A stretch of 64,000 bases of DNA. It comes from a virus. Lineage: Duplodnaviria; Heunggongvirae; Uroviricota; Caudoviricetes. The stretch lies in IMG/VR virus record IMGVR_UViG_2778261571_000004. The stretch is one strand, 5' to 3'. Below the pieces are notes generated by a model. The model made no database searches. It was not told where the DNA came from and saw only the letters and a list, made by a program, of their open reading frames with translations. A program made the position numbers and the translations under genes. This document shows positions 1-64,000 of this stretch, one piece after another. Each line of letters opens with the position of its first letter. The stretch's first letter is position 1.

Positions 1-730
1 TCGCTGCCTCTTTTGAGGCCGCCGCATCCCGGGCTGAGGTGGCAGCTTCTGACGCCTTCGTGGTCGCGGTGGATGCAGAAGTGGCTGCAGATTTTTGTGA
101 CGCTGCAGCATTCGTTTCAGACGTTTTCGCGGCACCGGCACTGGTGGCCGCCGCGCTTTTTGAGGACTCTGCAGCGGATGCACTTTGAGACGCTTGAGAG
201 GCTTTTTCTCCAGCGGTATTGGCGCTTTCTGCTGCTGCGGCAGCACTGGCCGCCGCCTCACGAGCTTTGTCGCCAGCAGCATCAATCGCGTCAGTGTTAT
301 TTTTATACCACTCAACGTTTTCGTTGTGCTCGTTGACGATCTGCATTAGCGGCTTAACGGTCACTTCTGTACCGTCTTCACGCTCGATTGTCACCTCATC
401 CAGAGCAGTCAACCAACTGCGCATGGACTTGGAATCAGCCGACATACGCGACATTAGTGCTGTAAAGCGCGCGCTAAACTGTGTTAAGTCGCCTTCATAG
501 GTCGTAATGATTCGGCACGGAACTTCAGACTGAGTTTCGCCGGTATAAGGTTCTGAGAGAACAATGTTCGTATCGCTTATTACGCGCTTGATCTCATACA
601 GCTTATTGTCGGGGCCAATGACGATCATCCCCGGCAACACACCATTAGCTGTTACGTTCCAGGCTGTCCCTGCCCCAACCAGAGTATTGCTACCCTGTGT
701 AAATGTGATAGTACCTTCCCTGTACCACAT
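1..730 (-). CDS. Tail fibre protein, N-terminal part (gene continues past window start)
   Basis: Own minus-strand translation from ATG at 728-730: MWYREGTITFTQGSNTLVGAGTAWNV..., open to at least position 421; A/S-rich fibre-like sequence directly downstream of the J-like gene; absent from ORF track, presumably because no stop lies in the window. Confidence 0.5.
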   Translation of the reverse strand, partial: MWYREGTITFTQGSNTLVGAGTAWNVTANGVLPGMIVIGPDNKLYEIKRVISDTNIVLSEPYTGETQSEVPCRIITTYEGDLTQFSARFTALMSRMSADSKSMRSWLTALDEVTIEREDGTEVTVKPLMQIVNEHNENVEWYKNNTDAIDAAGDKAREAAASAAAAAESANTAGEKASQASQSASAAESSKSAAATSAGAAKTSETNAAASQKSAATSASTATTKASEAATSARDAAASKEAA

Positions 731-823
731 GTTGAATATGCTCCTTGATTTGGCGGGCTATCCTTGCCCGCCATTAAGTAAATACTTACCTATTTTTACC
801 GATATAAAATTTTTTTTCCACCA

Positions 824-3800
824 TCACAGACGGCCAATTCTTACTCGTAAGACGTTGTTATCGTCATAAACGTCAATCCGCTGACCATTTATAACCAATC
901 GCCCATTGCCGCCGCTATTACCGTTGATCTCAAGCGTTCCATTTTTGCCGAACCGCCATCCAGATCTACCGCTAACAAAATTGGTAGATTGCAGATCGCC
1001 TACTTTTGCATTGGTGATTGTGCCATCCTTGATATACGCTCCATTCATATAGGCGATACTGTTTTCGATAACAAATGGCGTTGTGATCTTCCCGTTAACA
1101 GAGTTGACCAAACCAAACCTGTCCGCCTGAACCAAAAACTGAGATAGCCCAGTGGTGTCGATACCAAGCGCAATACCAGCAACATACTTCTGCCCTCCGC
1201 TCGTTGAAGTTTCCATTTTCAACGTCCACGCGGTTGACACTTTTTTGTTGGTATCAGCAATAGCTGTTGCCTGCTGTTGAATTGTCGCGGTATTTCCATC
1301 CACCTCTGCTTTCAGAGTATCGATTCGCCCACTCAGAGCATTATCTGCCTGCGTTCTCGCTGTCGTTTCAGTTGTTACCGCCGCGGAAATGTTGGCTGCC
1401 GTTTGAGACTCTAAGTTTGTGATTTGAGTCGCCAATGCAGCATCTTGCTCTGTACGCGTTTTCGTTTCGGTTGCTACAGCCGCTTTAATATCCTCTTTGT
1501 ATTGAGAGGTCAGCTTGGTGATCTGAGACGACAACGCCGAGTCAGCATCAGTTCGAGCCTGCGTTTCAACTGCAACGGCCGCACTAATATCTTTCGCTGT
1601 CTGTGCTTTTAAACTTGAAACCTCTTTTGTTAAAGCGGTATCACCATCTGCACGAGCCGTTGTTTCTCTGGCAAGAGACGCCTCGAGATCATTAGCTTTT
1701 GCTGTAAGAGACGTAATCTGGGTAGACAATGCACTATCGGCATCAGTCCTTGCTTTTGTCTCTACAGCAACCGCTGCGGCAATATCAGTTCCGGTTTGTG
1801 CTCGCAGGCTGTTAATTTCTCGTGAGAGCGCCTGGTCAGCACTTGCTCTGGCCTCCTGCTCCTGAGTGATGGCAGCGGATATATCACCGTCAACCTTTGA
1901 CTGAAGCTGGTTTATTTGTTTGGCTAACGCAGAGTCCCCGCTTGCTCGGGCCTCCTGCTCACTACGTATTGCAGCAGAAATATCATCATCAACCTTTGCC
2001 TGAAGTTGGGTGATCTGGCTTGCCAGAGCCGAATCTTCCGTTGCTCGGGCTTCTTGCTCTTCCTTAATAGCTGCGACGATATCGTTGCTTACTTTCGACT
2101 CAAGCTGAGTGATCTGTGTCGTCAGAGCTTCATCGGCAGATGTACGAGCCTCCTGCTCTGTACTAATCGCCGCGCTGATATCTCCTTCAAACTTAGATTG
2201 CAGCTGAGTGACACGCTTTGCCAACGCTTCATCGCCATCGGCACGAGCGGTGGACTCTTCCAGAATACTGGCCTTAATGTCTTCGCCAATTTCTACGCGA
2301 ATTTCCTCAACCTTCGTGGCCATTGCAGACATATCATCAGCAAAGGTTTTCTGTGTTGTTGCGATCTTCGCGTTATTGACCATCTGCTTGTGCTGGTCTT
2401 CATCTTGACGAAGAGCCAGGTCAATATTTGTTTTGGCTAACGCCTCAATGTTCGTAGTCAGTTCTGCACTGGCACGATCGACCTCTGCAACCGTCTTTTT
2501 CATTTCTTCAACGGCAGCGGAGCTTTCCTCTACCGTTGACTGCAACACTTCCAGTTGTTTAGCGTTTGCAGCATCGCCTTCAACACGAGCCTCGCTTTCC
2601 TTAGCAATAAGAGCCGCCGCTTCATCTCTTGCAGCCTTTATTGCCTCGACTGTATTAGCGAGAGCTTTATCGTGTTCAGATACGGTGTTTTCGATTTCAA
2701 CAATTGCAGCATCAGTAGCATCAATTTTTTCAAACGCTTCATTGACCTTGTCAATCGTTGCCGAAACCTCACCTTTAAGCTCGGTTTGTGCGTTCTCCAA
2801 AGCATCGCTACGCTCGTTGAATTTTATTTCAAAATCCGCGAGGTTATCGCTGAACTGCTTATCTAATTCAGCTATATCTTCCTTAACGTCGTTTACCGCC
2901 CCCTCCAAAGATTCGACGCTCTGGTTGATATGCTCATTTAACTCGTCAACTGCTTCTTGAGAGGCTTTGCTGTTGATGTCCTCAAGCAGAGCCTGACCAA
3001 GCTCGGAAGATGTAATTTTGCCAGTCAGGAACGACAGTACATCGCGAGTTGTCGCCTCTGTACCCAAGTTTGAGTTCGGAGGACTTAACATACCTCGCTT
3101 GTTCGATGCTCGAACCCAGTAATACCACGTTTCGCTATCCCCAAGACCAGCATGTGTAAAGGTGGTGCTTGCAGACTCTGCGATCAGTTTCGCCGTATCC
3201 AGATTGTTGGTCTGGGATGCGTAAACATTAATGTGATCAAGGTCTACCGAATCTGGATTAACCCAATTCAGTATCACATTACGATAGTCTCCAACGGCCG
3301 TTAATGACGTTGGGGAATCCGGCGGTGTCATTGTGCCCAACACCTGATAAACGGTACTGATAATCTCTGTTTTTTTACCGTTGAATGAAACCGCATACAG
3401 TTGGAAGTCGTAGCGTCCATTCTCCGCGACATTAACGATTTCGTATTGCTCTTCGGTTACACGCGCCGATTGCCAGTTCGATACATTGTTTTCATCAGAA
3501 CGTCGCCAACTGATCCAATACTCTGGAGATTTCCCTTCCCATGTTGCAGTCAGTTTTACTGACAGGTTGCCAGGGCTTGAGAGATAAGTCCCTTCGGTGA
3601 TTTGCAAATTAGACGGCTTGGAGTAAGTCGGGTCCAATACCGTCGTATTTTGCGGGATAAGCGTTGCACCATTGTCGATCGCCTCATATTTAGACGGATT
3701 GTTCTCAACAGCGGTGATGTCAAAGCTACCCGGCGTTTCCCCCTGCGCGATGTTAACGATGCGAACGCGCATAGGTTCGAGGTCTGGTTCTGTAATAGTC

Positions 3801-5557
3801 CAGACGCCGTTCAAAACAGGCGTTTCAGCCGAAGACAGGGATTTTGAAAACGTAACTTTTGTTATATTTTCGCCAGTTTCAAGAACATCGCGTTCAACGA
3901 TTTTGCCTTCATGATTCAGTATTCGAATAAAGCAGCCGCCTTTGGCTAACGACACCGGCGCATCGAGTGTGACGCTGTTTTTGGTAAACGCCACAATTCG
4001 ACCTGAGTTACGTTTGCCTGCGCGATATTTGTTCTGAATCAGAACGGTTTCACCAGGCATCAGAAATGACGCGTCTAAGCCGGCAGTAAATGTAATTACA
4101 TCCGACTCCATTCTGGCGGTATATAAAAGCCACAAACCAACTCGGTGAGCCTGCCCTCGGCTTGTACAGCCAAATGCTACGACTTCTGTCTTACGCTCAC
4201 CATAACGGCGCATTGCGTCCTGATCTTCAACGTACTCGATGTTTTGCTTATAACCGTCCTCCTTGTTGTTGTAGGTTACGAGCGCAACGGATGGGCGATC
4301 TTTACGCGCAGAACCTTTATAGGTAAACAATCCATCTTTGACGTTAGAGTTGGTAAACATCATTACCGGATCTGATGGGCTATCCTGCATGATGTTAACC
4401 ATCCCACCAGCCCAAAACACCATGCCGCGGAATGCTCCGGCAATATCCTGAATTAGCCGGTATGCGTCCTGTCGACTGGTGATCTGCGTATTGATTGCAA
4501 AGCGTTTCTCTTTGCCACCAAAGCCATCATCGACCTCTTCGTCACAATATCGACCAATCTGGTACAACTGGCCAAGGTCAATCATAGATTCCGACACATA
4601 CTGACCAAGGCCATATCGAGCATTGGTCAGCAAATCAAAGAGAATCCACGCGGGGTTCGAAGAAGACAACAGCTTAAAAGTGCCATCCCATACCCCAGCG
4701 TAAGTGTTACTGGACTCGTTATAGTTTGAAGGTACTCGAATTTTTAGGCCACGCACCAGATAAGAGCGAGATGGCATGGTGCTACCAAACTGCTCAGAAT
4801 TAACCTTCAGACCCACCAGCACAGAGTTTGGGTAGTTCATCGGTGTATCTACAATCTCACCTATTGAGTCCACCCATGTATCGTTATAGAGATACTGGCT
4901 GCTGTTATCATCGGTAATACGGACTACACGAACCTTGTACGCGCGTCCAGGCTTAGGCAGCTTCAGCTCGTAGCTACGGTAATAAACGCCGGTCTTCTTT
5001 GCTGTTAGCTTAATGCCAACGCTTTTTTCACCTTCCGCGACCACATCTACAAATGTTGAGTCGCCATTTGCTATCTGGAACTTGTACTCAACAGTCGTAC
5101 CGTTCGTGTCACCAGTTTTTTTATCTATGCTTCGCAAAGAAGGAAACTTCATGATGACACGAACCCGATCAGCTTCATCGTTATCGATTGAAACCGTTAC
5201 ATAATGTGTTTTTTTTAACTGGATATTGACGGATTTAGGCGTTTCAACGAAATCAAAGCCAGACATTGGAGTCTGGTCTTGTGAACCGTCGCGAAAATCC
5301 CATGTGATTCCGCTGAAGTTGGAGGAACCGTCTTCATTTACAATCGGCAGATCGTCGATAAAAATAGATCTTGCGCCATTTACTAAGCCGCCAATTACCC
5401 CTTCCCCAAGAAGATCGAGGATAGCGGCCATTGCACGAGAATTTACGGTATCGTCGGCTTCAACCGGTGTACGGCTGGAGCTTTTGCTGCTTTTTTTACC
5501 ACCCGCACCTACAATAAACAGCGGTAACTTTTTCTTCTTGAACTGTTCCATGTTCAA
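824..5557 (-). CDS. Central tail fibre / host specificity protein (lambda J family) with long coiled-coil repeat insert
   Basis: 1577 aa; N-terminal two-thirds and the region near residue 1450 (QKYVAGIALGIDTTGLSQFLVQADRF) align by eye to lambda gpJ; residues about 845-1430 are alanine-rich coiled coil with about ten 33-aa repeats (DISAAIxxEQEAR...QLQSKVDG). Confidence 0.85.
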   Translation of the reverse strand: MNMEQFKKKKLPLFIVGAGGKKSSKSSSRTPVEADDTVNSRAMAAILDLLGEGVIGGLVNGARSIFIDDLPIVNEDGSSNFSGITWDFRDGSQDQTPMSGFDFVETPKSVNIQLKKTHYVTVSIDNDEADRVRVIMKFPSLRSIDKKTGDTNGTTVEYKFQIANGDSTFVDVVAEGEKSVGIKLTAKKTGVYYRSYELKLPKPGRAYKVRVVRITDDNSSQYLYNDTWVDSIGEIVDTPMNYPNSVLVGLKVNSEQFGSTMPSRSYLVRGLKIRVPSNYNESSNTYAGVWDGTFKLLSSSNPAWILFDLLTNARYGLGQYVSESMIDLGQLYQIGRYCDEEVDDGFGGKEKRFAINTQITSRQDAYRLIQDIAGAFRGMVFWAGGMVNIMQDSPSDPVMMFTNSNVKDGLFTYKGSARKDRPSVALVTYNNKEDGYKQNIEYVEDQDAMRRYGERKTEVVAFGCTSRGQAHRVGLWLLYTARMESDVITFTAGLDASFLMPGETVLIQNKYRAGKRNSGRIVAFTKNSVTLDAPVSLAKGGCFIRILNHEGKIVERDVLETGENITKVTFSKSLSSAETPVLNGVWTITEPDLEPMRVRIVNIAQGETPGSFDITAVENNPSKYEAIDNGATLIPQNTTVLDPTYSKPSNLQITEGTYLSSPGNLSVKLTATWEGKSPEYWISWRRSDENNVSNWQSARVTEEQYEIVNVAENGRYDFQLYAVSFNGKKTEIISTVYQVLGTMTPPDSPTSLTAVGDYRNVILNWVNPDSVDLDHINVYASQTNNLDTAKLIAESASTTFTHAGLGDSETWYYWVRASNKRGMLSPPNSNLGTEATTRDVLSFLTGKITSSELGQALLEDINSKASQEAVDELNEHINQSVESLEGAVNDVKEDIAELDKQFSDNLADFEIKFNERSDALENAQTELKGEVSATIDKVNEAFEKIDATDAAIVEIENTVSEHDKALANTVEAIKAARDEAAALIAKESEARVEGDAANAKQLEVLQSTVEESSAAVEEMKKTVAEVDRASAELTTNIEALAKTNIDLALRQDEDQHKQMVNNAKIATTQKTFADDMSAMATKVEEIRVEIGEDIKASILEESTARADGDEALAKRVTQLQSKFEGDISAAISTEQEARTSADEALTTQITQLESKVSNDIVAAIKEEQEARATEDSALASQITQLQAKVDDDISAAIRSEQEARASGDSALAKQINQLQSKVDGDISAAITQEQEARASADQALSREINSLRAQTGTDIAAAVAVETKARTDADSALSTQITSLTAKANDLEASLARETTARADGDTALTKEVSSLKAQTAKDISAAVAVETQARTDADSALSSQITKLTSQYKEDIKAAVATETKTRTEQDAALATQITNLESQTAANISAAVTTETTARTQADNALSGRIDTLKAEVDGNTATIQQQATAIADTNKKVSTAWTLKMETSTSGGQKYVAGIALGIDTTGLSQFLVQADRFGLVNSVNGKITTPFVIENSIAYMNGAYIKDGTITNAKVGDLQSTNFVSGRSGWRFGKNGTLEINGNSGGNGRLVINGQRIDVYDDNNVLRVRIGRL

Positions 5558-5569
5558 AAAAATCCTTGT

Positions 5570-6163
5570 TTACATTAGCTGGTCAATCGTGATTGAAGAA
5601 CTCACAACCTGTGAGCCAACCAGAATTTCCTCGCCGTAGATAAGTTGTACTGGGTTGCCCTGGTTTTCTGTATTTTGAGGGCCGTCGAAATAATAAGAGT
5701 TCGAGTTATCTGCCTGTCTCACACTTTCGTTAGTGGCTTGCGGCGATATGATTTGTGATATGCCGCCCATCATCAGTGACAAACCGAGAGGGGCAAGAGC
5801 GGGCAAGCCAAAAAAAGATGCCACCAATAAAGTGGCTCCAACAACCGTCTGAAACCACCCAAAAGCAGATCCGCCACTTCCTCGCGGAACAGGGGTAATG
5901 CGAATTTTGGCAATGTTTTCAGACTGCCCCATCATCTGATATTCACTCTCGTCCACAGACCACTTGTGGCCCTGTTTATTGGTGATCTGGATGTGGTATC
6001 TGTCATAGGTTTTGATATTGCGCTTCATCCATGCTTTAAAACCAGGCTTGTTGGCCTCAATTAAATCCAGAGCCTGTTTTGTATTGCGCACCTTTAGATG
6101 CCAGTGGCGGCCAAAATGTTTGGCCATAGGGCCGCCAAGCTGCACATGAACTAACTCAGACAC
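5570..6163 (-). CDS. Tail assembly protein (lambda I family)
   Basis: 197 aa; hydrophobic central segment and C-terminal ...QLIYGEEILVGSQVVSSSI resemble lambda gpI; position between K-like and J-like genes. Confidence 0.75.
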   Translation of the reverse strand: MSELVHVQLGGPMAKHFGRHWHLKVRNTKQALDLIEANKPGFKAWMKRNIKTYDRYHIQITNKQGHKWSVDESEYQMMGQSENIAKIRITPVPRGSGGSAFGWFQTVVGATLLVASFFGLPALAPLGLSLMMGGISQIISPQATNESVRQADNSNSYYFDGPQNTENQGNPVQLIYGEEILVGSQVVSSSITIDQLM

Positions 6164-6975
6164 GTCTCATCTCCCTTGAGCAAGTCTCTGTGACGCAAGT
6201 GATGCGTCGTATGTTTCTGATACATTCCGCCGTAATAAGCACGACAACTAAGACGGTCGATCTGGTGATGAAGAATCATTCCATCGCCGATATAAACCGC
6301 GCAGTGATCTGGCATTTTCCCGTATTGAATAAAGAAGACGTCCCCACGTTGAGGCTCTGTTCCAGGCGCAAGCCGTACCAATCCCTCGTTTCGGTAGTTC
6401 TGGTCGAGAATGTCGTTATCGCCGGTGTACCACGATGGAATATGCAGGTGTGCGTTCGGGTTAAGCTCGACGTTAAACTCACGCTTCAAATAGTCCCGAC
6501 ACAACATCCAGCAATCGAATACGCCAAATACATACGGTCTACCCAGGTATGGCATTTCGAAACCATCAGGTGTGATCACATTCATCTCGCTAAAATGGAA
6601 AGGGGCATCTCCCTCAACATTCTTGCGAATAGCCAGAATCATCCACGGAACTTCCGTCGCTTCACAGCCTGCACGATCGGCATCAGATGCTTCTGCTGAT
6701 TCATCAGTATGTGAATGCCAGATTGCGATTACGTCACCTGCATCCTCCGCCGCCATAATGTCGTCAACGTGCATTACAAAAGTGTTCTGCGGGTTCTCCG
6801 AAACATTTTGCGCTTCCATAAAGCGATATTTGTCGCCATTAGTTCTCACCAGAAAGCCACACGCTTCATTAGGGTAGCGATTTATGGCGCAGAGATAGAT
6901 TTGCTGCATAACATCAGAGCCAAGCTCAGGGATTGCTTTATTACCCATATCGCGTAGCTCCAATAAACCCGCCAA
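6151..6975 (-). CDS. Tail assembly protein K-like (MPN/JAMM plus NlpC/P60 domains)
   Basis: JAMM motif HSHTDESAEASDAD and NlpC/P60-like Cys/His segment (DCWMLC ... HCAVYIG); synteny L-K-I-J; true start may be internal (MGNKAIPE...). Confidence 0.75.
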   Translation of the reverse strand: MAGLLELRDMGNKAIPELGSDVMQQIYLCAINRYPNEACGFLVRTNGDKYRFMEAQNVSENPQNTFVMHVDDIMAAEDAGDVIAIWHSHTDESAEASDADRAGCEATEVPWMILAIRKNVEGDAPFHFSEMNVITPDGFEMPYLGRPYVFGVFDCWMLCRDYLKREFNVELNPNAHLHIPSWYTGDNDILDQNYRNEGLVRLAPGTEPQRGDVFFIQYGKMPDHCAVYIGDGMILHHQIDRLSCRAYYGGMYQKHTTHHLRHRDLLKGDETCLS

Positions 6976-7672
6976 AATGGATCACTCCGTTGGCAAAATA
7001 ATTCCGACGCGCATTACAGGCGTCATAACGTTTTGTGCAGTAATCAGCACCAGACATAGACGTCTGCTGGTTATTTTTGTCGAAATATGGACCGGTATAG
7101 CCGCATTCTGGCCCTCGGTATTTCCACGGGCAGGTGTTTTTAATGATCTGACGATACGGCAGTTGCACCCCCATCAAATCGAACACACTGGACAATTCAA
7201 ACTCGACAACCTGATGAGTTTCGAGAGTTTTCTGTTCGATAAACCACATTTCATCCGGGAAATGTTGGTTTGGATCTGCTGTTGGGTTGCCGTCTTTAAA
7301 ATTAACGGCATCGAGGAAGCGAGCCAGCGTCATCTTGCGAATAATGCGGCAGCCAACAAGATCGTCGTTCGCCTGAACTTCCGCAGAGACGGTTCCGGCA
7401 AAGTTCGATACCTGAATTTTTGGACGTGGCAACGTTCCCTGGCCAGTTTTGTCAAAGCCTGATGCTTTGATTGGCCACGGCTCGTATGTCACTCCTTGCC
7501 AGACGACCGGTTGCATCAGTTCGTTTGTTCCGGCGTGGAAGAATAACTTCCCCCCTGAAGTTGTGTTCGACATATCCAGTACGAACAACTCAATGAGTGC
7601 AGAGGGAGATAAGCTCTGAATATCAGCTTTAATTCCCATTGTTTCATCCTTGAAATAAGTAGGCGCTAACAT
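6941..7672 (-). CDS. Minor tail protein L-like
   Basis: 243 aa, Cys-rich C-terminus, synteny between M-like and K-like genes. Confidence 0.75.
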   Translation of the reverse strand: MLAPTYFKDETMGIKADIQSLSPSALIELFVLDMSNTTSGGKLFFHAGTNELMQPVVWQGVTYEPWPIKASGFDKTGQGTLPRPKIQVSNFAGTVSAEVQANDDLVGCRIIRKMTLARFLDAVNFKDGNPTADPNQHFPDEMWFIEQKTLETHQVVEFELSSVFDLMGVQLPYRQIIKNTCPWKYRGPECGYTGPYFDKNNQQTSMSGADYCTKRYDACNARRNYFANGVIHFGGFIGATRYG

Positions 7673-7721
7673 CCTGTCAGCGCCACAATGATAGTAAATT
7701 AGTACTTACTTATCCAGATAC

Positions 7722-8057
7722 TTAAGCCTCAAATACTTGTCTGAATGTAGCAGTTAAGACACAGTACCCCTGATATCGCTTGACCGTATGACTGTCACAT
7801 ACAACTACAATCCGTTTTCCTCTTGGATTAACCCAATAGAACGACTCAACGCCTGCTCGCTCAGTCAGGAAGTCATCGATTGCATTAATTTCGTTGTATG
7901 ATCTGGTAAAGGTTAACGACCATTCTTCTTTAATACGATTAAGACCTTGAGCCTGTCGCTGCTCGTAGTCATCACCAAAATTAAGTACCGTTACATTCGG
8001 TTTTACGCTTTTTTCAGATTCGTAATCTGGATACCAATTAAACGTTTGTCTTTCCAT
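7722..8057 (-). CDS. Minor tail protein M-like
   Basis: 111 aa, similar length and pattern to lambda gpM, immediately downstream of tape measure gene. Confidence 0.75.
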   Translation of the reverse strand: MERQTFNWYPDYESEKSVKPNVTVLNFGDDYEQRQAQGLNRIKEEWSLTFTRSYNEINAIDDFLTERAGVESFYWVNPRGKRIVVVCDSHTVKRYQGYCVLTATFRQVFEA

Positions 8058-8072
8058 CTCACATCCTTGTGA

Positions 8073-8094
8073 GACTGCCCCGGTCGGGGCAGTC
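8073..8094 (-). terminator. GC-rich hairpin between tape measure and M-like genes (attenuator or processing site)
   Basis: gactgccccggtcggggcagtc perfect stem-loop in 42-nt intergenic gap. Confidence 0.35.
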
Positions 8095-8099
8095 GATAG

Positions 8100-11000
8100 T
8101 TAGTTACGTTGAGTGTTTGGGTTGAGTGATCCGCCAGGGCGTTTCTCTTGAGCGATAGTCTCAAGCGCGATTGCTTTCATCCGTTGAGCGGCATTGTTCC
8201 ATATGCTTTCTGTATCGCCGGATTCAGTTGTGCTACCGTCACTATGGACGTTGATCTCAATTGATACCGGAGAAAGAACATTTCCTCCTCCACTCATACC
8301 ATCGGTACTGAGCGTTACAGGGATTGTTCGACCATCAGGCAATGGAACATACGCCTCATTCATATCGCCTTCCCCAAACAACGCCAATTGAGGTGAGTTG
8401 GCGATACCGCCTTTCTGGTATGCCCGGAGCGGGATCACGCCGTCTTTTCCGAATATGCCACCATTTGCAAACTTCGGAATTGCAGGAATACCATTCGTGC
8501 CATCGGCAGCAGAACTGGTCAGATTGTTGAACCCGGAAGTTGAGCCAGAAGAACCGGACATCAATCCATCGAATCCACCACCAGCCCATACTGAAACCAA
8601 ACCAGATGCAACTGTCGCGCCGAAATTCAACCACTTATTACCAGAGCCGGAAGCATTAGCTCCAAGCATTGCAAACGCGGCAGACAGCGCGCCGGTAACA
8701 GAACTGAGGTTCTGCATCGAGAAGATGGAGTCCTTCACGGCTTTTGTCTCGGCATCTTTGGCTTCAGTGCTATCAAATAGCCCTGATACCCAGCTACCAA
8801 TCGCATTTGTTGCAGTGCCAATTGCGCTGGTGGTCTGCTGTGTTGTTTGCCCCAATCCAGTTACCGAACTGGACGTCTCCTTCGTGGCTTCTCCTACCGA
8901 CTTGTCGCCATTAACAGTGTTGCTTATGCGCACACCTTGATTGGCAACGGCGGAAGCAACCCCGGTGAGCAAATTACCACTCTGTGAACTACCAGCTGCG
9001 GTGGTTCCCATCCCCAACATGTTCATTAGAGGCAGCGTGATCTGCGACTTCACGACCATATTGGTGATATCTTTCAAAATGGACTGAGACAGGCTGGAGA
9101 AGCTCATCTTCCCGTTAATAACGAAATCAGTCAGGACATCAGTTAAGCCACTAAACAAATCAGTCCAGGTGCTTTCGATCTGCTCTGCCAGGTTTTCGTA
9201 TTCCAGTGCCAACTTCTGCGTCGCAGTCCCCGTCTCTTTAATAAGCGCGGTATTGCCAGCAGCAATAAGTTGATTGATCTTTTTATCGAACAACTCAATC
9301 TGGCTTTGTGAGGCTGTGCCTGACTCAATCGCAGCTTTACGTAAATCCATCAACGCTTTAAGGTTGCGATTATAGGTTTCTTCGAAATCAGCAACTTTCT
9401 CTTCACGAGACGGCGTATAGCCAGCACTAATAATGGAATCCGCCTCCGGTGCCCAAGTGGAGATCATCTGCTCAACATTGCGGCGATTAAACATCTCGCG
9501 ATATTCAGGTGTCGCATTTTTGAGGTCTTCAAGACGTTTTTTCGCCTTGTCGATCATCTCTTGAGTGATGAACTCGTTAGGAACCGCATTAGCCAAATCT
9601 GTCAGCGATTTCGTTGTATCGCGAAGAGACTGATCAAACGATACCGTAGCCTTAGAGCTTTCACCCATTTGCCCCATAAGCTGATCGGCTTTGTCCAGAG
9701 CCTTCTGATATCCGGCCGCCAGTTTCTGTTGCGCTGCCTGTTCTTTCTTTGCTGCTCTCTCGGCTGCTTTTGCGGTACGGTTTGCTGCCTTATCTGCTGC
9801 TTCTGCATCAAGTTCACGAGCTTTTGTCAGAGTCTTAATTACTGCGATGCGGTCATTTTCTGACAACTGCTCTAATTTCACATCACCGTAAATTTTCTTC
9901 TGTCTTAATTGCTCCTTGAGTTGTCGAGGCCCAACAACAGGTTGACCTTGTAAGTCGTATAATGCGGTACCATCGAGATTGACTCTTTGATACCTTTTAG
10001 AGTCCATCTGCTGTTTCCAAAAACCAGTCATAGTTTTGGAATTAGCATCAACTGGTGTGCTTGAAAACTCACCAATTTTACCGCCATTAATAGAAACCAA
10101 GCCGTCCCCAGCTTTCACGCTAAGACTGATTTCAAGGTTCTCCATCCCCTCTTTTACAATCTTCAAAGCCTCGGTGGTGGCGTCTATCTTTGTCTGGGCT
10201 TCTTTTTGCCCCTGCATATCGTTCGACTCTTGGGCCTTTTTGAGCTCTTCAGAGTATGTGGCGAGTTCACCAAGCCCCTTCTCATAACGAGCTTTATACC
10301 CTTTGAGTTTTTGCTCGTCGGCCTGGGCGTACAAACGTCCAAGTTCTGCGTTGTTTTCTGCCCTTAATTTGCTTTTTTCGTGGTCGGACAAGTCCGACCG
10401 CGCGGCAATTTTCTCATTGCTTTTGGTGAGTCTTTCTATCTCTTTGGCGACTGAGGCTATTAATGCATTCCCTTTCTGGTTGGCCGCATCAATACCCTCT
10501 CTATATTTCTTAGTAATGCTTTGTTTGATGGTTTCGGCTATGCCGCCATCAAGAGCTTTGGCGACTTCCTCTCTTTCTTTTCGCGCTTTTTCCAGTTTCT
10601 TTTTGCTGTCGTCAACATCGACACCAACTTCGTACGGTCCCGTGTATGCTGAAAAATGCAAGGTTTTGCCAGTCTCGACTTCTTTTTCCAGTCTGGAGAT
10701 CTCTCGATCTTTCTTGCTCAGTTCGCTTTCCAGCATCGCGCGATCTGCCTGCGTCATCGCTTCAGGGATTTCTCTGACTTTGTTTACAACGTCTTCGACT
10801 TTCTTCCTCAGACTGCTCATGTGCCAGATCAGCGTCGAAACCGCCGTTACCGCAGCAGTAAAGAAGAACCCTATAGGGTTTGCAGCCATGAACGCAGTCA
10901 AGCCAGCAAATGCATTGCGAATAGCAAAAATCAATGCAGGGATGGTAGATAGTCCCATGCGTGAGGCTCGATTGAAGCGTTTAACGGCTGTCGTCGCAAG

Positions 11001-12683
11001 ATCAAATGTCCCCTGTATTGTGGTGGATACCGTAGCAAAGGTGCTGATCATGCTATTAGCAGTGCCAATGACACCAGAAATCCCCGATTTGAGGAGTCTG
11101 AAGGCCATCGTGACAGCGACGGCTTTGCCGAAAGTGACAACAAGCTCCTGGTTTTTAATCAGCCATTTCGCCAGGTCACGCAAACCATCAATAGCCGTCG
11201 TCAATCCGCTTCCCAACGAGTGAGCAAAAGATGTACCCTCTGCGCTATTCATCAGGGAGGTGAGTTCTTTCATTCCCTCTCTTAAAGAAGACAAATAACC
11301 AGTCTGGCCTACTTTGTCCGCGAACAGCGTAAAGGCTGTCTTCATTTGCGCCAACGTACCGGTAAATGTGTTCATCATTTCGGACGCAGCTCCCTCGTTC
11401 TGCATCTTCAACTCTTTGAACATAAGTGCCAGTGCGTTTTTGGCTTCTACCGTTCCAGATGCTACAGCTTTAGTTAACTCGCCCATTGTCAGACCAGCAG
11501 CCTTGGCCATTGCGTTCATTGCTGTCGGAATCGCCTCACCTAATTGCTGGCGAAGCTCTTCCATCGATACAACCCCTTTACCAGACATCTGCTGAACAGC
11601 AATGGATGCACGCTTCAGAAGTTCGCTATCACCACCAAAACGAGCAACGGAGTCCACCAGCGCCTTCAGAGAACCATCGGTTGGATCTAAGCCAGCAGAA
11701 CGAAACTTCACGAAGGAGTCTGTTAACGCCTGCATCGCGAACGGCGCATTTTGAGCCATGTCTACGATGTACTTCATATCATCAGCGGCAGCCTGGCCCG
11801 GGTTGGACTTCTCCTTATTCAACCCTCGAAGCATCACCCGCATACGTTCCATTTCGGCCGCAGCTTCAACAATAGGCTTCTGCCACCCAAACATGATGTC
11901 AGTAACCGTTCTGGCTGCATCTCCGATCTCGCCAAGCAGAAAAATGTTGCCACGAAGGCCAGAGAACATACCTCCTTCGTTACTTTTACCGCTATGGCCA
12001 GAAGCGCCGCTACGCCGCCCGCTACCACCATCGCCACTTCCAGATGTACGAACGCGTACCGGCTTGCTAATCAGTTGCTGACGTCCGATAACTTCGTCCA
12101 TCTGCTCACGAACCTTTTTCAGTCCCTCGGCAGCCTGACTCGTTGTGACACCCCAATTACTGAGTCGCTTCGTCGTGGTATTAAGGCGCGTATTCATGCC
12201 ACTCACGGACACAGAGGCTTCTTTGACCTCCGTACCAAAGCGGCTTGCGCTTTTGCTTGCATAGGTCGCCCAATCAGAGAAATCATTTAGCTCTGATTGC
12301 ACTTTACGTAATGACGCGGTGAGTTTATCTACTGAAGAAGTTGTCGTATCGACGCGCTCAATCAGGGCTTTAAGACCAGAATTGAGGCTGGTGATGTTGC
12401 CACGCATTTTACGCGTAGCATCTGAAGCAAGCTCAAAACCGGCAGCTACATCCTGTAGTTTATCTGCCGTAGAATCGAGCTTGCTTTCCAGAACGCCAAT
12501 GATACGGGCGACCGAACCCAAAGAGCGTTCAAAGGTTTGGATTTTTTGAGCAGGCTTTGTTACCTGCTCACCAAATCGAGTAAGCAGTTTTCCCGCACGA
12601 TCGATTGACGCTGTAAACTGTTTGTCTTCCAGCGACAGGATAAACTCTACGTTTTGTGACATTCCCTTGTCATCCTCTGCCAA
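8100..12683 (-). CDS. Tail tape measure protein
   Basis: 1527 aa, long alpha-helical/coiled-coil protein with Gly-rich and hydrophobic segments, located between chaperone genes and M-like gene. Confidence 0.85.
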   Translation of the reverse strand: MAEDDKGMSQNVEFILSLEDKQFTASIDRAGKLLTRFGEQVTKPAQKIQTFERSLGSVARIIGVLESKLDSTADKLQDVAAGFELASDATRKMRGNITSLNSGLKALIERVDTTTSSVDKLTASLRKVQSELNDFSDWATYASKSASRFGTEVKEASVSVSGMNTRLNTTTKRLSNWGVTTSQAAEGLKKVREQMDEVIGRQQLISKPVRVRTSGSGDGGSGRRSGASGHSGKSNEGGMFSGLRGNIFLLGEIGDAARTVTDIMFGWQKPIVEAAAEMERMRVMLRGLNKEKSNPGQAAADDMKYIVDMAQNAPFAMQALTDSFVKFRSAGLDPTDGSLKALVDSVARFGGDSELLKRASIAVQQMSGKGVVSMEELRQQLGEAIPTAMNAMAKAAGLTMGELTKAVASGTVEAKNALALMFKELKMQNEGAASEMMNTFTGTLAQMKTAFTLFADKVGQTGYLSSLREGMKELTSLMNSAEGTSFAHSLGSGLTTAIDGLRDLAKWLIKNQELVVTFGKAVAVTMAFRLLKSGISGVIGTANSMISTFATVSTTIQGTFDLATTAVKRFNRASRMGLSTIPALIFAIRNAFAGLTAFMAANPIGFFFTAAVTAVSTLIWHMSSLRKKVEDVVNKVREIPEAMTQADRAMLESELSKKDREISRLEKEVETGKTLHFSAYTGPYEVGVDVDDSKKKLEKARKEREEVAKALDGGIAETIKQSITKKYREGIDAANQKGNALIASVAKEIERLTKSNEKIAARSDLSDHEKSKLRAENNAELGRLYAQADEQKLKGYKARYEKGLGELATYSEELKKAQESNDMQGQKEAQTKIDATTEALKIVKEGMENLEISLSVKAGDGLVSINGGKIGEFSSTPVDANSKTMTGFWKQQMDSKRYQRVNLDGTALYDLQGQPVVGPRQLKEQLRQKKIYGDVKLEQLSENDRIAVIKTLTKARELDAEAADKAANRTAKAAERAAKKEQAAQQKLAAGYQKALDKADQLMGQMGESSKATVSFDQSLRDTTKSLTDLANAVPNEFITQEMIDKAKKRLEDLKNATPEYREMFNRRNVEQMISTWAPEADSIISAGYTPSREEKVADFEETYNRNLKALMDLRKAAIESGTASQSQIELFDKKINQLIAAGNTALIKETGTATQKLALEYENLAEQIESTWTDLFSGLTDVLTDFVINGKMSFSSLSQSILKDITNMVVKSQITLPLMNMLGMGTTAAGSSQSGNLLTGVASAVANQGVRISNTVNGDKSVGEATKETSSSVTGLGQTTQQTTSAIGTATNAIGSWVSGLFDSTEAKDAETKAVKDSIFSMQNLSSVTGALSAAFAMLGANASGSGNKWLNFGATVASGLVSVWAGGGFDGLMSGSSGSTSGFNNLTSSAADGTNGIPAIPKFANGGIFGKDGVIPLRAYQKGGIANSPQLALFGEGDMNEAYVPLPDGRTIPVTLSTDGMSGGGNVLSPVSIEINVHSDGSTTESGDTESIWNNAAQRMKAIALETIAQEKRPGGSLNPNTQRN

Positions 12684-12939
12684 ATATTTGCATCAGTTGC
12701 TCTTTGGCGTCAGGGTCTGCCTTATCCTGGCTTGGATCGTAGACTTTATCTGTTACGACTGGTCTTCCAATCCTGAGTTGCAAACCCTCCATGAACGCCT
12801 TCACAGCCTCGCCATCCGCCTGGGACGCACGAGCGACTTGTAAGTTGCGGACATCCTCTTCCGCACGCAGACGGTCTATATTGCGACTGAGCATCCAGAA
12901 CATCGTGAGAGGAACGTTCAGTAGCTCTAATGGCGACAC
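12670..12939 (-). CDS. Tail assembly chaperone, T-like frame (possible -1 frameshift extension of upstream G-like ORF)
   Basis: Own translation shows this frame stays open upstream across the G-like stop at 13020, in the -1 frame relative to G; mirrors lambda G/GT arrangement. Confidence 0.4.
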   Translation of the reverse strand: MSPLELLNVPLTMFWMLSRNIDRLRAEEDVRNLQVARASQADGEAVKAFMEGLQLRIGRPVVTDKVYDPSQDKADPDAKEQLMQIFGRG

Positions 12940-13019
12940 GGCGTAGTGAGCAACTACACGACTGAAATAGAATCCGAGATCTATTGAGACGGTCCTTGTC
13001 CCGGATTCATCGCGGGAAA

Positions 13020-13337
13020 TTACTTTGCCCCTTCGCCAGCCGCTTTTTCGTTTTCTTCATCAATCACTTCCATAGCGAAGGTGAAGATCTGCTGGAGTTG
13101 CGGAACAGTCAGTTTTTCAAGAACTTCGTCAGGTACTGAAGGGATAACCTTACGAACCAGATCTGCATAAGCTGTCACTTGCTCAACAGGAGACATGTTC
13201 ATGAGATCTTTGCCTTCCATCTGCTTGATGGAAACAAAGAGGCCGACGGTCATTTCAACGATGGGATATTCTTTGCCACCAAATTTGATGCTTTTTTTCG
13301 GCGGCAGAATGGAGTCGAGATCGAGTAATTTGGTCAT
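13020..13337 (-). CDS. Tail assembly chaperone (G-like)
   Basis: 105 aa acidic protein directly upstream of tape measure gene and downstream of major tail gene. Confidence 0.5.
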   Translation of the reverse strand: MTKLLDLDSILPPKKSIKFGGKEYPIVEMTVGLFVSIKQMEGKDLMNMSPVEQVTAYADLVRKVIPSVPDEVLEKLTVPQLQQIFTFAMEVIDEENEKAAGEGAK

Positions 13338-13363
13338 GGTTTAAATCCTTTTAAACTCATACA

Positions 13364-13385
13364 GAGGCCCATCCATGGGCCTCTT
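13364..13385 (-). terminator. Stem-loop between major tail and chaperone genes
   Basis: agaggcccatccatgggcctct inverted repeat. Confidence 0.35.
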
Positions 13386-13398
13386 GGGTTATCACAAT

Positions 13399-14145
13399 TT
13401 AGCTTGCGGCAGTTACAGAGACGGCTTTGGTCGCCTTCTTGGCACCGTCATTAGTTGTGAAGGTGATATTGGCTGAACCGACAGCTTTACCAGTTACCAG
13501 TCCGTTCTGATCTACGGTCGCTTTATCAGTCGCATCAGAGCTCCACACGCCAGTCTTATTGGTTGCATCGGCCGGGGTGAAGGTTGCGCTCAATTGAACT
13601 TTAGTGCCCACTTTTACGGTCGGTGAAGACGGGGTCAGCGTGACGCTCTCAACCGGCTTTGGGAGGCTCATTTTCCCCAACACGCCAGCGTCGTCCGGGT
13701 AAGCGGAAAACTCAACTGAGAACACGCGAACGTCGTCAGACTGGTAGGTCATGGTGAAGTTACCCGCGGTTGCTGCTTTAGGGATGGTCAGAACATAATC
13801 CGTCGCATCCTGCGGGGTCAGCACCAACTCTTTCGCAACGTCGATCAGGTTCACTCCCTGCGCAGACGTGATGGTTACGGTATCTTCGCCAGAACTCAGC
13901 GTGGAACCTGGCATCAGATCGACCATGTTTTTCAACACGGATTCAGCCAGCGGCGCAGTAATGGTGATGTTGCGGCCCTGGATCAGCTCGGAGATCGTGG
14001 TCTGGCCCAGCTGGTCTACGGTCACTTTCAGCGTTTCGGTTGCGATTTCAACCTGAACACCACCTTTGGTGTAACCCAAATCCACACCACCAAACGACAC
14101 CTTACAGGCACCAAGTTTGATGTTTTTTACATGGGTATTAGACAT
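13399..14145 (-). CDS. Major tail protein (lambda V-like) with C-terminal Ig-like (Big_2) domain
   Basis: C-terminal about 80 aa Big_2-like pattern (TVKVGTKVQLSATFTPADATNK...VTGKAVGSANITF); start moved to MSNTHVK with AAGGAG-type RBS; ORF track gives 13399-14181. Confidence 0.7.
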   Translation of the reverse strand: MSNTHVKNIKLGACKVSFGGVDLGYTKGGVQVEIATETLKVTVDQLGQTTISELIQGRNITITAPLAESVLKNMVDLMPGSTLSSGEDTVTITSAQGVNLIDVAKELVLTPQDATDYVLTIPKAATAGNFTMTYQSDDVRVFSVEFSAYPDDAGVLGKMSLPKPVESVTLTPSSPTVKVGTKVQLSATFTPADATNKTGVWSSDATDKATVDQNGLVTGKAVGSANITFTTNDGAKKATKAVSVTAAS

Positions 14146-14190
14146 TGATGGAAAACTCCTTTTTCCGTTAATTCTACGCATTCATTGCGC

Positions 14191-14215
14191 TAATAGTAAG
14201 TATATACTTACCAAT
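14191..14215. promoter_or_regulatory. Palindrome, motif family 1, upstream of major tail gene
   Basis: taatagtaagtatatacttaccaat. Confidence 0.4.
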
Positions 14216-14219
14216 TGAG

Positions 14220-14726
14220 TTAATTCAATAAATAGCCAGCAAATTCAACAGGAATGCCTGCTTCTATTAATGCCCCATCATTTTGGGGATAAATGATTGG
14301 CATCGCCATCGGTCGTACAAGTCGAAAATACACACCACCAGATTCCGTTTCCTCTACTGGAAACATCTCAATGATTTTATTGGCTTTCTCAACCGTCGTA
14401 GTAATTGACGAACCACGCACAATGATTGTGAATGATTCGTGATAAAAGCCCTGTAGCTCATGATCGATGCTGATGCCGGTATTTGGATTAATAAGCAGGA
14501 CGCCAGATTTCACATTGGCAGGCAAGTAGTGACAGAAAATGTCAGTCCCGACCGTGCCAATCTTTGCCTTCTGCATCAAACTTGCAAACGCTTCAATAAA
14601 CACATTAACCTCTCGTAAATCCGGCTTTTCTGGCAGCCTCAAGAATCGCTTCTGAGAACTGCTTCTCGCTAATTTCCACCGCTCTTTCCAGAAAGTGTGG
14701 CCCAACACGGGGTTTAACACCGGCAA
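14220..14726 (-). CDS. Putative tail terminator / tail completion protein
   Basis: Position between neck genes and major tail gene; overlaps upstream ORF so true start probably internal. Confidence 0.35.
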   Translation of the reverse strand: MPVLNPVLGHTFWKERWKLARSSSQKRFLRLPEKPDLREVNVFIEAFASLMQKAKIGTVGTDIFCHYLPANVKSGVLLINPNTGISIDHELQGFYHESFTIIVRGSSITTTVEKANKIIEMFPVEETESGGVYFRLVRPMAMPIIYPQNDGALIEAGIPVEFAGYLLN

Positions 14727-15078
14727 TTGGTGGGTTTGTCACGTTCTTCATTCGAGAAAGATAACCGAGTCGGTATTTACCCAGCTCCATGTACTTAGCA
14801 TAGTCACCTACTTCTACACCCGGATGCCCCTGACGTGGTTTTGCTCCAGACACAGAAAGCTCAATGCGCAGCCCTGAATAACCTTCTTTAATCACCCTGG
14901 CAAAGATAGCTGTCTCCAGAGATCCGGTTTCCAGCGGGGCCATTGCACGGCTGAGGCGCTCAACCAAACGCGCCAGCTTTTCCATGTCCCGAATAAGATA
15001 TCGCTTAAATGCTTTCTGGCTGTTGTTGAGTCTATTCCCCGCACGTTTGAACTGATGCGCATCGTATTTCAGACCCAT
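14605..15078 (-). CDS. Putative head-tail joining protein
   Basis: 157 aa ORF in head-tail junction block, position only. Confidence 0.35.
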   Translation of the reverse strand: MGLKYDAHQFKRAGNRLNNSQKAFKRYLIRDMEKLARLVERLSRAMAPLETGSLETAIFARVIKEGYSGLRIELSVSGAKPRQGHPGVEVGDYAKYMELGKYRLGYLSRMKNVTNPPIAGVKPRVGPHFLERAVEISEKQFSEAILEAARKAGFTRG

Positions 15079-15509
15079 ATATTCGCCCCTACTTCAAGAT
15101 GCCCAGGTCTTCCTCGTAGCCCCCAGCGGCGATGAACACTGGACACCTTTAATTTTTGACCTTCAAGGATCAGTACATCATCAAGTTGTACAGCCGCTTC
15201 TAAAGGGACAACTAACACAGCATCAAACAGCTCCAGACTCGCCTTACCACGACTACCAGAGCTATCAGCACGAACTGACGATTTCTCATTACTCTGTTCG
15301 AACTTAACCACGCCGACATTCGTCTTCCTGACGAATTGTAATTGCGCCTCACCGTAAACGTTCTTTGCGCCAAAGCGGTAGATCGCAATTTCTGTTTGCC
15401 ATGAAATATTCATGCTCTCTCCCTGTTGTTGTCGGTCGCTCTCATTACTGGCCAAAAACCCTTTAGACCAAAAGTAAATAATGCGACTGGCGTTACGCAC
15501 GGCGAACAA
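15069..15509 (-). CDS. Putative head-tail adaptor / head completion protein
   Basis: 146 aa ORF in neck region, position only. Confidence 0.35.
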   Translation of the reverse strand: MFAVRNASRIIYFWSKGFLASNESDRQQQGESMNISWQTEIAIYRFGAKNVYGEAQLQFVRKTNVGVVKFEQSNEKSSVRADSSGSRGKASLELFDAVLVVPLEAAVQLDDVLILEGQKLKVSSVHRRWGLRGRPGHLEVGANIWV

Positions 15510-16326
15510 TCATACGGTTGTTGATGTAACTGACCAGCAAGCGCCAGGTACTACGAGCCACATGCACGTTTGCAGCTTTACCGGTACGGTACATGTTGGT
15601 TGTTTCACCGATTGACTCTGACAAAATGCCATCCTCTCGTGCTGCGGCAACATCATTGCCATTTGCGATCTCACACGCTTCGTTGACAACGGCAAGCATC
15701 AACGCTTCTTTGAAGTAGTCAGGGAACTCTTCAAACTTCTCCTGCGTCATCTTTTCCCAATCGACTAAATCATGCCGGTACGCTCCATCTGCTCCCCACG
15801 GAATATCATACACATTCAGCATATTTTGAGGGCGATCGTATCGGTCAAAGTCGATACGTAGAATTTTGCGGATTGAGAACGGTAAAGTTTTAATTCGTCT
15901 GGTAGCCTCAATGAGACGCTTGCGCATTAAGCCTTCACCATCCGACAGCAAAGTGTCCCCATTCAGCATATCGATCGCCTGCATTTGAGCATCAGCGACA
16001 GTTGCAAACGACTGTTCTGGTATCGACAGTTCAAAACTATTCAGCAGAACATACATTTGCCGCTCTTCATGCGTCAGACCCGATGCAACAGCCTTCACAA
16101 TGACGTACCGCAGATCTCGCTCTTTCTCAGAGAGCTGGTTATATTCAGCCGACACGACAACCGGAATCGACATTTGACCGCTGGTAATTTCTAGCGGCTC
16201 GCCATCAACGAGAATAGCCCCGGTGCTGTCCTTTACTGTGTAGGTAGCAGATTCGATATCCAGCACGTTGAAGGCAAATGAAAGGGAAACAGCTTCACCG
16301 CTACGATACGAGTCGATCTGCGCCAT
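15493..16326 (-). CDS. Putative head-tail connector or head completion protein
   Basis: 277 aa ORF between capsid block and neck genes, position only. Confidence 0.3.
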   Translation of the reverse strand: MAQIDSYRSGEAVSLSFAFNVLDIESATYTVKDSTGAILVDGEPLEITSGQMSIPVVVSAEYNQLSEKERDLRYVIVKAVASGLTHEERQMYVLLNSFELSIPEQSFATVADAQMQAIDMLNGDTLLSDGEGLMRKRLIEATRRIKTLPFSIRKILRIDFDRYDRPQNMLNVYDIPWGADGAYRHDLVDWEKMTQEKFEEFPDYFKEALMLAVVNEACEIANGNDVAAAREDGILSESIGETTNMYRTGKAANVHVARSTWRLLVSYINNRMIVRRA

Positions 16327-16760
16327 TACTCACCACCTTGTGCTTTCAGGATGCCGTCAATCATTTCGACAATTCCTTTCGCTTTGACACCAACCTGATT
16401 ACCAATAACTCGTAGACCGGCAATACCTTCGTTGTCTGCAATTGACTCCAGTTCTTCTCGTGTGAAAGTCTGGATCTGTTTGGCCGGTTCATCTGGTGTC
16501 CCACGTTTCATTGGCACAATGTCAGGCGCTGCTGGCTCGGTAATCAGGTCTGCTGTCAATCCACCACGATCACTGTATGCGGCAGACGGAGAAACATTTT
16601 TGCCCTCTACTGTTGATGCTCGCATTGAGGCACAAATCCTTTGCTGATCGATAAAAGGCAACTCCGCTACGGACACCCCGTTCTCGAACTGAACGCCGCA
16701 CAACATTCCCGAATAACCGGAAAATTGCGGTTCTAATAAAACAATTTTTGCTGGTTTCAT
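16326..16760 (-). CDS. Hypothetical head-associated protein
   Basis: 144 aa, translationally coupled to downstream gene. Confidence 0.3.
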   Translation of the reverse strand: MKPAKIVLLEPQFSGYSGMLCGVQFENGVSVAELPFIDQQRICASMRASTVEGKNVSPSAAYSDRGGLTADLITEPAAPDIVPMKRGTPDEPAKQIQTFTREELESIADNEGIAGLRVIGNQVGVKAKGIVEMIDGILKAQGGE

Positions 16761-16776
16761 AACGCTTTCTCTCCAC

Positions 16777-16798
16777 TTGGGCGGCGAAAGCCGCCCAA
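16777..16798 (-). terminator. Stem-loop downstream of Ig-like protein gene
   Basis: ttgggcggcgaaagccgcccaa inverted repeat. Confidence 0.35.
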
Positions 16799-16804
16799 TA
16801 TCGG

Positions 16805-17725
16805 TTATTCCTGTGCGGCAGTAACTTCTACAGTTGCTGTCGCTTTGTGGCTACCATCTTGGGTAGTAACCTCGATTGTGGCAGTACCAGCCGCAACGCC
16901 AGTTACAACACCGGTTTCGCTATCCACCGTTGCAAACTCGGTATTTTTGGATTCCCAAGTAACGGTTTTATTTGTGGCTCCTGCCGGCTCGACATTTGCG
17001 GTCAGCTGAACAGTTTTGTTTGCCTCAACGGTTGTGCTATTTGGGTCGATTTCGACGGCGGTAACAGCCACAACAGGCGCAGTTACTTCCACCGTTGCAG
17101 TTGCCTTTTTGCTGCCATCTTGGGAAACGATCTCAATCGTCGCAGTGCCAACTTCTACACCAGTAACGTTCCCGCTCTGGTCTACCGTTGCCTTATCTTC
17201 ATTTTTTGAAGACCAGGTAACAGCCTTATTCGTCGCATTTGACGGCTGAACATTCGCTTTCAGACTGACTGATTTCCCTTTCTCAACAGAGGTTGAGTCT
17301 GGCGTTACCGTTACGGATTGAACGGCTACCGGATTTACGGTGACTTCCACTGACGCGGAAAGCTGGGTTTCCTGATCAGTTGCAGTAATTTTTACTTTGC
17401 CTGGTGCTACACCAGTTACTAATCCAGTGCCGTTAACGGTTGCAATTTGATCATTCGCTGACTTCCAGGTGAATGAACTGGCACTCTTACCCATACTAAT
17501 ACCTGCACTAAGTTGAACAGTTTTCCCAACCAAAACTGACGGTGAAGCCGGGGTTATGTTTACGGATTGGGAGAGGGGAACCGCCTGCAAACAAGCAGAT
17601 AGCTGACTTTGTTGCCGCTCGGTTAAAGGTTCATCGGAGATAGAATTGGTAAATCCGGCGCGGCACATATGCCCCGTAAAATCCGAAAATGCCTCTTCCG
17701 TAATCTTCATCTTTTGTTCTGGCAT
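16805..17725 (-). CDS. Ig-like (Big_2) repeat protein, probable capsid decoration protein
   Basis: Three tandem Big_2-like units (VTVTPDSTSVEKGKSVSLKANVQPSNATNKAVTWSS...), immediately downstream of putative major capsid gene. Confidence 0.6.
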   Translation of the reverse strand: MPEQKMKITEEAFSDFTGHMCRAGFTNSISDEPLTERQQSQLSACLQAVPLSQSVNITPASPSVLVGKTVQLSAGISMGKSASSFTWKSANDQIATVNGTGLVTGVAPGKVKITATDQETQLSASVEVTVNPVAVQSVTVTPDSTSVEKGKSVSLKANVQPSNATNKAVTWSSKNEDKATVDQSGNVTGVEVGTATIEIVSQDGSKKATATVEVTAPVVAVTAVEIDPNSTTVEANKTVQLTANVEPAGATNKTVTWESKNTEFATVDSETGVVTGVAAGTATIEVTTQDGSHKATATVEVTAAQE

Positions 17726-17739
17726 TTCTTGCTCCTACA

Positions 17740-17768
17740 AAAAGGGTGGGCGTATAGCCCACCCTTTA
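17740..17768 (-). terminator. Stem-loop between capsid and decoration genes
   Basis: aaagggtgggcgtatagcccaccctttaa inverted repeat. Confidence 0.35.
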
Positions 17769-17798
17769 ACATAGATAATTACTTATCTACTGCACTGA

Positions 17799-18674
17799 TT
17801 AAATTTTTACATTGGTCAGTGCAGCGATAGCCTTATCGTGCTTATTCGCCAGAGAGCAGTACCACTTCACACGGGTACGTACTGCGTCTTTGTTCTGTAC
17901 AGTGCCAATGTTTTCAACAACGATACCTGCGTTGTCGCCGCCATACAGACCAGTAACGCCGTTCTCTTCTGACAGATGCAGGCAGTAGATGCTTGCTTTG
18001 CCAGAATCGGTCGGGATGAAGTCGTTGATGATGAACGGAACGCCGTTATGACACAGCATCGGACGACCGAAGTTCTCCATCATGATTTCAGACGGGCCTA
18101 CGTTTACTGTACGCAGCAGCGCACGGTAAGCACGCAGGTGCTCTGAACGCATCATGATGCAGTCAGCACCAAGATCTTTCACCGCATCGACCAGTTCGTC
18201 GAACATAGAGAAAGTCATAGATGCACCGGCGATATCGATCTTCTGATCTGCGTGCATCAGGCGTGGAATGCCGTCAAACGCCTTGTTGTTGGAGCTGGAG
18301 TCACCCAAAATCAGGTTGCGACGGAACGCACGAGCCAGACCTTTAACTTTCTGACGAACCTGAATAGCCAACTGGTTGTTGGTGTCGGCCATAGTGGTCG
18401 CCAGGAATTTATCAACGTCTACGTCACCAGCCAGAATACGCAGTTTCGCAACGCATTCTTCGAAGGTTGCTGCACCTTCAGGGATGGTGTCGTTAACGTC
18501 GATGAAGGTAGCTTCACTCAGCGTTTTTTCACGGTTGTACAGATATGCCTTTGAATTAATTTTCATAAAAGGCAGGATGGCAAACAGGTCATCGCGATCG
18601 ATGATGGTTTCAATCACGCCCTGTTCAAGTTCGTTGTTAGACAGCTTTTCAGCTTCTTCACGCAGTAATGGCAT
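17799..18674 (-). CDS. Putative major capsid protein
   Basis: 291 aa; codon usage looks highly expressed; position after scaffold and portal. Confidence 0.55.
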   Translation of the reverse strand: MPLLREEAEKLSNNELEQGVIETIIDRDDLFAILPFMKINSKAYLYNREKTLSEATFIDVNDTIPEGAATFEECVAKLRILAGDVDVDKFLATTMADTNNQLAIQVRQKVKGLARAFRRNLILGDSSSNNKAFDGIPRLMHADQKIDIAGASMTFSMFDELVDAVKDLGADCIMMRSEHLRAYRALLRTVNVGPSEIMMENFGRPMLCHNGVPFIINDFIPTDSGKASIYCLHLSEENGVTGLYGGDNAGIVVENIGTVQNKDAVRTRVKWYCSLANKHDKAIAALTNVKI

Positions 18675-18699
18675 CTATCAATTCCCTTTGATTTAGATG

Positions 18700-19587
18700 T
18701 TACTTAAGTCCAATTTTCCCCAGACCGGAGGCCAACTTATCCATAGTCGACTTGTTCTTCGGTTGGGATATTGTGTAGCTCGATTTGGAATGTGAGCCTA
18801 CACCCTGCTTGGCTTCGCTACGCATCAATGCGTCAGCTTCCGGATCTGCCCGCACAATGCGTTCAATCGCGGATTCAAACGGCAACGGCTTACCTTCACC
18901 GTCAACCAGAACAGCTCGTTCTTTATGACCTGCCGGTTTGTCATAACCCACTACGCTACCGTCTTCACCCACTTCAAAATGAGAACCGTAGATCACGCGG
19001 GCTTTTGCCGGAGTCATCAGAACTTTGTCACGTAGGAAGAGAGAGTTACTGAAGGAAGCGCCCACGGTCATCTCGACTAATTGAGATTTCAGTGATGCGT
19101 TTTCACTTTCCAGTGCTGCATAACGTTCGTCACGCTGTGCCAGCTCTGCCTGGTGTGCTTCGATCATCTGTTTTTTAACAGCATCGAACTCACCACGACG
19201 CTCCAGTTCAGCTTGCTCCGCCTCACGACGTGCGTTTTCTGCGGCCTGTTCAGCTTCTAAAAGCTGGCGAGCACGCGCCGGGTCGATATCACCGTACTGA
19301 GCAAGCTGATCGGCCAATGTGCGCTCTTTCTCTTTGCGCTTCATGTTCTCTTTCAGCAGTTCAGCACCAGCTTTCTTGGTTTTGCGAAGTTCGGCCAGTA
19401 ACTCTTCATGAGTCATGCCAGCGTATTCGTCATCACCCTTCGGCTGCTCTTTTTGTTCACCCTGTTTGTCAGGATCTTGTGTACTCTGCTCATTATCAGC
19501 AGCTACACCGCCAGCGCCTCCACGCTCATGCGCTTCAGCAACACCCATCAGACCACGACGGGCCAAAAGCATTTGCCACAGTTGCAT
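18700..19587 (-). CDS. Putative scaffolding protein
   Basis: 295 aa, charged coiled-coil segment (EAEQAAENARREAEQAELERR), between portal and capsid genes. Confidence 0.5.
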   Translation of the reverse strand: MQLWQMLLARRGLMGVAEAHERGGAGGVAADNEQSTQDPDKQGEQKEQPKGDDEYAGMTHEELLAELRKTKKAGAELLKENMKRKEKERTLADQLAQYGDIDPARARQLLEAEQAAENARREAEQAELERRGEFDAVKKQMIEAHQAELAQRDERYAALESENASLKSQLVEMTVGASFSNSLFLRDKVLMTPAKARVIYGSHFEVGEDGSVVGYDKPAGHKERAVLVDGEGKPLPFESAIERIVRADPEADALMRSEAKQGVGSHSKSSYTISQPKNKSTMDKLASGLGKIGLK

Positions 19588-19608
19588 AAAAATTCCCTTT
19601 GTTACTTA

Positions 19609-21183
19609 TCACTCGTTCTCTTGAGTAGATGAGTCCCCATTCCCTCGGGGTTGATCTTGCCCGCTTTCTTGGGCTGCGCCTTGATCATAAGTAAGTACTG
19701 ACTTATTTTCAAGAGTATTTAGATCATTTTTTGGCGGAAAATTCAAGAGATCTTTATCAAATTCCTTCTTCATCGCCTCAGTGATGTTCGGGAAAATCTT
19801 CTCAATCAGCATTTCCATCTGGTGACGACGTACAGAGTCCGGTGCCTGAAGTAACGACAGTTTCTCGGCAACAGAAAATTCATCAGTAAGGCCACGAATA
19901 TCGAAACTTTCTGGATACGCAATTAATGAGTGGTCTTCGTCCAGATCTACCCCCATCCATTTCGCAACCAGTAGCATGATTTGGCGTTCAGCCCTTTCCA
20001 GACGCTCTGCTTTTGTGACAAGCAAGCTATTTACACGCTGGAAGTCATACATTTTTGCGGCACCAGATGAGTTATCGATTCCCTGTGCGTTGTCCTGCTT
20101 CGTTCGCTCACCAGCTACACCAACTGAATGGTAGATTTCGTTAATCACCGTCTTAATCGTAGTGATGATCATCTGAGCTTGTTTCGGGTCTGGTGACAGA
20201 TAAAACGGCTGGTTTCCACCTTCAGAATCGTAGGTGAAGACTCGCTTTGTGCCCATTTCAAGCACTTTAGTGTGGTTTTCATCACCAGGTAAAAGCGACT
20301 GTACTGGTATAGCCAACTGGCTAAATGTCTGATCCTGAATAATGGCATCAAGGTTTGACAGATAGTTTGCAACCGCACGATCAAGATAAGCGATATCATC
20401 GATCAACGATGGGCTGAAATACGGTGATTCACTTTCTCCAATACAATCAACAGGAAACACAGGAACTACGCCGAGATTATGCTCACCGCTATCCTCTAAA
20501 ATAACTTTTGCCTGACGGCGACCTGCTCCACCAGCGCCCTTCTTCACTTCCTCACGGAACAGATACCACTCGTTTTGTGTCCACAGACGATAACGTTGGT
20601 ATTCCTGACCTGTAGAAGTAAAAGGATCTGCGTCATCGCGAGCGACTTCCACAATTAACGCCCATAACATATTCCCGTCGTCGTCCCATGCCACATCCAG
20701 CATTTGCTGAGGTGAAATCCAGTAGGCGTAGGCGCGAGCATCTTTCTTTTTCTCGTCAGCTACTGACTCAACATCACCACTCATCGTGCTATCGACAACA
20801 ACCCATATGCGACCGTAAATAGACGACTGCAAATCAATAGCGGCCATAAATGAGTCAATAGAGGCATTCTGGCGAGTCGCACGTTTCCAGAAATTGCGGA
20901 TCTGCTCTGGTGCCTCTTCGATATTTCTATGAATGTCTTCTTTAAAGAGATATTTGTTGATGAGGTTTACCACCTCACGAGTGTGGTTGAAGCGATAAGC
21001 ACGCTCAACTCGCTCCTTAAACTCCTGATCTCCCTCTTTAAAGTAACGAAAGATATTGTCTGTAAACCAACCACGCCCGCCAGCGTAAGTGCTGGCGAGG
21101 AAGTCCCAATGTTCTTTTTTCTTTTCGTATTCCGGGTGGCGTCGCGCCACCAGATCCTTAATTTGTTTGTCGTTCAATTCCAT
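19609..21183 (-). CDS. Portal protein
   Basis: 524 aa, directly downstream of terminase large subunit; size and position typical. Confidence 0.7.
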   Translation of the reverse strand: MELNDKQIKDLVARRHPEYEKKKEHWDFLASTYAGGRGWFTDNIFRYFKEGDQEFKERVERAYRFNHTREVVNLINKYLFKEDIHRNIEEAPEQIRNFWKRATRQNASIDSFMAAIDLQSSIYGRIWVVVDSTMSGDVESVADEKKKDARAYAYWISPQQMLDVAWDDDGNMLWALIVEVARDDADPFTSTGQEYQRYRLWTQNEWYLFREEVKKGAGGAGRRQAKVILEDSGEHNLGVVPVFPVDCIGESESPYFSPSLIDDIAYLDRAVANYLSNLDAIIQDQTFSQLAIPVQSLLPGDENHTKVLEMGTKRVFTYDSEGGNQPFYLSPDPKQAQMIITTIKTVINEIYHSVGVAGERTKQDNAQGIDNSSGAAKMYDFQRVNSLLVTKAERLERAERQIMLLVAKWMGVDLDEDHSLIAYPESFDIRGLTDEFSVAEKLSLLQAPDSVRRHQMEMLIEKIFPNITEAMKKEFDKDLLNFPPKNDLNTLENKSVLTYDQGAAQESGQDQPRGNGDSSTQENE

Positions 21184-21193
21184 TTGAATAACC

Positions 21194-21217
21194 TTAGATA
21201 ATTACTTACCTATCGAG
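21194..21217. promoter_or_regulatory. Palindrome, motif family 1, between terL and portal genes
   Basis: ttagataattacttacctatcgag. Confidence 0.4.
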
Positions 21218-22466
21218 AACCACCAAGAATAACACGGTTTTTGACTGGATACCTACGATGTACTGGATAGCCCAATGCGTCTGCACTATGCTCAATGCCA
21301 CCTGTCTTATCCATATCTCGTGTTCCAGGCTTGTAGATGACTTTTTCCAGTGAATCAATCAAATGCTTGCACTTCGGATCGATATACAGCCGGATATCTC
21401 CAGATGCGGTCATCAGCATTCGGTTAACAGCATTAACACGATCCGCAATTGGCGGGTGCTTTTTCGAATAATCGACACGTAAGAATCCCTTCTCTTTGAA
21501 TATGTCGACGTCAGACTCCCCGCGAGCATGTTGGCGATAAGCACCTGCCGGATCTGGAAATACCGTTATCTGTGATTTCCAGCGCCAGAAGCGTCTCTCA
21601 AGCTCATCACAAACCTCTGCCGTGTTAGAGGAAAAGAGCACCAATTCATCAATTGCCCATAGCTCACCATTTGGCTGAGGTTGCAAAATTACTGAAGACA
21701 TCGGGTCAATGTTGAAGTCCTGCCCTACCCATATAGGCAACCGAGGGTTGAACTGAAGCGGTTTTACATGCACGTTACGATCGAACGGGTAGTAAACGCG
21801 CCCGGACATGTTCTCAAAGCTCGCCAGGTACTCCTGAGCGAACGATTTCGGGTCCATATCGTTCTTAGCAGCTTCAATTTCCGCCGTAGGTACAAACGGA
21901 GAATCGGCAGTTACAAACTGCCAGCTCTTCCACTGTCCCTTTCTTTGCAGCTCTACGTTCTGGCCTATAGTCCACAGTTTGTGAAATTCCGAGAAGCCTT
22001 TTGGCGTACCAATGATCAGTGCACCGCCGCGTGTCGATGAAAGAGTAGGTCGTAACACCTTGTACCAGGTGTCAGCCTTCATATCCTGAAATTCATCAAG
22101 CACTACAAAATGCAACGCTACGCCGCGCAGAGTGTCAGGCTTATCAGCACCTTTGAGGGCGATCTCCGAACCGTTCTTCAACACGATTGTCATCGTGGTG
22201 TCGTTCTTTTTCCTAACCCACTTACGAGGCAGAACTTCCTGTAGATCGTCCCACAAAATCTGACGAGCCATCTGGTAAGTAGGAGCGACATACCAGACCC
22301 TTTGCTTTTTTTCCTTTGCCGCCGCACGAATAATAGTGGAGATCGACAACCGGGATTTTCCCCAGCGTCGACCAGCACAAACAACTTTAAATCGATGCGG
22401 AGACTGGAAGACTTTCATCTGTCCAGAATGCAGTTGCACAAGACTGAGCGAGGACGGGATTGCCAT
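21210..22466 (-). CDS. terL: Terminase large subunit
   Basis: Walker A-like CAGRRWGKS, Walker B-like HFVVLDEF, C-terminal nuclease-like region (VGQDFNIDP); 418 aa. Confidence 0.8.
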   Translation of the reverse strand: MAIPSSLSLVQLHSGQMKVFQSPHRFKVVCAGRRWGKSRLSISTIIRAAAKEKKQRVWYVAPTYQMARQILWDDLQEVLPRKWVRKKNDTTMTIVLKNGSEIALKGADKPDTLRGVALHFVVLDEFQDMKADTWYKVLRPTLSSTRGGALIIGTPKGFSEFHKLWTIGQNVELQRKGQWKSWQFVTADSPFVPTAEIEAAKNDMDPKSFAQEYLASFENMSGRVYYPFDRNVHVKPLQFNPRLPIWVGQDFNIDPMSSVILQPQPNGELWAIDELVLFSSNTAEVCDELERRFWRWKSQITVFPDPAGAYRQHARGESDVDIFKEKGFLRVDYSKKHPPIADRVNAVNRMLMTASGDIRLYIDPKCKHLIDSLEKVIYKPGTRDMDKTGGIEHSADALGYPVHRRYPVKNRVILGGSR

Positions 22467-23098
22467 TATTCGTCCTCCCCTTCACTTCCATCATCTGTCG
22501 CATCAAATTCGCTTAGAGCTTCTTCTTCCAACGTCTCAAGCAATTCGTCATCGATGATTTCAGGCTCGTCGTCTTCCTGACGTAATTTCGCCACCTGGGA
22601 AGGCGTAAGCTCACCAAATACCAGGTTCGGAATTTCTTCCTCGTCATTTTCCGCATGATCCATGCCCAATGCTTTGGACGAAACTTCAAAGCATTTTGCA
22701 AGGGTATTACTGGCTCTCTGTAAGCTCTTGAGAGAATCCTCAATCGCCCCTAAAGGCTTACCCTCACGTTTGGCCGTAGTGACTTCGACCATCACCATCT
22801 GCCCCAACGCATACGCCCAGCCGTCATAACGTGTACGACGTTCTTCTATCTTTTCCGCACGGGCTTTAGCGCGAAGCTCTGCGTCAGATTTAAGAGACTC
22901 ACGAACCATCTTCCCAACAGAGTCCGCGCCTTTCTCTAATCCTCGCTTTTTGAAATGTCTGGAGAGTGTTTCACGACGAATGCCGTACTCTTCCTCCAGC
23001 TTTGAGAGTGTATATTCGCCTGACGTCCATTTGGCTTCAGCTTCGGCCCACTCCGCTGGTGTCAGGCGAGTTTTTACCTCGTCTTTTTCGACCGTCAT
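22466..23098 (-). CDS. terS: Terminase small subunit
   Basis: 210 aa, N-terminal HTH-like segment and acidic C-terminus, overlaps terL start. Confidence 0.65.
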   Translation of the reverse strand: MTVEKDEVKTRLTPAEWAEAEAKWTSGEYTLSKLEEEYGIRRETLSRHFKKRGLEKGADSVGKMVRESLKSDAELRAKARAEKIEERRTRYDGWAYALGQMVMVEVTTAKREGKPLGAIEDSLKSLQRASNTLAKCFEVSSKALGMDHAENDEEEIPNLVFGELTPSQVAKLRQEDDEPEIIDDELLETLEEEALSEFDATDDGSEGEDE

Positions 23099-23137
23099 AG
23101 ATCCCTCTAAAACACACAGAGCGCGTCCATGCGCTCT

Positions 23138-23153
23138 AAAACAACTTGTTTAC
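23138..23153. promoter_or_regulatory. Operator-like palindrome, motif family 2 (AAACAAnTTGTTT), upstream of terS
   Basis: aaaacaacttgtttac; same palindrome recurs upstream of at least eight accessory genes. Confidence 0.4.
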
Positions 23154-23207
23154 TGCATCTGCTAACCAACTTGTTTTCTGGGGTGTTTAATTAGGTCTGG
23201 CATGTCT

Positions 23208-23272
23208 TACGAAGCCTGCTTCCGTATATATTTAATAAGTTACTTATTATTTATATATACAGAAGCAGGTCT
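23208..23272. repeat. Long inverted-repeat element, copy 1
   Basis: agcctgcttccgtatata ... tatatacagaagcaggtct arms around an AT-rich loop; near-identical arms recur at 56455-56515. Confidence 0.6.
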
Positions 23273-23293
23273 TTAAATAAGCTCCCAGACCGA

Positions 23294-23560
23294 TTACATC
23301 ACCAGTAACTTCGCTTTGGCTCGACCTAAAGTAGTTAACCCAAGAGTTCGGCGGTGATAGCGATTGTCACTGCGTTGGCGCGTATGCCCTTTCTCCACCA
23401 GCCCCTTTTTTATCAGAGCGCGAATTGAGAACTGGATACTTTGCTTGGTTGTCTTGTACGGCAAAACTTCAAGCAATTCGTCCAGGTCAAGTAGATGACC
23501 TCGCTCATAACCGAGATTGAGCGTTTTGATGATGTCCTTTTGTTTATCGGTTAACGTCAT
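23294..23560 (-). CDS. Small winged-helix-like DNA-binding protein (last gene of six-gene operon)
   Basis: 88 aa, basic, helix-turn-helix-like segment (TTKQSIQFSIRALIKKGLVEK). Confidence 0.35.
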   Translation of the reverse strand: MTLTDKQKDIIKTLNLGYERGHLLDLDELLEVLPYKTTKQSIQFSIRALIKKGLVEKGHTRQRSDNRYHRRTLGLTTLGRAKAKLLVM

Positions 23561-23569
23561 GGCAAATCC

Positions 23570-24469
23570 TTATGCCGGTAAAGCAATTTCTAACGGTTTA
23601 TCCAAAGGTTGTTTGTCGAATGCCAGCAGTGGCAGCGTGTCAGGCAGTCGACGACCAAAGTCAGGGTTTCGATACACACCATACAACGGAGACGTAAAGC
23701 TCAGGTTGTGAATGTCCTTGAGCAGCTTCACAATGCTGGCCTCGTCCACCAGACTGTCGGCAATGTCCTGAATCGTCGTGCCACGATTCCGCCCAGCTTT
23801 TGCCAGGGAACTGTTCTTGTGGTAGTCCGCCACCAGATCACGCAGTGCACGGCGACGACGAGACTCGCTCATAGCGAACAACTCTTTGACGATCGCCTCG
23901 TTATCACCCGGGTCGGAGCGGAAATGGCGCTGGAACACACGCAGTGCACTTTCATAGCTCTTCGGTCGCTCAGGGCGGATGAACTTAAACCCTGCTTTCA
24001 TGGCGAAGGGATTGTATTTGCTCATCGATGACTGGATCTCAATGATTGGCCGGTCGTGCATCCTGCTAACCAGGTTAATCATTCGATAAGAGACGCCTAC
24101 GCCACGGTACTGAGTATCCACAACTGAGCGGCTGATCACCGCAAAGTTGTTATTCACGTACCGGCCCCAGTACTGGTTAGCCACGGTGGTATTGGTAGTT
24201 GGTTTCAACTTAGGAAACATGCGATGGCGAGGTGCCAGCAGAAGTTTCGGGTAAGCCATAACCACGACGCCCACCAGACGGTCATCCAGTTCGCAGCGAT
24301 AGTATGTTGGCGCGAAAGGTTTGCCGTCTGTTTTGTAGTGAAGCGATTTAAGAGCGTGCCAGTCCTCTACAGTTCCCTTTGTGACAGTCATTCGCTCCAG
24401 AAAGTCCAGATGACGCGGAAACTCTTCAGGGCGGTAGCGTTTGATGATGATATCTGCCATCTCGATCAC
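23570..24469 (-). CDS. Putative acetyltransferase (GNAT-like) domain protein with helical C-terminal extension
   Basis: 299 aa; motif QYRGVGVSYRM resembles GNAT acetyl-CoA binding motif A; assignment by pattern only. Confidence 0.3.
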   Translation of the reverse strand: MIEMADIIIKRYRPEEFPRHLDFLERMTVTKGTVEDWHALKSLHYKTDGKPFAPTYYRCELDDRLVGVVVMAYPKLLLAPRHRMFPKLKPTTNTTVANQYWGRYVNNNFAVISRSVVDTQYRGVGVSYRMINLVSRMHDRPIIEIQSSMSKYNPFAMKAGFKFIRPERPKSYESALRVFQRHFRSDPGDNEAIVKELFAMSESRRRRALRDLVADYHKNSSLAKAGRNRGTTIQDIADSLVDEASIVKLLKDIHNLSFTSPLYGVYRNPDFGRRLPDTLPLLAFDKQPLDKPLEIALPA

Positions 24470-24720
24470 CTGCGCTCGATATTGGCATTGATGAAATCCA
24501 GGCGAAGAGACTCCATCGCCCCTACCATGACATACGGGCGCCCGCCGTTATGCCAGCAATCAAGAACACTGCCGTCGTTGTTGATCATCAACAGCGCCAG
24601 GCTCTGGCTTTTTCCTTCTCTGGCGTGCTGAAGTGCTTCTTCCAGCAGGCGGATGACTTCCACGTTGTTGTTATCAGTCTCTTTCGATGGCTTCAGCTCT
24701 ACGATCTTCAAATCAGGCAT
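24466..24720 (-). CDS. Hypothetical protein
   Basis: 84 aa, 4-nt overlaps with both neighbours (operon member). Confidence 0.3.
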   Translation of the reverse strand: MPDLKIVELKPSKETDNNNVEVIRLLEEALQHAREGKSQSLALLMINNDGSVLDCWHNGGRPYVMVGAMESLRLDFINANIERR

Positions 24721-25351
24721 ATTCCACCTTCACGCGTTCTTTGTAGTGCTTGGTGATCTGCATATCCGGGCGCAGCGCGTTCTTCAGGTCTTCGTGAGTC
24801 GTCGCCACCATTACCGTCGCACCAACCTTTCGAGCGGCACGCTGGAGGTTAGATGCCACAACCTGAGCGGTTACACGGTCGAGAACAGCGCCGAACTCGT
24901 CAGCAGCCCACACTTTAGCGCCTGACTCAATCAGTTTGGCAATCTTGAGACGATATTTCTGACCGTCTGACATTTCAGAAGGCTTGCGAACAAACAGATA
25001 TGCATCGTTCAGACCAGCCATAGATAACAACCCAAGCGCATCACTGGTAGTTTTGCCCAGTTGGTCAATGACGTTAACCTCATTATCGAAGGTAAAATCA
25101 TCGATGGAGGCCACAGATAGCCCTTCATCCTTCATCTGGTGTTGCAGCTCGCGCAGCACAACGGATTTGCCGGAACCGGATTGGCCGGTAATGTACACCA
25201 CATCGCCCTGCTTCACTTCCAGCTCCAGATTGTCGTAAAGCGTCCACTCTTTTTCGTCCAGGCCAAGCCCGAACGACTCAGCGATTTCCAACGTGCGCGT
25301 GGTTTTATTTACGCGTGTCTGAAACGATACGTTGATGATGTATTTGCTCAT
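24713..25351 (-). CDS. Orphan ABC-type ATPase (nucleotide-binding domain only)
   Basis: Walker A GQSGSGKS, signature-like MSDGQKYR, Walker B VWAADEFGA, H-loop ATTHED; no transmembrane partner nearby. Confidence 0.6.
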   Translation of the reverse strand: MSKYIINVSFQTRVNKTTRTLEIAESFGLGLDEKEWTLYDNLELEVKQGDVVYITGQSGSGKSVVLRELQHQMKDEGLSVASIDDFTFDNEVNVIDQLGKTTSDALGLLSMAGLNDAYLFVRKPSEMSDGQKYRLKIAKLIESGAKVWAADEFGAVLDRVTAQVVASNLQRAARKVGATVMVATTHEDLKNALRPDMQITKHYKERVKVEYA

Positions 25352-26016
25352 GCAGCCATCTCCCCGGAAGAGATCTTCTCCGCATATGCCACAAATGCGT
25401 CTACCCCGCTTTCTCCCGTCATTTCTTCCATGTGGGCAAGCAAATCACCAACAACAATGGCAGAGCCAGCAGGGAGCGTTTTAAAGCCCAATACGTCGAC
25501 AACACGTACTTCTTCCGCTGCAACTTCACGACTGATCTCGGTGTGTTCATCCTTCTGTCGTTTAGTTTCTTCGCCAAGATCGATAACTAGCGAGTCGGTG
25601 TCCATTTCTTCTGTCATACTGCCAACGAGAACATTCAACTCACGCTCTTCAAAGCCGAAAACCTCGATATCGTCCAGAACAAGCGACTCAAGCTCTTTCT
25701 GTAGCTTAATTGCATCGTAATCAATGCTGGCAAGTCGGTTATCTTCAAGGCGCTTCGCACGAACCTCGTCATCACTGAGATCATCGCGAACAATAACCGG
25801 TACGCGCTCAAGTCCAGCAAAAATTGCAGCCTCACGGCGGCCGTGGCCAGTAATAATTACGTCGTTCTTATCGACCGTAATTGGCTGGTCAAATCCGCGC
25901 TTTTTAATGGCTGCGGCTAGATCTCGGATCTGCTGTTCATCATGCTTTTTGGCATTCATCTCATAGGGAATAAGATCTGCCGGGTCGCGATATACGATTT
26001 CAAACTTTTTGGTCAT
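25348..26016 (-). CDS. ParB/Srx-like nuclease-domain protein 2
   Basis: ParB N-terminal motif ITGHGRREAAIFAGLERVPV; start set at MTKKFEIVY giving TAATG overlap with upstream stop; ORF track 25348-26049. Confidence 0.6.
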   Translation of the reverse strand: MTKKFEIVYRDPADLIPYEMNAKKHDEQQIRDLAAAIKKRGFDQPITVDKNDVIITGHGRREAAIFAGLERVPVIVRDDLSDDEVRAKRLEDNRLASIDYDAIKLQKELESLVLDDIEVFGFEERELNVLVGSMTEEMDTDSLVIDLGEETKRQKDEHTEISREVAAEEVRVVDVLGFKTLPAGSAIVVGDLLAHMEEMTGESGVDAFVAYAEKISSGEMAA

Positions 26017-26714
26017 TACATACGCTCCTTGTAGTAGTCGACCAGCCACACCAGAGCCTCACCAGCGTTCTCCATTTCATTACCGGTGTTAATAGCCTGC
26101 TCTTTGATGATGTTTTTTATGGTTTCTGCAACACGATCTGACGCATCGAAAGTTACTTTGAAGCGCATGGTCTGATGTTCCGCACCCACACGTTCGGTTT
26201 TCTCTCGTTTGTCGGTATCGACAGGCTCATCACTACCACGAGACAACGCCTCCAGTGCTTCAAGGTCGATTGCCGCCTCTTTTGCTAAAACCATCGAGAT
26301 TTCGTCGTCATACGGGGCGATTTCAGACAGTTGATAGTCAAGTTCTGACTGAATTTCTTCAATGAAGCGTTGCAATGCGATTTGGTCGTCTTCACCGTAT
26401 CGCTCGTTGTCCACCAGTGACATCTGTTTAGCTACGACATCGCTAATTTTGCCCACAGAAAGCACCGGAACCGTTGAAATTCCTTGCTCAATAGCAGCAC
26501 GCCAGCGATGTTCGCCGCCGAGGATTTCAAAAAATCCATCTTCAAGTTCACGAGCCAAAATTGGCTTAAAAAAGCCCAATTTTTCGATAGAACCTTTCAG
26601 TTTTTCAAAATTCTGCGCACCAACCGAATTGGTGTTCCAGGTATTCGGGCGAAGGTTGGCAACATCAACCTGCAAAATCGTGATTTTTACATCCATTTTA
26701 TTGCTACAATCCAC
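26016..26714 (-). CDS. ParB/Srx-like nuclease-domain protein 1
   Basis: ParB N-terminal motif ILGGEHRWRAAIEQGISTVPV; acidic C-terminal half. Confidence 0.6.
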   Translation of the reverse strand: MDCSNKMDVKITILQVDVANLRPNTWNTNSVGAQNFEKLKGSIEKLGFFKPILARELEDGFFEILGGEHRWRAAIEQGISTVPVLSVGKISDVVAKQMSLVDNERYGEDDQIALQRFIEEIQSELDYQLSEIAPYDDEISMVLAKEAAIDLEALEALSRGSDEPVDTDKREKTERVGAEHQTMRFKVTFDASDRVAETIKNIIKEQAINTGNEMENAGEALVWLVDYYKERM

Positions 26715-26778
26715 TAAGTAATCACTTACTTATTATAATAGCCAAATAACATACAAAAGGCACTAAGGAAAGAGGTTT

Positions 26779-28338
26779 ATGACTGTTCGGATTGTATCTA
26801 ACGCAGTTAATGCGCTTATTTCTGGCGCAGATGACAAGGTAAAGCAAATGGTGCAACAGATGTTGAGCTACGAAGTCGAGACTGGCGACTGGAAGGGCAC
26901 AAGCACGATGTTCAACTGGAGTAAAAACTCGTTCCCTGCTGGCTTTGCCAAGCCTGTAGCGGCGAACTTGAACAAGGCGGGCATCAAATGTGTTCATATC
27001 CGCAAAGACAAAGCCCCGGCGCTTGGTAAACCAAATCCGGCGGTTAACCCATTCCCATACAATCCTGATTATGCGTATCAGGATCAGACTGTGGAAACAC
27101 TGGTTCGAGAGGGAATGATGATTGCGCAGATCGCTACTGGTGGCGGGAAATCTAATGTTGCCTGCAAAGCGACTGCACGTATCGGTCGAATGACATTATT
27201 TTTAACAACCCGCTCTGTTCTGATGTTTCAGATGGCCGAAAACTTCCAGAGATCCATCGACTACCGCGCCGAAAATGGCGAACCGTGGTTAAAAGACCAA
27301 AAGGTTGGAGTCATTGGCTCTGGTGAGTTCCAGGTATCACGACATATCAACGTCGCTACAGTTCAAACTCTGGCAAGTTTCCTTGAAGAACCACCACGCG
27401 ATGCAACTCCAGATAAGAAGAGCTACCACCTCAAACGTCGGGACTTGGTGAAACGCTTCCTTTCAAGTGTGTCTCTGCTTATTCTGGAAGAGGCGCATGA
27501 GTCTTCAGGTTCTAATTTCTATGACATTGCCAGATTATGTGTGAACGCAGACTATCGTCTGGCACTTACGGCCACGCCGTTCATGAAGGATTCTACAGAA
27601 GCCAACATGCGTCTGATGGCTGTGGCTGGGCGAATTGAAATCAAAGTCACAGAAAAGTACCTGATTGATCGAGGCATTCTGGCAAAACCGTACTTCCTTT
27701 ATCATAAAGTTGCCTACAAGCCAGACGAGGTCAGAATAAAGGCGGAACTTGCCAACAAACACCTCAATTTTAGAGTAGGTATGAGCACAGCCTACCAAAA
27801 GGCTTATCAGTTGGGGATCGTGTATAATTTGGGACGTAATGAGGCCATTGTTCGCGAAGCATTGCTCTATAAGCAACATTCTCTCAATTGTATGACTCTG
27901 GTTCGTCTTAAACGCCACGGGCAAATCCTGATGGAAATGATGAAAGAGTCCGGCCTTAGAGTTGACTTCATTTATGGGGAATCGAACCAGTCGACAAGGC
28001 AAGCAAAGCTGAACAGTTTAGCGTCTGGTGAAATAGATGTTTTAATAGGCTCGACTATTCTGGATGTTGGTGTTGATGTGCCAAGCGTTGGTGCGGTCAT
28101 TCTTGCTGGTGGTGGGAAAGCAGAAGTTGAAATGAGACAGCGTGTCGGTCGTGGCTTACGAGCCAAGAAGAATCAGGCAAACGTGTGTTTTATCACTGAT
28201 TTCATTGACATTAGCAACAAATACCTGTTGTCTCACTCTTATGAGCGAAAACACATCATCGACACCACACCTGGCTTTGCAGAAGGTGTATTGCCTATTG
28301 ATGGAGCATTCGATTTTGGAGTTCTGAAACGAGATTAG
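26779..28338 (+). CDS. SF2 DNA helicase (DEAH-type, UvsW/D10-like)
   Basis: Motif I ATGGGKS, motif II LILEEAHE, motif VI QRVGRGLR; 519 aa. Confidence 0.7.
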   Translation: MTVRIVSNAVNALISGADDKVKQMVQQMLSYEVETGDWKGTSTMFNWSKNSFPAGFAKPVAANLNKAGIKCVHIRKDKAPALGKPNPAVNPFPYNPDYAYQDQTVETLVREGMMIAQIATGGGKSNVACKATARIGRMTLFLTTRSVLMFQMAENFQRSIDYRAENGEPWLKDQKVGVIGSGEFQVSRHINVATVQTLASFLEEPPRDATPDKKSYHLKRRDLVKRFLSSVSLLILEEAHESSGSNFYDIARLCVNADYRLALTATPFMKDSTEANMRLMAVAGRIEIKVTEKYLIDRGILAKPYFLYHKVAYKPDEVRIKAELANKHLNFRVGMSTAYQKAYQLGIVYNLGRNEAIVREALLYKQHSLNCMTLVRLKRHGQILMEMMKESGLRVDFIYGESNQSTRQAKLNSLASGEIDVLIGSTILDVGVDVPSVGAVILAGGGKAEVEMRQRVGRGLRAKKNQANVCFITDFIDISNKYLLSHSYERKHIIDTTPGFAEGVLPIDGAFDFGVLKRD

Positions 28339-28340
28339 TT

Positions 28341-28619
28341 ATGAGCGAAAAGAAAACAACTTATTGCCAAGTGGCATTGTCTGATAAGGCCAATGAAAAA
28401 CTTGGAAAATTTCAAATAAAACTCAAAGAGAAAAAAATCAAGATGTCTAAGGCTGAAGTTATCAATGCCATTCTGGAGACGATGACTATGGCTGAATTTG
28501 ACAAAGTCACATCTGCCGTTGGGGTTTCCGCTAAGACGCGTGAGAAAATCATGCGCATCTATGAAAACTCCAATATGACAAAAAAAGATTTAGAGGAAAT
28601 ACTGAGCAGGTTGCCGTAA
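28341..28619 (+). CDS. Hypothetical small basic protein, translationally coupled to helicase
   Basis: 92 aa, starts 3 nt after helicase stop. Confidence 0.35.
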   Translation: MSEKKTTYCQVALSDKANEKLGKFQIKLKEKKIKMSKAEVINAILETMTMAEFDKVTSAVGVSAKTREKIMRIYENSNMTKKDLEEILSRLP

Positions 28620-28684
28620 CATTTCATATTTACCCCCTATCTACTAATTCTATGATGTGCTCACTTGTTAGAAAGGAGCACATC

Positions 28685-29251
28685 ATGAGTTGGTTAAAAG
28701 AATTATCATTTGTTGACACCACTGGCGCTAAGAAAAATCATTCTTTCTGGAAAGTCAGCGATCCTTCTGATTTTCTTGTTGGCGCTAATGCTGCTTTTGA
28801 ATTGCTTAACTTTTATCAACGTTATCCTGAAATGAAACACAGTCCACTCCTGTACAGAATAACAAACGATATGAATAGGTCTGGTTTATTATCAAGTGAG
28901 TCAGCGAAAGGCTTTTTTAGCAAAATTACGCCACACATATCATTCGATGCTGCAAACGAAATTGATTATCTATCCACGAAACCTCAAGAACAATTATCTG
29001 TACCACCTGAGAAAAAAGAAAGACGAATTGCCAGCATTGAAAATATATCGAAAGAGCTTCGCACAACAACGTTGAGGCTGCTGAACTTTCTTACGCTACT
29101 AAATTGGATAGATGATCAAACATTGATTCCATCAACCGATGCGTTGGATAACAGAGTACTTAGGCTGAACAAAAAATCGCAATTTGGTTTTGTGTTCACC
29201 AAAAAAGGTGAAGATTTAATCAAAAGAAAATATAGATTATTGAATGATTAA
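28685..29251 (+). CDS. Hypothetical protein (AT-rich moron)
   Basis: Start set at MSWLKEL with AGGAG RBS; ORF track 28652-29251; low GC. Confidence 0.3.
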   Translation: MSWLKELSFVDTTGAKKNHSFWKVSDPSDFLVGANAAFELLNFYQRYPEMKHSPLLYRITNDMNRSGLLSSESAKGFFSKITPHISFDAANEIDYLSTKPQEQLSVPPEKKERRIASIENISKELRTTTLRLLNFLTLLNWIDDQTLIPSTDALDNRVLRLNKKSQFGFVFTKKGEDLIKRKYRLLND

Positions 29252-29395
29252 TAGTCTACATGCAGGTGTATGAGAGCACCTGCATGTGACATTCGTCACA
29301 TTTTTTGAAGTGCACACCTCCGGCTGAAAAAATTTCTTGATTGGCTGAACGATATTTGTAGGCTTCATCGCTGAGTTTGGTCGAAGGGATAGCTA

Positions 29396-29971
29396 ATGGC
29401 TCTTTCAAATACACAACTTCACACGATATTGGATAAAGCTTCATATGTATCAAATGGGACACTTAGCGAAAATAACATTCAGATACAACGGGGGAAAGAA
29501 ACGAAAGATAAAATTCACGCTAAAGGTTTCTACTTCGGAAAGAGTTCAGCATTACGAGAATCTTATTCAAAAAACAACCCTTACCACATTTATTTAATTT
29601 CACCAGACAATGAGGATAGACGAGATGATTATTCATTGGTCATTTTCCCTTTCCAGATAAAAGAAATACTTCCTGTGATTGAAAATATAGATGGTATTAC
29701 CCCTGGATATATTCAGTTAAGCTCAAACTTCAATACGTTCAAAATTCACAATCGCTTAAAAAGTGATTCGTATTGTGGCGTAGGCTACTCTATAAAGGTT
29801 GAGAACGAAGACAGTCTATGGGAACTTATTGTGCAGATCAAGAAAAGGCTTGAGTTACCTAGAGGAGATAAGAACAGACTATCGACGCTACCTCAGAATG
29901 GATTACCTAAGACAAAAGAGGAAAATACACCTCAAAAGCTGATTGTAGATCTGCTCAACAAACGCTCATAA
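29396..29971 (+). CDS. Hypothetical protein (AT-rich moron)
   Basis: 191 aa ORF, no recognisable motif. Confidence 0.3.
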   Translation: MALSNTQLHTILDKASYVSNGTLSENNIQIQRGKETKDKIHAKGFYFGKSSALRESYSKNNPYHIYLISPDNEDRRDDYSLVIFPFQIKEILPVIENIDGITPGYIQLSSNFNTFKIHNRLKSDSYCGVGYSIKVENEDSLWELIVQIKKRLELPRGDKNRLSTLPQNGLPKTKEENTPQKLIVDLLNKRS

Positions 29972-29978
29972 ACTCTCA

Positions 29979-30353
29979 TTGTCAAAGACGGTTAAAAAGA
30001 TGAAGTCTAAAAAAATTCAATTTTTTTCTATGGCATTCTTGGCATTCTATATAGGAAATACAGTAGCCAAACCTTTAACGCCCGTTCAGCAAGATTACAT
30101 TAAAAGTATTCTAGAAAAACAATTACTGGCCCCGGATGCAGCTAAATACAAATTCCCAGATCACGTTGAAGGTAGCAATACATATTGTTTCAAACTAAAT
30201 GCGACTAACTCATATGGTGGGTATACAGGTTACAGATGGGTACAAATTCCTTACAATGACGTGTTAACCAAGAACAGCAACACTATTGTAGATCTAAATA
30301 TCCTACCTAAAGAGGTTTTTGAAGAAAGCTGTAAAGAATTAGGGTATAAGTAG
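29979..30353 (+). CDS. Putative secreted small protein
   Basis: N-terminal signal-peptide-like hydrophobic segment (FFSMAFLAFYIGNTVA). Confidence 0.35.
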   Translation: MSKTVKKMKSKKIQFFSMAFLAFYIGNTVAKPLTPVQQDYIKSILEKQLLAPDAAKYKFPDHVEGSNTYCFKLNATNSYGGYTGYRWVQIPYNDVLTKNSNTIVDLNILPKEVFEESCKELGYK

Positions 30354-30465
30354 CTCATCACTTGGAAGCATACCCTCGACAATATCAGAAAGATTTGTCG
30401 AGGGTTCGGGCTTTCCCTATGTTTGAACGATTAAATGTTAACAGCAATTAAATATTTTGTATATG

Positions 30466-31266
30466 TTATTCTTCTGGTGGCACGACAAAATCATCGAGCT
30501 TATTCTTTTCGTCTCGAAGCAACTTGATTTCTTCTTCTGTTATACATTTGTCATAATCTGTTTGTTCAGAATGGCACAGTGTAACCGCGAATGGATAGCC
30601 GGTATAGGACAGTCCCCTAACAGGTTCTAGTTCACCGTTGTCTTTTTTCCTAAATTTGTAAAAGTCAGGAGTGTCATAATTGGTGACGCTAACAAGAGCA
30701 TATTTATCATTTTCTCTTGCATACACTTCACTAACACCTCTCGATTCGCCCAACTCTCTACTCACATATGTCGAATCACTTGCAGCATCAAACACAGCCT
30801 GACCTAATGGAGTTTTTTTTAAATCATCTATTTTCTCTTTTTCCTTCCTGATTTTAGATTCGTTTTCCAGATAAAGTTTCACACCGTTTTCTTTACATGC
30901 TAGATTTTGGCGTTCAAAACGTAATCGTTCTCTTGCCGAGTTGGTACTTTTATCCATTGTAACGAATACAATCGGGTTACGTTCACGAACATCAAAGATG
31001 TGCGCATTGAATGCGGTCGCACCTGTATAGGCGTTCAAGACGTTTTTGCCATTCACCTCTCCACATACCATATATGAATAGCTATTTTCACCTAACTGAA
31101 TAGCTCGCATATTCGTGAACCGACCAGCATCAGGATCTAGCAGTGTAGAGCGAATATCCTTTTCAACTAGATCTATGGCTCGCTCTTCATCAGAATCACA
31201 ACCTGTTAATAGTAAAGCCGCTATTAACAATGCTAATGAGTATTTTTTATTCACCCCATTCTTCAT
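30466..31266 (-). CDS. Putative lipoprotein
   Basis: Signal peptide with lipobox LLTGC near N-terminus; 266 aa. Confidence 0.5.
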   Translation of the reverse strand: MKNGVNKKYSLALLIAALLLTGCDSDEERAIDLVEKDIRSTLLDPDAGRFTNMRAIQLGENSYSYMVCGEVNGKNVLNAYTGATAFNAHIFDVRERNPIVFVTMDKSTNSARERLRFERQNLACKENGVKLYLENESKIRKEKEKIDDLKKTPLGQAVFDAASDSTYVSRELGESRGVSEVYARENDKYALVSVTNYDTPDFYKFRKKDNGELEPVRGLSYTGYPFAVTLCHSEQTDYDKCITEEEIKLLRDEKNKLDDFVVPPEE

Positions 31267-31368
31267 GAAACTTATTCCATAATCAATTTTTGGTGGAATG
31301 TACGGTTAGTCTGTCTACGCATCATAGAGATGTATATAATGACCAAAAAAGACTTAAAAAGGTAGACT

Positions 31369-31890
31369 ATGGTTAAAGACATCACCTACGGCATACCGGC
31401 TGAAGTCTGGCCGCGAGACTACGAACATGCTGAAAACATACTTATGTTCTGGCGGAAGAACAACATTCCTGTAAGAGTCACGCTTGAAGACGGTCAGGTG
31501 TTTTGCATGTACGTTCAGGGGACAATGCCTTCCCGCAATAAGCTAGATTTATGCCCGCTTCCATATGATAAAGAAAATCGTATAAGACTCCCACTTGAGC
31601 GCATTAGCACAATTGAATCAGGTGTAATCGATGGCATTGCTCGCGAGTTCAAAGGTAGGCTAACAATACATCCAGACTATGTTGACAATCAGCCATCACG
31701 CCGTGACTTTTTTGCGATATGTCGCAAGGCTTATCAAAACGACCAATCTATAAGGGTCTACATGACAGACGGTCGTGAAATAGAAGGGGTGTCAAGAGGC
31801 GTTGATGCTTGCCAGGTCACTCTTAAGTTAGAAGACGGCAGAAAAATACTTGTTTTCTTCGATTGGGTTGAACGAATCCTTCCATTTTAA
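31369..31890 (+). CDS. Hypothetical protein with two beta-rich repeats (weak resemblance to Rof/Sm-like fold)
   Basis: Internal repeat VRVTLEDGQVFCMYVQG / QVTLKLEDGRKILVFFDW; pattern only. Confidence 0.25.
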   Translation: MVKDITYGIPAEVWPRDYEHAENILMFWRKNNIPVRVTLEDGQVFCMYVQGTMPSRNKLDLCPLPYDKENRIRLPLERISTIESGVIDGIAREFKGRLTIHPDYVDNQPSRRDFFAICRKAYQNDQSIRVYMTDGREIEGVSRGVDACQVTLKLEDGRKILVFFDWVERILPF

Positions 31891-31902
31891 ATCTATAAGG
31901 GT

Positions 31903-31930
31903 AATAACCGGCTAAGCCCGGTTATTATTT
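31903..31930 (+). terminator. Rho-independent terminator
   Basis: aataaccggctaagcccggttatt hairpin followed by T-rich run. Confidence 0.5.
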
Positions 31931-32185
31931 TACATGCCATTCATTTAAAACTCTTTCAATGTCACTCTGTATAAATATATAAGGTTAAAAGCCCGAATTG
32001 ATTATTTATTTAGGGAACACCTTCGACGATCTCGCTTTTATTTCTAGGACTTTCATCCCTGCAGAAAATTTAAAAAAAACACTTGCAATCTTTTTTCACG
32101 TATTGATAATTGAACTCGTCGAAAGCGAGCTGGCTAACGACAGTAAAAAATAAATTCATTTTAATTTTTCGTAAGGATGTCCATC

Positions 32186-32836
32186 ATGGCTAACATTATC
32201 ATTTCTAAAAAATCCATCATTGAAGCTGCTGCCATTGTATCCGACGAGCTGCGCGAAAAAGCAGATCTGGCAACTCAAACATATAACGAACATTATAAAA
32301 ATGGTACGCACACCAAAGCAGACAAAGCAAATATGCAAGCTGCGACCACTAAACTTGCTTACTTCATCAACAACGTCGTAAACGCAGTAGAAGACGAAAA
32401 ATTATGCTCTGTTTTCTACTATGCGATTAAAGCAAGCAAACAAGCGCCAGAAGTATTTTTCCGTGATGCAATGACTAATAGTTATTCTCTGGAAAAACTG
32501 GTCTATCTGGTCAAATCAATTAAAGCTGGTAAATGCGTTTATTCCATCGCTGATATGTCAGGATCTCGTGTATTCGCTTTAATCGATATGATTAACGACG
32601 AGATCGACACGTTCACCAATGGCGCTGTTTTCGATTTAATGAATGAAGCGAAAAAAGCGTGTGAAATTAAATTGGACGCTGGCTATACTCAAGCCAACCA
32701 GTTGATCAATCTTTGCGAACGTCTTGGACTTGTTGAAAAAGTCAAAGGAGCTGGGAGCGCGAAAGCTGGTACTCAGCAATATCGCTTTATTAAAAATGAT
32801 TTCTATAACTATCTGGCTGATGCTTTCAAAGCGTAA
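32186..32836 (+). CDS. Hypothetical protein
   Basis: ORF track 32177-32836; start adjusted to MANIIIS; AT-rich. Confidence 0.3.
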   Translation: MANIIISKKSIIEAAAIVSDELREKADLATQTYNEHYKNGTHTKADKANMQAATTKLAYFINNVVNAVEDEKLCSVFYYAIKASKQAPEVFFRDAMTNSYSLEKLVYLVKSIKAGKCVYSIADMSGSRVFALIDMINDEIDTFTNGAVFDLMNEAKKACEIKLDAGYTQANQLINLCERLGLVEKVKGAGSAKAGTQQYRFIKNDFYNYLADAFKA

Positions 32837-32849
32837 TTAATGGAATCTT

Positions 32850-32870
32850 GCGCCCACTATGGGCGCTTTT
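32850..32870 (+). terminator. Rho-independent terminator (identical copy at 33121)
   Basis: gcgcccactatgggcgc hairpin plus T run. Confidence 0.55.
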
Positions 32871-32883
32871 AAGGAGCTTAATC

Positions 32884-33114
32884 ATGTTTATTCTTATCGC
32901 TGGCGTTAACGTGCGCAATGAATATTTTGTTAATCGCATCGCTGGGATCGCTGGTTACGCTGGGCGCGCAGTCGAGTTCATAAATGAAACAACGCGAAAA
33001 ATTGACTTATTGAACGACCAGGAGCGAAAAAAAGCAGACGTGAATGACGCTGATATATTTTTAATGTTAAAAGCGTTTGTAGAAATGGGATTTAAAATCA
33101 GTTTACACAAATAA
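32884..33114 (+). CDS. Hypothetical small protein flanked by identical terminators
   Basis: Start at MFILIAG with AAGGAG RBS; ORF track 32848-33114. Confidence 0.35.
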   Translation: MFILIAGVNVRNEYFVNRIAGIAGYAGRAVEFINETTRKIDLLNDQERKKADVNDADIFLMLKAFVEMGFKISLHK

Positions 33115-33120
33115 AATCGA

Positions 33121-33143
33121 GCGCCCACTATGGGCGCTTTTTT
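33121..33143 (+). terminator. Rho-independent terminator (second identical copy)
   Basis: gcgcccactatgggcgc hairpin plus TTTTTT. Confidence 0.55.
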
Positions 33144-33167
33144 CGTTTCCAATACTCCCACCATAAC

Positions 33168-33192
33168 GCGCCAATGATGGCGCTTTTTTATT
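33168..33192 (+). terminator. Rho-independent terminator-like hairpin
   Basis: gcgccaatgatggcgc hairpin plus T run. Confidence 0.45.
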
Positions 33193-33604
33193 GTCTTTGA
33201 CTCACTCCAACAACATAAAAATAAGCGCCAAAATAACGCCATAGACGCGCTTTTATATCCTTGTCAGTACATACCCATTACTTAACACATTAACGCGCTT
33301 AAAACGCGTTATATTGCGCTATAGAGTATGGTTAATCATTGGCTTTTAGTCTTGCTATGTGATCCGCGTTTATTTGTCGGCGCGGATCGGCTCTTTGTGT
33401 TGTTTTGTATCCGCTCGCGTATTATGTGCGCGTGATTTTTCACATAATCACACCACTTAATCACATATGTGATTACGCTACGAAAGAAATCTGGATGTCT
33501 CAGGCGACGAAAGTCATCATAATTTTCCCCGCTCACCTGTCCGACAACCGCTGGTTGGATTCCACCAGCTTCCCGATGTTTTTTCTACATAAAGGCGAAT
33601 GCAG

Positions 33605-33694
33605 CCGTTTCCCGAAAAAATCCTGGCCGTTCCCCCGTCGGCTCATGAATACGTTCCTCGCCGCTTCTGAAAATTTCCCTGCGGCAGCTGGTGG
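33605..33694. repeat. Short cluster of about 22-bp direct repeats related to the array at 37572-37712, with adjacent Chi octamer
   Basis: CCGTTTCCCGAAAAAATCCTGG then CCGTTCCCCCGTCGG...; GCTGGTGG at 33687-33694. Confidence 0.45.
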
Positions 33695-33730
33695 CTATAG
33701 AGAAAGGGCCGTTTCTGGCCCTCTTCTCAG

Positions 33731-34213
33731 TTACACGCCATCAAGGATGTGGATGCGGTTGCTTGCGTATACATTCAGCATAAAGTTAGCGCAAAACAGT
33801 TTCCATGTATCAACGCCAGCGGTATACGTAATGTTTTTGCATTTAATCGCATTGTTGGCGATCCGCATCCCCTGCGATACTGCTTCATCGTCGGAAAATT
33901 TGAACGACGATTGAGTTTTAATCCAGACAGAAATCTGCGTAGCGAACTCAATCAGCTTGGACTGGCAGAATCGCCCGGAGCGCACCGGAAAGACGAACGT
34001 TCCGAATCCAGAATTTACCACATACGCTTTCTCAAATACCCGCGAGTAACGACGATTGCAAATGATGTCGCGTGCAATAATGCATTTTTCTTGTGCTGAC
34101 AGTTCTACCGTCTCATTGTCGCGCCATGCACCAAGTACTCGTTTTTCAATGTCAGAGAACGTTACAGCGATATTGCCATGTGCGGGTGCGTTTACAGTAG
34201 CGATAAAATTCAT
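33731..34213 (-). CDS. Hypothetical protein (operator-tagged moron)
   Basis: 160 aa; motif family 2 about 25 nt upstream of start. Confidence 0.35.
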   Translation of the reverse strand: MNFIATVNAPAHGNIAVTFSDIEKRVLGAWRDNETVELSAQEKCIIARDIICNRRYSRVFEKAYVVNSGFGTFVFPVRSGRFCQSKLIEFATQISVWIKTQSSFKFSDDEAVSQGMRIANNAIKCKNITYTAGVDTWKLFCANFMLNVYASNRIHILDGV

Positions 34214-34235
34214 GATTAATTCCTTATCGTAAATA

Positions 34236-34250
34236 ACAAATTGTTTTCTT
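34236..34250. promoter_or_regulatory. Operator-like palindrome, motif family 2
   Basis: aacaaattgttttct upstream of gene starting at 34213. Confidence 0.4.
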
Positions 34251-34418
34251 GTTGGTGTTAATTATCGTTGTACGAATAAGGCGTCAAAGTAGAAAGTTAC
34301 GGTAGCCGGACGGGAACAGGTGGGTTTGTCGGTTGCCTGGAGGTAAGAGGTTGGTGTTTTTAGCCTGCGGTAAACAGGATGGTCATTTAAGGCCACCAGC
34401 GTAAACTGGTGGCGTTTG

Positions 34419-35117
34419 TCATGCTGGAATCATATCTAATTGAAAAGATTCCATTATATATGTTGGTTCATCGATGTAGTCCTTCAGCCTATTGTCAAAT
34501 GACTCAAGCGGATTGTGTGGCGGATGATACCAGTCCGAGTATTCATTTAAAAAATGACCCATTATCAGTTCGATACCCACCTTTACTCCTGCAACTCCGA
34601 ACCATGCATTGTGCGTTAGTTGCTGGGCGTCTGTATCCAGTACGCGAATGCCATCAACAAGCTTTATTAGATTCCTGTGGTTTTCGTGTACTGTAACCTC
34701 TCCGCTGGTTAAGTCTATTTCAGCGAGAAAATATGGTCTTTTGCTTCCGTCGGACTTTTTGAAATGACAGTCATAAGCGACAGCAAACCACGCTTTACTA
34801 AAGTCTTTGTTGGCGTAAGTGGTACACATGCAACTAGGATAATCATCAATGTTAAACCAATCAGGAAGCGGATCATCTTTAGACGAGCCAGCAAAATCAT
34901 CAGCTAGTTTGTAGTTAATGTCTGGGTTGTACTTGCTGACAAAATCATCCACATCCTCTACATCCTCAACACCTTTCCAAACTTTACATTTCTCCGACCA
35001 AAAGAATCTCGCAATATCCGAAATGACTGGGAAACGTTTTTCAATTGAATTTATCAACTCTGCATGTTCTTTAAGAGATTTACGCTTGTTGATAAGCTTC
35101 TGAAGATGCGTACTCAT
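34419..35117 (-). CDS. Hypothetical protein
   Basis: 232 aa ORF, acidic N-terminal half, no recognised motif. Confidence 0.35.
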   Translation of the reverse strand: MSTHLQKLINKRKSLKEHAELINSIEKRFPVISDIARFFWSEKCKVWKGVEDVEDVDDFVSKYNPDINYKLADDFAGSSKDDPLPDWFNIDDYPSCMCTTYANKDFSKAWFAVAYDCHFKKSDGSKRPYFLAEIDLTSGEVTVHENHRNLIKLVDGIRVLDTDAQQLTHNAWFGVAGVKVGIELIMGHFLNEYSDWYHPPHNPLESFDNRLKDYIDEPTYIMESFQLDMIPA

Positions 35118-35400
35118 TTTTAATTCCTCGTTTGTTTTCGATGTGATAATTATCGCTGAATGAAATAGGCTAAAAAGAAGATTTATAAGGCTACTATCTG
35201 GAAGTAAGGCAAAGTGTTGTCATTTAAGGCCACCAATGCTGATGGCCTTAATAATTATCGCCCGATTACGCTAAGGATCTTTTCCTCAACTGATTTGTTG
35301 TTGCGACTAAACTGCCTTGCGTATCTGATGACAGAAGAGGCGTTTCGCTTTCTGACCATCTCGGCTCTTTCCTTCAGGCGTTTCTTGAAATCGCCCATAT

Positions 35401-35776
35401 TTACCACCAGGCGCAAAACGTCAGTCTGTTATTGTGAAAGTCGTGGTTCTTAATCAGGTCTTCCACAAGCTCTTTCAACTCCCCCACATCATGCCAGTAA
35501 CCTTCATCGTACTCCTGACTGCCGAAGAAAAAACCTTCCCGGGTAGGCAAGTACTCTTCGCAATTACTTTCGTTTATGTGCATCAAATGAGCCTTCAGAA
35601 AACAAATGTCATTCATCGTTAATTCTAAAAGCTCACAATTTTCGACTTCACCTACGTTGCGCTCCATCCACCCAACGAGCGCATTGAACTTACGGAAGTA
35701 AGCAACCCGCTTTCTGGATGCCTCATTATTCAGATCGTTTTTTGGCTGCGTCTCGATGTAGATATCAAGTCCCATG
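35401..35776 (-). CDS. Hypothetical protein
   Basis: Start set at MGLDIYIE with AAGGA RBS; ORF track 35401-35817 begins at an alternative start. Confidence 0.3.
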
Positions 35777-35892
35777 ATGGTTTCCTTATTAAGTTGCTTC
35801 AGTGAAATCATTTTCACAAATCAGATAAGGCAGAAAACAAATTGTTATCGGGCATAATAAAATGGCGCGGTTTGCGCGCCATTTAAAGAGGA

Positions 35893-36286
35893 TTAAGCGA
35901 ATACGCTTTCAGGGATTAAGGTGTCGGCAGGAATGCCAGAGGTAATGCGCAGACCGTACTGGCCAATCCAGGTGGTGCTGGTGTTCAGGCTGGAGGCGAA
36001 TACGGTGTTAACCATATTCATCATGGTTTCAAACACCTCTTCATCAACCTGGCGGAAGTAGTTCTCGATTTTCAGCAGCAGCGGGTCAGTTGCATCGAGA
36101 ATGGACTGGTATTGAGTCGCGTACTCGCCGTCGGAGTCATCACCTTTACGCACGATCGTACTGGCCTGTACTTCGGCGCCAGTTTCGGTGTTGTACGTAA
36201 CAACGGTGATTTTTGCCACATTCTTACCTTCGGCGGTTTCAGAGGCATAGTAAACATCAACTGTCAGTTTTTCGCGTTTAATGGTC
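35893..36286 (-). CDS. Hypothetical protein
   Basis: Start set at MTIKREK with GGAG RBS; ORF track 35893-36354; terminator hairpin downstream. Confidence 0.35.
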
Positions 36287-36414
36287 ATTTCACTCTCCGT
36301 AGTGTATTGGTTATTTTTATATTCTATGATCGTAAGTATGTACTTACAATACAAAAAAGCCCCGTAAGGATGGCGGGGCTGTCGTACGGTCGACTAATTA
36401 CCACTTGCACATTA

Positions 36415-36726
36415 TCAGGCTATTGCCATCACTGATGCTCTCTGAATCTCTTGCTGGGCCACGCGGTTAACTTCCATCAAAGCCAGTTCGAGCTGATGTT
36501 CCGGCCACATTCTTTGAAATGCCACCCAGCCTTTTCCACGCTGGCGACGAACATTCATTACATAACGAGTAAAGGTGTTTTTATCGAAAGACACCGCTGT
36601 TTCACGGAACAGACGAATAGAGGTTCCATTGGCAACGATGTCCAGCAAAGTTAATTGAGCAACCAGCGCAGGCTTCTCTTTTCTCTTCTGGTCTTTGTCC
36701 AGACCAAGAACCAATGATTTTTTCAT
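36415..36726 (-). CDS. Hypothetical small basic protein
   Basis: Start set at MKKSLVLG with GGAG RBS directly downstream of motif family 2; ORF track 36415-36774. Confidence 0.3.
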   Translation of the reverse strand: MKKSLVLGLDKDQKRKEKPALVAQLTLLDIVANGTSIRLFRETAVSFDKNTFTRYVMNVRRQRGKGWVAFQRMWPEHQLELALMEVNRVAQQEIQRASVMAIA

Positions 36727-36736
36727 CACAACTCCG

Positions 36737-36754
36737 TAAACAACTTGTTTTCTC
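36737..36754. promoter_or_regulatory. Operator-like palindrome, motif family 2
   Basis: taaacaacttgttttctc immediately upstream of RBS. Confidence 0.4.
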
Positions 36755-36879
36755 AATGGCGTAAATAATACCAATAAGAAAACGGCTACAAAGCATAATG
36801 ATCAGGTGCATGAGCGATATGCAGGTTCCTCCCTGCGGCTATAGAGAAATTAAGCCAGCAATGCTGGCTTTGGTTGGGA

Positions 36880-37230
36880 TTACGCGAATACCTCAAGAAA
36901 CTCCTGAACGTCCCAATGCTGGACGAGGTGAAGATAGACCTTAGAAATCACGTCATTTTCGCTATCGCATGTGAAGTAGTACTTCTGGCTGCGGTTGTAT
37001 GTGTCCACACAAAATTCGCTCATATCCATAAAGTCAGCATCTTCACCCATGTCGCAAATCATCAAAGCAGGTGCGTCATCACGAGTCATCAGCTCAAGCA
37101 CCCACCGCGAATTAATCAGAGTGGAAGACCAACCTTCTAACTCATAAAACTGATCAAACTCTTTTTGAGTTAATTTCTTAATTTGGTTGATGTCGATATT
37201 TGCAAACATAAAGCAATCCTTAAACAACAT
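36880..37230 (-). CDS. Hypothetical acidic protein
   Basis: 116 aa, D/E-rich; start codon lies inside a motif family 2 palindrome (gaaaacATGttgttt). Confidence 0.3.
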   Translation of the reverse strand: MLFKDCFMFANIDINQIKKLTQKEFDQFYELEGWSSTLINSRWVLELMTRDDAPALMICDMGEDADFMDMSEFCVDTYNRSQKYYFTCDSENDVISKVYLHLVQHWDVQEFLEVFA

Positions 37231-37571
37231 GTTTTCTTGATGGTGTTATTATCGCAATAACGCAAAGGCGAAAAAGGATTTTATTCCGGTGAATGTGGTT
37301 TTGGCAGTGAGTTTTCAGGTTCAGTACCGAGTACACTTTTTACATTATTCTGATTTAGTGGCCGAAGGTGGCTGGTGGGCAGAATAATCATCTCCCCGAA
37401 AACCTACTGAAATCGATTGTGACCCGTTGGCTGTCTGGCACAATTACGCTGTAACTGGGCATTCAGAGGGAGTCCAACGGTAAGTTAGTCCGCCTACGTG
37501 AGCGCCTCTCTTCTTCCCGCACATTACAGGTGGATAGCCGCAACTCTCCCTCTCGCTATACCGGTACGCCG

Positions 37572-37712
37572 CCGTTCCTGAACCGGCATCGAGCCTTTTC
37601 CCGAAATCCACACAGGCAACTCGACCGTTTCCCTGAAAACCTCCAGCCGTTCCCCGAAGGCAACCCAGCCGTTTCTGTAGCGGGATGCAGCCTTTTCCCT
37701 TATGGACCGGAG
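37572..37712. repeat. Array of six tandem 22-bp direct repeats (iteron-like)
   Basis: CCGTTCCTGAACCGGCATCGAG, CCTTTTCCCGAAATCCACACAG, CCGTTTCCCTGAAAACCTCCAG, CCGTTCCCCGAAGGCAACCCAG, CCGTTTCTGTAGCGGGATGCAG, CCTTTTCCCTTATGGACCGGAG; strict 22-bp register apart from one 9-nt gap. Confidence 0.65.
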
Positions 37713-37859
37713 GCTGACCGTAGGGGTGTTACGGGGGATAAAATCAGGAGTTGAATAAATACGAAAAAGGAGGCGACACCCCTCCTTCCCTCCCCACTTA
37801 TACATACCTGTCTTGTTCGCTATACATGTTGTGTTTTCTTCGTGTTTTATCTGTCTCAA

Positions 37860-38700
37860 CCTCTCTATAGGCGTTAATGCTCACTCCTTCCAGAACGTTC
37901 TATACGGCGACTAATTCTGTTGGTGAATTGGGTGTGTTGTTCTCTCTGTCGGTGTAAATGGTTTCGTTCGTTTTGCGGTGGTTCTTCTATGGGGTGTTCT
38001 CGTCGTTTTGGTGATTGTTCTTCTCCGTCTATGGAGTAATGGCAGGTGGGCGATTGCTTTCGTTATTGTGTTTGAGTTGTTTGTCTGGAGTGTGTGAAAG
38101 GCTTTTGTAGTTATTCGTGTATTGGGTAATGGCGTTTCCCGTGATTGTTATGTTTCGTGTCTTTTGGGGTTGAGAGAAACCTTGCGGTAACAGGCTTCGT
38201 TGGGGTTTCAGTGATTCTGGTGTTTCTTCGCTGTTTGGGGAATGGCGTGTCGTGGGTATCGCGCGTATGAATGTTTTCGGATTGCCTGTGAAAGTTAGGT
38301 TGGTTGTCCGGTAGCCTGGGAAGAAGAGGTGGGTCTTTTCGGTAGCCTGCCATAAAGAGGTTGGTTGTTTTGGGGAATGGCATATGTGTTATTTAGTTGT
38401 TTTGTTATGCCTGAAAATAAGTTGTTTATATGGTTGTGTAACGCAATGGGAGTGATTTTGAGCGTGTGTTTTTGTTGGTAGTGTGTTGGTCGTCTGTGGT
38501 GAAAATTGGACGCTGTGGCGCTGTCTGCTGCGTAGAATTACGGGTATAAGCAGTGATGTGTGAAAACGTCAATTTTTTAGACCAAATCGGGTGAAAGCGT
38601 TGATGTTTCGTTGATCTGTTATTCAGTTGTTTCCTTGATTGTATAAACAACTATAACTTATTGATATTTAAGGGTGTGATTGCAGGTATGGAAGGAGAGT
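37860..38700. other. Non-coding region with extreme GT strand skew and degenerate 100-130-bp repeats
   Basis: About 78 percent G+T on plus strand in sampled 60-mers; recurring words gtaatggc, gggaatggc, cggtagcctg; ORFs here are low-complexity. Confidence 0.5.
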
Positions 38701-38781
38701 AGTGGCGATCAACGGATTCTTATAGAAAAGAATCAAATTGTGACCGCCATTATCAACTGATTGATTTGTTTACTTGTGTAG

Positions 38782-39180
38782 TCAGTTCTCGAAATGAATA
38801 GGGTCAACGTAATGCCGCTCACCGCTTTTACCATTACACAGCACTGTAACTTTCGCCTTTTCACTCCAGGCTGAGTATAGAAAGTTCCCATCAGGTTGAA
38901 CATGGTAACGAGAGAAGTAAACATCGCCGACTGAGGCGTCGAACATGTTCCTATCTTTTTCACTTTGGGCAAGCGAGATGGATATCACCGAATTCCCATT
39001 TGGGGAAACGATTTTAAATTTATTCCCTATATCCATAACAATATTGTAACCAGGTAATTGCTTGTGTGTTTCCGGATCTATTTTCATGCATCGTGGGTAC
39101 ACGATAGTGTTAGGCTCTTCAACTGGCGTGGCATTAGCAGAAAGCACAAAAAATATTAGTGCCAATGGTGCATATTTCAT
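38782..39180 (-). CDS. Putative secreted protein
   Basis: 132 aa with N-terminal signal-peptide-like segment MKYAPLALIFFVLSANA. Confidence 0.4.
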   Translation of the reverse strand: MKYAPLALIFFVLSANATPVEEPNTIVYPRCMKIDPETHKQLPGYNIVMDIGNKFKIVSPNGNSVISISLAQSEKDRNMFDASVGDVYFSRYHVQPDGNFLYSAWSEKAKVTVLCNGKSGERHYVDPIHFEN

Positions 39181-39189
39181 TTATCCCTC

Positions 39190-39481
39190 ACAATTTCCAA
39201 TTTTCCAGACCATCGTCTATTTCAGCGTCAGGGTGGAATTGTACCGCATCAAATCCTACATCGAGCACCTTTCGAATGTTCTTGATGGTTTGCTATGTGA
39301 CACCGTAATCACGCAGCTTTTCTTCCCTCCCCTGACTCCCCCATACTCCGTTTCTGTACCCAATTGAGTCCGAGATCGTATGGTGCTCGAAACAGATATT
39401 TGGTAGACACTCAGAGTCATGCTGTGTAACGAGGGTAGGGCTACTAACTGTCGTCTTATACAATTTGGTGAGTTTCAGCAT
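39190..39481 (-). pseudogene. Possible frameshifted small gene
   Basis: 62-aa ORF 39293-39481 ends at a stop while a second frame continues plausibly (...IKNIRKVLDVGFDAVQFHPDAEIDDGLENWKL) to about 39190. Confidence 0.2.
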
Positions 39482-39723
39482 TTTACCACCCCGTTCGGAA
39501 ACAACTCATTCGCCGTAGTTGATATAACCTCCCAATTAACGCCGACATCAGCGTTATGGCATTGTCTGATTTTTTGCATCACCTGTACGCATTGTTCATC
39601 AGTGAGATCTGTCCTTACTTCAGCAATATCTTCTTTGTGCCACATAACCATGAGTAAGGGTTCGTCTTCTGGATAGTTTTTCAGTTTCTCGATGATTTCT
39701 TTTGCTGTTCCAAACATCTTCAT
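39475..39723 (-). CDS. Hypothetical small acidic protein
   Basis: 82 aa; AGGAG RBS and motif family 2 palindrome directly upstream. Confidence 0.35.
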   Translation of the reverse strand: MKMFGTAKEIIEKLKNYPEDEPLLMVMWHKEDIAEVRTDLTDEQCVQVMQKIRQCHNADVGVNWEVISTTANELFPNGVVKC

Positions 39724-39728
39724 CTCCT

Positions 39729-39746
39729 AAACAATTTGTTTTCTTA
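39729..39746. promoter_or_regulatory. Operator-like palindrome, motif family 2 (second copy at about 39774-39796)
   Basis: taaacaatttgttttctt and gaaaacaaattgtttta, within 100 nt of the metG terminator. Confidence 0.4.
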
Positions 39747-39830
39747 TATGGCTTATTATCTCAATCAACAAAAGGTAGAAAACAAATTGTTTTAGGGCTT
39801 GTGTAAATCAGGAGGGATTGTGTCTATATG

Positions 39831-39856
39831 AAAATGCCCAGCGTATTGCTGGGCAT
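39831..39856 (-). terminator. metG Rho-independent terminator
   Basis: aatgcccagcaatacgctgggcatttt on minus strand, 20 nt downstream of metG stop. Confidence 0.65.
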
Positions 39857-39876
39857 TGTGAAGAATGGTTGCTTAA

Positions 39877-41910
39877 TTACTTAACCTGGTGGCCAGGTTT
39901 AGCACCGACATCCGGGCTTAACAGGAAGATATCTTTCCCGCCAGGGCCAGCAGCCATCACCATGCCTTCGGAGATACCGAAGCGCATTTTACGCGGAGCC
40001 AGGTTAGCCACCATAATGGTGTGACGACCAATCAGTGCCTGTGGGTCTGGATAAGCAGAACGGATGCCTGAGAAGACATTGCGTTTTTCACCGCCGAGAT
40101 CCAGTGTCAGACGCAGCAGCTTGTCAGAACCTTCAACAAACTCTGCGTTTTCGATCAGCGCCACGCGCAGGTCAACTTTGGCGAAGTCGTCAAAGGTGAT
40201 GGTTTCCTGAATCGGGTCGTCAGCCAGTGGGCCAGTTACCGGTGCGGCTGTGGCTTTCACTTCTTCTTTGGATGCTTCCACCAGTGCTTCCACCTGTTTC
40301 ATATCGATACGGTTATACAGTGCCTTGAACGGATTCACTTTATGGCCCAGCAGCGGTTGCTGGATACCATCCCAGGTCAGTTCTGTATTCAGGAATGCTT
40401 CTGCACGTTCAGTCAGTTTCGGCAGTACCGGCTTCAGGTACGTCATCAGCACGCGGAACAGGTTAATGCCCATAGAGCAAATCGCCTGCAGATCGGCATC
40501 GCGTCCTTCCTGCTTCGCCACCACCCACGGAGCCTGTTCATCGACATAGCGGTTAGCCAGGTCAGCCAATGCCATGATTTCACGGATAGCTTTACCAAAT
40601 TCGCGGCTTTCCCATGCTTCGCCAATCACTTCAGCGGCATCAGTAAAGGTTTTGTACAGTTGCGGGTCAGCCAGTTCGTTTGCCAGCACGCCGTCAAAAC
40701 GCTTGTTGATAAAGCCTGCATTACGGGAGGCCAGGTTAACCACTTTGTTCACGATATCGGCATTCACGCGCTGAACGAAATCCTCCAGGTTGAGATCGAT
40801 ATCATCAATGCGCGAAGAGAGTTTCGCAGTGTAGTAGTAACGCAGGCTGTCAGCGTCAAAATGATTCAGCCAGGTGCTGGCTTTAATAAAGGTGCCGCGA
40901 GACTTGGACATCTTCGCGCCGTTCACCGTCACATAGCCATGAACAAACAGGTTGGTCGGCTTGCGGAAGTTGCTGCCTTCCAGCATGGCAGGCCAGAACA
41001 GGCTGTGGAAGTAAACGATATCTTTACCGATGAAGTGGTACAGCTCGGCGGTGGAGTCTTTCTTCCAGTATTCATCGAAGCTGGTGGTATCGCCGCGCTT
41101 GTCGCACAGATTCTTGAAGGAACCCATGTAGCCAATCGGCGCGTCCAGCCAGACGTAGAAATATTTGCCCGGCGCGTCCGGAATTTCAAAACCGAAGTAA
41201 GGCGCATCGCGGGAGATATCCCACTGTTGCAGGCCAGATTCAAACCACTCCTGCATTTTGTTTGCCACCTGCTCCTGCAACGCGCCGCTGCGGGTCCATG
41301 CCTGCAACATTTCGCTGAAAGAAGGCAGATCAAAGAAGAAGTGTTCGGAATCACGCATTACCGGGGTAGCGCCAGAAACCACCGATTTCGGCTCGATCAA
41401 TTCAGTCGGGCTATATGTTGCGCCGCAGACTTCACAGTTATCGCCGTATTGATCTGGCGCTTTACATTTCGGGCAGGTGCCTTTTACAAAACGATCCGGC
41501 AGGAACATGCCTTTTTCCGGGTCGTACAACTGAGAGATAGTGCGGTTTTTAATAAAACCGTTCTCTTTCAGGCGAGTATAGATAAGCTCAGACAACTGAC
41601 GGTTCTCTTCGCTGTGCGTCGAGTGATAGTTGTCATAGCTGATGTTAAAGCCTGCGAAATCAGTCTGGTGTTCCTGACTCATTTCGCCAATCATCTGTTC
41701 CGGTGTGATACCAAGCTGCTGTGCTTTCAGCATGATCGGCGTACCGTGGGCATCGTCGGCACAGATGAAATTAACCTCGTGGCCGCGCATTCGCTGGTAA
41801 CGAACCCAGACATCAGCCTGGATGTGCTCCAGCATATGGCCGAGGTGGATTGAGCCGTTAGCGTACGGCAGCGCGCACGTCACCAGAATTTTCTTCGCGA
41901 CTTGGGTCAT
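39877..41910 (-). CDS. metG: Methionine--tRNA ligase
   Basis: 677 aa from [31 protein letters not shown]; HIGH (HLGH) and KMSKS motifs, zinc knuckle CPKC...CEVC, C-terminal tRNA-binding domain; ORF track start at 42039 is an upstream in-frame extension. Confidence 0.95.
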
Positions 41911-42067
41911 AGTAGGCATTACTTCTTTGTAGTGAAAAGGGGCTTGATAGTAACAAAATGGCCTTATGTCTGCCATGTGATAACAGCATTTCTCATAAAT
42001 GATTAAATGTCGTAGCTGGAGTACACTACAAGGCGACAATTGCGCAAATTAAAATAAAGGAGACGGG

Positions 42068-43168
42068 ATGAGCGAGTCCAAATCGCCGGATGCCCTGAGA
42101 GCAATGGTAGCCGGTACGCTGGCTAATTTTCAGCACCCAACCCTGAAACACAACCTGACTACGCTTAAAGCGTTACACCATGTTGCGTTGATGGATGACA
42201 CACTGCATGTCGAACTAATCATGCCTTTCGTGTGGAATAAGCCTTTTGAAGACCTGAAAGAGCAATGTAGTGGTGATCTGCTCCGTATCACTGGCGCAAA
42301 GGCTATCGACTGGAAGCTGTCGTACAACATTGCCACGCTTAAGCGCGTCAAAAACCAACCAGGCATTAATGGCGTTAAGAACATTATCGCCGTCAGCTCA
42401 GGCAAGGGCGGTGTAGGCAAATCGTCCACAGCAGTAAACTTGGCACTGGCGTTGGCTGCTGAAGGTGCGAAAGTTGGTATTTTGGATGCCGATATCTACG
42501 GTCCATCAATTCCAACCATGCTGGGTGCGGAAAACCAACGTCCAACCTCACCGGACGGCACTCACATGGCACCTATCATGTCTCATGGCCTGGCAACCAA
42601 CTCAATTGGTTATCTGGTCACTGACGACAACGCGATGGTGTGGCGTGGCCCGATGGCGAGCAAGGCGTTGATGCAAATGTTGCAAGAAACCTTATGGCCG
42701 GATCTGGATTATCTGGTGCTCGACATGCCGCCAGGCACCGGTGACATTCAATTGACACTGGCGCAAAACATTCCTGTAACTGGTGCGGTTGTGGTAACTA
42801 CGCCGCAAGACATCGCGCTGATCGATGCGAAGAAAGGCATTGTGATGTTCGAAAAAGTCGAAGTGCCGGTACTAGGTATCGTCGAAAACATGAGTGTGCA
42901 TATTTGCAGTAACTGCGGTCATCACGAGCCAATTTTTGGCACCGGTGGCGCACAGAAACTGGCCGAGAAATACAACACGCAGTTGTTAGGCCAAATGCCA
43001 CTTCATATCTCTCTTCGTGAAGATCTGGATAACGGAACACCAACCGTTATTAGTCGTCCAGATAGCGAATTTACGGCTATTTATCGTGACCTCGCAGATC
43101 GCGTTGCTGCCCAAATGTATTGGCAAGGTGAAGTAATACCTGGCGAAATCGCATTCCGCGCAGTGTGA
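42068..43168 (+). CDS. apbC: Fe-S cluster carrier ATPase ApbC/Mrp
   Basis: Deviant Walker A GKGGVGKSS, CxxC motif (CSNCGHHE), divergent from metG with 157-bp spacer as in enterobacterial chromosomes. Confidence 0.95.
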   Translation: MSESKSPDALRAMVAGTLANFQHPTLKHNLTTLKALHHVALMDDTLHVELIMPFVWNKPFEDLKEQCSGDLLRITGAKAIDWKLSYNIATLKRVKNQPGINGVKNIIAVSSGKGGVGKSSTAVNLALALAAEGAKVGILDADIYGPSIPTMLGAENQRPTSPDGTHMAPIMSHGLATNSIGYLVTDDNAMVWRGPMASKALMQMLQETLWPDLDYLVLDMPPGTGDIQLTLAQNIPVTGAVVVTTPQDIALIDAKKGIVMFEKVEVPVLGIVENMSVHICSNCGHHEPIFGTGGAQKLAEKYNTQLLGQMPLHISLREDLDNGTPTVISRPDSEFTAIYRDLADRVAAQMYWQGEVIPGEIAFRAV

Positions 43169-43170
43169 TA

Positions 43171-43197
43171 AAAAGGCGGTGCAATGCACCGCCTAAT
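43171..43197. terminator. Bidirectional terminator between convergent apbC and umuD-like gene
   Basis: aaaaggcggtgcaatgcaccgcct hairpin. Confidence 0.55.
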
Positions 43198-43205
43198 CAG
43201 CTCTC

Positions 43206-43595
43206 CTACATCACGGGACAATCATCAAACTCGCCACTTCTTGCGTCGTTGATAATGTGAGTGATCACACCAAACACGGCATTGCTGCCCGTGCATCCAT
43301 CGTCATCCTTTGGCAATGCTTCCTTCTTACCGGTTCTTAAATCCTCCAGATGCTGACGTGGGTACTTCCGGTATCTTTTTACGCGATATTCCCCATCCAG
43401 AGCGCATACAAGCAGAGAACCATCAACCGGGGTAAGTGAGGAATCGACCACCAGCAATGCACCCTGTAATATTCCCTCACGATGATGACTATCAGCTGCC
43501 CTCATGAAGTAGGTCGCTGAAGGATGTCTAATTATCTGCTGATCAAGAGAAATACGGCTCTCAGCATAATCCGCCGCAGGAGAAGGGAAGCCCAT
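43206..43595 (-). CDS. humD: UmuD'-like S24 peptidase-fold protein (HumD-like, no UmuC partner in window)
   Basis: 129 aa beginning GFPSPAADY, the position where UmuD is cleaved to UmuD'; Ser (ADSH) and Lys (RVKR) equivalents retained; GAGG RBS. Confidence 0.75.
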   Translation of the reverse strand: MGFPSPAADYAESRISLDQQIIRHPSATYFMRAADSHHREGILQGALLVVDSSLTPVDGSLLVCALDGEYRVKRYRKYPRQHLEDLRTGKKEALPKDDDGCTGSNAVFGVITHIINDARSGEFDDCPVM

Positions 43596-43613
43596 AGCGT
43601 TTTCACCTCAGAA

Positions 43614-43633
43614 TACTGTTTATCCATACAGTA
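43614..43633. promoter_or_regulatory. LexA (SOS) box in promoter of umuD-like gene
   Basis: tactgtttatccatacagta matches CTGT-N8-ACAG consensus, about 20-40 nt upstream of start. Confidence 0.7.
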
Positions 43634-43759
43634 TACATTAAAGATGCTTGAAGTGTGCAATAGCGCGATGCTTTGCGCTCGCCTGGTGGTGCGTTATTTT
43701 TTGGCTATATCTTCTTTCTGATATACCGGATCGTTTCCTTTTGGCAGCAGGAGGCTTAA

Positions 43760-43957
43760 CTACCGGTAGTGCCGTAGCCGTTCCATGAAATAGGTGCGCA
43801 GGTTCTCAGGTTGCTCACGGGCTACCTGTTCCGCTATGACGGGTATGTTCAATCGCTCTTTGTAGGCAACCCCCCTGGCAGCCAGGTCAACGTTAACTTT
43901 ATTCCTTTCTTCCTGGCTTTTAGCTGCTATGTTCCATTCGTTCATATTAAATCCCAT
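43760..43957 (-). CDS. Hypothetical small protein upstream of umuD-like gene
   Basis: 65 aa ORF, same strand, separated from humD-like gene by LexA box region. Confidence 0.3.
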
Positions 43958-44413
43958 CCAGAATAATTGAATAACGGCTATTATTTAGTCGCCGCAATAT
44001 CTTCAAAGTTTTTTTTCTCACCCCATTGCTTTTTGCGCACAGCTTATCTGGCTTGCGGTGCGCGAAATGTAAATTCGCCTTCAGAGTTATCCACAAAGTT
44101 ATGCACTTGCAACGGGGCCATTTTCCTCATACCGTGTTTGCACACACAGGAAATGGATATTTTATTAATTGAATTTTATTAAATAATAATGATAAGGAGA
44201 AAATTTGAGATGTAATCATGACATTAATAGATAGGGCCTGCATTACAGGCCCCAACTACATCAAGGAATTCACAGTTCCCTGATTTTTATACCGAAAACA
44301 TGTGCCGTAAGTTCACGTTAACGACTTTCTTTCACCGAATCCAACTATATAGAGGTTGGGTTTCTACGTCAACGTGAGAGCACGCAGCTTTACATTAGAC
44401 GAGGATTACCCTG

Positions 44414-44551
44414 ATGATTGTATTTTTTCAGTTTCTAAGTGCATTTTTAAATGCGCCTGTTCTTAGCCAAGTGCTGGCGATTGTCTTCATCGTGGTTCTG
44501 ATATGGTTTTTCAAGTCAGTGATAAACAGAGGCGTGCGCTGGCTTATTTAA
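44414..44551 (+). CDS. Putative small hydrophobic peptide (45 aa)
   Basis: Own translation MIVFFQFLSAFLNAPVLSQVLAIVFIVVLIWFFKSVINRGVRWLI; below ORF-track length cutoff; nested inverted repeats upstream. Confidence 0.25.
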   Translation: MIVFFQFLSAFLNAPVLSQVLAIVFIVVLIWFFKSVINRGVRWLI

Positions 44552-44734
44552 TGTCGCGATGAGATATTAATTCCCTTGCTGTTTAACCATTTTTTGTGTG
44601 TGCTGGTGAGCGTGTGAAGGCTCAATTTGTTGCCCACCAGTATTTACTATTTCTAAGCTCCACAGTGTCACTTCCGCACAAACAACTTAGCGCGGAATCA
44701 GTATTCGGCCCAAGATGTAAAAAGCCAACCTGCG

Positions 44735-44959
44735 TTATGGTTCGCATTTCCAAATAGTGTTCTGAACGCCCTTGCCGGGCGCGAGATGTAGATTAGCGTT
44801 CACGCTATGCTGATATACGGCTTTAGACTTTCCATATTGCTGACAGGCTTTATCTGCGGTTTTTTGCAGGCTATCCAGCCCATACCAGCCATCAGACTGG
44901 ATGCTTACCTTTTCACCGTCATTGTATTGCACCATCGCGCACCCAAACATGGCTATCAT
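44735..44959 (-). CDS. Hypothetical small protein
   Basis: 74 aa ORF immediately upstream of hsdM on opposite strand. Confidence 0.25.
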   Translation of the reverse strand: MIAMFGCAMVQYNDGEKVSIQSDGWYGLDSLQKTADKACQQYGKSKAVYQHSVNANLHLAPGKGVQNTIWKCEP

Positions 44960-45083
44960 CGCACCGACAATACCACTTTTCCAAAAAGCTCTAATTAGGT
45001 CATTCGTTACCTAATGTCCGAACTGCTAAAGCATCCAAGTTGCTGTAGAATCACCGCCAATTACATAAGCCTGAAATAAGTGG

Positions 45084-46642
45084 ATGAAAATGACAAGTAT
45101 TCAACAACGTGCAGAGCTTCATCGTCAAATCTGGCAAATTGCTAACGATGTCAGGGGTTCGGTCGATGGATGGGATTTTAAGCAATACGTTCTGGGCGCA
45201 CTTTTCTACCGTTTTATCAGCGAAAATTTTTCCAGTTATATTGAAGCCGGTGATGACAGTATCTGTTATGCGAAACTGGATGACAGCGTAATTACTGATG
45301 ACATTAAAGACGATGCCATCAAAACTAAAGGCTACTTCATCTACCCCAGTCAGCTTTTCTGCAACGTAGCTGCGAAAGCAAATACTAATGACAGACTGAA
45401 TGCAGATTTAAACAGCATCTTCGTTGCTATCGAAAGTTCTGCTTACGGTTATCCTTCAGAAGCAGACATCAAAGGTTTGTTTGCTGATTTCGATACCACC
45501 AGTAACCGCCTGGGTAACACCGTTAAAGATAAAAATGCCCGCCTGGCTGCGGTTCTGAAAGGGGTTGAAGGGTTAAAACTTGGTGACTTCAACGAACATC
45601 AGATTGACCTGTTCGGTGATGCCTATGAGTTCCTGATTTCTAACTATGCGGCAAATGCCGGTAAGTCAGGCGGTGAGTTCTTTACACCGCAGCACGTCTC
45701 CAGGCTGATTGCACAACTGGCAATGCATGGCCAGACCCACGTTAACAAAATCTACGACCCGGCAGCGGGTTCCGGCTCACTGTTGTTGCAGGCGAAAAAA
45801 CAGTTTGATAACCACATCATCGAAGAAGGCTTTTTCGGTCAGGAAATCAACCATACGACCTATAACCTGGCGCGTATGAACATGTTTTTGCACAATATCA
45901 ACTACGACAAGTTTGATATCAAGCTGGGTAATACACTGACTGAGCCGCACTTCAGAGATGAAAAACCGTTTGACGCCATCGTATCTAACCCACCGTATTC
46001 GGTGAAATGGATTGGCAGCGATGACCCGACGCTGATTAACGATGAGCGTTTTGCCCCGGCTGGCGTTCTGGCCCCCAAATCCAAAGCTGACTTTGCGTTT
46101 GTATTACATGCACTGAACTATCTTTCTGCCAAAGGTCGTGCTGCGATTGTCTGCTTCCCGGGTATTTTTTACCGTGGCGGCGCGGAGCAGAAAATCCGTC
46201 AGTATCTGGTCGATAATAACTATGTCGAAACCGTGATTTCACTGGCACCGAACCTGTTCTTTGGCACCACCATTGCAGTAAACATTCTGGTGCTGTCTAA
46301 ACATAAAACGGATACCAACGTTCAGTTTATTGACGCCAGCGAACTGTTCAAAAAAGAGACTAACAACAATATCCTGACCGATGCCCATATCGAACAGATT
46401 ATGCAGGTATTTGCCAGCAAGGAAGATGTTGCTCATCTGGCGAAATCTGTCACGTTTGAGACCGTTGTCGCGAATGACTATAACCTGTCGGTAAGCAGCT
46501 ATGTGGAAGCGAAAGATACTCGCGAAATTATCGATATCGCTGAGTTGAATGCAGAACTGAAAACCACGGTCAGCAAAATCGACCAGTTGCGTAAAGATAT
46601 TGATGCGATTGTGGCTGAAATTGAAGGCTGCGAGGTGCAGAA

Positions 46643-46646
<4 letters not shown>
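45084..46646 (+). CDS. hsdM: Type I restriction-modification methyltransferase subunit (type IC, EcoR124-like)
   Basis: 520 aa; SAM-binding and NPPY (NPPYSVKW) N6-adenine methylase motifs; N-terminus matches remembered EcoR124I HsdM. Confidence 0.9.
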
Positions 46647-47890
<1,244 letters not shown>

Positions 47891-48011
47891 TTGACCATTG
47901 CTACCGACCGGGCCACCTTAACACCCGGTCTGTATATAGACTATTTTTTACGCGCCGGAAGTCACTCTTAACGCCCTTCCGGCCCTTGCCAGGCGGCACA
48001 AAGGATGCGCT

Positions 48012-51000
48012 ATGACTCATCAAACACACACCATTGCTGAATCCAATAACTTTATCGTCCTTGATAAGTACATCAAAGCTGAGCAAACAAGCGACAGCTA
48101 CCAGAGCGAATCGGACCTGGAACGTGAACTGATTCAGGACCTGCGGAATCAGGGTTATGAATTTATTTCCGTAAAATCACAGTCGGCAATGCTGTCCAAT
48201 GTTCGGGAACAGCTTCAGAGCCTCAATGGTGTGATGTTTAATGACAGCGAGTGGCGGCGCTTCACGGAGCAGTATCTGGACAATCCCAGCGATGGTATTC
48301 TGGATAAGACCCGTAAAATCCATATCGACTATATCTGCGACTTTATTTTTGACGACGGGCGTCTTGAGAACATCTATCTGATCGATAAAAAGAATCTCAT
48401 GCGCAACAAAGTGCAGATTATCCAGCAGTTTGAACAGGCAGGTTCTCATGCTAACCGTTATGACGTCACGATCCTGGTTAATGGCTTGCCTCTGGTGCAA
48501 ATCGAACTGAAAAAGCGCGGCGTGGCGATTCGTGAGGCTTTCAACCAGATACATCGTTACAGTAAAGAGAGTTTTAACAGCGAAAACTCCCTGTTTAAGT
48601 ATCTGCAACTGTTTGTCATTTCTAACGGCACCGATACCCGTTATTTTGCCAACACAACAAAGCGCGATAAAAACAGTTTTGATTTCACCATGAACTGGGC
48701 GAAATCAGACAACACGCTGATTAAAGACCTCAAAGACTTTACCGCTACCTTTTTCCAGAAACATACTCTGCTGAATGTTCTGGTGAACTACAGCGTGTTT
48801 GACAGTAGTCAGACGCTACTGGTGATGCGACCGTACCAGATTGCCGCCACCGAGCGCATTCTGTGGAAAATTAAGAGCTCCTTTACAGCGAAGAACTGGT
48901 CAAAACCGGAAAGCGGTGGGTATATCTGGCACACTACCGGTTCTGGTAAAACCCTTACCAGCTTTAAAGCCGCGCGTCTGGCAACAGAGCTGGACTTTAT
49001 TGATAAAGTCTTCTTTGTGGTCGACAGAAAAGACCTCGATTACCAGACCATGAAGGAATATCAGCGTTTTTCGCCAGACAGCGTCAACGGCTCGGAAAAT
49101 ACCGCAGGCCTTAAACGAAATCTGGATAAGGACGATAACAAAATTATCGTCACTACTATTCAGAAACTCAATAACCTGATGAAAGCAGAAAGCGACCTGC
49201 CTGTATATAATCAGCAAGTGGTGTTCATATTTGATGAATGCCACCGCAGCCAGTTTGGAGAAGCGCAGAAAAACCTGAAGAAGAAATTCAAACGCTATTA
49301 TCAGTTTGGTTTTACCGGCACCCCTATTTTCCCGGAAAACGCCTTAGGCTCAGAAACAACCGCCAGCGTATTTGGTCGTGAATTGCATTCGTATGTAATT
49401 ACCGATGCGATTCGTGACGAAAAAGTGCTCAAATTCAAGGTGGACTACAACGATGTGCGGCCACAGTTTAAGTCTTTAGAGACAGAAACTGACGAGAAAA
49501 AACTAAGTGCGGCTGAAAATCAGCAGGCGTTTCTTCATCCCATGCGTATTCAGGAAATCACGCAATATATTCTGAATAATTTCCGCCAGAAAACTCACCG
49601 TACCTTCCCTGGCTCAAAAGGTTTTAATGCTATGTTGGCAGTGAGCAGCGTGGATGCCGCGAAAGCCTATTATGCGACGTTTAAACGGTTACAAGAAGAA
49701 GCCGCTAATAAATCGGCTACCTATAAACCGCTGCGTATTGCGACAATCTTCTCCTTTGCCGCTAATGAAGAACAAAATGCCATTGGTGAAATTTCCGATG
49801 AAACTTTTGATACCAGCGCAATGGACAGCAGTGCTAAAGAGTTTCTGGACGCTGCAATTCGTGAATATAACAGCCATTTTAAAACTAACTTTAGCACCGA
49901 CAGTAACGGTTTTCAGAACTACTATCGTGATTTAGCCCAGCGGGTTAAAAATCAGGATATCGATCTGTTAATTGTCGTTGGGATGTTTTTAACCGGCTTC
50001 GACGCTCCAACATTGAACACGCTATTCGTCGATAAAAACTTGCGTTTTCACGGCCTGATGCAGGCATTTTCCCGCACCAACCGTATTTATGATGCAACTA
50101 AAACCTTCGGTAATATCGTCACTTTCCGGGATCTGGAACGCTCAACCATCGATGCCATAACGCTGTTTGGTGACAAAAACACCAAAAATGTAGTGTTAGA
50201 AAAGAGTTATGCAGAGTATATGGAAGGCTTTACTGATGCTGCTACAGGTGAAGCTAAACGCGGCTTTATGGCAGTAGTTTCAGAACTGGAACAACGGTTC
50301 CCTGACCCTGCCAGTATTGAAAGTGAAAAAGAGAAGAAAGACTTCGTTAAACTGTTTGGCGAATACCTGCGTGCCGAGAACATCCTGCAAAACTATGATG
50401 AATTTGCCACGCTGAAAGCCCTGCAACAAATCGATCTTAGCGATCCTGTTGCGGTAGAAAAATTCAAAGAAGAACATTATGTGGATGATGAAAAGTTCGC
50501 TGAATTGCAAACGATTCGTCTCCCTGCTGAACGCAAGATTCAGGATTATCGTTCTGCCTATAACGATATTCGTGACTGGCAGCGCCGCGAGAAAGAAGCT
50601 GATAAAAAAGAAAAATCAACCACTGACTGGGATGACGTGGTTTTTGAGGTCGATTTGCTGAAGTCTCAGGAAATAAACCTGGATTATATCCTTGGACTGA
50701 TTTTCGAACACAACAGACAAAATAAAGGCAAGGGCGAAATGATCGAAGAGGTCAAACGCTTAATTCGTTCAAGCCTGGGGAACCGGGCGAAAGAGGGCCT
50801 GGTGGTCGATTTTATTCAGCAAACGAACCTGGATGATTTACCAGACAAAGCCAGCATCATTGACGCGTTCTTTACCTTTGCTCAACACGAACAGCTACGT
50901 GAAGCAGAAGCGTTGATTAAAGAAGAAAATCTCAATGAAGAGGCGGCGAAACGCTATATTCGCACGTCTTTAAAACGCGAATACGCCACCGAAAATGGCA

Positions 51001-51128
51001 CAGAATTAAACGAGACATTACCAAAACTTAGTCCGTTAAACCCGCAATATAAAACGAAAAAACAGACGGTTTTCCAGAAAATCGTCACGTTTATTGAAAA
51101 GTTCAAAGGAGTAGGTGGGCAGATATAG
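48012..51128 (+). CDS. hsdR: Type I restriction endonuclease subunit
   Basis: 1038 aa; SF2 helicase motifs (TGSGKT, DECHRS) and N-terminal nuclease region; length equals EcoR124I HsdR. Confidence 0.9.
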
Positions 51129-51186
51129 TGTATTAATCTGAACCAGATCTGGCAGATATCTGTGCAAATTGCAGATAGCTGTCAGA

Positions 51187-51663
51187 TCAAGCCATCGTAG
51201 GGATGTCTGTATCCACTTTGAACTCCGGTACACCAACGAACTCTTTAACCTTCATCTGATAGCCGGTTCTGTCAGTTTTGATGACTTCCTGCTTGCCCTC
51301 GATAAATTGCTCACGCCACTCGTCGCGACGGGAAGCTGGCATGATCAGCAAAACGTTAGTCATATCCGTGACCTTCCTCCAGTACTCGGCCCAAATATTC
51401 TGTTTCACCCATTCCAGATCGACTTTATCCAGCCAAGCTCGATTCAAACGTGAGCGTTCTTCATCTGGTCGATGGTTCAGTTGCAGCAGGCGATTAATCA
51501 TGTTGTGGCGTTCGTCGCCATAAACGAAGTCGTGAACCTGATACATGAAGGCGATCTCTTTCTCGCACTCGGCTACGATTTCGTGGATGACGTTCATTTC
51601 CTGACGATAATCGATAGCAGTGTTTGAGTTGGTATCGTCGATGATGGAAAGAGCTGTATTCAT
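51187..51663 (-). CDS. Hypothetical protein convergent with hsdR
   Basis: 158 aa; 8-bp-arm inverted repeat (aattgcac...gtgcaatt) in its upstream region. Confidence 0.3.
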   Translation of the reverse strand: MNTALSIIDDTNSNTAIDYRQEMNVIHEIVAECEKEIAFMYQVHDFVYGDERHNMINRLLQLNHRPDEERSRLNRAWLDKVDLEWVKQNIWAEYWRKVTDMTNVLLIMPASRRDEWREQFIEGKQEVIKTDRTGYQMKVKEFVGVPEFKVDTDIPTMA

Positions 51664-51766
51664 AATTGCACCATTAAGAAAAGATTTGTTTAATAGTGCA
51701 ATTATTTCAAAAATGAAAAGGTGCTAAATAGAAATTAACAGGCAATCCTTTAAATAAAGGTATTTG

Positions 51767-52665
51767 CTAATCATACTTTGAGGTATTTATAACCAGGATT
51801 TTGTTTGTATAAATCTTCTTAATATCCCATGTGACATTACCGGAATACCATTGACCGTTATATACTTGGTTTCCAGTTGCACCGGTCATAGTTACATAGA
51901 CAGGTCTGTCGTAATCGGTTCGTCTATAGTTATAAACCCCAACCATAGCAGGCATTACTGCGCACGGATACCCCATATCTATTGTAAATTGTGGGTCAGT
52001 AATAGTGATAAGTTTTGCATCAAGGGGCATCATCTCACCGTGATACACCATTGCGCCTGCGCTGTTATACATGGCAATGCCATAGCCAGAATGTGGTAAC
52101 ACCATATCAGAAAAAGCATAAACTGTTATTGTTCCGGGGCTACCATTTACCTGATGCAATCTGAGAGCATTGTATCCGTTACTATGTTCATGAATAAACA
52201 TCATGTTCGCCTTATTGCTGCTTTTTATGAAGAAAAAGCATGATTTGTTTGATGGGATTGATGTTTGAAAAACAGAACCTTTAGATGTAGACATTGTCCC
52301 TTTATTAATCAGATTTTGCGGAGTAAATTCAGGACTCATCCACAAACTTCCATCTGATTGAGTAATTGACATCCCGAACATAATTATCCCCAGTATGTGT
52401 ATATGTAAGAACCAAGCCCCGTATATAAATTTGACCAACTAACCGTATTTCCATTAATAGTAACATTTGGAACAGGTAAATTGATGTAGTTGTCGTTGTT
52501 AAGAGGCATTAATGACCACACGGCATGTAGTGATTTACCCGGTGGCGGATTAGAGTACGTCTTAGAGCCTGATGACGCCGTAAATCGATCAAGAAAAAAA
52601 ATAGGTGTAAGGAAGCCAGTAACGTTAATTCCTTTATTGTTGTAAATCCCTGTACCGTATGCCAT
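51767..52665 (-). pseudogene. Possibly frameshifted gene for an N/Y/G/T-rich protein
   Basis: ORFs 52384-52665 and 51767-52438 overlap in different frames, similar composition, very AT-rich. Confidence 0.3.
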
Positions 52666-52719
52666 TTTTCACCCTTGTTTTTATCAACACAATATGGCCG
52701 ATCATGCGGCCATATCAGA

Positions 52720-53289
52720 TCAATTAGAGCTTTGAAAGACTTTGTGTGGTTGTGTTGCGAGGTTATGTCGATGGCTTAACTCACGCATCATGTCTTCAAG
52801 GCGACTCTTTGTGTCGTCGAGTTGGTCGGCCATTGCTCCCAAAAGCTGACGAACGGCCATCGGATCATCGCTGTTTAGTGATGGCATTTTATAACCCGCC
52901 TGAGAAGACATAAGATTGAACGCAGACATCAACATCGTTAGAGAGGATTTAAGCCCAGCAATTTCACGATCTTTGCTGGCAATAATCGTCTCACTCTTGT
53001 TAGTGTCATCAGTTCGTTGAGTCTCGCTCACCATATCCAAAGTCGCCTGCAACTTATCAGCGCGCTCTTTTTCAGCAAGATAATGAACACCGAAATGATG
53101 TGCTAAAGCTACAACCTGAGTTGGCTCTTCAAAGGTGGACTCAAAATTAAGTGCTGTAACCACTCTCTCAAATATGGAAACGTCTTCTATTCCTCGAAGA
53201 ATGGCTAACATTTTGACCAGTTCATTAGCATCCATTTCTTCGAATAAGGCGTTTTGTTCATCAGCTATCGCTTTGCATTTCTTACACAT
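52720..53289 (-). CDS. Hypothetical coiled-coil protein
   Basis: 189 aa; motif family 2 palindrome about 25 nt upstream. Confidence 0.3.
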   Translation of the reverse strand: MCKKCKAIADEQNALFEEMDANELVKMLAILRGIEDVSIFERVVTALNFESTFEEPTQVVALAHHFGVHYLAEKERADKLQATLDMVSETQRTDDTNKSETIIASKDREIAGLKSSLTMLMSAFNLMSSQAGYKMPSLNSDDPMAVRQLLGAMADQLDDTKSRLEDMMRELSHRHNLATQPHKVFQSSN

Positions 53290-53306
53290 GTGTTTTTCCT
53301 AATTCT

Positions 53307-53326
53307 TAAACAAGTTGTTTTCTTAT
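53307..53326. promoter_or_regulatory. Operator-like palindrome, motif family 2
   Basis: ttaaacaagttgttttctta. Confidence 0.4.
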
Positions 53327-53586
53327 TGGCTTTATTGTGATGTGGCATAAAAGGGGAGCAAGCTAAACGTAAAGGTGCAAACTCTCTATTTCGGTCAACG
53401 AAACACAAGGGCCATTTGGCCCTTGTCATTAACACGTTGCTTTACGGACTAGCGGATAAGCGAAGTAGATCGCCAGACCAATGAGGACGCCATCAGAAAT
53501 GACAGACATCATCTTTCCCGTAAAATCCACCAACACCGCCATCACCAGAAGAGCAATGACGGTCACAAGCCGGAATCTCTCAAGCA

Positions 53587-54012
53587 TTAGAGATAAGCAT
53601 CCAGTGACAACTGAAGCGCCTGGGCGATCTTTTTCAGTGCCTGCTCTTCTTGTTCACCAATGCCGTCCTGGTCGGCAATATCAAGGCACAGACACAGAAC
53701 ATCGACCGCCTCTGGAGTGCCCGCAATATCAGCCAGCTCACGCATAGCCTGCGCATTCGCAGAACGAGGGGACGCTTCGTAACGAGCACGGATATTGGCG
53801 CTCATTTGGGCAATTTCACCAGCAAACGGAGAAAACGCAGGCAGAGCTGCAATTGTCTTCTCAAGAATGGCAATTTCTTTTGCGTCACATGTGCCGTCGG
53901 CATAGGAGATCATGTACGCGCCCCACACGGTGGCCTCAACCGCATCACGGTTCTCCATTTTTTTGACTTCGATAACAGCTTTACGAGTTTTCTTTTTGAA
54001 GAAACCTAACAT
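53587..54012 (-). CDS. TerB-like domain protein
   Basis: 141 aa with paired ADG-containing helices (ISYADGTCDAKEIAILE, LDIADQDGIGEQEEQAL); motif family 2 upstream. Confidence 0.5.
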   Translation of the reverse strand: MLGFFKKKTRKAVIEVKKMENRDAVEATVWGAYMISYADGTCDAKEIAILEKTIAALPAFSPFAGEIAQMSANIRARYEASPRSANAQAMRELADIAGTPEAVDVLCLCLDIADQDGIGEQEEQALKKIAQALQLSLDAYL

Positions 54013-54033
54013 GTGTTTTCCTTTTGTTATTTG

Positions 54034-54052
54034 TCAAAACAAGTTGTTTTAT
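54034..54052. promoter_or_regulatory. Operator-like palindrome, motif family 2
   Basis: tcaaaacaagttgttttat. Confidence 0.4.
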
Positions 54053-54105
54053 AGTTTCATAAATTGCTTACGCAAAGATGGTCAATGCATATGCACTAAC
54101 AGCCG

Positions 54106-54294
54106 TCAGAAATAACCAAGTACCGAACCGACTGGAAAAACAAAAATCCCTACTACACGAGCCAGAGTCATGCCAGCCTGAAACTTGAGATCACCTGAGC
54201 AAACGAGTTTTATAATGTTGGATACCCAACCGGCGGCCATGAGAGCCAGAATTGCCAGCCAAATTTTCCCAAAGTGATTTGAAAGCCAGTTCAT
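54106..54294 (-). CDS. Small membrane protein
   Basis: 62 aa, two hydrophobic segments; 4-nt overlap with upstream small membrane protein gene. Confidence 0.3.
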   Translation of the reverse strand: MNWLSNHFGKIWLAILALMAAGWVSNIIKLVCSGDLKFQAGMTLARVVGIFVFPVGSVLGYF

Positions 54295-54509
54295 ACAACC
54301 ACCTTAGTCACAACATGATCCTGAGTAACTGGATGAACTTGAGGTATCGCATCCACCGTCATCCCATCCAGAGTGACAGGACGCTCTACTGTAGTGGTGG
54401 TAATTGTCGTCGACGGAGGTGTGGTGATGGATGAACCCGGCATCAAAAGGCTCTGGCCGGCTGGAACGGCTACCGTCGCCAGTGAAACTATAATGAGAAC
54501 GTAGGCCAT
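54291..54509 (-). CDS. Small membrane-anchored Pro/Thr-rich protein
   Basis: Start set at MAYVLIIVSLATVA; ORF track 54291-54542. Confidence 0.3.
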   Translation of the reverse strand: MAYVLIIVSLATVAVPAGQSLLMPGSSITTPPSTTITTTTVERPVTLDGMTVDAIPQVHPVTQDHVVTKVVV

Positions 54510-54798
54510 TGGTTTCAGCCTCTTTCTTTGAAAATTTTCCATTCGAACTGTCCTTGTTGTTTTTCTCCTTCACTAAAGGCCGTGTACTTTTCGCTTCGCG
54601 TGAAGAACCAGAGGCAACAATCGCCCCCACGTTCGCAACAACTGACGCTTGATTATCTAAACGTTCATTCAGCAACCGAACGGTAGTCTCTAGTTCATCA
54701 AGACGTGACATAACACGACCGCTAAACAATTCGGCCAAAATTTGACGTAAAGAACGAGGACGTTTAGTTGCAGAAGTGAAATAGGTTTGACGTGCCAT
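54304..54798 (-). CDS. Hypothetical protein; 3' half overlaps small membrane protein gene out of frame
   Basis: N-terminal 100 aa look protein-like, C-terminal part is low complexity; possible frameshift or spurious extension. Confidence 0.2.
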   Translation of the reverse strand: MARQTYFTSATKRPRSLRQILAELFSGRVMSRLDELETTVRLLNERLDNQASVVANVGAIVASGSSREAKSTRPLVKEKNNKDSSNGKFSKKEAETNGLRSHYSFTGDGSRSSRPEPFDAGFIHHHTSVDDNYHHYSRASCHSGWDDGGCDTSSSSSYSGSCCD

Positions 54799-54943
54799 GT
54801 GGACTCCATCCAGTGTCAGAAAGAGTTGCGGCTGGCGATTGCCAGCCGCCTTTCTCGTTCCATCCTGGAACTGTGTCTTACCGACACATTGTCATCCTGA
54901 CGCTGATAAGATACATGATTTAAAATGATAGGTAAACACTTAC

Positions 54944-55537
54944 TTACCACTTGTTATAAACAAAACCAATATCTTTCTTGTGAGGCATATCTGCTGCTGA
55001 AAAAGCTGCGATCTTCGCGAGTCGATCACATATTTCATTTTCACGATGCCCGGCGTGACCTTTAACCCACTTCCAGCGAACATTATGTCGACTTGCGGCC
55101 TCATCCAGACGCTTCCACAGATCAACATTCTTTACCGGTTTTTTGTCAGAAGTCATCCATCCATTGCGTTTCCACCATTTCATCCACTGTGTCATGCCGT
55201 TTTTCAGATACTGGCTATCAGAGTGCAAAATAACGTTGCATGGATATTTCAAACGCTCCAGCCCGATAAGTGCGCCCATCATCTCCATGCGGTTATTGGT
55301 GGTGCTATGAAAACCATCTGAGAACTCGCGTTCCTCACCACGATACTGGAGAACGATACCGTAACCGCCCGGGCCACCCGGATTTTTAAGGCAAGAGCCA
55401 TCACTAAAGATTTTCACGGTTTTGAGCTGGGGATTGAACTCTACGACAGGCGTTGTGGGATTGGTGCGGGGAGAATTTTTGTTTTTGGCTTTTTTGCGAG
55501 TTTTTGCTTGCGATCGGGCTGGTGTCTTCGTCGTCAT
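54944..55537 (-). CDS. rnh: Ribonuclease H (RNase HI family)
   Basis: Strong pattern match to RnhA ([17 protein letters not shown] ... HSDSQYL ... [17 protein letters not shown]); start set at MTTKTP with AGGAG RBS; ORF track 54944-55588. Confidence 0.8.
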
Positions 55538-56119
55538 ATAAACTCCTGAATCAAGCGCCGCGCCGATTTTTTCCTCGCGCGTGCGCACACGCGTGCGTGT
55601 TAATAATTATTAAAATAAACAAATTACTTCCCAGAACAGGTTTTTATAAACCTGAACTGAACGAACGAAGTGAGTGAAGTTCACCTCGAACGAAGTGAGA
55701 GGTTGTCTTTTCAGGTAATACTCTCCCAGGGAGGTGAGTATAAAATTCCTCACCAACCTGGTCGTTTCATAACCTGAAAAGCTATGGTCTAAGTCTACTG
55801 CCAGCTTAGACTTGGGAAGTTATGGATGACAGCACCCCAGAACCGAGATCTTCCCACACTTTATGAAGGGGAGTACTGGATTCAACCTCTCGAAACACCC
55901 CAGACTCGACAATCATAAAGTGACCCTTGTCTCTGCTCACTTTGGTTCCCCCTTCCCCGACACCTATACGGCACCGGTTCTACGCTGGTAGTGAGCTTTT
56001 TTAAACCTGACGCCAGTGACGCTTACCCCCACCCATCAGGTCGAGCCTCCAGTCTACGACTGGAAACTATCATATCTTAGCACTTACAATTCACTTTATG
56101 AATAGTTTGTACTTATCTA

Positions 56120-56374
56120 TCATTGTGATTGATTATTTTCTCGACCATGTAGTTGAACATTCAAGGCAAACACCTCATTGATCAACTCACCTAAAAGCTG
56201 TTCAACAAGTTCGCGATGCTCGCCAAGATGCAAGCACTTAATTGCCCACTCGTACAAGTTGAAAGCCTGCTCACGATCTTTCATCATTTCACGAGCCTGG
56301 GCCAGAAAATCGCTCTCTACGAGCGCAACGACATTAGTCGGGTATGACATGTTGGTTTCCTTAAAGTGGTTCAT
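56120..56374 (-). CDS. Hypothetical small protein
   Basis: 84 aa ORF downstream of inverted-repeat element copy 2. Confidence 0.3.
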   Translation of the reverse strand: MNHFKETNMSYPTNVVALVESDFLAQAREMMKDREQAFNLYEWAIKCLHLGEHRELVEQLLGELINEVFALNVQLHGRENNQSQ

Positions 56375-56454
56375 AAAATCGATTTTAAAGCGTCTGGGAA
56401 GGGGTTCTAGTGGATTCTGTAGTGATGTTCAGGTCTGGAGTCTCTGATACAAAA

Positions 56455-56515
56455 CAGCCTGCTTCCGTATATTAATAATTAATATGTAGTTATTTATATA
56501 TACAGAAGCAGGCTA
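56455..56515. repeat. Long inverted-repeat element, copy 2
   Basis: agcctgcttccgtatat ... atatatacagaagcaggct, same arms as 23208-23272. Confidence 0.6.
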
Positions 56516-56535
56516 ATTACAGACGCCAGAACAAA

Positions 56536-57129
56536 CTAAGCAGCCTTCTTTGATGGTCTTTTTTTCCTGATCACATTCGCAGGATCATACCCTCCCAGAC
56601 TTTTCATGACGTCCAAAGGGATCTTGCTTATAGAGTGCCCAGCGTCCTGACAGAATCCTCGAAAAACAACGAGCATACTGCCACCGGGGTTGATGTTTAC
56701 TTCTACCTGACCCAAATTGACGTCAGGCTCGACAAACGCTACGCGGCCACCAGACAGAATAATCGTCTCATTCGCACACTCTGTTGCACGCTCATACCAC
56801 TTTGTATCGAGGGATTGAGGAATTAGCATCACTGTTGTAACTCCGCGAGCCTGCTCACGTATAGCCGCATCAATCCAGGGGGAGATTTTGGAGTAGGGTG
56901 GATTGAGGAAGGCAATTGTACCTGGCTGTCCCCATTCAGATTTCAAAGCATCACGCTCAACGCCTATGAAATTAGGCAGCTTCGCATTGTCCTTGTTGCA
57001 GGCAACGTCAACATCAAATGTCACTCCAAGATAACGTTGAATGGCAGAAAACAGCCAGTCAGGTGTTCTCCAGAGGTCACGAAGAGAGTTGTCGCGCTTT
57101 CGCTGTTTGATTTTTTCGGCTGCAATCAT
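56536..57129 (-). CDS. dam: DNA N6-adenine methyltransferase (phage Dam-like)
   Basis: 197 aa; motifs DLWRTPDWLF, FDVDVACN and catalytic NPPYS typical of phage N6-adenine methylases. Confidence 0.7.
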   Translation of the reverse strand: MIAAEKIKQRKRDNSLRDLWRTPDWLFSAIQRYLGVTFDVDVACNKDNAKLPNFIGVERDALKSEWGQPGTIAFLNPPYSKISPWIDAAIREQARGVTTVMLIPQSLDTKWYERATECANETIILSGGRVAFVEPDVNLGQVEVNINPGGSMLVVFRGFCQDAGHSISKIPLDVMKSLGGYDPANVIRKKRPSKKAA

Positions 57130-57138
57130 CTTCTTTCT

Positions 57139-57164
57139 CGATAGGTAAGTGATTACCTATTTTT
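57139..57164. promoter_or_regulatory. Palindrome, motif family 1 (TAAGTA-n-TACTTA type)
   Basis: cgataggtaagtgattacctattttt, 10-35 nt upstream of dam-like start. Confidence 0.4.
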
Positions 57165-57312
57165 GCATTTGATTTTATGTCTGGCAATCAAATAAAACGC
57201 GCCAGAAATGCAAACGAGAAGCTCTCTGGCGCGTTTTTGTGGTGCTGGATATGTGATTGGCTTACCCAGCACTATAAAGCTCTCTATGGGCTTTATTTTC
57301 AGTAGGGGGACG

Positions 57313-58122
57313 TCATCCAATAGTGTACTCCGCTACAAACTTCTTAACGATCGGTGATTCTTCGTTCAATGTTAGATTTCCACCGTCTCTAACGGCAATT
57401 CCTGTCGCTGGAAATACAGCCATCATTTGCCCAGCCTGAGTTGACGCAGTGTTAAGCGGATACGGTTTTTCTGGATTGCTCATTAAAGCAATCTTAATAC
57501 TATTACTTGTAGCCTTCTTTTCTGTGAGAAGGTGTCTCATGGAAATTACCGTGTAAACACTAATATCTGGACCTCCGCTAAACCAATTAAGAAGGTTTAA
57601 TATCTTATCCTTTGCTTTGACAGGCGCGTTATCGTAAGCGTCTAAGAAAATATCTGTTTCTAAGCCTGCTTTATTGAAAAACGAATCATCTTTATCACTT
57701 AAAGTAAAACGAGGACCTCTTGCAGTACGCGCTTTTTTATTTGTGTTGCTATCATTTGACTGTTGAACTTTTAATTCATCATTAACATCAACACACTCTT
57801 CAACCTCAATCAATCCCAATTGTTCTGGCTCATTTTCGGCAACTTCACCACTTTCAGTGTTAATTACGTTTATAGGCTCATGAGCTAACTCCAACTCATT
57901 TAAAGCGGAGCTGAAATCACCTGCTTTTTCTTCATTGAACAGTTCTTTGGCAACATCATCAGAACTCATGGCTACGCCAGCATCGAGGCCGAGAAGCAGA
58001 TCGTCAATATCATCAGTATTTTCAACCTGTGCAGCTTTTTTTACTGGTTCATCAAGTGATTGCAACATGGCTGTCAGCTCATCCAGATCATCATTTGTCA
58101 TTACATTTTCAACCGAACTCAT
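57313..58122 (-). CDS. Hypothetical protein with highly acidic N-terminal 120 aa
   Basis: 269 aa; N-terminal region D/E-rich; C-terminal half uncharacterised. Confidence 0.35.
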   Translation of the reverse strand: MSSVENVMTNDDLDELTAMLQSLDEPVKKAAQVENTDDIDDLLLGLDAGVAMSSDDVAKELFNEEKAGDFSSALNELELAHEPINVINTESGEVAENEPEQLGLIEVEECVDVNDELKVQQSNDSNTNKKARTARGPRFTLSDKDDSFFNKAGLETDIFLDAYDNAPVKAKDKILNLLNWFSGGPDISVYTVISMRHLLTEKKATSNSIKIALMSNPEKPYPLNTASTQAGQMMAVFPATGIAVRDGGNLTLNEESPIVKKFVAEYTIG

Positions 58123-58282
58123 GTAAGTCTCCTTCTGTTTAGTTGCATTTGCGTTTCGATGGCTACATTTTGACTAAACCTATCAGGCGGAAAAGTATTA
58201 AATACAGGCAGGAAATGATTGAAAGGCGACTGTTCTTTAAAAGAAAGCCTGCTTCAAACTCTCTTTAAAGCAGGCTTTTGTT

Positions 58283-58840
58283 TTACACAATTTCAGAGGG
58301 TAATTTAAAAAATCCGTATTTATTACGTGCCTTAAAGAAGCATTGCATCATTAAGTTTGTGTCATATAAGGCACTATGTGCTTTGGCATGATCGTATATA
58401 AAGCCAAGAGAGAAGGCCAATTCTTCAAGGCGAGGACGTTTACCGTCTTCTGTGGCCCACAATCCCGATAACATAGTATCTATAACGGGAACGTCTGGCA
58501 GTCTTACTCCATACCCTGAAAACTCGTGTCTAATAAATGGTATATCAAACGCTTCGCCGTTATGAGCAACCCACGCACTACATGCCTCCATATAAGCGCC
58601 AATTTCGCTGGCATGATTTGACAACAAAGGTTCAGCTGCCAGCTGTTCTAATGAAATGCCATGAACGGCTTGAGCTTTCGGATCTATGTTTCTGCGAGGG
58701 TTAAAACGCATCTCCAGACTATCAATATGTCTCTGTGTCTCCAGTTCATAGCGGGTAATTGCGATTTCAATAATTTTATGACCAGCAAGGAAATCCAGTC
58801 CCGTAGACTCGATATCGATGCCTGCAACAATCGTTGTCAT
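58283..58840 (-). CDS. 3'-5' exonuclease (DEDDh / DnaQ-like)
   Basis: Exo motifs GIDIESTGLD, HNGEAFDIPF, HSALYDTNLM. Confidence 0.75.
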   Translation of the reverse strand: MTTIVAGIDIESTGLDFLAGHKIIEIAITRYELETQRHIDSLEMRFNPRRNIDPKAQAVHGISLEQLAAEPLLSNHASEIGAYMEACSAWVAHNGEAFDIPFIRHEFSGYGVRLPDVPVIDTMLSGLWATEDGKRPRLEELAFSLGFIYDHAKAHSALYDTNLMMQCFFKARNKYGFFKLPSEIV

Positions 58841-58849
58841 CAGAACTCC

Positions 58850-59269
58850 TTACAACTTCTTAGCGCCCTTAAGTAGTGCGCTACGTACAAATTGAGCCGC
58901 TTTTTTCAAAGTTTCTTCACTGGTTTCACAGACAATCGGATCTTTCCACTTACCTGACGCAGTGTTGAGAATATTGATTTGGTTGCTATCCAGACAAACA
59001 GAGATATAAAGCACCGTGCCACCAGCCAGCATCAAATGCATAGGAAACAGAGGCTTTTTACTGCCTTCACTGAACTGAGACATGGCGATGTTAATGGCTT
59101 CACCCACTTGTGTACCAACAAGCCCCTGCGCAGTTTCGAATATGGCACGAATAGCCAGACGAGCCTCTCGATCGCTCATAAGCGACCGGGAATGTTCGTC
59201 CGCTACACGAATCAAAGCCTCTGTTGTTTTCCGATCCAGTTCATCTTCAAGCAACATTTCACTAAACAT
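58850..59269 (-). CDS. Hypothetical protein
   Basis: 139 aa ORF, tightly packed between exonuclease and kinase genes. Confidence 0.3.
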   Translation of the reverse strand: MFSEMLLEDELDRKTTEALIRVADEHSRSLMSDREARLAIRAIFETAQGLVGTQVGEAINIAMSQFSEGSKKPLFPMHLMLAGGTVLYISVCLDSNQINILNTASGKWKDPIVCETSEETLKKAAQFVRSALLKGAKKL

Positions 59270-59330
59270 TTTTTATCCTTAACCCATTTTGAGAGTTTTA
59301 TTGTCGCAATGTCGAAGAGGCGAACAATTT

Positions 59331-59975
59331 CTAATGAACGGTTACTCGGCCACAGAACCGGTTTTCTATCTTTTCTACAGCGTTATCTAGCATTCTCATC
59401 ACTGATCTGGCTCTTGCTTCAACCGTGCGATATCGGTTGGAAACGACGAAGGTTTGCAGATCCCCCCTTTGCGGATGCAGGTGAATTTTTGTCAGTTCCC
59501 CGCACATCAACGCATCAATACGAGCGACATACAGACGGTCTAATGATGCTCGTTGTGATCGCAAGTAATCTCGCTCTGAGAGAGCGACTCCCGGGCGTAA
59601 GCCAGCAATGGCGTTAAAGTTTGAAATAGCAGTTTTGTGGCAAAACTTTTCGATATCGAGGGCTAACTCAATACATCGATCTTCATTGGTATGGCCGACC
59701 AAATCCAACGTGTAGGCCATAACATCAGCAGGTGTGCGATCGATAACAAAGCCTTCAACACCACGCGTAAGTAGCTCTATATGCTTTGCTATTTCCATTT
59801 GAATCTGAAGCCGCTCATATAGAGGCATAGACTCACCTACTCGAACACCGAGTCGGCTCATCAAACTTCCGACACCAGCATCCACGTAAGGGATTCCGTA
59901 ATGTTTGTCGATATATTTAGCCAGGGTTGTTTTCCCACTGCCCTGAGCACCAGTGATCCCAATCCGGTAATCCAT
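59331..59975 (-). CDS. P-loop kinase, putative deoxynucleoside monophosphate kinase
   Basis: Walker A GAQGSGKTT at N-terminus; context among nucleotide metabolism genes. Confidence 0.5.
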   Translation of the reverse strand: MDYRIGITGAQGSGKTTLAKYIDKHYGIPYVDAGVGSLMSRLGVRVGESMPLYERLQIQMEIAKHIELLTRGVEGFVIDRTPADVMAYTLDLVGHTNEDRCIELALDIEKFCHKTAISNFNAIAGLRPGVALSERDYLRSQRASLDRLYVARIDALMCGELTKIHLHPQRGDLQTFVVSNRYRTVEARARSVMRMLDNAVEKIENRFCGRVTVH

Positions 59976-60451
59976 TACGACCTTCTGTATACGATCTGCG
60001 AAAAGCCAGGCTCTTCCTCGCTGGCTCGTTGGGTATAAGCTGTTTCAACAGGCACAAAGCCTAAGTTACGCATCATGCTTGCCGGGAAGAATGCATCGGC
60101 GTTTGGTACATCAACGCCGATGTGGGAGAGCCAAATCTCTTCAACATGCGGCATGAATAGCGAGTAAATTTGTTCCCCGCCAATCACCCACACAGGCTCT
60201 GGTAATCGCAACACATCATCCACACCAGCAGGGTAGAATCCATTTGGTACAAAGCCATGAGAGCGCGTCAAAACGAGGTTATGACGCTCTGGAAGAGGGC
60301 GTTTGAGACTTTCCATCGTTTTACGCCCCATAACGACAGTGGCGTTTTTGGTGAGTCTCTTAAATAGCTTCAGATCGGTAGAACAACGCCAGGGCAGTTC
60401 GTTCGCTATGCCGATCTCATAGTTACGGCCAACAGCAGCGATCATCTTCAT
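59975..60451 (-). CDS. frd: Dihydrofolate reductase
   Basis: 158 aa; pattern match to FolA (MIAAVGRNYEIGIANELPW ... VVMGRKTMESLKRPLPER ... VIGGEQIY). Confidence 0.8.
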   Translation of the reverse strand: MKMIAAVGRNYEIGIANELPWRCSTDLKLFKRLTKNATVVMGRKTMESLKRPLPERHNLVLTRSHGFVPNGFYPAGVDDVLRLPEPVWVIGGEQIYSLFMPHVEEIWLSHIGVDVPNADAFFPASMMRNLGFVPVETAYTQRASEEEPGFSQIVYRRS

Positions 60452-60861
60452 TTGCTCACCTCATAGATGACCGGTCGATGGTGAGAGTCGGCTAAAGCGG
60501 CACGGAGTCGAGGATCGTGCACCAGCGCAGCGATAAGCAGATCGCCTTTATGCTCCGCTAATGTGCGCTTAATATGCTTCTCATAACTGGTGCCATTCGG
60601 TACGAGATGAAGCCAGTCATAATCAACGCCAAAATCTTTCAGCCATCGTTTAGTTGGCGCTTCAAGAGTTTCAGAGCGGCTACTGATAAGCACCACTTCA
60701 GCCCCTGAGCGAGCAAAACCACGCAACATACGGCTGGTGGGGAAAATGAGTTCATCACCGGCAATGAGCTGGCCTGCATCCGCGTCAGATACTGATTTAC
60801 GATGGCTGGCATTTGCCAGCACACCTTCAATTTCGCATAAGACATACATACCTCTTGCCAT
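60448..60861 (-). CDS. Hypothetical protein (possible nucleotidase/phosphatase), coupled to thyA and frd
   Basis: Start set at MARGMYV just after thyA stop; ORF track 60448-60909; no firm motif. Confidence 0.25.
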   Translation of the reverse strand: MARGMYVLCEIEGVLANASHRKSVSDADAGQLIAGDELIFPTSRMLRGFARSGAEVVLISSRSETLEAPTKRWLKDFGVDYDWLHLVPNGTSYEKHIKRTLAEHKGDLLIAALVHDPRLRAALADSHHRPVIYEVSK

Positions 60862-60862
60862 A

Positions 60863-61966
60863 TCACACCGCCACTGGAACCTTGATCCACGGTAGAGGGT
60901 CATAGCCAAGAATTAAAACCTCGTCCCATTTGAAATCATCCAACTCTGACCATTCATGAGGGAAAATAACGACCGGATCTGAATGCTCTGGAGCCTGTCG
61001 TTTCATTAGCTCACACACACCTTCCATGTGGTTGTTGTACAAATGCACGTCAAAGCCAAAATGCACAAATGCACCGGCCATGTGACCCGTAATCTTCGCG
61101 AGAAAATGAGTGAGAATGCCATAGCCAGCAATATTGAATGGCATACCAACAAAAGTGTCTACGCTACGCTGTACGAGGCAGGAGTTGAGGATGCGTTTGG
61201 GGATTCCAAGTTCATCCAGTTCAGCTTCAGTAACACTGCCGTCCATATCCAGATCGTATAGCATCTTGGTGTAGATAGACTCGTAACCGAGGCGACTGTG
61301 TTGAAGACCAATGTCAGTTGCCATCGTTAAACGGGTTTCAAAATCCAGCTCACGACTCCACAAAGAGAAGACAAAGTGGCAAGGTGGCAGTTTCATATCC
61401 TCAAGCTCGCCTACGTTCCATGCGTTAAGCATGATGCGACGATCGGTAGGGTTCGTGCGCAGTGTATCGACAATACGCTGTAGCTGATCGATTTCACGGG
61501 ACAGCACTACGCGATCTTCACTGATACCCAGGTATCCCTCGACTTTGTACCCGCGTTCACGGAAAGTAGCGATCTTGCTCAGATATTCACTATGGCTCAC
61601 GATGCGGGTATCTTCCCATCGACGCCACTGCTTACCGTAAACCGGCCCCAAATCGCCATTCTCATCGGCCCATGCATCCCAAATCTTAACGCCGTTATCC
61701 TTGAGAAATTGGATGTTGCCCGTGCCTTTCAGATACCACTCAAGTTCGACAAGTAGTGGCTTAAGATTTACCGCCTTTCCAGAAATAAGCGGCACAGTCC
61801 CACCAGTAAGCATGTAGTAAGAGGGAACGTAGCAGGTGCTTAAAGTACCAGTGCCTGTGCGATCATCAGCCTGCACGCCGCTTTTAAGCACCGTCTCAAT
61901 AACTTTTGCATACGATGCGTTTGTTACCTGACCGTTCGTATGCTCTCGATTCAAAAGGAGTGACAC
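60863..61966 (-). CDS. thyA: Thymidylate synthase (ThyA family) with about 50-aa internal insert and short N-terminal extension
   Basis: DRTGTGT, IWDAWADENGDLGPVYGKQWR, catalytic PPCH, RSVDTFVGMPFNIAGY; insert between PPCH and the PFNIA region. Confidence 0.8.
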   Translation of the reverse strand: MSLLLNREHTNGQVTNASYAKVIETVLKSGVQADDRTGTGTLSTCYVPSYYMLTGGTVPLISGKAVNLKPLLVELEWYLKGTGNIQFLKDNGVKIWDAWADENGDLGPVYGKQWRRWEDTRIVSHSEYLSKIATFRERGYKVEGYLGISEDRVVLSREIDQLQRIVDTLRTNPTDRRIMLNAWNVGELEDMKLPPCHFVFSLWSRELDFETRLTMATDIGLQHSRLGYESIYTKMLYDLDMDGSVTEAELDELGIPKRILNSCLVQRSVDTFVGMPFNIAGYGILTHFLAKITGHMAGAFVHFGFDVHLYNNHMEGVCELMKRQAPEHSDPVVIFPHEWSELDDFKWDEVLILGYDPLPWIKVPVAV

Positions 61967-61980
61967 AAAAACCTCACAAA

Positions 61981-62002
61981 GATAAGTAATTACTTATTCA
62001 TC
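61981..62002. promoter_or_regulatory. Palindrome, motif family 1
   Basis: gataagtaattacttattcatc, 15-36 nt upstream of thyA start. Confidence 0.4.
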
Positions 62003-62136
62003 GTGTGAGTTTACATTCATTGAGAGAACAAGACCAGACAGATAAAAAAATGGTGGCCATAGGCCACCAAAACGAATAGTCATTCCAGAGTTTTATTACG
62101 CATGTTAAATATACACAGATAGATAACTACCTACAA

Positions 62137-63006
62137 TTATTTTTTGATCATTCCGTACATTGCTGAGGCTTTAGCTTGCTCAACAAAGGAGGATAAATCG
62201 ACATCACTATAGGTTGGAGACTTCAGAATCTTTCCATCGGAAATTCGAAAACCGATCATCTTATCGGTGCCATCAGCATGGCGGAATCCCAGATCTGAAG
62301 AGTCGTATTTGCAGTTGGCCACAGCCTGGCGACGTTCCTCAACATCAGCAGGCCATAATTTTGTCATGTTAGACCGATGAATTTCGCCAACCAGCTCGAC
62401 GACATTGATACCGAGGAAATCAGCCAGTCGATAAGTCATCATGCACGCCACATAGATTTTGTTCATGACACGGCGCAGTTCCTGAATCAGCTCAGAATCC
62501 TTAACAGTCTTGTTCTCAAGTTTATCTGCCAGCTCTTCGAGCATACATGACGCCTCACGAGCTTCCTGAAATGGCATTGCCATATCATCGAAAACAGTGT
62601 TACCGGGCACAAAAATTGTCTGCATAAAGCGATCAATGCTCTGTTCCTGCGTGTAATAGGTCATGCCGGTAGAAATACCACCTTTGATGGCGACCATCGT
62701 ACCAACACCAACGTATAAAAAGTCGGCCATTGCATCCAGCAGTTGCTCAATATCCCCATTCATTGCGGCTGGAATACCTTCCACTACAGCTTCTTCATGA
62801 ATCAGGCTTGCACGGAGACGAAGCAGCTCTGGTGTCGGCATAACGCGTCTCGGATGCTGGAAGAGTTCATGAAACTGATCGACCATCTTGTAAATACTTT
62901 CAGTAGCTACACCATGACCTTCATGCAACTCATATGGTTCTGGCTTAAATCCAATGAGACGATCGGTGGCAAGTTTCAGGTGGTCAGTCAGTTTGGTAAA
63001 GTTCAT
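62137..63006 (-). CDS. Hypothetical protein, possibly MazG-like nucleotide pyrophosphohydrolase
   Basis: Helical EExxE...ExxD-like segment (HEEAVVEGIPAAMNGDIEQLLDAMADFL); weak. Confidence 0.3.
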   Translation of the reverse strand: MNFTKLTDHLKLATDRLIGFKPEPYELHEGHGVATESIYKMVDQFHELFQHPRRVMPTPELLRLRASLIHEEAVVEGIPAAMNGDIEQLLDAMADFLYVGVGTMVAIKGGISTGMTYYTQEQSIDRFMQTIFVPGNTVFDDMAMPFQEAREASCMLEELADKLENKTVKDSELIQELRRVMNKIYVACMMTYRLADFLGINVVELVGEIHRSNMTKLWPADVEERRQAVANCKYDSSDLGFRHADGTDKMIGFRISDGKILKSPTYSDVDLSSFVEQAKASAMYGMIKK

Positions 63007-63083
63007 GCTAGTTTTGTTCCTTCTTAATTCTTGTGATCCATTGTGGCCCAGCGTTGCCAGGCCACATAATGCTTTGTATCGGT

Positions 63084-64000
63084 TTACAGGTCTGCAAACT
63101 GGCTTAGAGAAGCCTTATCCACGGTAGAATCGATCTGACCTACCAGATATGTGCTTTGCTCTGCCTCTTGTGGTGCAATTTGCAGTGTGTCGGTTAACAA
63201 CCACTTGTTCATCCAGACCAGCGGATCTGTGGTAACTTCTGGAAATAAAGCCTTCAGGCCAAGACGATTCATAGCCAGATTGGTGCGGTATTTTACATAG
63301 GTCTTCAGAATATCCGCGTTTAAACCAATCATCGAACCGTCTTTGAAGAGATAGTCTGCCCAGTTCATTTCTTGTTCGGCGACTGATTTCATGGTGTCGT
63401 AAATGACGTTTTCTTCATCAGCAGCAATCTCTTTCCACAATAAACCTTCGCGACCGGTACGCATGAAGCGGATCATGCGTTCAGTTCCTTCGCAATGCAG
63501 AGCTTCATCACGGGCAATAAAGCGCATAATTTTGGTGTTACCCTCAAGCAACTTCCGTTCGCCAAAGGCAAACGTACATGCAAAACTTACATAGAAACGG
63601 ATCGCCTCAAGCGCATTAATGGACACCAACGTGCGGAAAAGCTGACGGTGCAAAGGGTATGGCTCCCAGCCATATTCATTTACGTACAGACGTTCAAACT
63701 CTTTCTCACCTAACGACTGGCGCTCGCAGGTCATCCTATAAAGCCTGTCATATTCAGCAGAGATACTGATCGCTCGGTTGATGATTTCTTCATCCGTAAC
63801 AATACCGTCAAAAACAATACTCGGATCGTCCACCATGCCACGAATAATGTGGGTGTAGCTGCGGCTATGGATAGTCTCAGAGAAAGACCATGTTTCAACC
63901 CACGTTTCCAGTTCAGGAATAGAGATAAGCGGCAGCAGCGTTGCATTTGGGCTACGTCCCTGAACTGAATCGAGTAACGTTTGATAACGGAGATTGCTCA
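63084..64000 (-). CDS. nrdB: Ribonucleotide reductase class Ia beta subunit (partial; N-terminus beyond window end)
   Basis: Own translation upstream of track start gives ...YQTLLDSVQGRSPNATLLPLISIPELETWVETWSFSETIHSRSYTHIIRGMVDDPSIVFDG, close to E. coli NrdB; C-terminus ...YLVGQIDSTVD; C-terminal half diverged. Confidence 0.85.
   Translation of the reverse strand, partial: SNLRYQTLLDSVQGRSPNATLLPLISIPELETWVETWSFSETIHSRSYTHIIRGMVDDPSIVFDGIVTDEEIINRAISISAEYDRLYRMTCERQSLGEKEFERLYVNEYGWEPYPLHRQLFRTLVSINALEAIRFYVSFACTFAFGERKLLEGNTKIMRFIARDEALHCEGTERMIRFMRTGREGLLWKEIAADEENVIYDTMKSVAEQEMNWADYLFKDGSMIGLNADILKTYVKYRTNLAMNRLGLKALFPEVTTDPLVWMNKWLLTDTLQIAPQEAEQSTYLVGQIDSTVDKASLSQFADL

Follow-up and report, generated by a model that had tools for sequence, protein, structure and literature searches.

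What are the palindromes that recur in the intergenic gaps of this phage DNA, and what recognizes them? A reading of the sequence alone (below, the sequence-only reading) had described variants of TAAGTA...TACTTA in many gaps, and suggested either a promoter element for a phage-specified transcription factor or an RNA processing signal. The DNA that we analyzed (64,000 nucleotides, called the window) is part of an E. coli phage-plasmid that resembles SSU5 and Cyrano, and is 99% identical to plasmid NZ_CP182176.1. The window alone contains dfrA51, metG, apbC and a type I restriction-modification system as cargo. Phage-plasmids of the SSU5/pHCM2/pMT1 type are found widely in Escherichia, Klebsiella, Salmonella, Enterobacter, Yersinia and Acinetobacter, and bring resistance and fitness genes with them. 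Their silencing as plasmids and their switch to lytic growth are essentially undescribed, and the literature that we searched contained nothing on the TAAGTA...TACTTA motif, on SSU5/pHCM2 promoters or on regulation of the SSU5 type.

A 26-bp palindrome beside lytic genes

The palindrome family is real, and its unit is a conserved site of 26 bp. The window has 12 copies with the core ATAAGTAAGT/ACTTACTTAT, where fewer than 0.5 are expected by chance. All ten positions listed in the sequence-only reading carry the motif. To these we add 19683-19708 and the weaker 56099-56124. The consensus is A-w-R-ATA-R-GTAAGT/ACTTAC-Y-TAT-Y-w-T (the slash marks the center), in which each arm consists of 4-bp units in tandem (nAGT nAGT). 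Sites were aligned by a Gibbs-type procedure in place of fixed-spacing palindrome models; these centered on the best inverted repeat, and the 4-bp tandem in each arm made their registers inconsistent. The variable spacer of 2 to 4 nucleotides reported earlier is an effect of register among these units.

Several counts demonstrate the enrichment. Exact TAAGTA-N2-6-TACTTA occurs five times in the window (0.01 expected), and TAAGTANNTACTTA with at most two mismatches has 19 matches at 13 loci, where 1.58 +/- 1.26 are expected and no shuffled sequence has more than 6. The 7-mer TAAGTAA/TTACTTA is found 12 times in 8.4 kb of intergenic sequence and three times in 55.6 kb of coding sequence. A weight-matrix scan, which had been proposed as a check, revealed both enrichment over background and a bias to intergenic regions. 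When the matrix was built solely from 17 sites in Klebsiella phage pJN2-26, it picked out these same 12 sites (0.47 matches expected in Markov-shuffled sequence). Of the 13 window matches that reach 18 bits, 12 are intergenic, where intergenic sequence makes up 13% of the window (binomial P = 3e-10), and random sequence as AT-rich as intergenic regions gives 0.005 matches. A match at 56474-56499 and a similar one at 23226-23251 were rejected as members of another, larger inverted repeat.

Eleven of the 12 copies are intergenic, the remaining one being inside the 3′ end of the portal gene, and all adjoin genes of lytic functions only. As stated earlier, they occur on both sides of metG-apbC and sometimes next to GC-rich hairpins. 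The matrix scan of the window found no site in the 27-33 kb leftward maintenance block, nor in the stretch of cargo genes that includes metG, apbC and hsd. A location 10-35 nt upstream of start codons, claimed for the family in general, applies to only four sites (portal, ParB-like, Dam and thyA), whose centers are 19.5-26.5 nt upstream of the start. The others are 52-140 nt upstream, often immediately after the preceding stop codon.

Sites in the window

In the tail region, the site at 770-795 (28.8 bits) has an exact TAAGTAAATACTTA and lies between the stop of a tail gene (824) and the tail-fibre gene. A GC hairpin (752-772) then follows on the minus strand, and the SSU5 orthologue is at L004:21933. 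The site at 7690-7715 (24.0 bits), a variant with a longer center, is located between the genes for tail protein M and minor tail protein L. It overlaps a sense sigma-70-like TGGATA-17-TATCAT (7716-7688), a hairpin comes next (7662-7684), and orthologues are at L004:15581 and L007:3613. Upstream of a 248-aa gene with an Ig-like domain, the site at 14192-14217 (24.9 bits) has a perfect 16-bp core, GTAAGTATATACTTAC, and a sense TTGAAT-18-TATACT (14228-14199) that is kept in SSU5 and Klebsiella.

In the head and packaging region, the site at 17767-17792 (20.7 bits) immediately follows the stop of the major capsid gene and immediately precedes an intrinsic terminator (17748-17764, minus strand). 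This order of stop, motif and terminator is the same in SSU5, Klebsiella and Acinetobacter. The site within the portal gene (19683-19708, 30.9 bits) is 108 nt upstream of the start of a DUF6651 gene, and forms the spacer of the best sigma-70-like match of the late region (TTGAAA-17-TATGAT, 10/12, 19712-19684). It is identical in SSU5 and nearly so in Klebsiella. The site at 21190-21215 (26.1 bits) takes up the entire 26-nt gap between the TerL and portal genes, and overlaps both the stop codon of TerL and the ribosome-binding site of portal. No promoter is recognizable in this gap. Its orthologues are at L004:2027 in SSU5, L006:40576 and, in Acinetobacter, L013:26007. A site with a degenerate right arm (26710-26735, 24.0 bits) occurs in the divergent gap between a ParB-like gene and a DEAD-box helicase gene, with its center 26.5 nt upstream of the ParB-like start and orthologues at L005:46495, L006:34773 and L013:19365 (Acinetobacter).

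A terminator directly precedes the weak site at 36328-36353 (18.3 bits), and a 131-aa gene lies downstream of it. The left arm of this site provides the -35 hexamer of a conserved promoter-like TTGTAA-17-TAGAAT (36349-36321), and the orthologous place in SSU5 has TTGTAA-17-TAATAT. The site at 54924-54949 (30.1 bits), right after the rnhA stop and 138 nt upstream of the next gene, has as its orthologues the top-scoring sites of SSU5 and Klebsiella (34.7 bits). A weak or degenerate site follows the stop of a 76-aa gene (56099-56124; 20.9 bits, or 17.9 with the Klebsiella-only matrix).

Upstream of the Dam methylase gene, the site at 57139-57164 (27.7 bits, center 22.5 nt from the ATG) overlaps the -10 and predicted +1 of a promoter, TTGCCA-17-(TG)nAAAAAT (57187-57159). 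By alignment, this promoter is kept in three genomes, downstream of a conserved terminator. The site at 61980-62005 (25.3 bits), upstream of thyA in the thyA-dfrA operon, is situated 35-45 nt after a conserved terminator (62051-62069). In SSU5, the thyA site has CTGACA-17-TAATAT, with the -10 at motif positions 0-5. A degenerate match right after the stop of a pyrophosphohydrolase gene (62115-62140, 12.8 bits) aligns with a clearer one in SSU5 (L005:19056, 20.4 bits) and with L006:9618 in Klebsiella (15.8 bits).

Conservation in related elements

Salmonella phage SSU5 and Klebsiella phage pJN2-26 have the same sites in orthologous places. These sites are kept at about 80% genome identity while their flanks diverge. 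In alignments of the gaps upstream of Dam and thyA, the conserved blocks are the motif and the terminators, and they are the only ones in the thyA gap.

A distant relative, the Acinetobacter plasmid NZ_CP035046, has about 28 intergenic sites in the 100 kb examined, with the same architecture and another sequence. The core is ATCAGTCAGT/ACTGACTGAT, such that A has become C in each 4-bp unit (CAGTCAGT/ACTGACTG). These sites occupy orthologous places, namely the TerL-portal gap, the capsid-to-terminator interval, the region upstream of ParB and the repressor gap. Given that the architecture is the same and the sequence has changed, the sites behave as a co-evolving regulon. With 12 copies in the window, about 60 strong ones summed over the three enteric genomes and about 28 in Acinetobacter, the motif has the many (more than 20) dispersed copies expected of a genome-wide operator or stoperator network.

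By contrast, the lytic relative Pseudomonas phage nickie has no such motif family in its first 50 kb, although it has the same synteny and the same ParB/ABC/terminase module; ordinary -10-like boxes are found there. A scan of 2.9 million viral contigs yielded 75 matching stretches, many of them on contigs of 60-113 kb and often several per contig.

A candidate repressor

The positions of highest information in the site are G6T7 and A16C17 (GT/AC), which are 10 bp, or one helical turn, apart. Key bases about 10 bp apart in independent arms are as in the operators of dimeric XRE/Cro-C1 proteins. Based on sequence comparison and a structural model, the binder of the 26-bp sites is most likely a repressor of the CYRAN_45 family. 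This XRE-type "putative repressor" of 128 aa is CYRAN_45 in phage Cyrano and is encoded at L003:18093-18479 in NZ_CP182176.1, next to the integrase and outside the window. Of the 43 proteins common to the E. coli and Acinetobacter elements, this one alone is a canonical transcription regulator, and it is expressed in a Cyrano lysogen (PMC9928086).

The Pfam match of this protein (HTH_19) is weak, being below the curated cut-off, and no PDB sequence matches it. Its AlphaFold model (pLDDT 79) has only XRE/Cro-C1 helix-turn-helix DNA binders as its top matches. Foldseek relates it to C.BclI, C.AhdI, HigA, SinR and lambda cI, with target-normalized TM-scores of 0.6-0.8 and weak E-values of 0.015-0.2. 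The element that carries the sites encodes a plausible cognate XRE protein, albeit one with weak Pfam and Foldseek scores and a gene outside the window.

The predicted recognition helix, GYKN(A/P)NNLSLIKSGK, hardly varies among enteric homologues, although overall these share only 55-70% identity. The Acinetobacter protein, whose element has a different motif, reads GFKRPNVLSMIKSGE at this helix. The P0032 lineage, whose recognition helix is YKYQNQVSF, has more TATGTATGTA half-sites in the 20 kb that could be compared; this lineage is not in PLSDB. General divergence could also yield such co-variation of motif and helix.

The repressor gene has a site at its own promoter. In E. coli and Klebsiella, its promoter (TTTACA-16-TAATAT) is directly followed by CGGTAAGnACTTACC, and in Acinetobacter a cognate site is found downstream of its TATAAT. 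These sites score 13-20 bits, below typical sites.

Homologues of the candidate repressor occur in 865 PLSDB plasmids, nearly all non-mobilizable and, among the matches listed, mostly of about 100-120 kb. In 50,697 phage records, they are found in SSU5-like elements of E. coli and Klebsiella only, and the protein is absent from lytic relatives that lack the motif. It is also absent from SSU5, which yet keeps about 27 good sites. SSU5 is a deletion derivative, in that plasmids 93% identical to it carry about 3 kb more at this place, including the integrase. Its sites would fit a recent deletion, and equally a binder or function that SSU5 still has.

Two other proteins were considered and rejected. 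HTH187 (L003:9004-9567) is a HicB antitoxin (CYRAN_50) and is absent from Klebsiella. An FljA-like protein, which is discussed below, is absent from the Acinetobacter element, and the arms lack an RNA signature.

A model for the plasmid state

We estimate a probability of roughly 55% that the palindromes are double-stranded DNA operators for the element's own dimeric helix-turn-helix protein, most likely the XRE repressor. Both the choice of this protein as the binder and repression as the mode of regulation are inferred; the link to the XRE protein draws on phyletic pattern, predicted fold, the autoregulatory site and the co-variation of motif and helix. In the lysogenic plasmid state, the repressor would occupy about 25-30 sites and keep about 100 kb of phage genes silent, in the regions for replication, nucleotide metabolism, packaging, head, tail and lysis. 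Sites that overlap a lytic promoter, whether at its -35, spacer, -10 or +1, would prevent transcription from starting there. In tight gaps between genes that are transcribed together, sites could serve as roadblocks or as extra anchoring, in the manner of mycobacteriophage stoperators. By means of the site just downstream of its own -10 hexamer, the repressor might also limit its own synthesis. However, plain operators would not call for the order of stop, motif, terminator and start, which is kept from Acinetobacter to E. coli, and this counts against the model. So do the low scores at the repressor's own promoter, the weak E-values of the fold matches and a promoter-like polarity of the Acinetobacter sites that is described below.

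If the repressor model is true, loss of the repressor region would account for the fact that SSU5 behaves as a lytic phage. A family of 26-bp putative operators together with a named candidate repressor offers a direct experimental handle. Immunity groups may be predictable from sequence (the enteric AAGT type versus the Acinetobacter CAGT type), and the motif could be used as a simple sequence marker for the boundaries of transcription units in such elements.

Overlap with promoter-like sequences

Sense sigma-70-like matches overlap 24 of 59 sites (about 40%), compared with eight in antisense. With 57 of the 62 strong sites in the three enteric genomes being intergenic, the family combines short gaps and lytic promoters as a network of repressor sites would. 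The remaining sites have no sigma-70 match by the simple criterion that we used, and some leave no room for any promoter. Where there is a match, its -10 begins at motif position -2/0, 13, 19, 22 or 27, which amounts to at least five registers. These several registers fit repression better than activation.

The sites could nevertheless be positive promoter elements, bound by an activator of the element or read as a non-standard promoter, that turn on middle and late lytic genes. We consider this unlikely. The late promoters of P1, which have a -10 hexamer and an inverted repeat in the spacer and are served by Lpa, are comparable. The excess of sense over antisense overlap is in favor of an activator, as is one common class of sites in which TTGAAA and TATCAT/TATGAT are 17 bp apart and the palindrome coincides exactly with this spacer. 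Many Acinetobacter sites are followed at a fixed distance, in the direction of the gene, by TATACT/TAnnnT, and their centers are asymmetric in the sense direction, so that these sites have a promoter-like polarity. Past the thyA and Dam terminators, the motif is the sole strongly conserved block before the ribosome-binding site. Finally, SSU5 grows lytically without the XRE repressor, yet keeps its sites.

On the other hand, activators normally need a fixed geometry, and the register between palindrome and hexamer differs by up to 29 bp among sites. If the motif's own TATCAT were a general -10, transcription would start 7 nt past it at Dam, thyA, portal and others, and the ribosome-binding sites now present in this start-proximal class would fall outside the RNA; we therefore rejected this -10 for that class. 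We found no candidate activator or sigma factor common to all motif-bearing genomes, and the 50 kb of lytic nickie with the same gene order lack the family. The proposal of a promoter element for a phage-specified factor thus survives in part. The sites have the anatomy expected for a dimeric protein and about 40% of them overlap promoter-like sequences, but the varied registers, the promoter-less sites and the absence from a lytic relative disfavor an activator- or sigma-specific element relative to a repressor operator.

A bolder and quite improbable reading is that the motif is a dual-use cassette of promoter and operator, about 30 copies of which wire the whole 100-kb lytic programme through one module. 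The symmetric ends (TATCAT / ATGATA) and A-tract flanks would then be core promoter parts of most lytic units. The motif and the terminator hairpin following it would act as a switch, in which transcripts started at the cassette escape and those reading through from upstream stop. The module would co-evolve with a single small helix-turn-helix protein or, alternatively, be read by some lytic-phase factor retained in SSU5. A-tract asymmetry could not be used as a mark of orientation in the enteric sites, as their flanks are symmetric (A at -1 versus T at 24).

DNA site or RNA hairpin

An AU-rich hairpin in the mRNA, serving either as a cleavage site for RNase III or E or as the target of a translational regulator, is an explanation to which we give little credence. 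Many sites are located between a stop codon and the next ribosome-binding site, and about 14 of 56 intergenic sites are centered 10-27 nt before a start codon, sometimes over the Shine-Dalgarno sequence. A possible regulator is the FljA-like protein (window 31369-31890), whose family represses translation of the fliC mRNA. This protein, which also has a weak Hfq-like match, belongs to Flag1_repress over its full length (E = 1e-80), and all three enteric genomes encode it, SSU5 among them. Proteins of the FljA family act post-transcriptionally (PMC2652032).

However, a structured RNA would keep its pairing by compensatory or G·U-tolerant changes, and this is not what we observe. The degenerate pair 5/18 is A-T in 16 cases, G-C in 12, G-T in 11 and A-C in 13, as expected for independent arms, and pair counts over the sites reveal no compensatory changes. 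On the transcribed strand, G·U-type mismatches between the arms are about as frequent as A·C-type ones (61 versus 55). What is conserved across sites and genera is the sequence itself, and not pairing. Given arms that are independent, without covariation or G·U bias, and key bases 10 bp apart, the site looks like that of a dimeric DNA-binding protein and not like an RNA hairpin.

Other observations also oppose an RNA element. At the conserved promoters of Dam, thyA, the repressor gene and site 36328, the predicted +1 falls within or past the palindrome, and transcripts from there would be missing one arm or both. The palindrome matches no Rfam family. Moreover, the Acinetobacter element has the motif family but no FljA-like gene, and its Hfq-like protein has no detectable similarity to the FljA-like protein. 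The suggestion of an RNA processing signal is therefore not upheld.

Partition sites and repeats as improbable alternatives

Two ParB-like proteins are encoded at 25348-26696, and the palindromes might be dispersed centromere or silencing sites for them. Dispersed palindromes in plasmids and phage-plasmids have precedents in the SopB sites of N15 and the KorB operators of RK2, both proteins have a ParB N-terminal domain, and a site occurs just upstream of the ParB-like gene in every lineage. Nonetheless, this idea is highly improbable. The ParB-like/ABC-ATPase module is a conserved core upstream of the terminase in nickie, a lytic phage that is not a plasmid, so in the 50 kb examined a ParB homologue is present without the site family, contrary to what holds for ParB-parS and KorB-OB. 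For both proteins, Pfam detects no domain other than the ParB N-terminal one. The elements also carry a separate partition gene of the ParA type at another place, and the site upstream of ParB is among the most degenerate.

A binding site for a host factor, or a palindromic repeat of the REP or MITE kind that is selfish or without function, would be short, AT-rich, intergenic and multicopy as the family is, but can practically be dismissed given the orthologous positions kept while flanks diverge, the concerted change of all sites in Acinetobacter and the many matches on large viral contigs, often several per contig; to our knowledge, there is also no likeness to consensus sites of E. coli regulators.

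Comparison with known systems

Returning to repressor operators as the preferred reading, we find the closest analogues in the C1 operators of P1, the CIRs of phiC31 and the stoperators of mycobacteriophage L5.

P1 is likewise a phage-plasmid, whose master repressor C1 has many operators scattered over about 100 kb, before genes for replication, a methylase and other lytic functions. Dispersed operators before such genes are the likeness to the present element. However, P1 operators are asymmetric and 17 bp long, and C1 is unrelated to XRE proteins. In P1, the late structural genes are controlled through Lpa-dependent late promoters and not directly by copies of the operator, whereas here copies also occur within the head and tail operons.

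The CIRs of phiC31 are palindromic operators in many intergenic copies at lytic promoters, bound by the c repressor, and in these respects resemble our sites. They are 17 bp long and belong to an integrating phage of a high-GC actinomycete host (Streptomyces). The repressor family differs, and the element studied here persists as a plasmid and has a 26-bp site.

XRE/Cro-C1 systems, such as the controller (C) proteins of restriction-modification systems and the 434 and lambda repressors, are similar in the predicted fold, in a palindrome with key bases one turn apart and in the autoregulatory site. Their operators number one to a few at a single locus, compared with about 30 across the genome in the present case, where each arm also differs in being made of two 4-bp units in tandem (nAGT nAGT).

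L5 and its cluster A relatives likewise have one motif about 25-30 times genome-wide, mostly in short gaps and in both early and late operons. Binding of the prophage repressor (gp71) to L5 stoperators silences initiation and elongation (PMC9283540). Those sites are asymmetric and 13 bp long, with a polarity tied to the direction of transcription, and their binder is a monomer that has two DNA-binding domains (PMC9283540). The sites described here are instead 26-bp palindromes, implying a dimer of a small XRE-type protein, and there is no sequence or protein homology; binding here is putative, and a block to elongation would be by analogy. The family is not made up of asymmetric, polar 13-bp sites, its palindrome scoring about equally on both strands, and is thus an analogue of the stoperators and not a member of their class. 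The L5 group offers a parallel to SSU5, since D29 is a lytic deletion derivative of a temperate parent (PMC5712189) and has lost its repressor, as SSU5 has here.

Enrichment and anatomy of the palindrome

The TAAGTA...TACTTA palindromes form a real motif family, and the motif is present at all ten coordinates listed in the sequence-only reading. Exact TAAGTA-N2-6-TACTTA occurs five times in the window (0.01 expected), TAAGTANNTACTTA with two mismatches permitted occurs at 13 loci (1.6 expected), and the 7-mer TAAGTAA is 22-fold enriched in intergenic DNA. Since each arm repeats 4-bp units in tandem (TAAG TAAG TA), many loci can be matched in either of two registers offset by 4 bp.

We aligned 46 sites of the E. 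coli element and Salmonella phage SSU5 by a Gibbs-type procedure and used 41 of them for position counts, which gave a 26-bp palindromic consensus with the halves A-w-R-A-T-A-R-G-T-A-A-G-T and A-C-T-T-A-C-Y-T-A-T-Y-w-T. The ideal core is ATAAGTAAGTACTTACTTAT. Most information is carried by G6T7 and A16C17, which are separated by 10 bp. Klebsiella phage pJN2-26 lay outside the alignment set, and was obtained later and scanned with the resulting matrix. The proposed weight-matrix scan confirms enrichment over background, since a matrix trained on the Klebsiella sites alone found 12 window sites where 0.47 were expected. The claimed intergenic location also holds: with the full matrix, 12 of 13 matches fall between genes, where intergenic DNA makes up 13% of the window (P = 3e-10). 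One of these 13, at 56474, was rejected as a family member, being part of a different, larger inverted repeat, as is a similar sequence at 23226.

Genomic setting and conservation

Escherichia phage Cyrano and E. coli plasmid NZ_CP182176.1, both SSU5-type phage-plasmids, share 97% and 99% identity, respectively, with the window. RefSeq annotation transferred from this plasmid places tail, head, packaging and ParB-like genes at 1-26.7 kb (minus strand), a block including a DEAD-box helicase and a FljA-like gene at 26.8-33 kb (plus strand), small genes and cargo (metG, apbC, type I restriction-modification genes) at 33-54 kb, and nucleotide-metabolism genes at 54-64 kb (minus strand). Lytic-function genes flank every motif site in the window, and the full-matrix scan of the window found no site in the leftward block (27-33 kb) and none amid the cargo genes. 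The hsdS specificity subunit (46643-47890) is just 41% identical to its counterpart in the otherwise 99%-identical plasmid, indicating that restriction-modification specificity was swapped. The rnhA gene (54944-55604) corresponds to one for which the relative's annotation gives a frameshift.

Across the three enteric genomes (the E. coli element, SSU5 and pJN2-26), 57 of 62 strong sites are intergenic. Many sites start 4-25 nt past the stop codon of the gene before. Measured from site centre to the following start codon, 14 sites lie at 10-27 nt, within the 10-35 nt of the earlier description, and about 24 form a second group at roughly 41-72 nt. The GC-rich hairpins said to adjoin some sites were also found: a GC hairpin or intrinsic terminator lies between several sites and the next ribosome-binding site, and the order of stop codon, motif and terminator is conserved behind the major capsid gene. 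Downstream of site 14192, a small hairpin (14160-14190, minus strand) is CGCA-ATGAA-TGCG in the window, and in SSU5 it is GCACC-GTGAA-GGTGC. Given this compensatory change, it may be a true RNA structure.

In E. coli, SSU5 and Klebsiella, the motif occupies orthologous places in the TerL-portal gap, inside the portal 3′ end, after the major capsid gene, upstream of the Ig-like gene, between tail genes M and L, and upstream of Dam, thyA and the ParB-like gene. When the gaps upstream of thyA and Dam are aligned, the motif and terminators stand out as blocks of conservation against a divergent background. Synteny is shared with a distant relative, Acinetobacter baumannii plasmid NZ_CP035046, which has 43 proteins in common with the E. 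coli element. On this plasmid, about 28 intergenic sites of the same architecture lie in the same kinds of places, with the sequence ATCAGTCAGT joined to ACTGACTGAT; relative to the enteric motif, A is changed to C in every 4-bp unit. The motif co-evolves across genera, and a concerted change at all Acinetobacter sites implies a trans-acting factor with altered specificity.

The 18-mer core matches 75 stretches in a viral-contig collection, many of them on contigs of 60-113 kb and often several per contig. E. coli contig ABZCOC010000014.1 has motif sites at 455, 7195, 15495, 17315 and 19008. In this lineage, with a different recognition helix (YKYQNQVSF) in the candidate repressor, most half-sites in the 20 kb examined have TATGTATGTA, not TAAGTAAGTA, which may represent specificity drift.

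Overlap with promoters

In the late region (window 1-20000, tail and head), sigma-70-like matches are strongly depleted (8, where 22.9 +/- 3.7 were expected), terminator-like hairpins are in excess (32 versus 19.2), and three of five gene-strand sigma-70-like matches coincide with motif sites. Among 59 sites in the three genomes, 24 overlap sense-oriented sigma-70-like matches and 8 antisense ones, the motif itself being symmetric. Counted along the motif, the -10 hexamer begins at position -2/0, 13, 19, 22 or 27. The Dam promoter match, TTGCCA-17-TGnAAAAAT, lies downstream of a conserved terminator and is shared by the three genomes. Its end is at motif position 3, which puts the predicted start in the palindrome centre. 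At thyA, the motif follows a conserved terminator by 35-45 nt and abuts the ribosome-binding site. The palindrome at 19683 is the spacer of TTGAAA-17-TATGAT, and the left arm at 36328 is the -35 hexamer. A promoter was not recognisable at other sites, notably in the 26-nt TerL-portal gap.

Repressor operators overlap core promoter elements in variable registers, whereas activator sites normally need a fixed geometry; the overlap observed here therefore fits operators. The suggested promoter element for a phage-specified factor is partly supported by the promoter overlap, but the registers vary as they do in repressor operators. The best-supported reading is that the motifs are genome-wide operators of the element's XRE-type repressor. 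This protein would block lytic promoters in the plasmid state, perhaps also block read-through transcription, and would regulate its own gene. The operator reading does not account for the conserved order of stop codon, motif and terminator, the sites that lack a promoter, the polarity in the sense direction seen in Acinetobacter (a TATACT flank and an asymmetric centre) or the retention of good sites in SSU5. Because of these points, an activator site or promoter cassette is kept as an unlikely alternative.

DNA site or RNA hairpin

At the degenerate pair 5/18, the counts (A-T 16, G-C 12, G-T 11, A-C 13) are exactly those predicted by independence, and pair 1/22 behaves in the same way. Mismatches among 720 arm pairs include 61 of G·U type and 55 of A·C type. 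An RNA processing signal, as previously suggested, is not supported by these data, since a selected hairpin should have arms that co-vary and tolerate G·U on the transcribed strand, neither of which is seen, and an Rfam search of the window gave no family match. Because both arms are conserved, vary independently and have their key bases one helical turn apart, the motif bears the signature of a symmetric protein dimer on double-stranded DNA.

Candidate binder

We screened the regulators of the element for a binder, and infer that the best-fitting candidate is a 128-aa XRE-type protein adjoining the integrase. Its gene (L003:18093-18479, in NZ_CP182176.1) is identical to the Cyrano “putative repressor” CYRAN_45, which is expressed in the Cyrano lysogen (PMC9928086). 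It is the sole canonical transcription regulator among the proteins common to the E. coli and Acinetobacter elements. A total of 865 plasmids carry homologues; nearly all of these plasmids are non-mobilizable, and those listed are mostly about 100-120 kb in size. In a set of 50,697 phage records, homologues were confined to E. coli and Klebsiella SSU5-like elements. The sole matches of its AlphaFold model (pLDDT 79) are XRE/Cro-C1 DNA binders, with weak Foldseek E-values (0.015-0.2). Enteric homologues are just 55-70% identical overall, but their recognition helix, GYKN(A/P)NNLSLIKSGK, is nearly invariant. The Acinetobacter helix is GFKRPNVLSMIKSGE; here Asn is replaced by Arg just as A:T is replaced by C:G in the site, a parallel that is suggestive only. 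In E. coli and Klebsiella, the candidate's own promoter (TTTACA-16-TAATAT) is directly followed by CGGTAAGnACTTACC, and cognate sites lie within the corresponding repressor-gene gap in Acinetobacter.

SSU5 does not have the XRE gene. Plasmids 93% identical to it carry about 3 kb more (L004:41400-43200 in SSU5, tRNA region to cobT), including the integrase-repressor segment, so SSU5 appears to have arisen by deletion, with loss of its lysogeny repressor. It would in this respect resemble D29, a lytic cluster A mycobacteriophage that derives by deletion from a temperate parent (PMC5712189).

The FljA-like protein (window 31369-31890, plus strand) is a full-length homologue of FljA, the “repressor of phase-1 flagellin” (Pfam PF03614 Flag1_repress, E = 1e-80), whose C-terminal part gives a weak Hfq-like match. 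Its gene is present in the E. coli, SSU5 and Klebsiella elements, within a block transcribed opposite to the lytic genes, and was not found in the Acinetobacter element, which instead has an unrelated 179-aa Hfq-like protein. The FljA family acts on mRNA (PMC2652032), and this member might repress translation of the host's flagellin or have phage mRNAs as its targets.

The gene order of Pseudomonas phage nickie, a lytic relative, matches that of the elements, including the ParB-like/ABC-ATPase/terminase module, but no comparable motif family was found in the 50 kb examined, which argues against both ParB-like binders and a core lytic-programme signal. The module (window 22466-26696, minus strand; L008:3383-9423) lies directly upstream of TerS and TerL and encodes two proteins with a ParB N domain, an ABC-type ATPase and a 296-aa protein. 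Its order is the same in the strictly lytic nickie and the Acinetobacter plasmid, so a plasmid-partition role is unlikely, and it may serve packaging or late functions.

Other repeats and regulatory sites

A second palindrome family, AAAACAAnTTGTTT(T), probably the other family of the sequence-only reading, occurs at 23139, 36738, 37222, 39729, 39780, 53308, 54037 and about 34236, usually just downstream of a GATAAT-type -10 box and before small minus-strand genes of unassigned function. SSU5 and Klebsiella also have the family; the Acinetobacter plasmid lacks the exact pattern. The family's layout resembles a sigma-70 promoter combined with a putative operator of a different regulator. The larger inverted repeat, CCTGCTTCCGTATAT...ATATATACAGAAGCAGG with an AT-rich centre, has one copy upstream of the TerS-like gene (23215-23270) and another between Dam and a 76-aa gene (56457-56515). 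It recurs in SSU5 (L005:25018), Klebsiella (L006:15283) and the E. coli plasmid (L003:36061), and may serve as an origin, in packaging or as the target of another regulator.

A LexA-box-like CTGTTTATCCATACAG (43616-43631) just upstream of an S24 peptidase (HumD/UmuD-like) gene (43206-43595) suggests possible SOS control of that gene. Cyrano shows SOS induction (PMC9928086). The XRE-type candidate has no S24 domain, so this induction must take another route.

Relation to known systems

We found no description of the motif or of SSU5-type regulation in the literature searched. Cluster A mycobacteriophage repressors act at stoperators (PMC9283540). Repression by the XRE-type protein, which we infer here, is directly testable. 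The motif set most closely resembles the stoperators of L5, the CIRs of phiC31 and the C1 operators of P1.

Follow-up and report, generated by a model that had tools for sequence, protein, structure and literature searches.

A 13-base palindrome in a phage-plasmid

The 64,000-nucleotide stretch of DNA analyzed here (hereafter the window) shares 97% identity with Escherichia phage Cyrano and is an SSU5-like phage-plasmid of E. coli. It contains 11 copies of a 13-base palindrome, AAACAAnTTGTTT (hereafter F2), all of which are intergenic and lie upstream of minus-strand ORFs. Copies located 13 ± 1 nt downstream of a putative -10 hexamer (centre at ca. +14) are referred to as class A, and those located 19 nt upstream of the hexamer (centre at ca. 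-38) as class B. The copies and an adjoining hairpin are:

23164-23176, minus strand: F2 (AAACAAGTTGGTT on the gene strand), one mismatch; class A, 13 nt downstream of the -10-like CCTAAT/TAATTA (23189-23195); first of two copies in the terS leader
23139-23151, minus strand: F2, perfect; 25 bp downstream of the copy at 23164, at ca. +39, directly before the leader hairpin
23109-23138, minus strand: terminator-like leader hairpin AGAGCGC-atggac-GCGCTCT, then GTGTGTTTT; between the F2 pair and the ribosome-binding site and ATG (23098) of terS
34234-34246, minus strand: F2, one mismatch; class A, spacer of 14 nt to -10 GATAAT (34261-34266); 20 nt upstream of the ATG of a 160-aa ORF (33731-34213)
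35835-35847, minus strand: F2, one mismatch; class B, 19 nt, then extended -10 TGtGAAAAT (35810-35815); preceded by the terminator of the upstream gene and fronting ORF 35401-35775
36738-36750, minus strand: F2, perfect; class A, -10 TATTAT (36765-36770); 11 nt upstream of the ATG (36726) of a 103-aa ORF
37222-37234, minus strand: F2 (AAACATGTTGTTT), one mismatch; class A, -10 GATAAT (37248-37253)
38415-38427, minus strand: F2, one mismatch; class B, 19 nt, then TAAATA (38390-38395); upstream of ORF 38111-38383
39729-39741, minus strand: F2, perfect; class A, -10 GATAAT (39755-39760); fronting an 80-aa ORF (39475-39717)
39780-39792, minus strand: F2, perfect; class B, sharing -10 GATAAT (39755-39760) with the copy at 39729
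53308-53320, minus strand: F2, perfect; class A, -10-like CACAAT (53334-53339); 18 nt upstream of the ATG of ORF 52720-53289
54037-54049, minus strand: F2, perfect; overlapping -10 TATAAA (54047-54052), with -35 TTGCGT 16 nt upstream; centre at ca. -3; fronting a TerB/TciA-like ORF (53587-54012)

The first-pass annotation, which described a recurring operator-like palindrome, had placed nine of these copies correctly to within 2-6 nt and missed those at 23164 and 38415. Its statement that copies lie 5-40 nt upstream of a start codon applies to eight of the 11; those at 35835, 38415 and 39780 are farther upstream, ahead of the -10 hexamer. The ATG within the copy at 37222, taken there as a start codon, corresponds to the mismatch to the consensus. 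An AAGGA ribosome-binding site precedes the next ATG (37206), 15 nt downstream, and the ORF that opens there has a full-length match to PHROG 7645, so that, judged from the sequence, this ATG is probably the true start.

With up to one mismatch allowed, AAACAANTTGTTT matched the window 11 times, a frequency above expectation even for this AT-rich DNA: 100 dinucleotide-preserving shuffles yielded 0.48 matches as the expected number and two at most. Sites with exactly two mismatches stayed at chance level (six versus ca. four expected). In six of the 11 copies the palindrome is extended by TCT on the plus strand, that is, by AGA on its 5' side on the gene strand. Across the whole 108 kb Cyrano genome there are 18 copies, nine of them exact versus 0.011 expected, and the same number was found in the diverged Klebsiella plasmid CP037443; F2 is the top-ranked palindrome in both elements. 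A logo built from 36 sites of two genomes was symmetric, each of the 12 specified positions carrying 1.3-2.0 bits and the centre 0.2 bits. Symmetric arms around an uninformative centre are the signature of a DNA binder with two-fold symmetry.

F2 does not match the LexA (SOS) box, CTGT-N8-ACAG, nor does it correspond to the RepA iterons flanking repA, which Cyrano has as 21-bp repeats of the CTCTCTATAGTGGATA type. The window does contain a single true LexA box, at another place (43614-43633). No publication describing the F2 motif was found in the literature. That the copies have no dedicated binder, being relics of a duplicated promoter cassette or chance occurrences in AT-rich DNA, is hardly credible. 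Some flanks do have additional sequence in common (TAATTAACACC...AGA; TTTTCTGCCTT...), hinting at cassette ancestry, but information is confined to the 12 symmetric positions and the palindrome is conserved where flanks can no longer be aligned. Chance is further opposed by an enrichment of more than 20-fold over shuffles, and by the lack of F2 enrichment in AT-rich relatives (38% GC).

Position of F2 relative to putative promoters

Six copies of the window are centred at ca. +14 and three at ca. -38, the remaining two lying over the -10 hexamer or in the leader. When the 36 sites were inspected for a -10-like hexamer at the class A or class B offset, 25 had one with at least 4/6 matches (18% at random positions, p = 2e-11), and 13 had one with at least 5/6 matches (1.7% at random positions, p = 1e-14). 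The shared positional relationship that had been proposed for the copies takes the form of fixed offsets to -10-like hexamers. The putative F2 promoters were not called by a generic sigma-70 scan because their -35 boxes are weak; those of class B often have an extended -10. The copies at 39729 and 39780, 51 bp apart centre to centre, are two operator candidates flanking a single core promoter. At one orthologous promoter, that of the gene encoding the 160-aa protein, either position occurs relative to the same GATAAT: F2 is centred at +14 in pMT1, in Cyrano and in the window, but at -38 in the element from Klebsiella.

The proximity of class A copies to Shine-Dalgarno sequences raised the alternative that F2 acts as RNA, as a translational operator read by the FljA-family tandem Sm-like protein encoded at 31369-31890 or by host Hfq. 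FljA represses fliC post-transcriptionally (PMC2652032), which lends some weight to this reading. The window-encoded protein is a full-length member of the FljA family (PF03614, E = 1e-80), and its sequence resembles two Sm/Hfq-like modules, the Pfam Hfq match being sub-threshold; among the genomes examined the family is present in F2-positive ones only, and in three of the six class A copies the ribosome-binding site begins no more than 2 nt from the palindrome. However, class B copies and the copy over the -10 hexamer lie upstream of the predicted transcription start, hence outside the mRNA, and the equal conservation of both arms indicates a need for a dimer site in double-stranded DNA rather than an RNA site. 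The stem that F2 could form would consist at best of 5 A-U-rich bp with a 3-nt loop. Moreover, F2 is identical in the Klebsiella element, where the FljA-like protein has only 26% identity, and the E. coli fliC leader lacks F2. A role as RNA is accordingly very unlikely.

Conservation, downstream genes and expression in the lysogen

The putative F2 regulon is confined to the Escherichia/Klebsiella/Salmonella/Yersinia branch of SSU5-like phage-plasmids. Upstream of the helicase, parA and nrdB genes, the palindrome is retained between Cyrano and the Klebsiella element while the flanks have diverged, and such conservation at orthologous promoters supports a shared operator of one dimeric regulator. 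At least one copy is present between the winged-helix gene and terS in every related viral locus whose sequence extends that far; in SSU5-like viral loci of sufficient reach, the copy corresponding to 23164 is conserved ca. 120 nt downstream of the winged-helix gene. The arrangement of promoter, leader, terminator and terS is also present in distant relatives.

Genes fronted by F2 across the genome include terS (late operon), parA, the replicative helicase, nrdB and cobT. Their regulon had been described as one of small accessory genes around metG-apbC, which is therefore too narrow. Proteins encoded downstream of F2 had also been called often acidic, as holds for six of nine (pI 4.2-5.1) and not for the other three (pI 9-10.5). 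According to RNA-seq of LF82, a Cyrano lysogen, values for the first genes behind F2 ranged from 5.7 to 14, the background median being 9.8, with the exceptions of parA (50), CYRAN_111 (25.5) and the helicase (21) (PMC9928086 supplementary table). Since most genes directly behind F2 are at background level in the lysogen, they are not lysogen-expressed morons. Nor is the regulon limited to the moron or anti-defence genes that had been surmised.

The presence of one copy in the parA promoter, both in Cyrano and in the Klebsiella element, would also fit dispersed centromere-like partition sites, comparable to the SopB sites in promoters of N15, or targets of a KorB-like regulator of the ParB family. 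A 13-bp palindrome with a central base is generally like the KorA and KorB operators of RK2 (PMC11790492), and two proteins with a ParB_N domain are encoded at 25348-26714. Nevertheless, these two proteins have no detectable HTH (Pfam and NCBIfam recognize the N-terminal domain only, in agreement with alignments), their expression in the lysogen, 5.0 and 9.5, equals background, and they are also found in F2-negative relatives. The partner of the small ParA is 35% identical between Cyrano and the Klebsiella element while F2 is identical, and pMT1 of Yersinia retains F2 copies with P1-type ParAB in place of the small ParA and its partner. The strict spacing to the -10 hexamer indicates transcription, not segregation, and a partition function appears highly improbable.

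Silence in the lysogen could result from H-NS-type silencing of AT-rich DNA or from the absence of an activator. For the latter, F2 would be the site of a lytic-phase activator or a phage-specific replacement of the -35 element. The weak -35 boxes, the silence of F2-fronted genes in the lysogen, the location of the winged-helix gene within an operon silent in LB-grown lysogens, and the position of class B copies at ca. -38, with strictly fixed spacing to the -10 hexamer and near class II activator geometry, are all consistent with this. By contrast, six of the 11 copies in the window and most of those in Cyrano are downstream of the -10 hexamer (ca. +14) and others are at -3 and +39, positions that are incompatible with an activator, and one orthologous promoter has F2 at +14 or at -38 depending on the element. 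Furthermore, promoters with an extended -10, such as those of class B, do not need an activator and should be active unless repressed. Activation through F2 is thus unlikely.

Combined, the over-representation of F2, its symmetry, its fixed offsets to -10-like hexamers and its conservation at orthologous promoters agree with the proposal of one dimeric DNA-binding regulator common to many promoters. F2 copies are probably the operators of one sequence-specific dimeric (or dimer-of-dimers) repressor, defining a second, lineage-restricted regulon. Each copy would occupy a fixed place in a sigma-70-type promoter whose -10 is acceptable and whose -35 is poor. Copies centred at ca. +14, separated from the preceding -10 by 13 (±1) nt, would be in a roadblock position similar to lacO1; those centred at ca. 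-38 would lie 19 nt ahead of an often extended -10 and overlap the -35 region; a third placement is directly over the -10. On any one promoter, the sites at +14 and -38, 51 bp apart, could be used singly or jointly, and bound repressor would exclude or trap RNA polymerase. In this way, ca. 16-18 promoters per genome, driving small accessory genes, parA, the helicase, nrdB, cobT and the terS late operon, would be held off during maintenance as a plasmid-prophage. Against repression, parA, which is expected to be on in a plasmid, carries F2 and is only partly repressed.

The regulon is termed second on account of another palindrome family, TAAGTAnnTACTTA (hereafter F1), which co-varies with the recognition helix of an XRE repressor in four genomes, adjoins the XRE repressor gene and overlaps core promoters. 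F1 was assigned to the operators of the XRE-type prophage repressor, with F2 as an additional regulon beside it; the behavior of F1 indicates that dispersed operator regulons already exist in this family of elements.

Candidate regulators and comparison with known systems

Three proteins encoded in the window were considered as the putative F2 repressor and weighed by fold, conservation, expression and phyletic pattern:

23294-23560, minus strand: 88-aa minimal MarR-like winged helix, last gene ahead of the terS promoter
33731-34213, minus strand: 160-aa basic protein (pI 9.1), whose own promoter bears F2 in every F2-positive genome examined
28341-28619, plus strand: 92-aa protein with a putative ribbon-helix-helix-like pattern, downstream of a UvsW-like helicase

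That the 88-aa protein is a winged helix, as first annotated, was borne out by its AF2 model (pLDDT 82), with best PDB matches to MarR/MepR and small archaeal winged-helix proteins. Its suggested role as the regulator is not convincing: the recognition helix is unchanged or nearly so in F2-negative relatives from Pectobacterium and Providencia, and shows two conservative changes in high-GC relatives, also devoid of the F2 family. It is possible, though doubtful, that this protein is the repressor. Homologs of the 160-aa protein were found in F2-positive genomes only; it has no recognizable DNA-binding fold, and its identity of 30% between two F2-positive genomes counts against a regulatory role, which we consider rather unlikely. 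A similarly low probability is given to the 92-aa protein. It is strongly expressed in the lysogen, but its putative DNA-facing residues vary among genomes with invariant F2, and its ribbon-helix-helix assignment failed a profile test (hhalign probability 2.6%), the AF2 model being poor. A host protein is no better placed as the repressor, and some factor other than all of these is a tenable, if tentative, solution. No conserved, lysogen-expressed and clearly DNA-binding candidate fits cleanly.

As a more speculative proposal, with odds well against it, the reader of F2 may be beyond recognition by searches, being either the 160-aa F2-fronted protein or a protein of Escherichia/Klebsiella/Salmonella/Yersinia hosts, and would work, independently of the prophage repressor, as a second master switch restricted to this lineage. 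If so, a single family of sites would tie the late operon and accessory or anti-defence genes to partition, replication and nucleotide supply. Were the reader a scarce host protein, the ca. 18 sites per copy could keep time by titration, the repressor being diluted out as the element replicates, whereupon the regulon, terS included, would fire.

Repressors of the CopG/Arc type, with a ribbon-helix-helix fold, bind 13-bp pseudo-symmetric elements, and winged helices of the SlyA/MarR type bind palindromes of 12-18 bp. Both folds are among the candidates, the winged helix being supported and the ribbon-helix-helix-like pattern only suggested. With respect to position, lac O1 is centred at +11 and gal is a two-operator promoter. 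Class A copies are like the former in being centred just downstream of the start site, and the pair at 39729/39780 is like the latter in bracketing one promoter with two identical operators, 51 bp apart. In contrast to lac and gal, there is no evidence here of looping or tetramerization, and 51 bp would be very short for a loop.

Like the F2 system, the global repressor network of the IncP plasmid RK2/RP4, with KorA (12-bp OA) and KorB (OB), distributes short palindromic operators among numerous promoters within a single mobile element, placing them on core promoters or immediately ahead of them, and brings accessory or transfer genes under common control with replication and partition. In RK2, repressors out-compete promoters that are by nature weak or unstable (PMC11790492; PMC2665229). 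The two systems differ in that no KorA or KorB homolog is implicated here, that the distances between F2 and the -10 are short and fixed, with +14 among the positions, whereas KorB also acts from 45 to more than 1000 bp upstream, and that the host element is a tailed phage-plasmid rather than a conjugative plasmid. P1 is a plasmid prophage with dispersed C1 operators, in which lytic and accessory operons each have their own operator instead of depending on one or two early promoters. Both have some 15-20 operator copies per genome of ca. 100 kb. No C1 homolog is annotated in Cyrano, and C1 operators are asymmetric 17-mers read by a monomer, unlike the perfectly symmetric 13-mer F2. The role of C1 seems to be fulfilled here by F1 and the XRE repressor, with F2 as an addition to them.

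Anatomy and promoter geometry of the F2 palindrome

The 13-base palindrome F2 (AAACAANTTGTTT, up to one mismatch) occurs 11 times in the window against 0.48 expected copies, with no more than 2 in any of 100 shuffles, and all 11 copies are intergenic and located 5′ of minus-strand genes; sites with exactly two mismatches are at chance level. The first-pass annotation had listed nine copies, all correctly placed within a few bases, and had described a recurring palindrome with a shared position relative to genes. Both features are borne out, and the list is now completed with the copies at 23164 and 38415, which it had missed. In the whole genome of Escherichia phage Cyrano, de novo palindrome counting returned AAACAA-N-TTGTTT as the top palindrome, with 9 exact copies (0.011 expected) and 18 carrying up to one mismatch.

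The copies hold fixed offsets to –10-like hexamers, which define a class A, downstream of the –10, and a class B, upstream of it, with two copies placed otherwise:

23164, 34234, 36738, 37222, 39729, 53308 (gene strand): class A copies, centre near +14
35835, 38415, 39780 (gene strand): class B copies, centre near –38, overlapping the –35 region
54037: copy over the –10 TATAAA
23139: second copy of the terS leader, near +39

In class A, the –10-like hexamer (GATAAT, TATTAT, TAATTA and others) is followed by 13 ± 1 nt ending in AGA, the palindrome, an RBS and, 11–25 nt on, the ATG. In class B, the palindrome precedes by exactly 19 nt a –10 usually bearing a TGn extension. At GATAAT 39755–39760 a single promoter is bracketed by a class B and a class A copy, 51 bp apart. 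Hexamers with at least 4 of 6 matches were found at the class offsets for 25 of the 36 sites of two genomes versus 18% of random positions (p = 2e-11), and hexamers with at least 5 of 6 for 13 of the 36 versus 1.7% (p = 1e-14). Promoters are inferred at F2 sites on this sequence basis; they have weak –35 boxes and were not called in a scan for generic consensus promoters.

The logo of the 36 sites is symmetric, with high information at 12 of 12 arm positions and none at the centre. This symmetry, the enrichment and the fixed –10 geometry agree with the earlier proposal of one dimeric regulator acting over a shared palindrome; the other parts of that proposal, an 88-aa candidate regulator and a regulon of the moron or anti-defence type, are called into question by results described below. 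An RNA operator, in which the palindrome would act within the transcript, is contradicted by the class B copies as well as by the symmetric conservation.

Three degenerate F2-like sites, with two mismatches each, are jointly at chance level:

51679: 16 nt 5′ of the ATG of ORF 51187–51663, after TGAAATAAT
55617: 28 nt 5′ of rnhA
28354: inside the first codons of a 92-aa gene; not kept in the Yersinia pestis element pMT1 or in the Klebsiella element

An alternating purine–pyrimidine run, ACGCACGCGTGTGCGCACGCGCG, which is Z-DNA-prone, occupies about 55565–55595 (minus strand) between the site at 55617 and the rnhA start.

The phage-plasmid, its F1 palindrome and the F2 targets

Over 33–44 kb the window is 97% identical to Cyrano (OV696614, 108 kb) and to ca. 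110-kb plasmids of many E. coli strains, and by this identity it is part, about 60%, of an SSU5-like phage-plasmid. Such elements, exemplified by pMT1 and pHCM2, occur commonly in E. coli, Klebsiella, Salmonella and Yersinia, dfrA51 being an example of the resistance genes they carry. Ciprofloxacin induces Cyrano 39-fold, and the transcriptome of a Cyrano lysogen has been published (PMC9928086). A literature search found no description of the regulation of SSU5-like phage-plasmids or of the F2 motif itself. The main regions of the window are:

1–23 kb, minus strand: structural genes
23570–26714, minus strand: five-gene operon ahead of terS, encoding two ParB_N-only proteins, an ABC-type ATPase, a 299-aa protein and a winged helix
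45084–51128, plus strand: complete type I restriction-modification system (hsdM, hsdS, hsdR) in the accessory region

Besides this operon and the restriction-modification system, the window contains a UvsW-like helicase, a metG–apbC accessory region and nucleotide-metabolism genes. Cyrano has Ea22/Eaa-like genes where the window has hsdM/hsdS/hsdR. The five-gene operon is kept from E. coli to the Acinetobacter relative, its ABC-type ATPase and 299-aa protein being the best-conserved non-structural proteins (81–85% versus the Klebsiella relative). A perfect LexA box, TACTGTTTATCCATACAGTA, is located at 43614–43633, immediately 5′ of a umuD-like S24 peptidase gene (43206–43595, minus strand), and in Cyrano LexA-like boxes are found 5′ of both the peptidase gene and the integrase gene; the element may be linked to the SOS response by way of these boxes.

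A second palindrome family, F1 (TAAGTAnnTACTTA, up to one mismatch), has 8 copies in the window against 0.25 expected, and about 25 in Cyrano:

775, 7699, 14197, 19688/19692, 26715, 36333, 61983: F1 14-bp sites

F1 overlaps core promoter elements in structural and early regions alike: the site at 26715 lies 3 nt after TATAAT, and that at 36333 includes the –35 of a TTGTAA-17-TAGAAT promoter. The palindrome is the same in pMT1 as in Cyrano; in the Klebsiella element it becomes TATGTAnnTACATA, and in Acinetobacter AGTAAGnnCTTACT. This change is paralleled by the recognition helix of the XRE repressor (Cyrano gene CYRAN_45, outside the window), which reads NANN in Cyrano and pMT1, NVNT in Klebsiella and NQNM in Acinetobacter. 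Because F1 co-varies with this helix across four genomes, and F1-type sites are found just 5′ of the repressor gene, the F1 copies are probably the operators of the prophage master repressor, an assignment that leaves F2 with a different reader. The XRE repressor was likewise discarded as reader of F2, since its helix differs between Cyrano and the Klebsiella element whereas F2 does not, and its gene is adjoined by F1-type sites and not by F2.

Targets of F2 in the window are terS (two copies), six small ORFs, a 189-aa ORF and a TerB/TciA-like gene. For the small proteins, searches of Pfam, PHROGs, NCBIfam and the PDB gave no Pfam family and only PHROGs of unknown function. The 45084–51128 interval is a variable cargo slot with F2-fronted genes on its flanks. 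The view of F2 as a tag of small accessory genes does not cover the full scope of the motif: in the rest of Cyrano, parA, the replicative helicase, cobT, nrdB and others likewise have F2 in front of them, which indicates a genome-wide regulon rather than an accessory-gene tag. In the Cyrano lysogen LF82, the first genes behind F2 gave 5.7–14 normalised counts versus a prophage median of 9.8, with parA (50), the helicase (21) and CYRAN_111 (25.5) as exceptions. Most F2-fronted genes are thus not expressed while the element is a plasmid and do not qualify as morons by expression; the moron-type gene set envisaged earlier is not upheld by these RNA-seq data, in which most of the first genes stay at lysogen background.

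We consider it fairly likely that the F2 copies are operators of a symmetric repressor that keeps a second promoter set silent in the plasmid prophage. Bound at +14, at –38 or over the –10 element, such a repressor would block RNA polymerase and hold silent some 16–18 promoters, interleaved with the F1 promoters under the XRE repressor.

F2 in related elements and the terS leader

The Klebsiella plasmid CP037443, whose helicase is only 67% identical, contains 18 F2 copies, mostly of class B; six copies are kept in Y. pestis pMT1, and at least one lies between the winged-helix gene and terS in those of 80 SSU5-like viral loci that reach this region. In a scan of viral contigs with GAAAACAANTTGTTT, four or more copies were found in SSU5-like contigs only, among the matches listed. 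Within the E. coli/Klebsiella/Yersinia branch the F2 sequence is invariant, and in front of helicase, parA and nrdB it persists between flanks that have diverged. These footprints, together with the existence of equally AT-rich relatives devoid of the enrichment, contradict the idea that F2 copies are mere relics of cassettes. An activator site would fit class B only, and the promoter of the 160-aa gene (33731–34213) speaks against it: with the same GATAAT, F2 is at +14 in the window, Cyrano and pMT1 and at –38 in the Klebsiella element, so that the two positions are interchangeable at one orthologous promoter, as expected of a repressor and not of an activator.

No F2 was found in relatives from Acinetobacter, high-GC hosts, Pectobacterium and Providencia. 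Two SSU5-like elements of other Enterobacterales, Pectobacterium Drgb1 (L223–L225) and Providencia pPROV236-2 (L226–L228), have no enriched palindrome family, neither F1 nor F2, despite encoding XRE-repressor and winged-helix homologs; judging from these sequences, their operators must be organised differently.

The terS gene has two F2 copies in a short leader, at the end of which, just before the RBS, there is a terminator-like hairpin (23109–23138, minus strand). The layout of promoter, short leader, GC hairpin with T-run and terS recurs in distant high-GC relatives (L094, L095, L097, L100), which lack F2 and have a leader motif, ...TTCCTCCTA..., in common. This recurrence suggests control of the late operon by antitermination, which the operon probably also requires, F2 presumably being an extra lock in this lineage. 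A further element precedes the terS promoter:

23215–23269: 55-bp AT-rich palindrome with perfect arms, CCTGCTTCTGTATATAT...ATATATACGGAAGCAGG, centre ATAAGTAACTTAT, in the interval that separates the winged-helix gene from the terS promoter

AT-rich regions of a related kind, flanked by repeats, are found at the same place in Acinetobacter and high-GC relatives. The palindrome is a possible packaging site, lytic origin or late promoter region.

Candidate readers of F2 and known systems

The 88-aa protein (23294–23560) put forward as a candidate regulator in the first-pass annotation is, as described there, a winged helix, minimal and MarR-like (AF2 pLDDT 82), with 2pg4, MepR, ZitR and SSV1 F-93 as top Foldseek matches. 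Its gene is directly 5′ of the double F2 site and is itself expressed to some extent in growing lysogens, and its recognition helix does not differ between Cyrano and the Klebsiella element. However, the helix is nearly unchanged in relatives without the F2 regulon, differing by no more than one conservative substitution (I to M) in Pectobacterium/Providencia and by two (Q to A, I to L) in high-GC relatives. A co-variation test on 8 distant loci revealed no consistent CAAnTTG-type motif near the winged-helix gene; the repeats 3′ of it differ by lineage and are more reminiscent of a region for packaging or replication origin.

Two further proteins were considered at the following positions:

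28341–28619, plus strand: 92-aa protein gene, directly after the UvsW-like helicase
31369–31890, plus strand: full-length FljA-family protein (CYRAN_114), "repressor of phase-1 flagellin" (PF03614, E = 1e-80)

The 92-aa protein belongs to the most strongly expressed group in the lysogen (114 versus a background of 9.8), has a strand-helix-helix, CopG-like sequence pattern, and its homologs adjoin the helicase in all relatives examined, with variable residues in the N-terminal strand. A ribbon-helix-helix fold was not recovered by AF2 (monomer pLDDT 57), by hhalign against CopG (probability 2.6%) or by a PDB profile search, which returned designed helical repeats only, and the putative DNA-facing residues vary where F2 is constant. 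The FljA-family protein is expressed in growing lysogens; pMT1 and the Klebsiella relative encode homologs of it, and the Acinetobacter, Pectobacterium and Providencia relatives do not. Its sequence resembles two Sm/Hfq-like modules, and the phage-plasmid may use it to switch off translation of host flagellin. It was rejected as F2 reader given its look of a tandem Sm-like RNA-binder, its conservation of 26% and the lack of F2 in the E. coli fliC leader; the Salmonella leader presumably contains CAAGTTG.

When 55 small proteins were scored for presence or absence in three genomes with F2 and three without it, only CYRAN_59, 61, 62, 111 and 114 were left. CYRAN_61 has a signal-peptide-like N-terminus and CYRAN_59 an acidic-looking sequence. 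CYRAN_111 (33731–34213) is basic (pI 9.1), mildly expressed and F2-fronted in all F2-positive genomes; no recognisable fold was found for it in Pfam, PHROGs, NCBIfam or PDB searches, and its conservation is only 30%. Also rejected were a RepA dimer, whose iterons are unrelated to F2, and the type Ib partition partner (CYRAN_29), missing from pMT1 and poorly conserved. The ParB_N proteins, considered as a KorB analogue, have no detectable HTH, are silent in lysogens and occur in F2-negative relatives. These properties, and pMT1, contradict a role of F2 as dispersed centromere or KorB-type sites. A host factor as reader would account for the constancy of F2 as well as for its confinement to one host range; no host transcription factor is known to have an F2-type site.

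Combined, these results indicate that F2 is a real and well-supported family of probable operators, apparently undescribed, and there is a modest chance that its regulator is unusual. The two palindrome families would divide most promoters of the element into two regulons, F1 with a specificity that varies between elements, tracking the XRE prophage repressor. This concrete regulatory map bears on which genes fire together, on the silencing of the late operon and of small accessory, possibly anti-defence, genes, and on any role of a host factor. Regulons of dispersed operators are well known from mobile elements. F2 is not a member of the RK2 KorA/KorB or P1 C1 systems, since their defining proteins or site features, when tested, were not found. 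The C1 operators of P1 are dispersed and are among the closest analogues of F2, which would work likewise. So is the KorA/KorB operator network of RK2 (PMC11790492, PMC2665229), whose manner of working F2 would share.

Follow-up and report, generated by a model that had tools for sequence, protein, structure and literature searches.

Conserved inverted repeats and hairpins at gene ends have been described in several systems. The REP/BIME elements of Escherichia coli and the inverted DUS/USS pairs of Neisseria and Haemophilus are conserved inverted repeats that occur in hundreds of copies at variable sites, and the DUS pairs of Neisseria double as terminators. Intrinsic terminators are GC-based stem-loops on the coding strand right after a stop codon, and their sequences drift. 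The RNase III sites of phage T7 (R0.3, R0.5 etc.) are sequence-related hairpins between co-directional genes of one replicon that have a defined internal bubble and act with no termination. At the DNA level, the four dispersed sopC-like repeats of N15 (IR1-4) and the omega sites of pSM19035 are precedents for dispersed centromere-like sites; like the KorB OB sites of RK2 they are 13-16-bp simple palindromes or heptad arrays.

The elements described here were analyzed in a stretch of 64,000 nucleotides of phage DNA (IMG/VR record IMGVR_UViG_2778261571_000004), referred to below as the window. Two copies lie within the window (copy 1 at locus c1 and copy 2 at locus c2) and a third locus (c3) lies beyond it. 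The elements resemble intrinsic terminators in having a GC-based coding-strand stem-loop immediately past a stop codon, U-rich tails (at c2 and c3), a strong decrease of expression on passing c3, and canonical terminators at the homologous loci of pCAV- and Morganella-type relatives. They differ from them in the unusually long stem (17-18 perfect pairs, ~50 with extensions) around a 20-25-nt AT-rich centre, in the missing U-tract of copy 1, and in a stem sequence that does not drift but is invariant across genera and common to three paralogues. With the T7 sites they share the arrangement of several related hairpins between co-directional genes of one replicon and a length sufficient for RNase III, and a protective 3' hairpin would remain in both cases; the stems are, however, perfect and carry U-rich tails at two of the three loci. 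The resemblance to the N15, RK2 and pSM19035 sites lies in a few conserved palindromes scattered through a phage-plasmid, one of them beside the partition operon and some at the edges of phage operons, whereas 15-nt arms placed 20-25 bp apart and accompanied by outer motifs are unlike those sites. To our knowledge, the arms resemble no known parS, sopC or OB site. REP/BIME and DUS/USS repeats share the position at gene ends but neither the sequence nor the distribution, since the present elements occupy three fixed syntenic loci; the conserved sequence, in those palindromes as here, suggests a DNA- or protein-level role beyond the hairpin. No description of these elements was found in the searchable literature; if they are terminators, they would add new members to an established class.

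The window represents an SSU5-like phage-plasmid with ~97-99.9% identity to Escherichia phage CMS-2020a (CP053388.1, circular, 107,648 bp): the match is 99.9% around copy 1 and ~97% overall, with mosaic gaps. Related records include Cyrano (pLF82), PhiR41_1, Klebsiella phage-plasmids and Salmonella phage SSU5. Genes near the elements are almost all on the - strand. The features surrounding the two copies are as follows.

22466-23098, - strand: terS, neighbour of copy 1
23117-23138, - strand: small canonical terminator-like hairpin AGAGCGC..GCGCTCT followed by UGUGUUUU, between copy 1 and terS
23140-23192, unstranded: two AAACAANNTGTTT palindromic motifs in the gap between copy 1 and terS, also present upstream of parA and at six other sites in the window
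23194-23291, unstranded: copy 1 (locus c1), whole compound palindrome (sequence, folding, nhmmer profile match 23186-23305, E = 2e-30)
23213-23229, unstranded: left core arm of copy 1, AGCCTGCTTCCGTATAT (sequence)
23233-23249, unstranded: centre of copy 1, a 17-bp sub-palindrome TAATAAGT-T-ACTTATTA within the AT-rich "loop" (sequence, folds)
23253-23269, unstranded: right core arm of copy 1, ATATATACAGAAGCAGG (sequence)
23294-23560, - strand: 88-aa ORF, neighbour of copy 1 and last gene of a six-gene operon
56120-56374, - strand: 84-aa ORF, neighbour of copy 2
56432-56532, unstranded: copy 2 (locus c2), whole compound palindrome (sequence, folding, nhmmer match 56425-56545, E = 4e-23)
56432-56438 and 56525-56532, unstranded: outer stem of copy 2, GGTCTGG and GCCAGAAC (sequence)
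56440-56455, - strand: U-rich tail GUUUUGUAUCAGAGAC directly 3' of the copy 2 hairpin (sequence)
56456-56472, unstranded: left core arm of copy 2, AGCCTGCTTCCGTATAT (sequence)
56496-56512, unstranded: right core arm of copy 2, ATATATACAGAAGCAGG (sequence)
56536-57129, - strand: Dam-family methylase, neighbour of copy 2

Each copy is a compound palindrome of ~100 bp in which a GGTCTGG/CCAGAC outer stem encloses arms of 17 bp (CCTGCTTCYGTATAT), with AT-rich sequence at the centre. The first-pass annotation had reported two inverted repeats, and sequence inspection located both of them at the positions given there, with the gene neighbours it had named. The additional enclosing stem that it had assigned to copy 1 is present (GGTCTGG at 23194-23200, CCCAGACC at 23284-23291), and an equivalent stem, which it had overlooked, also encloses copy 2. 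The sub-palindrome in the centre of copy 1 turns the 55-bp core into a near-continuous palindrome, and this centre is identical to that of the third copy in CMS-2020a. The two copies share a 57-nt direct repeat with 82% identity. Overall, the arm pattern (≤3 mismatches) occurs five times in comparison with an expectation of 0.35, a count that was matched by none of 100 shuffles. A search with a profile built from 20 family members identified exactly two copies and no third copy inside the window.

Folding of both strands, which had been proposed as a check, showed that both copies fold far better than shuffled sequences (z between -6.4 and -9.5). Copy 1 reaches -48.4 kcal/mol on the - strand (z = -9.5) and -40.8 kcal/mol on the + strand (z = -7.9), and copy 2 reaches -39.5 kcal/mol (- strand, z = -6.4) and -38.5 kcal/mol (+ strand, z = -7.6). 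In all four combinations of copy and strand, 0 out of 200 shuffles were as stable, and DNA folding parameters gave z-scores similar to those for RNA. On the coding strand the RNA forms a stable GC-containing stem-loop with CCUGC/GCAGG at the base of the stem, as in an intrinsic terminator. Whole-element folding energies show no consistent bias toward the coding strand (c1 favours sense, c3 antisense). In both copies, a single C:A mismatch between the arms on the + strand corresponds to a G.U pair on the - strand. A strand-specific G.U signal for a - strand RNA was considered on the basis of the pairs found at this polymorphic arm position on the coding strand (55 U.G, 29 C.G, 7 U.A, and 3 C.A) and was dropped, as the two arms vary independently (3.4 C.A pairs expected, 3 seen) and the energies are without strand bias. 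Membership in a known RNA family was rejected: no Rfam model matched the element at the gathering threshold, and the E-value mode returned only sub-threshold eukaryotic miRNA-precursor models that reflect a generic hairpin shape.

The elements begin 2-6 nt past stop codons, on the coding strand of co-directional genes, which places them at the 3' ends of transcription units. Only 2 nt separate the outer stem of copy 1 from the stop codon that ends the 88-aa gene, and 3 nt separate copy 2 from the dam stop codon; in Cyrano, c3 begins 23 nt beyond the stop codon of CYRAN_30. Locus c1 is situated past the ParB/ABC-ATPase operon and ahead of terS and the late operon. This six-gene operon (23294-26714, - strand) encodes a pair each of ParB_N proteins, ABC-ATPase-like proteins and small proteins; one of the small proteins is weakly wHTH-like. 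The operon, which lies beside terS, is conserved from Acinetobacter to Enterobacterales phage-plasmids. The small hairpin at 23117-23138, ~20 nt before the terS start codon, is conserved in SSU5 and Cyrano and could be an attenuator or antitermination target of the late operon. Locus c2 is situated past dam. Locus c3 is located past the partition operon and ahead of the DnaB-helicase/primase operon, with co-directional flanks; this is the arrangement in Cyrano and pCAV1099-111, which are without a GIY-YIG insertion, and in CMS-2020a c3 lies between the operon for a 249-aa protein, the DnaB-like helicase and the primase on one side and an oppositely oriented GIY-YIG gene on the other. The 249-aa protein has no relative in Pfam, NCBIfam or the PDB.

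The partition operon at c3 encodes a type Ib ParA and a small ribbon-helix-helix (RHH)-like protein. In Cyrano, the gene next after parA (CYRAN_29, OV696614.1 29975-30334, 119 aa) is annotated "RelE/ParE putative toxin"; judged by its sequence pattern and a weak match to the RHH family aCcr1, the product looks like the RHH centromere-binding partner of the type Ib ParA. The upstream edge of c3 is a mosaic junction at which different genes abut the core arm exactly and displace the outer arm, among them the GIY-YIG gene of CMS-2020a (28,895-29,739, opposite strand), a 267-aa gene of Cyrano (30,331-31,157) and other genes at the IMG/VR loci L057, L066, L082 and L090.

A search for further copies in the rest of the replicon, also suggested at the outset, revealed the third copy outside the window. 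In CMS-2020a it is located at c3 (28,806-28,860) in the same orientation, giving a total of three copies compared with two in the window, and the copies are spaced 32.7, 30.1, and 44.8 kb round the circle. The copies are conserved in relatives, and at fixed loci. An exact-pattern scan of IMG/VR found 94 copies, all of which (94/94) lie at the three syntenic intergenic loci, and BLAST identified the element in ~800 PLSDB plasmids from 8 or more genera, including Klebsiella, Escherichia, Enterobacter, Yersinia (pMT1, which retains c1 only), Salmonella (pHCM2), Citrobacter and Cronobacter. A mobile MITE/REP/ERIC-like repeat was rejected because the copies are confined to these three loci.

The arms (CCTGCTTCYGTATAT) show no variation among the copies retrieved from the SSU5 supergroup, including those of Kluyvera, Buttiauxella and Yersinia, and the 15-nt arms are identical in the three paralogues; the linkers between arm and outer stem, unlike the arms, diverge. 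The outer CCAGA motif is retained at ~+/-45 nt from the centre. CMS-2020a contains 17 CCCAGA motifs in total, 5 of which lie within 130 nt of the three centres (0.12 expected). The centres display concerted evolution among the copies of one genome, and in the E. coli lineage the c1 and c3 cores are identical over 59 nt. Where arms do change, the changes are two-sided (CTTTCG/CGAAAG at Klebsiella c2; CCCAT/ATGGG at c3 of the Raoultella-type relative L125). A degenerate-arm scan of one genome per species returned only 8 matches, all with invariant arms, and therefore added no covariation information. In a Klebsiella plasmid (NZ_CP032225.1, L111 1420-1500), four to five CCAGAC hexamers with a spacing of ~11 and 18 nt are found between the c2 hairpin and the next gene; this array looks like iterons or protein-binding sites.

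On the coding strand, the c2 copies are followed by a conserved U-rich tail (CTGTTTTGTATC) and the c3 copies by the U-rich TCTTTTAAAAGA. A U-tract is thus found 3' of the stem at copy 2 (GUUUUGUAU) and at c3 (UCUUUUAAA), but not at copy 1 (CUUCGUAAG); the E. coli-type c1 copies carry CTTAGTAAGACA past the stem, which contains no U-tract, and the c1 element of pCAV is followed by T8. A consensus terminator scanner called neither window copy because the loop exceeds 8 nt. Copy 2 has the appearance of a good intrinsic terminator with a long stem. The case is weakest for copy 1, which, because it is without a U-tract, may only attenuate transcription or serve as an RNase III/stability hairpin.

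Per-gene RNA-seq values of Cyrano, a near-identical phage-plasmid, are available for ten samples (Misson et al. 2023, PMC9928086, S1 Table). The partition operon (CYRAN_28/29/30) is expressed at log2 5.2-10.75 in all ten samples, and the next co-directional gene, CYRAN_31, which encodes the homologue of the 249-aa protein, at log2 2.3-4.2 with a floor of 2.32 (PMC9928086). The drop across c3 is 8-fold to >100-fold, a gene-level RNA-seq value that comes from a different strain and concerns a paralogue outside the window. The 194-nt spacer between CYRAN_30 and CYRAN_31 holds c3 as a perfect 18-bp stem (GACCTGCTTCTGTATATA...TATATACAGAAGCAGGTC) followed by TTTT, and a scan of this spacer for terminator-like sites found none besides c3. 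We infer that the c3 hairpin itself causes the drop; c1 and c2 would then be expected to act as c3 does. At c1 of Cyrano, gene-level expression of terS is lower than that of CYRAN_123 by only 0-1.8 log2 units, and the RNA-seq data are uninformative on c2 because the upstream dam gene is already at the floor.

More distant lineages also carry hairpins at these loci. The pCAV community (64% TerS identity) contains long palindromes at all three loci that share another common motif, CCAGAGCAAGG. In pCAV1099-111, c1 consists of AGAGCC..GGCTCT followed by T8 and c3 is a palindrome of ~190 bp with a central GC hairpin followed by a T-run. The 45-nt module of pCAV is collinear with the SSU5-type arm but is arranged tail-to-tail rather than head-to-head; the inverted modules at c3 flank a separate central terminator and the terminated transcript could therefore not form the long hairpin. 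The Morganella-type relatives (L126/L127) have at c3 a short hairpin (ATGGGAGCA..TGCTCCCAT) followed by TTTCTTT, a predicted canonical terminator built on the same motif. Constant across the lineages at these loci is a coding-strand hairpin at a module boundary, usually with T-rich sequence after it.

Several other repeated motifs were observed in the window and its relatives. A dispersed 14-bp palindrome, TAAGTAnnTACTTA, is located at 775-788, 7695-7712, 14197-14210, 17772-17785, 19688-19705, 21195-21212, 26715-26732, 36333-36346, 54929-54946, 57146-57159 and 61983-61996, mostly 7-50 nt ahead of start codons on the - strand, among them those of the portal gene, tail genes, the ParB operon and dam; a few copies are more distant or fall within ORFs that were called greedily. 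The motif resembles a promoter or operator specific to the phage. Its half-site recurs, with a different spacing, in the centre of copy 1 (TAATAAGTTACTTATTA). The Acinetobacter phage-plasmid pORAB01-1 (CP015484.1, L121-L123) contains at least 25 intergenic copies of TAGTAAGCRCTTACTA (e.g., 25031-25046, 35685-35700, 38542-38557, and 80082-80097), often with TATAAT directly after, and this motif is probably the counterpart of TAAGTAnnTACTTA. No equivalent of the c1-c3 element was found in the Acinetobacter AB-group phage-plasmid, in which the palindrome upstream of terS is one of the at least 25 dispersed promoter/operator-like sites. A second dispersed palindrome, GAAAACAANNTGTTTTC, is present at 23140-23156, 23166-23180, 34229-34262, 35810-35853, 37217-37250, 39725-39808 and 53303-53336, as well as ~40 nt upstream of parA in CMS-2020a and pCAV1099-111, and may serve as an operator or as a site for an activator. 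Within 400 nt, two to three GC hairpins with T-runs (GCGCCCACTATGGGCGCTTTT) that are nearly identical to one another (32839-32870, 33110-33141, and 33179-33209) are predicted to be repeated canonical terminators of a variable region. Furthermore, four tandem 99-nt repeats (1811-2206, 62-72% identity) are found in a 1577-aa tail-fibre-like gene (824-5557, - strand), and a 12-nt tandem repeat (CTGAGCTTACCG, ~4 units, 47202-47248) is found within a 415-aa ORF (46643-47890, + strand).

The reading to which we give an even chance is that the element family represents hairpin terminators or insulators between transcription modules. RNA polymerase would transcribe the element on the coding strand (- strand in the window), and the RNA would fold into a perfect 17-18-bp stem that the outer stems would lengthen to a hairpin of 35-50 pairs. 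This hairpin would end or strongly attenuate the transcript and leave a protected 3' hairpin, so that modules on different schedules (plasmid maintenance, early, lytic replication, and late) would be shielded from read-through. The boundaries insulated in this manner, a proposal that could equally well hold or fail, would be those between the partition operon and the lytic replication genes, between the ParB/ABC operon and the late operon, and between the dam unit and the next. A terminator had been among the functions suggested by the first-pass annotation, and the suggestion gains support from the placement at stop codons, the U-tails of c2 and c3, the expression drop at c3 and the canonical terminators of distant relatives, but not from copy 1, which is without a U-tract.

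The absence of a U-tract at copy 1 and the modest drop at c1 in Cyrano would also fit hairpins that act in RNase III processing or mRNA stability without termination, comparable to the inter-cistronic R sites of T7: the transcript would be read through, host RNase III would cut the stem and separate the cistrons, and the upstream message would keep a protective 3' hairpin. The stem length that RNase III requires, ~20 bp of near-continuous double-stranded RNA, is reached by the perfect 17-18-bp stems with their coaxial extensions (35-50 pairs with internal loops), which would make cleavage plausible, and the hairpins are conserved in sequence and have the same orientation to co-directional genes, as in T7. 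This explanation appears improbable given that the >100-fold drop at c3 exceeds the usual effect of processing alone, that c2 and c3 have U-rich tails, that homologous loci of distant lineages carry canonical terminators, and that c3 of CMS-2020a has divergent genes on its two sides and transcription may not pass across it. A packaging site, another of the functions initially suggested, is very unlikely. According to this proposal copy 1 would be a cos or pac site cut by terminase and the other copies relics or secondary sites. The distance from copy 1 to terS, which lies downstream, is indeed 96 nt and includes repeated motifs, and the linear GenBank record of the virion-derived SSU5 genome (JQ965645.1) starts and ends inside the centre of copy 1, just after CTTATTA, at what is the junction of the loop and the right arm of the hairpin. 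However, there are three near-identical copies rather than a single site by the terminase genes, two of them 30-45 kb from terS, and terminase would therefore have to ignore the other copies, as the c1 and c3 cores of the E. coli lineage are identical over 59 nt. The join in SSU5 is seamless and lies at a repeated hairpin, where assemblies typically break, and the record end is more simply explained as an assembly break; the Cyrano record starts at the same place (1 nt offset) but is a re-oriented re-annotation of a plasmid sequence and not an end determination. A literature search on SSU5 termini, cos sites and hairpins found no report. The closest characterised TerL relatives are T5-like (~25% identity), and T5-like phages use long terminal repeats. 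An equally slim prospect is that the elements might be lytic replication origins present in three copies, each with an AT-rich (TA)n unwinding centre and inverted initiator sites, for which the palindromic oriS/oriL of HSV and the two origins of SPP1 are precedents. The anatomy would suit an origin, with a centre rich in (TA)n between inverted sites of 15 nt and short repeats further out, as would the position of c3 just ahead of the operon that encodes the 249-aa protein, the DnaB-like helicase and the primase. Against this, no known family or solved structure resembles the 249-aa protein, the pCAV and L126/L127 lineages have a GC hairpin in place of the AT-rich centre, and why an origin should follow dam or precede terS is not evident. 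The GC skew was monotonic and gave no information on origins.

The terminator reading leaves four observations unaccounted for: that the arms do not vary, that they are replaced in concert between lineages, that CCAGAC motifs accompany the elements, and how c3 is laid out in pCAV. They point to a protein that recognises the elements as DNA or RNA, and the invariant arms suggest a further putative factor. The main rival to terminators, although rather unlikely, is accordingly a DNA site at which the inverted 15-nt arms and the flanking CCAGAC motifs would be bound by a putative phage-plasmid-encoded protein, with termination as a secondary property, as with the DUS pairs of Neisseria. The elements could be dispersed centromere-like sites for the type Ib ParA and the RHH-type partner encoded beside c3, or operators through which a global regulator keeps the lytic modules locked. 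Such binding is encouraged by arms that are invariant across genera and common to three paralogues while the linkers have diverged, and by the coordinated replacement of the arm motif in pCAV (CCAGAGCAAGG at all three loci). The enrichment of CCCAGA, symmetric at ~+/-45 from the centre, and the CCAGAC array at Klebsiella c2 look like protein binding; the folding energy is without strand bias, c3 directly follows a parA/RHH operon that has no repeat array of its own upstream, and the three copies are 30-45 kb apart on a 108-kb circle. On the other hand, no clean signal of co-variation with arm type was found for ParA, the RHH protein or the 249-aa protein, whose identities do not follow the arm changes (L124 has canonical arms though its RHH protein is only 62% identical), and the inverted arrangement is kept at every locus although direct repeats would suit a binding protein equally. 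It is possible, if doubtful, that a putative phage-plasmid-encoded protein reads the three palindromes as a cis-acting code that spans the replicon. Jointly, and just as tentatively, two versions of this code may be considered, namely conditional terminators that would lock the lytic modules (replication, packaging/late) while the element lives as a plasmid and would be opened by a dedicated antiterminator on induction, or dispersed centromere-like sites that also terminate. Either version would account for the invariant arms, for their occurrence in all three copies and for their coordinated replacement from one lineage to another.

The repeated hairpins are a likely source of assembly breaks and of arbitrary genome "ends" in the database records of this family. 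If the elements are terminators only, the finding is an ordinary one and the invariance of their sequence is the part worth an experiment. SSU5-like phage-plasmids are widespread in clinical Enterobacterales. Among them are the S. Typhi plasmid pHCM2, the Y. pestis plasmid pMT1 and others that carry KPC and CTX-M; if the elements are insulators at module boundaries, they would be part of how the lytic genes of these replicons stay silent while the plasmid genes run.

Follow-up and report, generated by a model that had tools for sequence, protein, structure and literature searches.

Most of the six minus-strand genes at 23294-26714 of the window (the whole 64,000-nucleotide stretch of viral DNA analysed) probably encode a single conserved enzyme complex, so far uncharacterised, in which two ParB-type proteins are the partners of an ATP-driven acyl-transferase. 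The window comes from an SSU5-like phage-plasmid, and the core of the module comprises ParB1, ParB2, an ABC ATPase and a GNAT-like protein, joined in most relatives by a small winged helix-turn-helix (wHTH) protein. Profile matches identify the ABC and GNAT-like genes as the detached N- and C-terminal halves of an ABC-GNAT fusion protein. Nucleic acid is most likely the module's substrate, and our tentative preference is for an NTP-dependent acyl-transferase complex that acts during the lytic cycle on phage DNA or on something bound to DNA.

The sequence-only reading had placed six genes in this interval, and ORFs are present at all six locations (Table 1). Each matches a PHROG family from end to end (E 2e-45 to 2e-165), which identifies them as genuine genes and not chance ORFs, and the domains proposed for them all proved correct in Pfam and PHROG profile searches. 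The sequence at the junctions bears out a single co-oriented, tightly packed block. The ATG of ParB2 lies on the ParB1 stop (TAATG, 1-nt overlap), ParB2 and the ABC gene overlap by 4 nt at ATGA, and the ABC and 84-aa genes overlap by 8 nt (ATGCCTGA). The GNAT-like gene starts either at GTGA or at an ATG 5 nt past the preceding stop, behind an AGGTGA Shine-Dalgarno sequence. Thus the TAATG and ATGA overlaps are as claimed, but the last gap, before the small protein, is 9 nt and not 10 nt. Translational coupling agrees with these tight junctions in the window, but tight coupling is limited to the enterobacterial branch.

Table 1. Genes and intergenic features of the module and its surroundings (positions in the window)
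Feature	Position	Strand	Remarks
TerL	21210-22466	-	Terminase_6N, Terminase_6C
terS-like DNA-binding protein	22466-23098	-	phrog_867 E 2e-100
Structured spacer, small protein-terS	23099-23293		55-bp palindrome, repeats, hairpin
Small putative winged-helix DNA-binding protein, 88 aa	23294-23560	-	phrog_900 E 2e-45
GNAT-like	23570-24460	-	ATG start; alternative GTG 24469
84-aa accessory ORF	24466-24720	-	phrog_796 E 5e-47
ABC ATPase	24713-25351	-	Pfam ABC_tran E 6e-13
ParB2	25348-26016	-	ATG start; GTG-extended ORF reaches 26049
ParB1	26016-26714	-	Start GTG 26714 or ATG 26696
Helicase-ParB1 divergent intergenic region	26715-26778		Palindrome and 11-mer ATAATAAGTAA
SF2 (UvsW-like) helicase	26779-28338	+	Pfam ResIII, DEAD, Helicase_C; invariant divergent upstream neighbour

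The conserved unit is smaller than the six genes first proposed. The 84-aa gene (phrog_796) is a variable insert outside the conserved core: it is absent in phage Cyrano and beyond close enterobacterial relatives, and among 33 loci compared it occurs only in near-identical enterobacterial ones. In other lineages the slot between the ABC and GNAT-like genes is empty or filled with small unrelated ORFs that add up to as much as ~1.1 kb. Measured in 25 diverse loci, the GNAT-like match begins -4 to 1146 nt after the ABC stop (252 nt in the window). The small protein, which has weak LexA_DNA_bind, Sta1 and Lrs14 matches, has a phmmer counterpart after the GNAT-like gene in 25 of the 33 loci, that is, in most relatives and not in all.

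These 33 genome and metagenome loci come from alpha-, beta- and gammaproteobacteria, with GNAT-like identities of 36-45%. The order helicase / ParB1, ParB2, ABC, GNAT-like, (wHTH), terS, TerL, portal is kept in all 30 loci with enough flank, despite variable ORFs inserted between genes, and also in Pseudomonas phage nickie (Nickievirus); the terS-like gene and TerL are invariant downstream neighbours. Loci ~98% identical to the window occur in Yersinia pestis and Kluyvera, and the module is also found in Klebsiella and Salmonella elements and in Rhizobium, Stenotrophomonas and Xanthomonas phages. The module-bearing clade consists of ~105-122-kb siphoviruses and phage-plasmids (~110 kb). The ATPase and ParB-like genes, whose joint conservation had been set beforehand as a check, are kept together in every homologous element examined. 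A second check was whether the block is a standard annotated module with assigned functions. It is already catalogued as a standard part of the SSU5, pHCM2 and pMT1 phage-plasmid family, but under generic names and with no assigned function. In public annotations its products appear as 'partition protein' and 'ABC transporter', neither of which is likely to be right. The view that the combination matches no named system stands, as PADLOC and NCBIfam give generic matches only, and a full-text literature search found no functional description of the module.

The ABC ATPase is soluble, and no other protein of the module is as well conserved (52-62% identity in distant relatives). Its Walker A, signature, Walker B and H-loop residues are invariant in 22 orthologues, and no neighbouring ORF matches a permease or membrane-domain family in Pfam or PHROG profiles, in agreement with its first description as a compact nucleotide-binding domain with intact motifs and no permease. 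Where orthologous ABC domains are part of a larger protein, the fusion partner is a GNAT-like domain or a family B DNA polymerase (PolB) and not a permease. The GNAT-like protein has an N-terminal GNAT fold (~1-170) followed by a family-specific C-terminal domain of ~130 aa. Its CoA-pyrophosphate loop (motif A) reads R122-G-V-G125-V-S at the beta4-alpha3 junction, with R122 and G125 invariant in 34 sequences, and the GNAT domain carries conserved catalytic-type residues. The protein is a predicted acyl-transferase.

The relation between these two proteins comes from an exhaustive search with the GNAT-like profile, which finds many relatives of 440-560 aa that match at residues ~200-480. ABC_tran lies directly N-terminal to the match in all 10 long relatives scanned, and hmmsearch of four fused proteins gives E 3e-70 to 3e-80 with the ABC family profile and 6e-26 to 2e-35 with the GNAT-like profile. 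Both domains are thus specifically related to their phage counterparts, in equal order (ABC, then GNAT-like). By these matches the ATPase, previously called an orphan, is instead the N-terminal half of such a fusion. The fused proteins are annotated 'ABC-type ATPase fused to a predicted acetyltransferase domain' (MK0520-type). In the window, in contrast, the domains are separate genes, with the unrelated 84-aa gene between them and two ParB/Srx genes before them, and they are likewise separate in every SSU5-clade locus examined (33 loci and nickie).

Fused ABC-GNAT proteins, themselves uncharacterised, are carried by Nitrososphaerota, Thermoproteota and Bathyarchaeia metagenome-assembled genomes and by archaeal virus-like contigs, where they lie in replication modules beside RadA, RFC-like, RNR, Mre11-like, PolB, prim-pol, FEN and SbcC-like genes. 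A PolB-ABC-GNAT fusion forms one lineage, indexed in 35 blocks of contigs, and one fused ABC-GNAT protein has an intein inside its ABC domain. This replication context, together with the PolB fusion, points to DNA. There is no ParB gene within 8 kb of the four fused proteins, so the link to the ParB pair comes only from synteny in one phage clade. Gene order in that clade is conserved overall. Distant standalone GNAT-like relatives adjoin glycosyl- and FkbM-type methyl-transferases, a neighbourhood in which a sugar or small-molecule pathway could equally be served.

ParB1 has an NTP-binding N-domain of the ParB/Srx fold (residues ~1-110), followed by helices at 111-158, a disordered acidic linker, and a conserved C-terminal strand and two helices (182-231). 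ParB2 is its paralogue and likewise has an N-domain of this fold, an acidic linker and a small C-terminal domain (Pfam ParB_N E 1.5e-8; phrog_930 E 1e-112); its PDB sequence matches are ParB N-terminal domains only. GG-x-HR and D102-N103 are invariant in ParB1, as are G-H-G-R and N93 in ParB2, with D92 nearly so. Neither protein matches an HTH or ParB-C domain in Pfam. The AF2 model places two helices at 111-158 and then disorder, and the phmmer alignment to Spo0J is weak and reaches residue 160. Both proteins match ParB-methyltransferase fusion families, namely phrog_498 (E 4e-17 and 5e-32) and PADLOC MTase_II (2e-8 and 3e-17).

The pair shares with canonical ParABS and KorB-type ParB CTPase clamps the N-terminal ParB/Srx fold, a glycine-arginine phosphate-binding loop and the D/E-N motif. 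From the alignments, the phosphate loop appears to be kept in both ParBs, while the arginine patch (GGEHRW and GHGRRE) is unlike the canonical GERRxR(A). In addition, canonical systems differ in having an adjacent ParA and a detectable HTH DNA-binding domain. The operon contains no cognate ParA, its ATPase being ABC-type; the ParA-like gene of SSU5 lies ~30 kb away with its own small downstream partner (SSU5_033/034). Genes of the window type also occur in phages not known as plasmids.

For the working of the module we infer DNA as the substrate, acyl transfer as the reaction, an accessory role for the ParB pair, and action around replication and packaging. The ABC and GNAT-like proteins would form the catalytic core, as a split version of the single polypeptide. 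ATP-driven dimerisation of the ABC protein would engage the nucleic acid, as in non-transporter ABC proteins, and the GNAT domain would then move an acyl group from an acyl-CoA-type donor. The ParB/Srx pair would bind nucleotide and load or activate this core on DNA through its small C-terminal domains, perhaps at the flanking palindromes.

Precedents exist for such a ParB role. Phage ParB-like proteins that keep nucleotide-binding and C-terminal domains and lack a DNA-binding domain are needed in vivo to activate T-dioxygenases on DNA (bioRxiv 10.1101/2025.08.14.668559), and the ParB-like ATPase DpdB drives preQ0 insertion by DpdA (summarised in PMC12839542). The similar build of the ParB pair, with nucleotide-binding and C-terminal domains and no Pfam HTH match, counts for the DNA reading, as do the matches of both proteins to ParB-methyltransferase fusion families. 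In both 5mYOX-ParB (phage clade-E thymine dioxygenase) and DpdA with DpdB, a ParB/Srx protein with no recognisable HTH stands beside an enzyme and is needed for its action on DNA. Here, in contrast, an ABC-GNAT pair takes the place of the TET/JBP dioxygenase or TGT, with two ParB paralogues instead of one. Neither enzyme family is found by Pfam or PHROG in the six genes and two flanking neighbours, or annotated in the SSU5 genome.

Among GNAT enzymes, TmcA/NAT10 is a well-known NTPase-plus-GNAT protein that acetylates RNA cytidine (ac4C) with ATP hydrolysis. It resembles the module in joining an NTPase to a GNAT and in coupling ATP hydrolysis to base acylation. However, its NTPase is a RecD-like helicase and not an ABC ATPase, and sequence kinship is limited to the GNAT fold. 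Mu Mom, a GNAT-fold DNA adenine methylcarbamoyl-transferase, is a precedent for DNA modification by this fold and is among the structural matches of the GNAT-like protein (PDB 8bv8), but dozens of GNATs that act on proteins or small molecules resemble it at least as closely. No resemblance to Mom beyond the generic fold was found in sequence or structure; there is no family-level sequence match, and Mom needs no ABC or ParB partner.

Orthologues of the module in Cyrano are absent from a thresholded table of lysogeny-expressed genes in which a ParA/MinD-like gene is listed (PMC9928086). This counts for a lytic-cycle role, the absence being from a thresholded table only. The nucleotide-metabolism genes of the window look conventional (ThyA adjoining DHFR, a P-loop kinase-like protein and Dam) and include no known hypermodification cassette, and the searched literature holds no chemical or phenotypic evidence of modified DNA in any SSU5-like phage. 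The most specific form of the DNA reading is a previously unrecognised, clade-wide DNA-acylation system in which a ParB/Srx-loaded, ABC-driven GNAT acylates bases of replicated phage DNA before packaging, with an ancient PolB-fused counterpart in archaeal viruses. As such it is doubtful.

Most GNATs do not act on nucleic acids, and the module could instead acetylate a protein or small molecule for host takeover or counter-defence, with the ParB/Srx proteins as nucleotide-dependent regulators or localisers. Its target might be a metabolite or a host or phage protein, such as a nuclease, a component of the nucleoid or part of the replisome. This is unlikely, though less so than the other rival readings: the module is a strictly conserved clade core and not a variable accessory, PADLOC gives only generic methyltransferase and ATPase matches and no defence system, and the PolB fusion and replication context favour DNA over a host protein; a protein of the replisome might nevertheless be what is acetylated.

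The surroundings of the module could hint at a role in packaging. As first described, it lies between terS and the helicase with a palindrome or inverted repeat at both ends. The helicase-ParB1 intergenic region holds the palindrome TAAGTAA-GTGA-TTACTTA (26715-26732) and the 11-mer (26726-26736); no sigma-70 consensus was found in this region, which is a candidate operator or loading site. At the other end, the spacer before terS contains a 55-bp near-perfect palindrome (23215-23269) centred on an exact copy of this 11-mer (23240-23250), as well as the repeat AAACAAGTTG in two copies and a GC hairpin with a T-run (23117-23138), and is a candidate packaging or regulatory site. SSU5, Y. pestis pMT1 and L093 all retain the 55-bp palindrome, and it is within this palindrome that the Cyrano record and the linear SSU5 record are opened. 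The ParBs might thus sit at the palindromes, with the ABC protein as an SMC/Rad50-like clamp and the GNAT-like protein regulatory or non-catalytic, as an accessory that organises DNA and readies the concatemer end for terminase. Such an accessory would account for the constant, co-oriented adjacency to terS-TerL-portal, the conserved palindrome and repeats, and the 11-mer that brackets the block. The Nickievirus Nican01, whose record begins at TerL, is reported to have long direct terminal repeats (PMC11256456). However, phages with homologous TerL (36-45% identity; 30-60 kb, Vibrio, Pelagibacter and Ralstonia) lack the GNAT-like gene, which shows that a terminase of this type can do without the module. 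Moreover, the fused forms lie in replication and not packaging modules, and the catalytic-type GNAT residues argue for an enzyme. A packaging accessory is on balance improbable.

Acylation of phage or host tRNA, or of other RNA, by a TmcA-like ATPase-coupled GNAT during infection has the TmcA/NAT10 precedent and the tRNA genes of these phages (tRNA-Asn in SSU5; tRNA-Met and tRNA-Asn adjoining the nickie helicase) in its favour. We give it little credence, because the ATPase is of the ABC type where TmcA has a RecD-like helicase, no sign of a tRNA-binding domain was seen, and DNA is the better match for the DNA polymerase fusion and the ParB/Srx partners. It is very improbable that the block is an anti-phage defence or superinfection-exclusion system. 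Defence systems do include ParB/Srx domains, ABC ATPases and GNATs, and the ABC protein has weak PADLOC matches to mad3 and mad8. However, among PADLOC curated defence proteins the matches are generic (ParB domain to MTase_II; ABC to mad3, mad8 and PtuA) and no system is matched; the block is a vertically inherited core beside head genes across proteobacterial classes, while defence islands vary, and it is not seen among the lysogeny-expressed genes in the thresholded Cyrano table (PMC9928086). Finally, a non-canonical partition module for the prophage-plasmid state, suggested by a phage-plasmid operon that combines an ATPase with two ParB-family proteins and by the public 'partition' label, is already largely refuted: the ATPase, which pairs with the GNAT-like protein, is of the ABC and not the ParA type, SSU5 has its separate ParA-like gene, the module is equally kept in isolated phages (nickie and the Rhizobium, Stenotrophomonas and Xanthomonas phages), and in Cyrano the ParA/MinD-like gene and not the module is listed as lysogeny-expressed (PMC9928086). 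Among the four functions offered by the sequence-only reading, DNA modification is thus the best supported and anti-defence is a weaker candidate, while partition and anti-phage defence are disfavoured.

Widespread clinical phage-plasmids carry the module, whose clade takes in relatives of both Y. pestis pMT1 and S. Typhi pHCM2. Action on DNA is directly testable in the cultivable phages SSU5, Cyrano and nickie and by co-expression in E. coli. If the ABC-GNAT pair does act on DNA, acylation would be a new chemistry, and an ABC ATPase a new motor, among phage DNA-modification systems. This would extend an emerging rule that ParB/Srx proteins are nucleotide-dependent partners of DNA-modifying enzymes, and a role could then be assigned to the archaeal and viral fusion family, some members of which are joined to a DNA polymerase.

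Six minus-strand genes occupy positions 23294–26714 of the window, as the sequence-only reading had proposed, and they can be taken as real because every product has a full-length match to a PHROG family (E 2e-45 to 2e-165). Upstream, the block is bordered by a divergent SF2 helicase gene 64 nt away. Downstream, a 195-nt structured spacer is followed by genes for a terS-like DNA-binding protein, TerL, and the portal.

Genes of the block and DNA elements at its flanks, with junctions in the window and gaps between core genes across relatives
Feature	Coordinates	Strand	Length and start	Junction with next gene	Gap to next core gene across relatives
ParB1	26016-26714	-	232 aa; GTG start, ATG at 26696	GTATGTAATGACC, TAATG (direct sequence reading)	-4 to 627 nt (to ParB2)
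ParB2	25348-26016	-	222 aa from ATG; mechanical ORF runs on to GTG at 26049	GCATGAGC, ATGA (direct sequence reading)	-11 to 962 nt (to ABC)
ABC ATPase	24713-25351	-	212 aa	ATGCCTGA, overlap 8 nt (direct sequence reading)	-4 to 1146 nt (to GNAT-like)
84-aa ORF (phrog_796)	24466-24720	-	84 aa	AGGTGATCGAGATG, GTGA overlap, or ATG 5 nt past stop with good Shine-Dalgarno	
GNAT-like	23570-24460	-	296 aa from ATG; GTG at 24469	TAAGGATTTGCCATG, gap 9 nt (direct sequence reading)	
Small protein	23294-23560	-	88 aa		
11-mer ATAATAAGTAA, upstream copy	26726-26736	-			
11-mer ATAATAAGTAA, downstream copy	23240-23250	-			
Spacer between small winged-helix gene and terS	23099-23293				
Near-perfect palindrome	23215-23269		55 bp		
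Two AAACAAGTTG repeats	23138-23177				
GC hairpin with T-run	23117-23138				

Identity of the block reaches 99.9% with Escherichia phage CMS-2020a, compared with 98% for phage Cyrano and 86% for Salmonella phage SSU5, so the window is one of the SSU5-like phage-plasmids, a group that includes pHCM2-like and pMT1-like elements (PMC7969092). In public records both ParB genes are named ‘ParB-like partition protein’, the ABC gene ‘ABC transporter’, the 84-aa gene ‘hypothetical’, and the small protein ‘hypothetical’ or ‘DNA binding domain’. The GNAT-like gene carries two names, ‘ABC transporter ATP-binding subunit’ and ‘MK0520 protein, ABC-type ATPase fused to a predicted acetyltransferase domain’. 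PADLOC and NCBIfam scans of the block proteins returned generic matches only, none at the level of a PADLOC system, and full-text literature searches returned no description of the block's function. To this extent the earlier view that the block matches no named system stands, but the block is a catalogued standard part of a known phage family, without an assigned function.

The ABC ATPase is a compact nucleotide-binding domain whose Walker A, signature (SDGQ), Walker B/Glu, and H-loop residues do not vary in any of 22 orthologues. The GNAT-like protein gives weak, generic GNAT matches in a viral structure library (best E 1e-4), and the small protein gives only weak winged-helix matches. An exhaustive search with the GNAT-like family profile (E ≤ 0.001) retrieves 982 proteins. 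Those of the SSU5 clade are standalone proteins of ~290–320 aa, and many others are 440–560 aa long and are matched at residues ~200–480. In all ten of the long proteins scanned, ABC_tran lies directly N-terminal to the GNAT-like region. Two of the ten are PolB-ABC-GNAT-like fusions, one of which is indexed in 35 blocks of contigs; in another, an intein that carries a LAGLIDADG endonuclease splits the ABC domain, and another ends in a C-terminal TFIIB repeat. The PolB fusion of the 35 blocks, P0189 (contig L125, 8001–11783; 1260 aa), has a family B DNA polymerase in front and is found on archaeal virus-like contigs. By source name, the fused-protein clusters belong to Nitrososphaerota, Thermoproteota, and Bathyarchaeia MAGs.

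The window ABC family profile recovers the ABC domain in each of four fused proteins (E 3e-70 to 3e-80), and the relationship is one of specific orthology, not generic ABC similarity. The ATPase that had been described as an orphan is thus given a partner: it and the GNAT-like protein are predicted to be the two halves of one ATP-dependent acyl-transferase, which is split in the window. The fused ABC-GNAT proteins are the closest relatives by descent and are themselves uncharacterized; the window is homologous to them in both domains, but its halves are not a single polypeptide. The surroundings of the fused genes are virus-like replication modules: one has RadA, an RFC-like AAA protein, RNR, an Mre11-like phosphoesterase, and PolB as neighbours, and another has FEN, prim-pol, RadA, RNA ligase, and an SbcC-like ATPase. 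No ParB genes lie within 8 kb of the fused genes, and none were found beside distant ABC/GNAT-like genes. A second split version is preceded by primase and DnaB, and its ABC and GNAT-like genes are separated by one for an FkbM-type methyl-transferase; a further standalone GNAT-like relative has glycosyl- and methyl-transferases around it and a C5 DNA methylase nearby.

GNAT-like homologues with 36–50% identity occur on contigs and phages of alpha-, beta-, and gammaproteobacteria, and many of these contigs are 96–120 kb long. A first IMG/VR scan gave close relatives at 80–100% identity only; the diversity of loci comes from a species-level genome scan. Synteny was compared across three metagenome/genome loci, 30 one-genome-per-species contig loci, and Pseudomonas phage nickie. 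Wherever the flank suffices, the order is helicase(-) / ParB1, ParB2, ABC, GNAT-like, (small protein), terS-like, TerL, portal, so that the genes do recur as a block in other genomes. The idea of a six-gene unit holds for ParB1, ParB2, ABC, and GNAT-like, but not for the 84-aa gene, which is confined to the closest enterobacterial relatives and is missing from Cyrano. The core-gene gaps vary and are filled by unrelated small ORFs, such as N4 gp49-like, RyR-domain, and crAss001_48-like proteins. Therefore, the core order is invariant, and the tight coupling claimed earlier, which the window junctions do display, is specific to the enterobacterial branch.

Within a phage database, the GNAT-like gene is present in 31 records, and these coincide exactly with the 31 in which TerL is >53% identical to that of the window, while TerL relatives at ≤45% identity (30–60-kb Vibrio, Pelagibacter, and Ralstonia phages) do not have it. 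By this coincidence, the module is a core trait of one ~105–122-kb siphovirus clade and not a general companion of the terminase type.

Several further observations concern these loci. Between the ABC and GNAT-like genes, the two halves of a protein that is fused elsewhere, lies a slot that is a hotspot of unrelated small ORFs (window 24466–24720; comparison loci L003 6961–7999, L004 7694–8008, and L122 5646–5981). It holds phrog_796 in the window, N4 gp49-like and RyR-domain proteins in Ectothiorhodospira, and other ORFs in marine and Pseudomonas phages, and it is empty in Xenorhabdus elements and Cyrano. Two loci, L119 (Halomonas sulfidaeris chromosome) and L123 (Xanthomonas phage JGB6), have their helicase, GNAT-like, terS, TerL, portal, and capsid genes split over several frames, either because the chromosomal copy is decaying (Halomonas) or because the assemblies are rich in indels. 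Three relatives (L092, L093, L101) are filed under MAG names: contigs 98% and 90% identical to enterobacterial SSU5-like elements under Bacillota bacterium and Candidatus Fimivivens, and a more distant one under Candidatus Saccharibacteria. These assignments are probably binning artefacts and not true hosts.

ParB1 and ParB2 match ParB_N alone in Pfam, which, with the invariant ABC motifs, bears out the first assignment of two ParB-like proteins and an ABC ATPase with intact motifs. Their PDB-sequence matches are confined to the N-terminal domains of Spo0J, ParB, and Noc. Alignments of 24 orthologues each reveal a common three-part build: a ParB/Srx domain of ~105 residues (invariant GG-x-HR and D-N in ParB1, G-H-G-R and N93 in ParB2), an acidic linker with little conservation, and a conserved C-terminal domain of ~50 residues. 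Profile searches of the C-terminal domains against PDB sequences gave nothing significant, and hhalign relates the two weakly (probability 20%). The AF2 monomer places an extended segment and two helices in this domain, which agrees with a suspected ribbon-helix-helix fold but is no proof of it, so that this identity is not claimed. A single-sequence search with ParB1 gave near-identical Klebsiella proteins only; both window ParBs score against ParB-methyl-transferase fusion families.

The best explanation, put forward tentatively and short of an even chance, is that the module is a lytic-cycle NTP-dependent acyl-transferase complex working on phage DNA before packaging. The ABC and GNAT-like proteins would form a single ATP-dependent acyl-transferase, and its work is placed on DNA or at the replisome because of the recurrent replication-module setting and the fusion to DNA polymerase. 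DNA as the substrate, the part played by the ParB pair, and the group transferred are all inferred. Precedents for the chemistry are TmcA/NAT10, where a GNAT coupled to an ATPase acetylates a base in nucleic acid, and phage Mu Mom, a DNA-modifying enzyme with the GNAT fold; Mom is among the structural matches of the GNAT-like protein, ranked no higher than generic GNATs. The ParB pair may serve as partners of the acyl-transferase, by likeness to the ParB partners of thymine dioxygenases. These phage ParB partners are needed in vivo, where they activate the dioxygenases on DNA, and they consist of a nucleotide-binding and a C-terminal domain without a recognizable DNA-binding HTH (bioRxiv 10.1101/2025.08.14.668559), a build that the window proteins share. 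DpdB, a ParB-like ATPase, powers DpdA, according to the summary in PMC12839542.

In its working logic the block is akin to ParB-assisted DNA-modifying systems and NTPase-coupled GNATs, without belonging to either family. It is not ParABS because it has no ParA; its ParB proteins show no clear HTH and an arginine patch unlike the canonical one. Its ABC protein is not a transporter because there is no permease and orthologues are fused to a GNAT-like domain. The site directly before terS-TerL is consistent with a late, lytic role. The published table of genes expressed in lysogeny, which lists the ParA/MinD-like gene but not the Cyrano orthologues of the module, is consistent with it too (PMC9928086).

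Acetylation of a protein or small molecule, for takeover or counter-defence, agrees with the GNAT neighbours and the transferase-rich settings of distant relatives, but agrees less well with the module's core status and the PolB fusion, and is considered unlikely. A packaging-accessory role would account for the invariant terS adjacency and the structured spacer; given TerL relatives that do without the module and fused forms in a replication context, it is rated lower, as doubtful. RNA acylation in the mode of TmcA is improbable. Defence, one of the functions first suggested, is strongly disfavoured by vertical, core-like inheritance and the lack of a PADLOC system match. Partition, also suggested, is hardly credible: the operon ATPase is no ParA, SSU5 encodes a ParA-like protein elsewhere along with a small partner, and the module is kept in isolated phages not known as plasmids, such as nickie.

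The flanks of the block carry the palindrome upstream and the long inverted repeat downstream that had been reported, as TAAGTAA-GTGA-TTACTTA at 26715–26732 and the 55-bp palindrome, respectively. The latter is followed by the two repeats and by the GC hairpin, ~20 nt ahead of the terS ATG. It is kept in SSU5, Y. pestis pMT1, and the SSU5-like contig L093, and the linear SSU5 and Cyrano records open inside it, near position 23233. It may be a packaging/terminus site or a late-operon regulatory element. The exact 11-mer lies in both flanking intergenic regions, its upstream copy within the upstream palindrome and its downstream copy at the centre of the 55-bp one. With ≤1 mismatch, it occurs 3 times in the window against 1.07 expected, a count that is not significant by itself because 3 is reached in 8 of 100 shuffles; what is notable is the two exact copies at the two flanks. 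The 11-mer is a candidate shared operator or loading site.

A nucleotide-level hypermodification cassette was sought in the window, where the ThyA homologue adjoins DHFR and the remainder looks conventional. This thymidylate synthase homologue (60863–61966) is unusually long (367 aa), and its Pfam match, split in two stretches, suggests an insertion. Beside it, 54944–63006 encodes DHFR, a P-loop kinase-like protein, a MazG-like pyrophosphohydrolase, a PNKP-phosphatase-like protein, and a Dam methyl-transferase. Just beyond the helicase, 28001–34000 has a G+C of 0.38–0.42, compared to about 0.47–0.50 in the structural and module region; its SSU5 counterpart is annotated with lipoprotein, repressor, and hypothetical genes, and the stretch was probably gained more recently as an accessory region.

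The split ABC-GNAT enzyme with ParB/Srx partners, and its link to DNA, appear to be previously undescribed. The genes of the block are common and already catalogued, and the idea is open to experiment.
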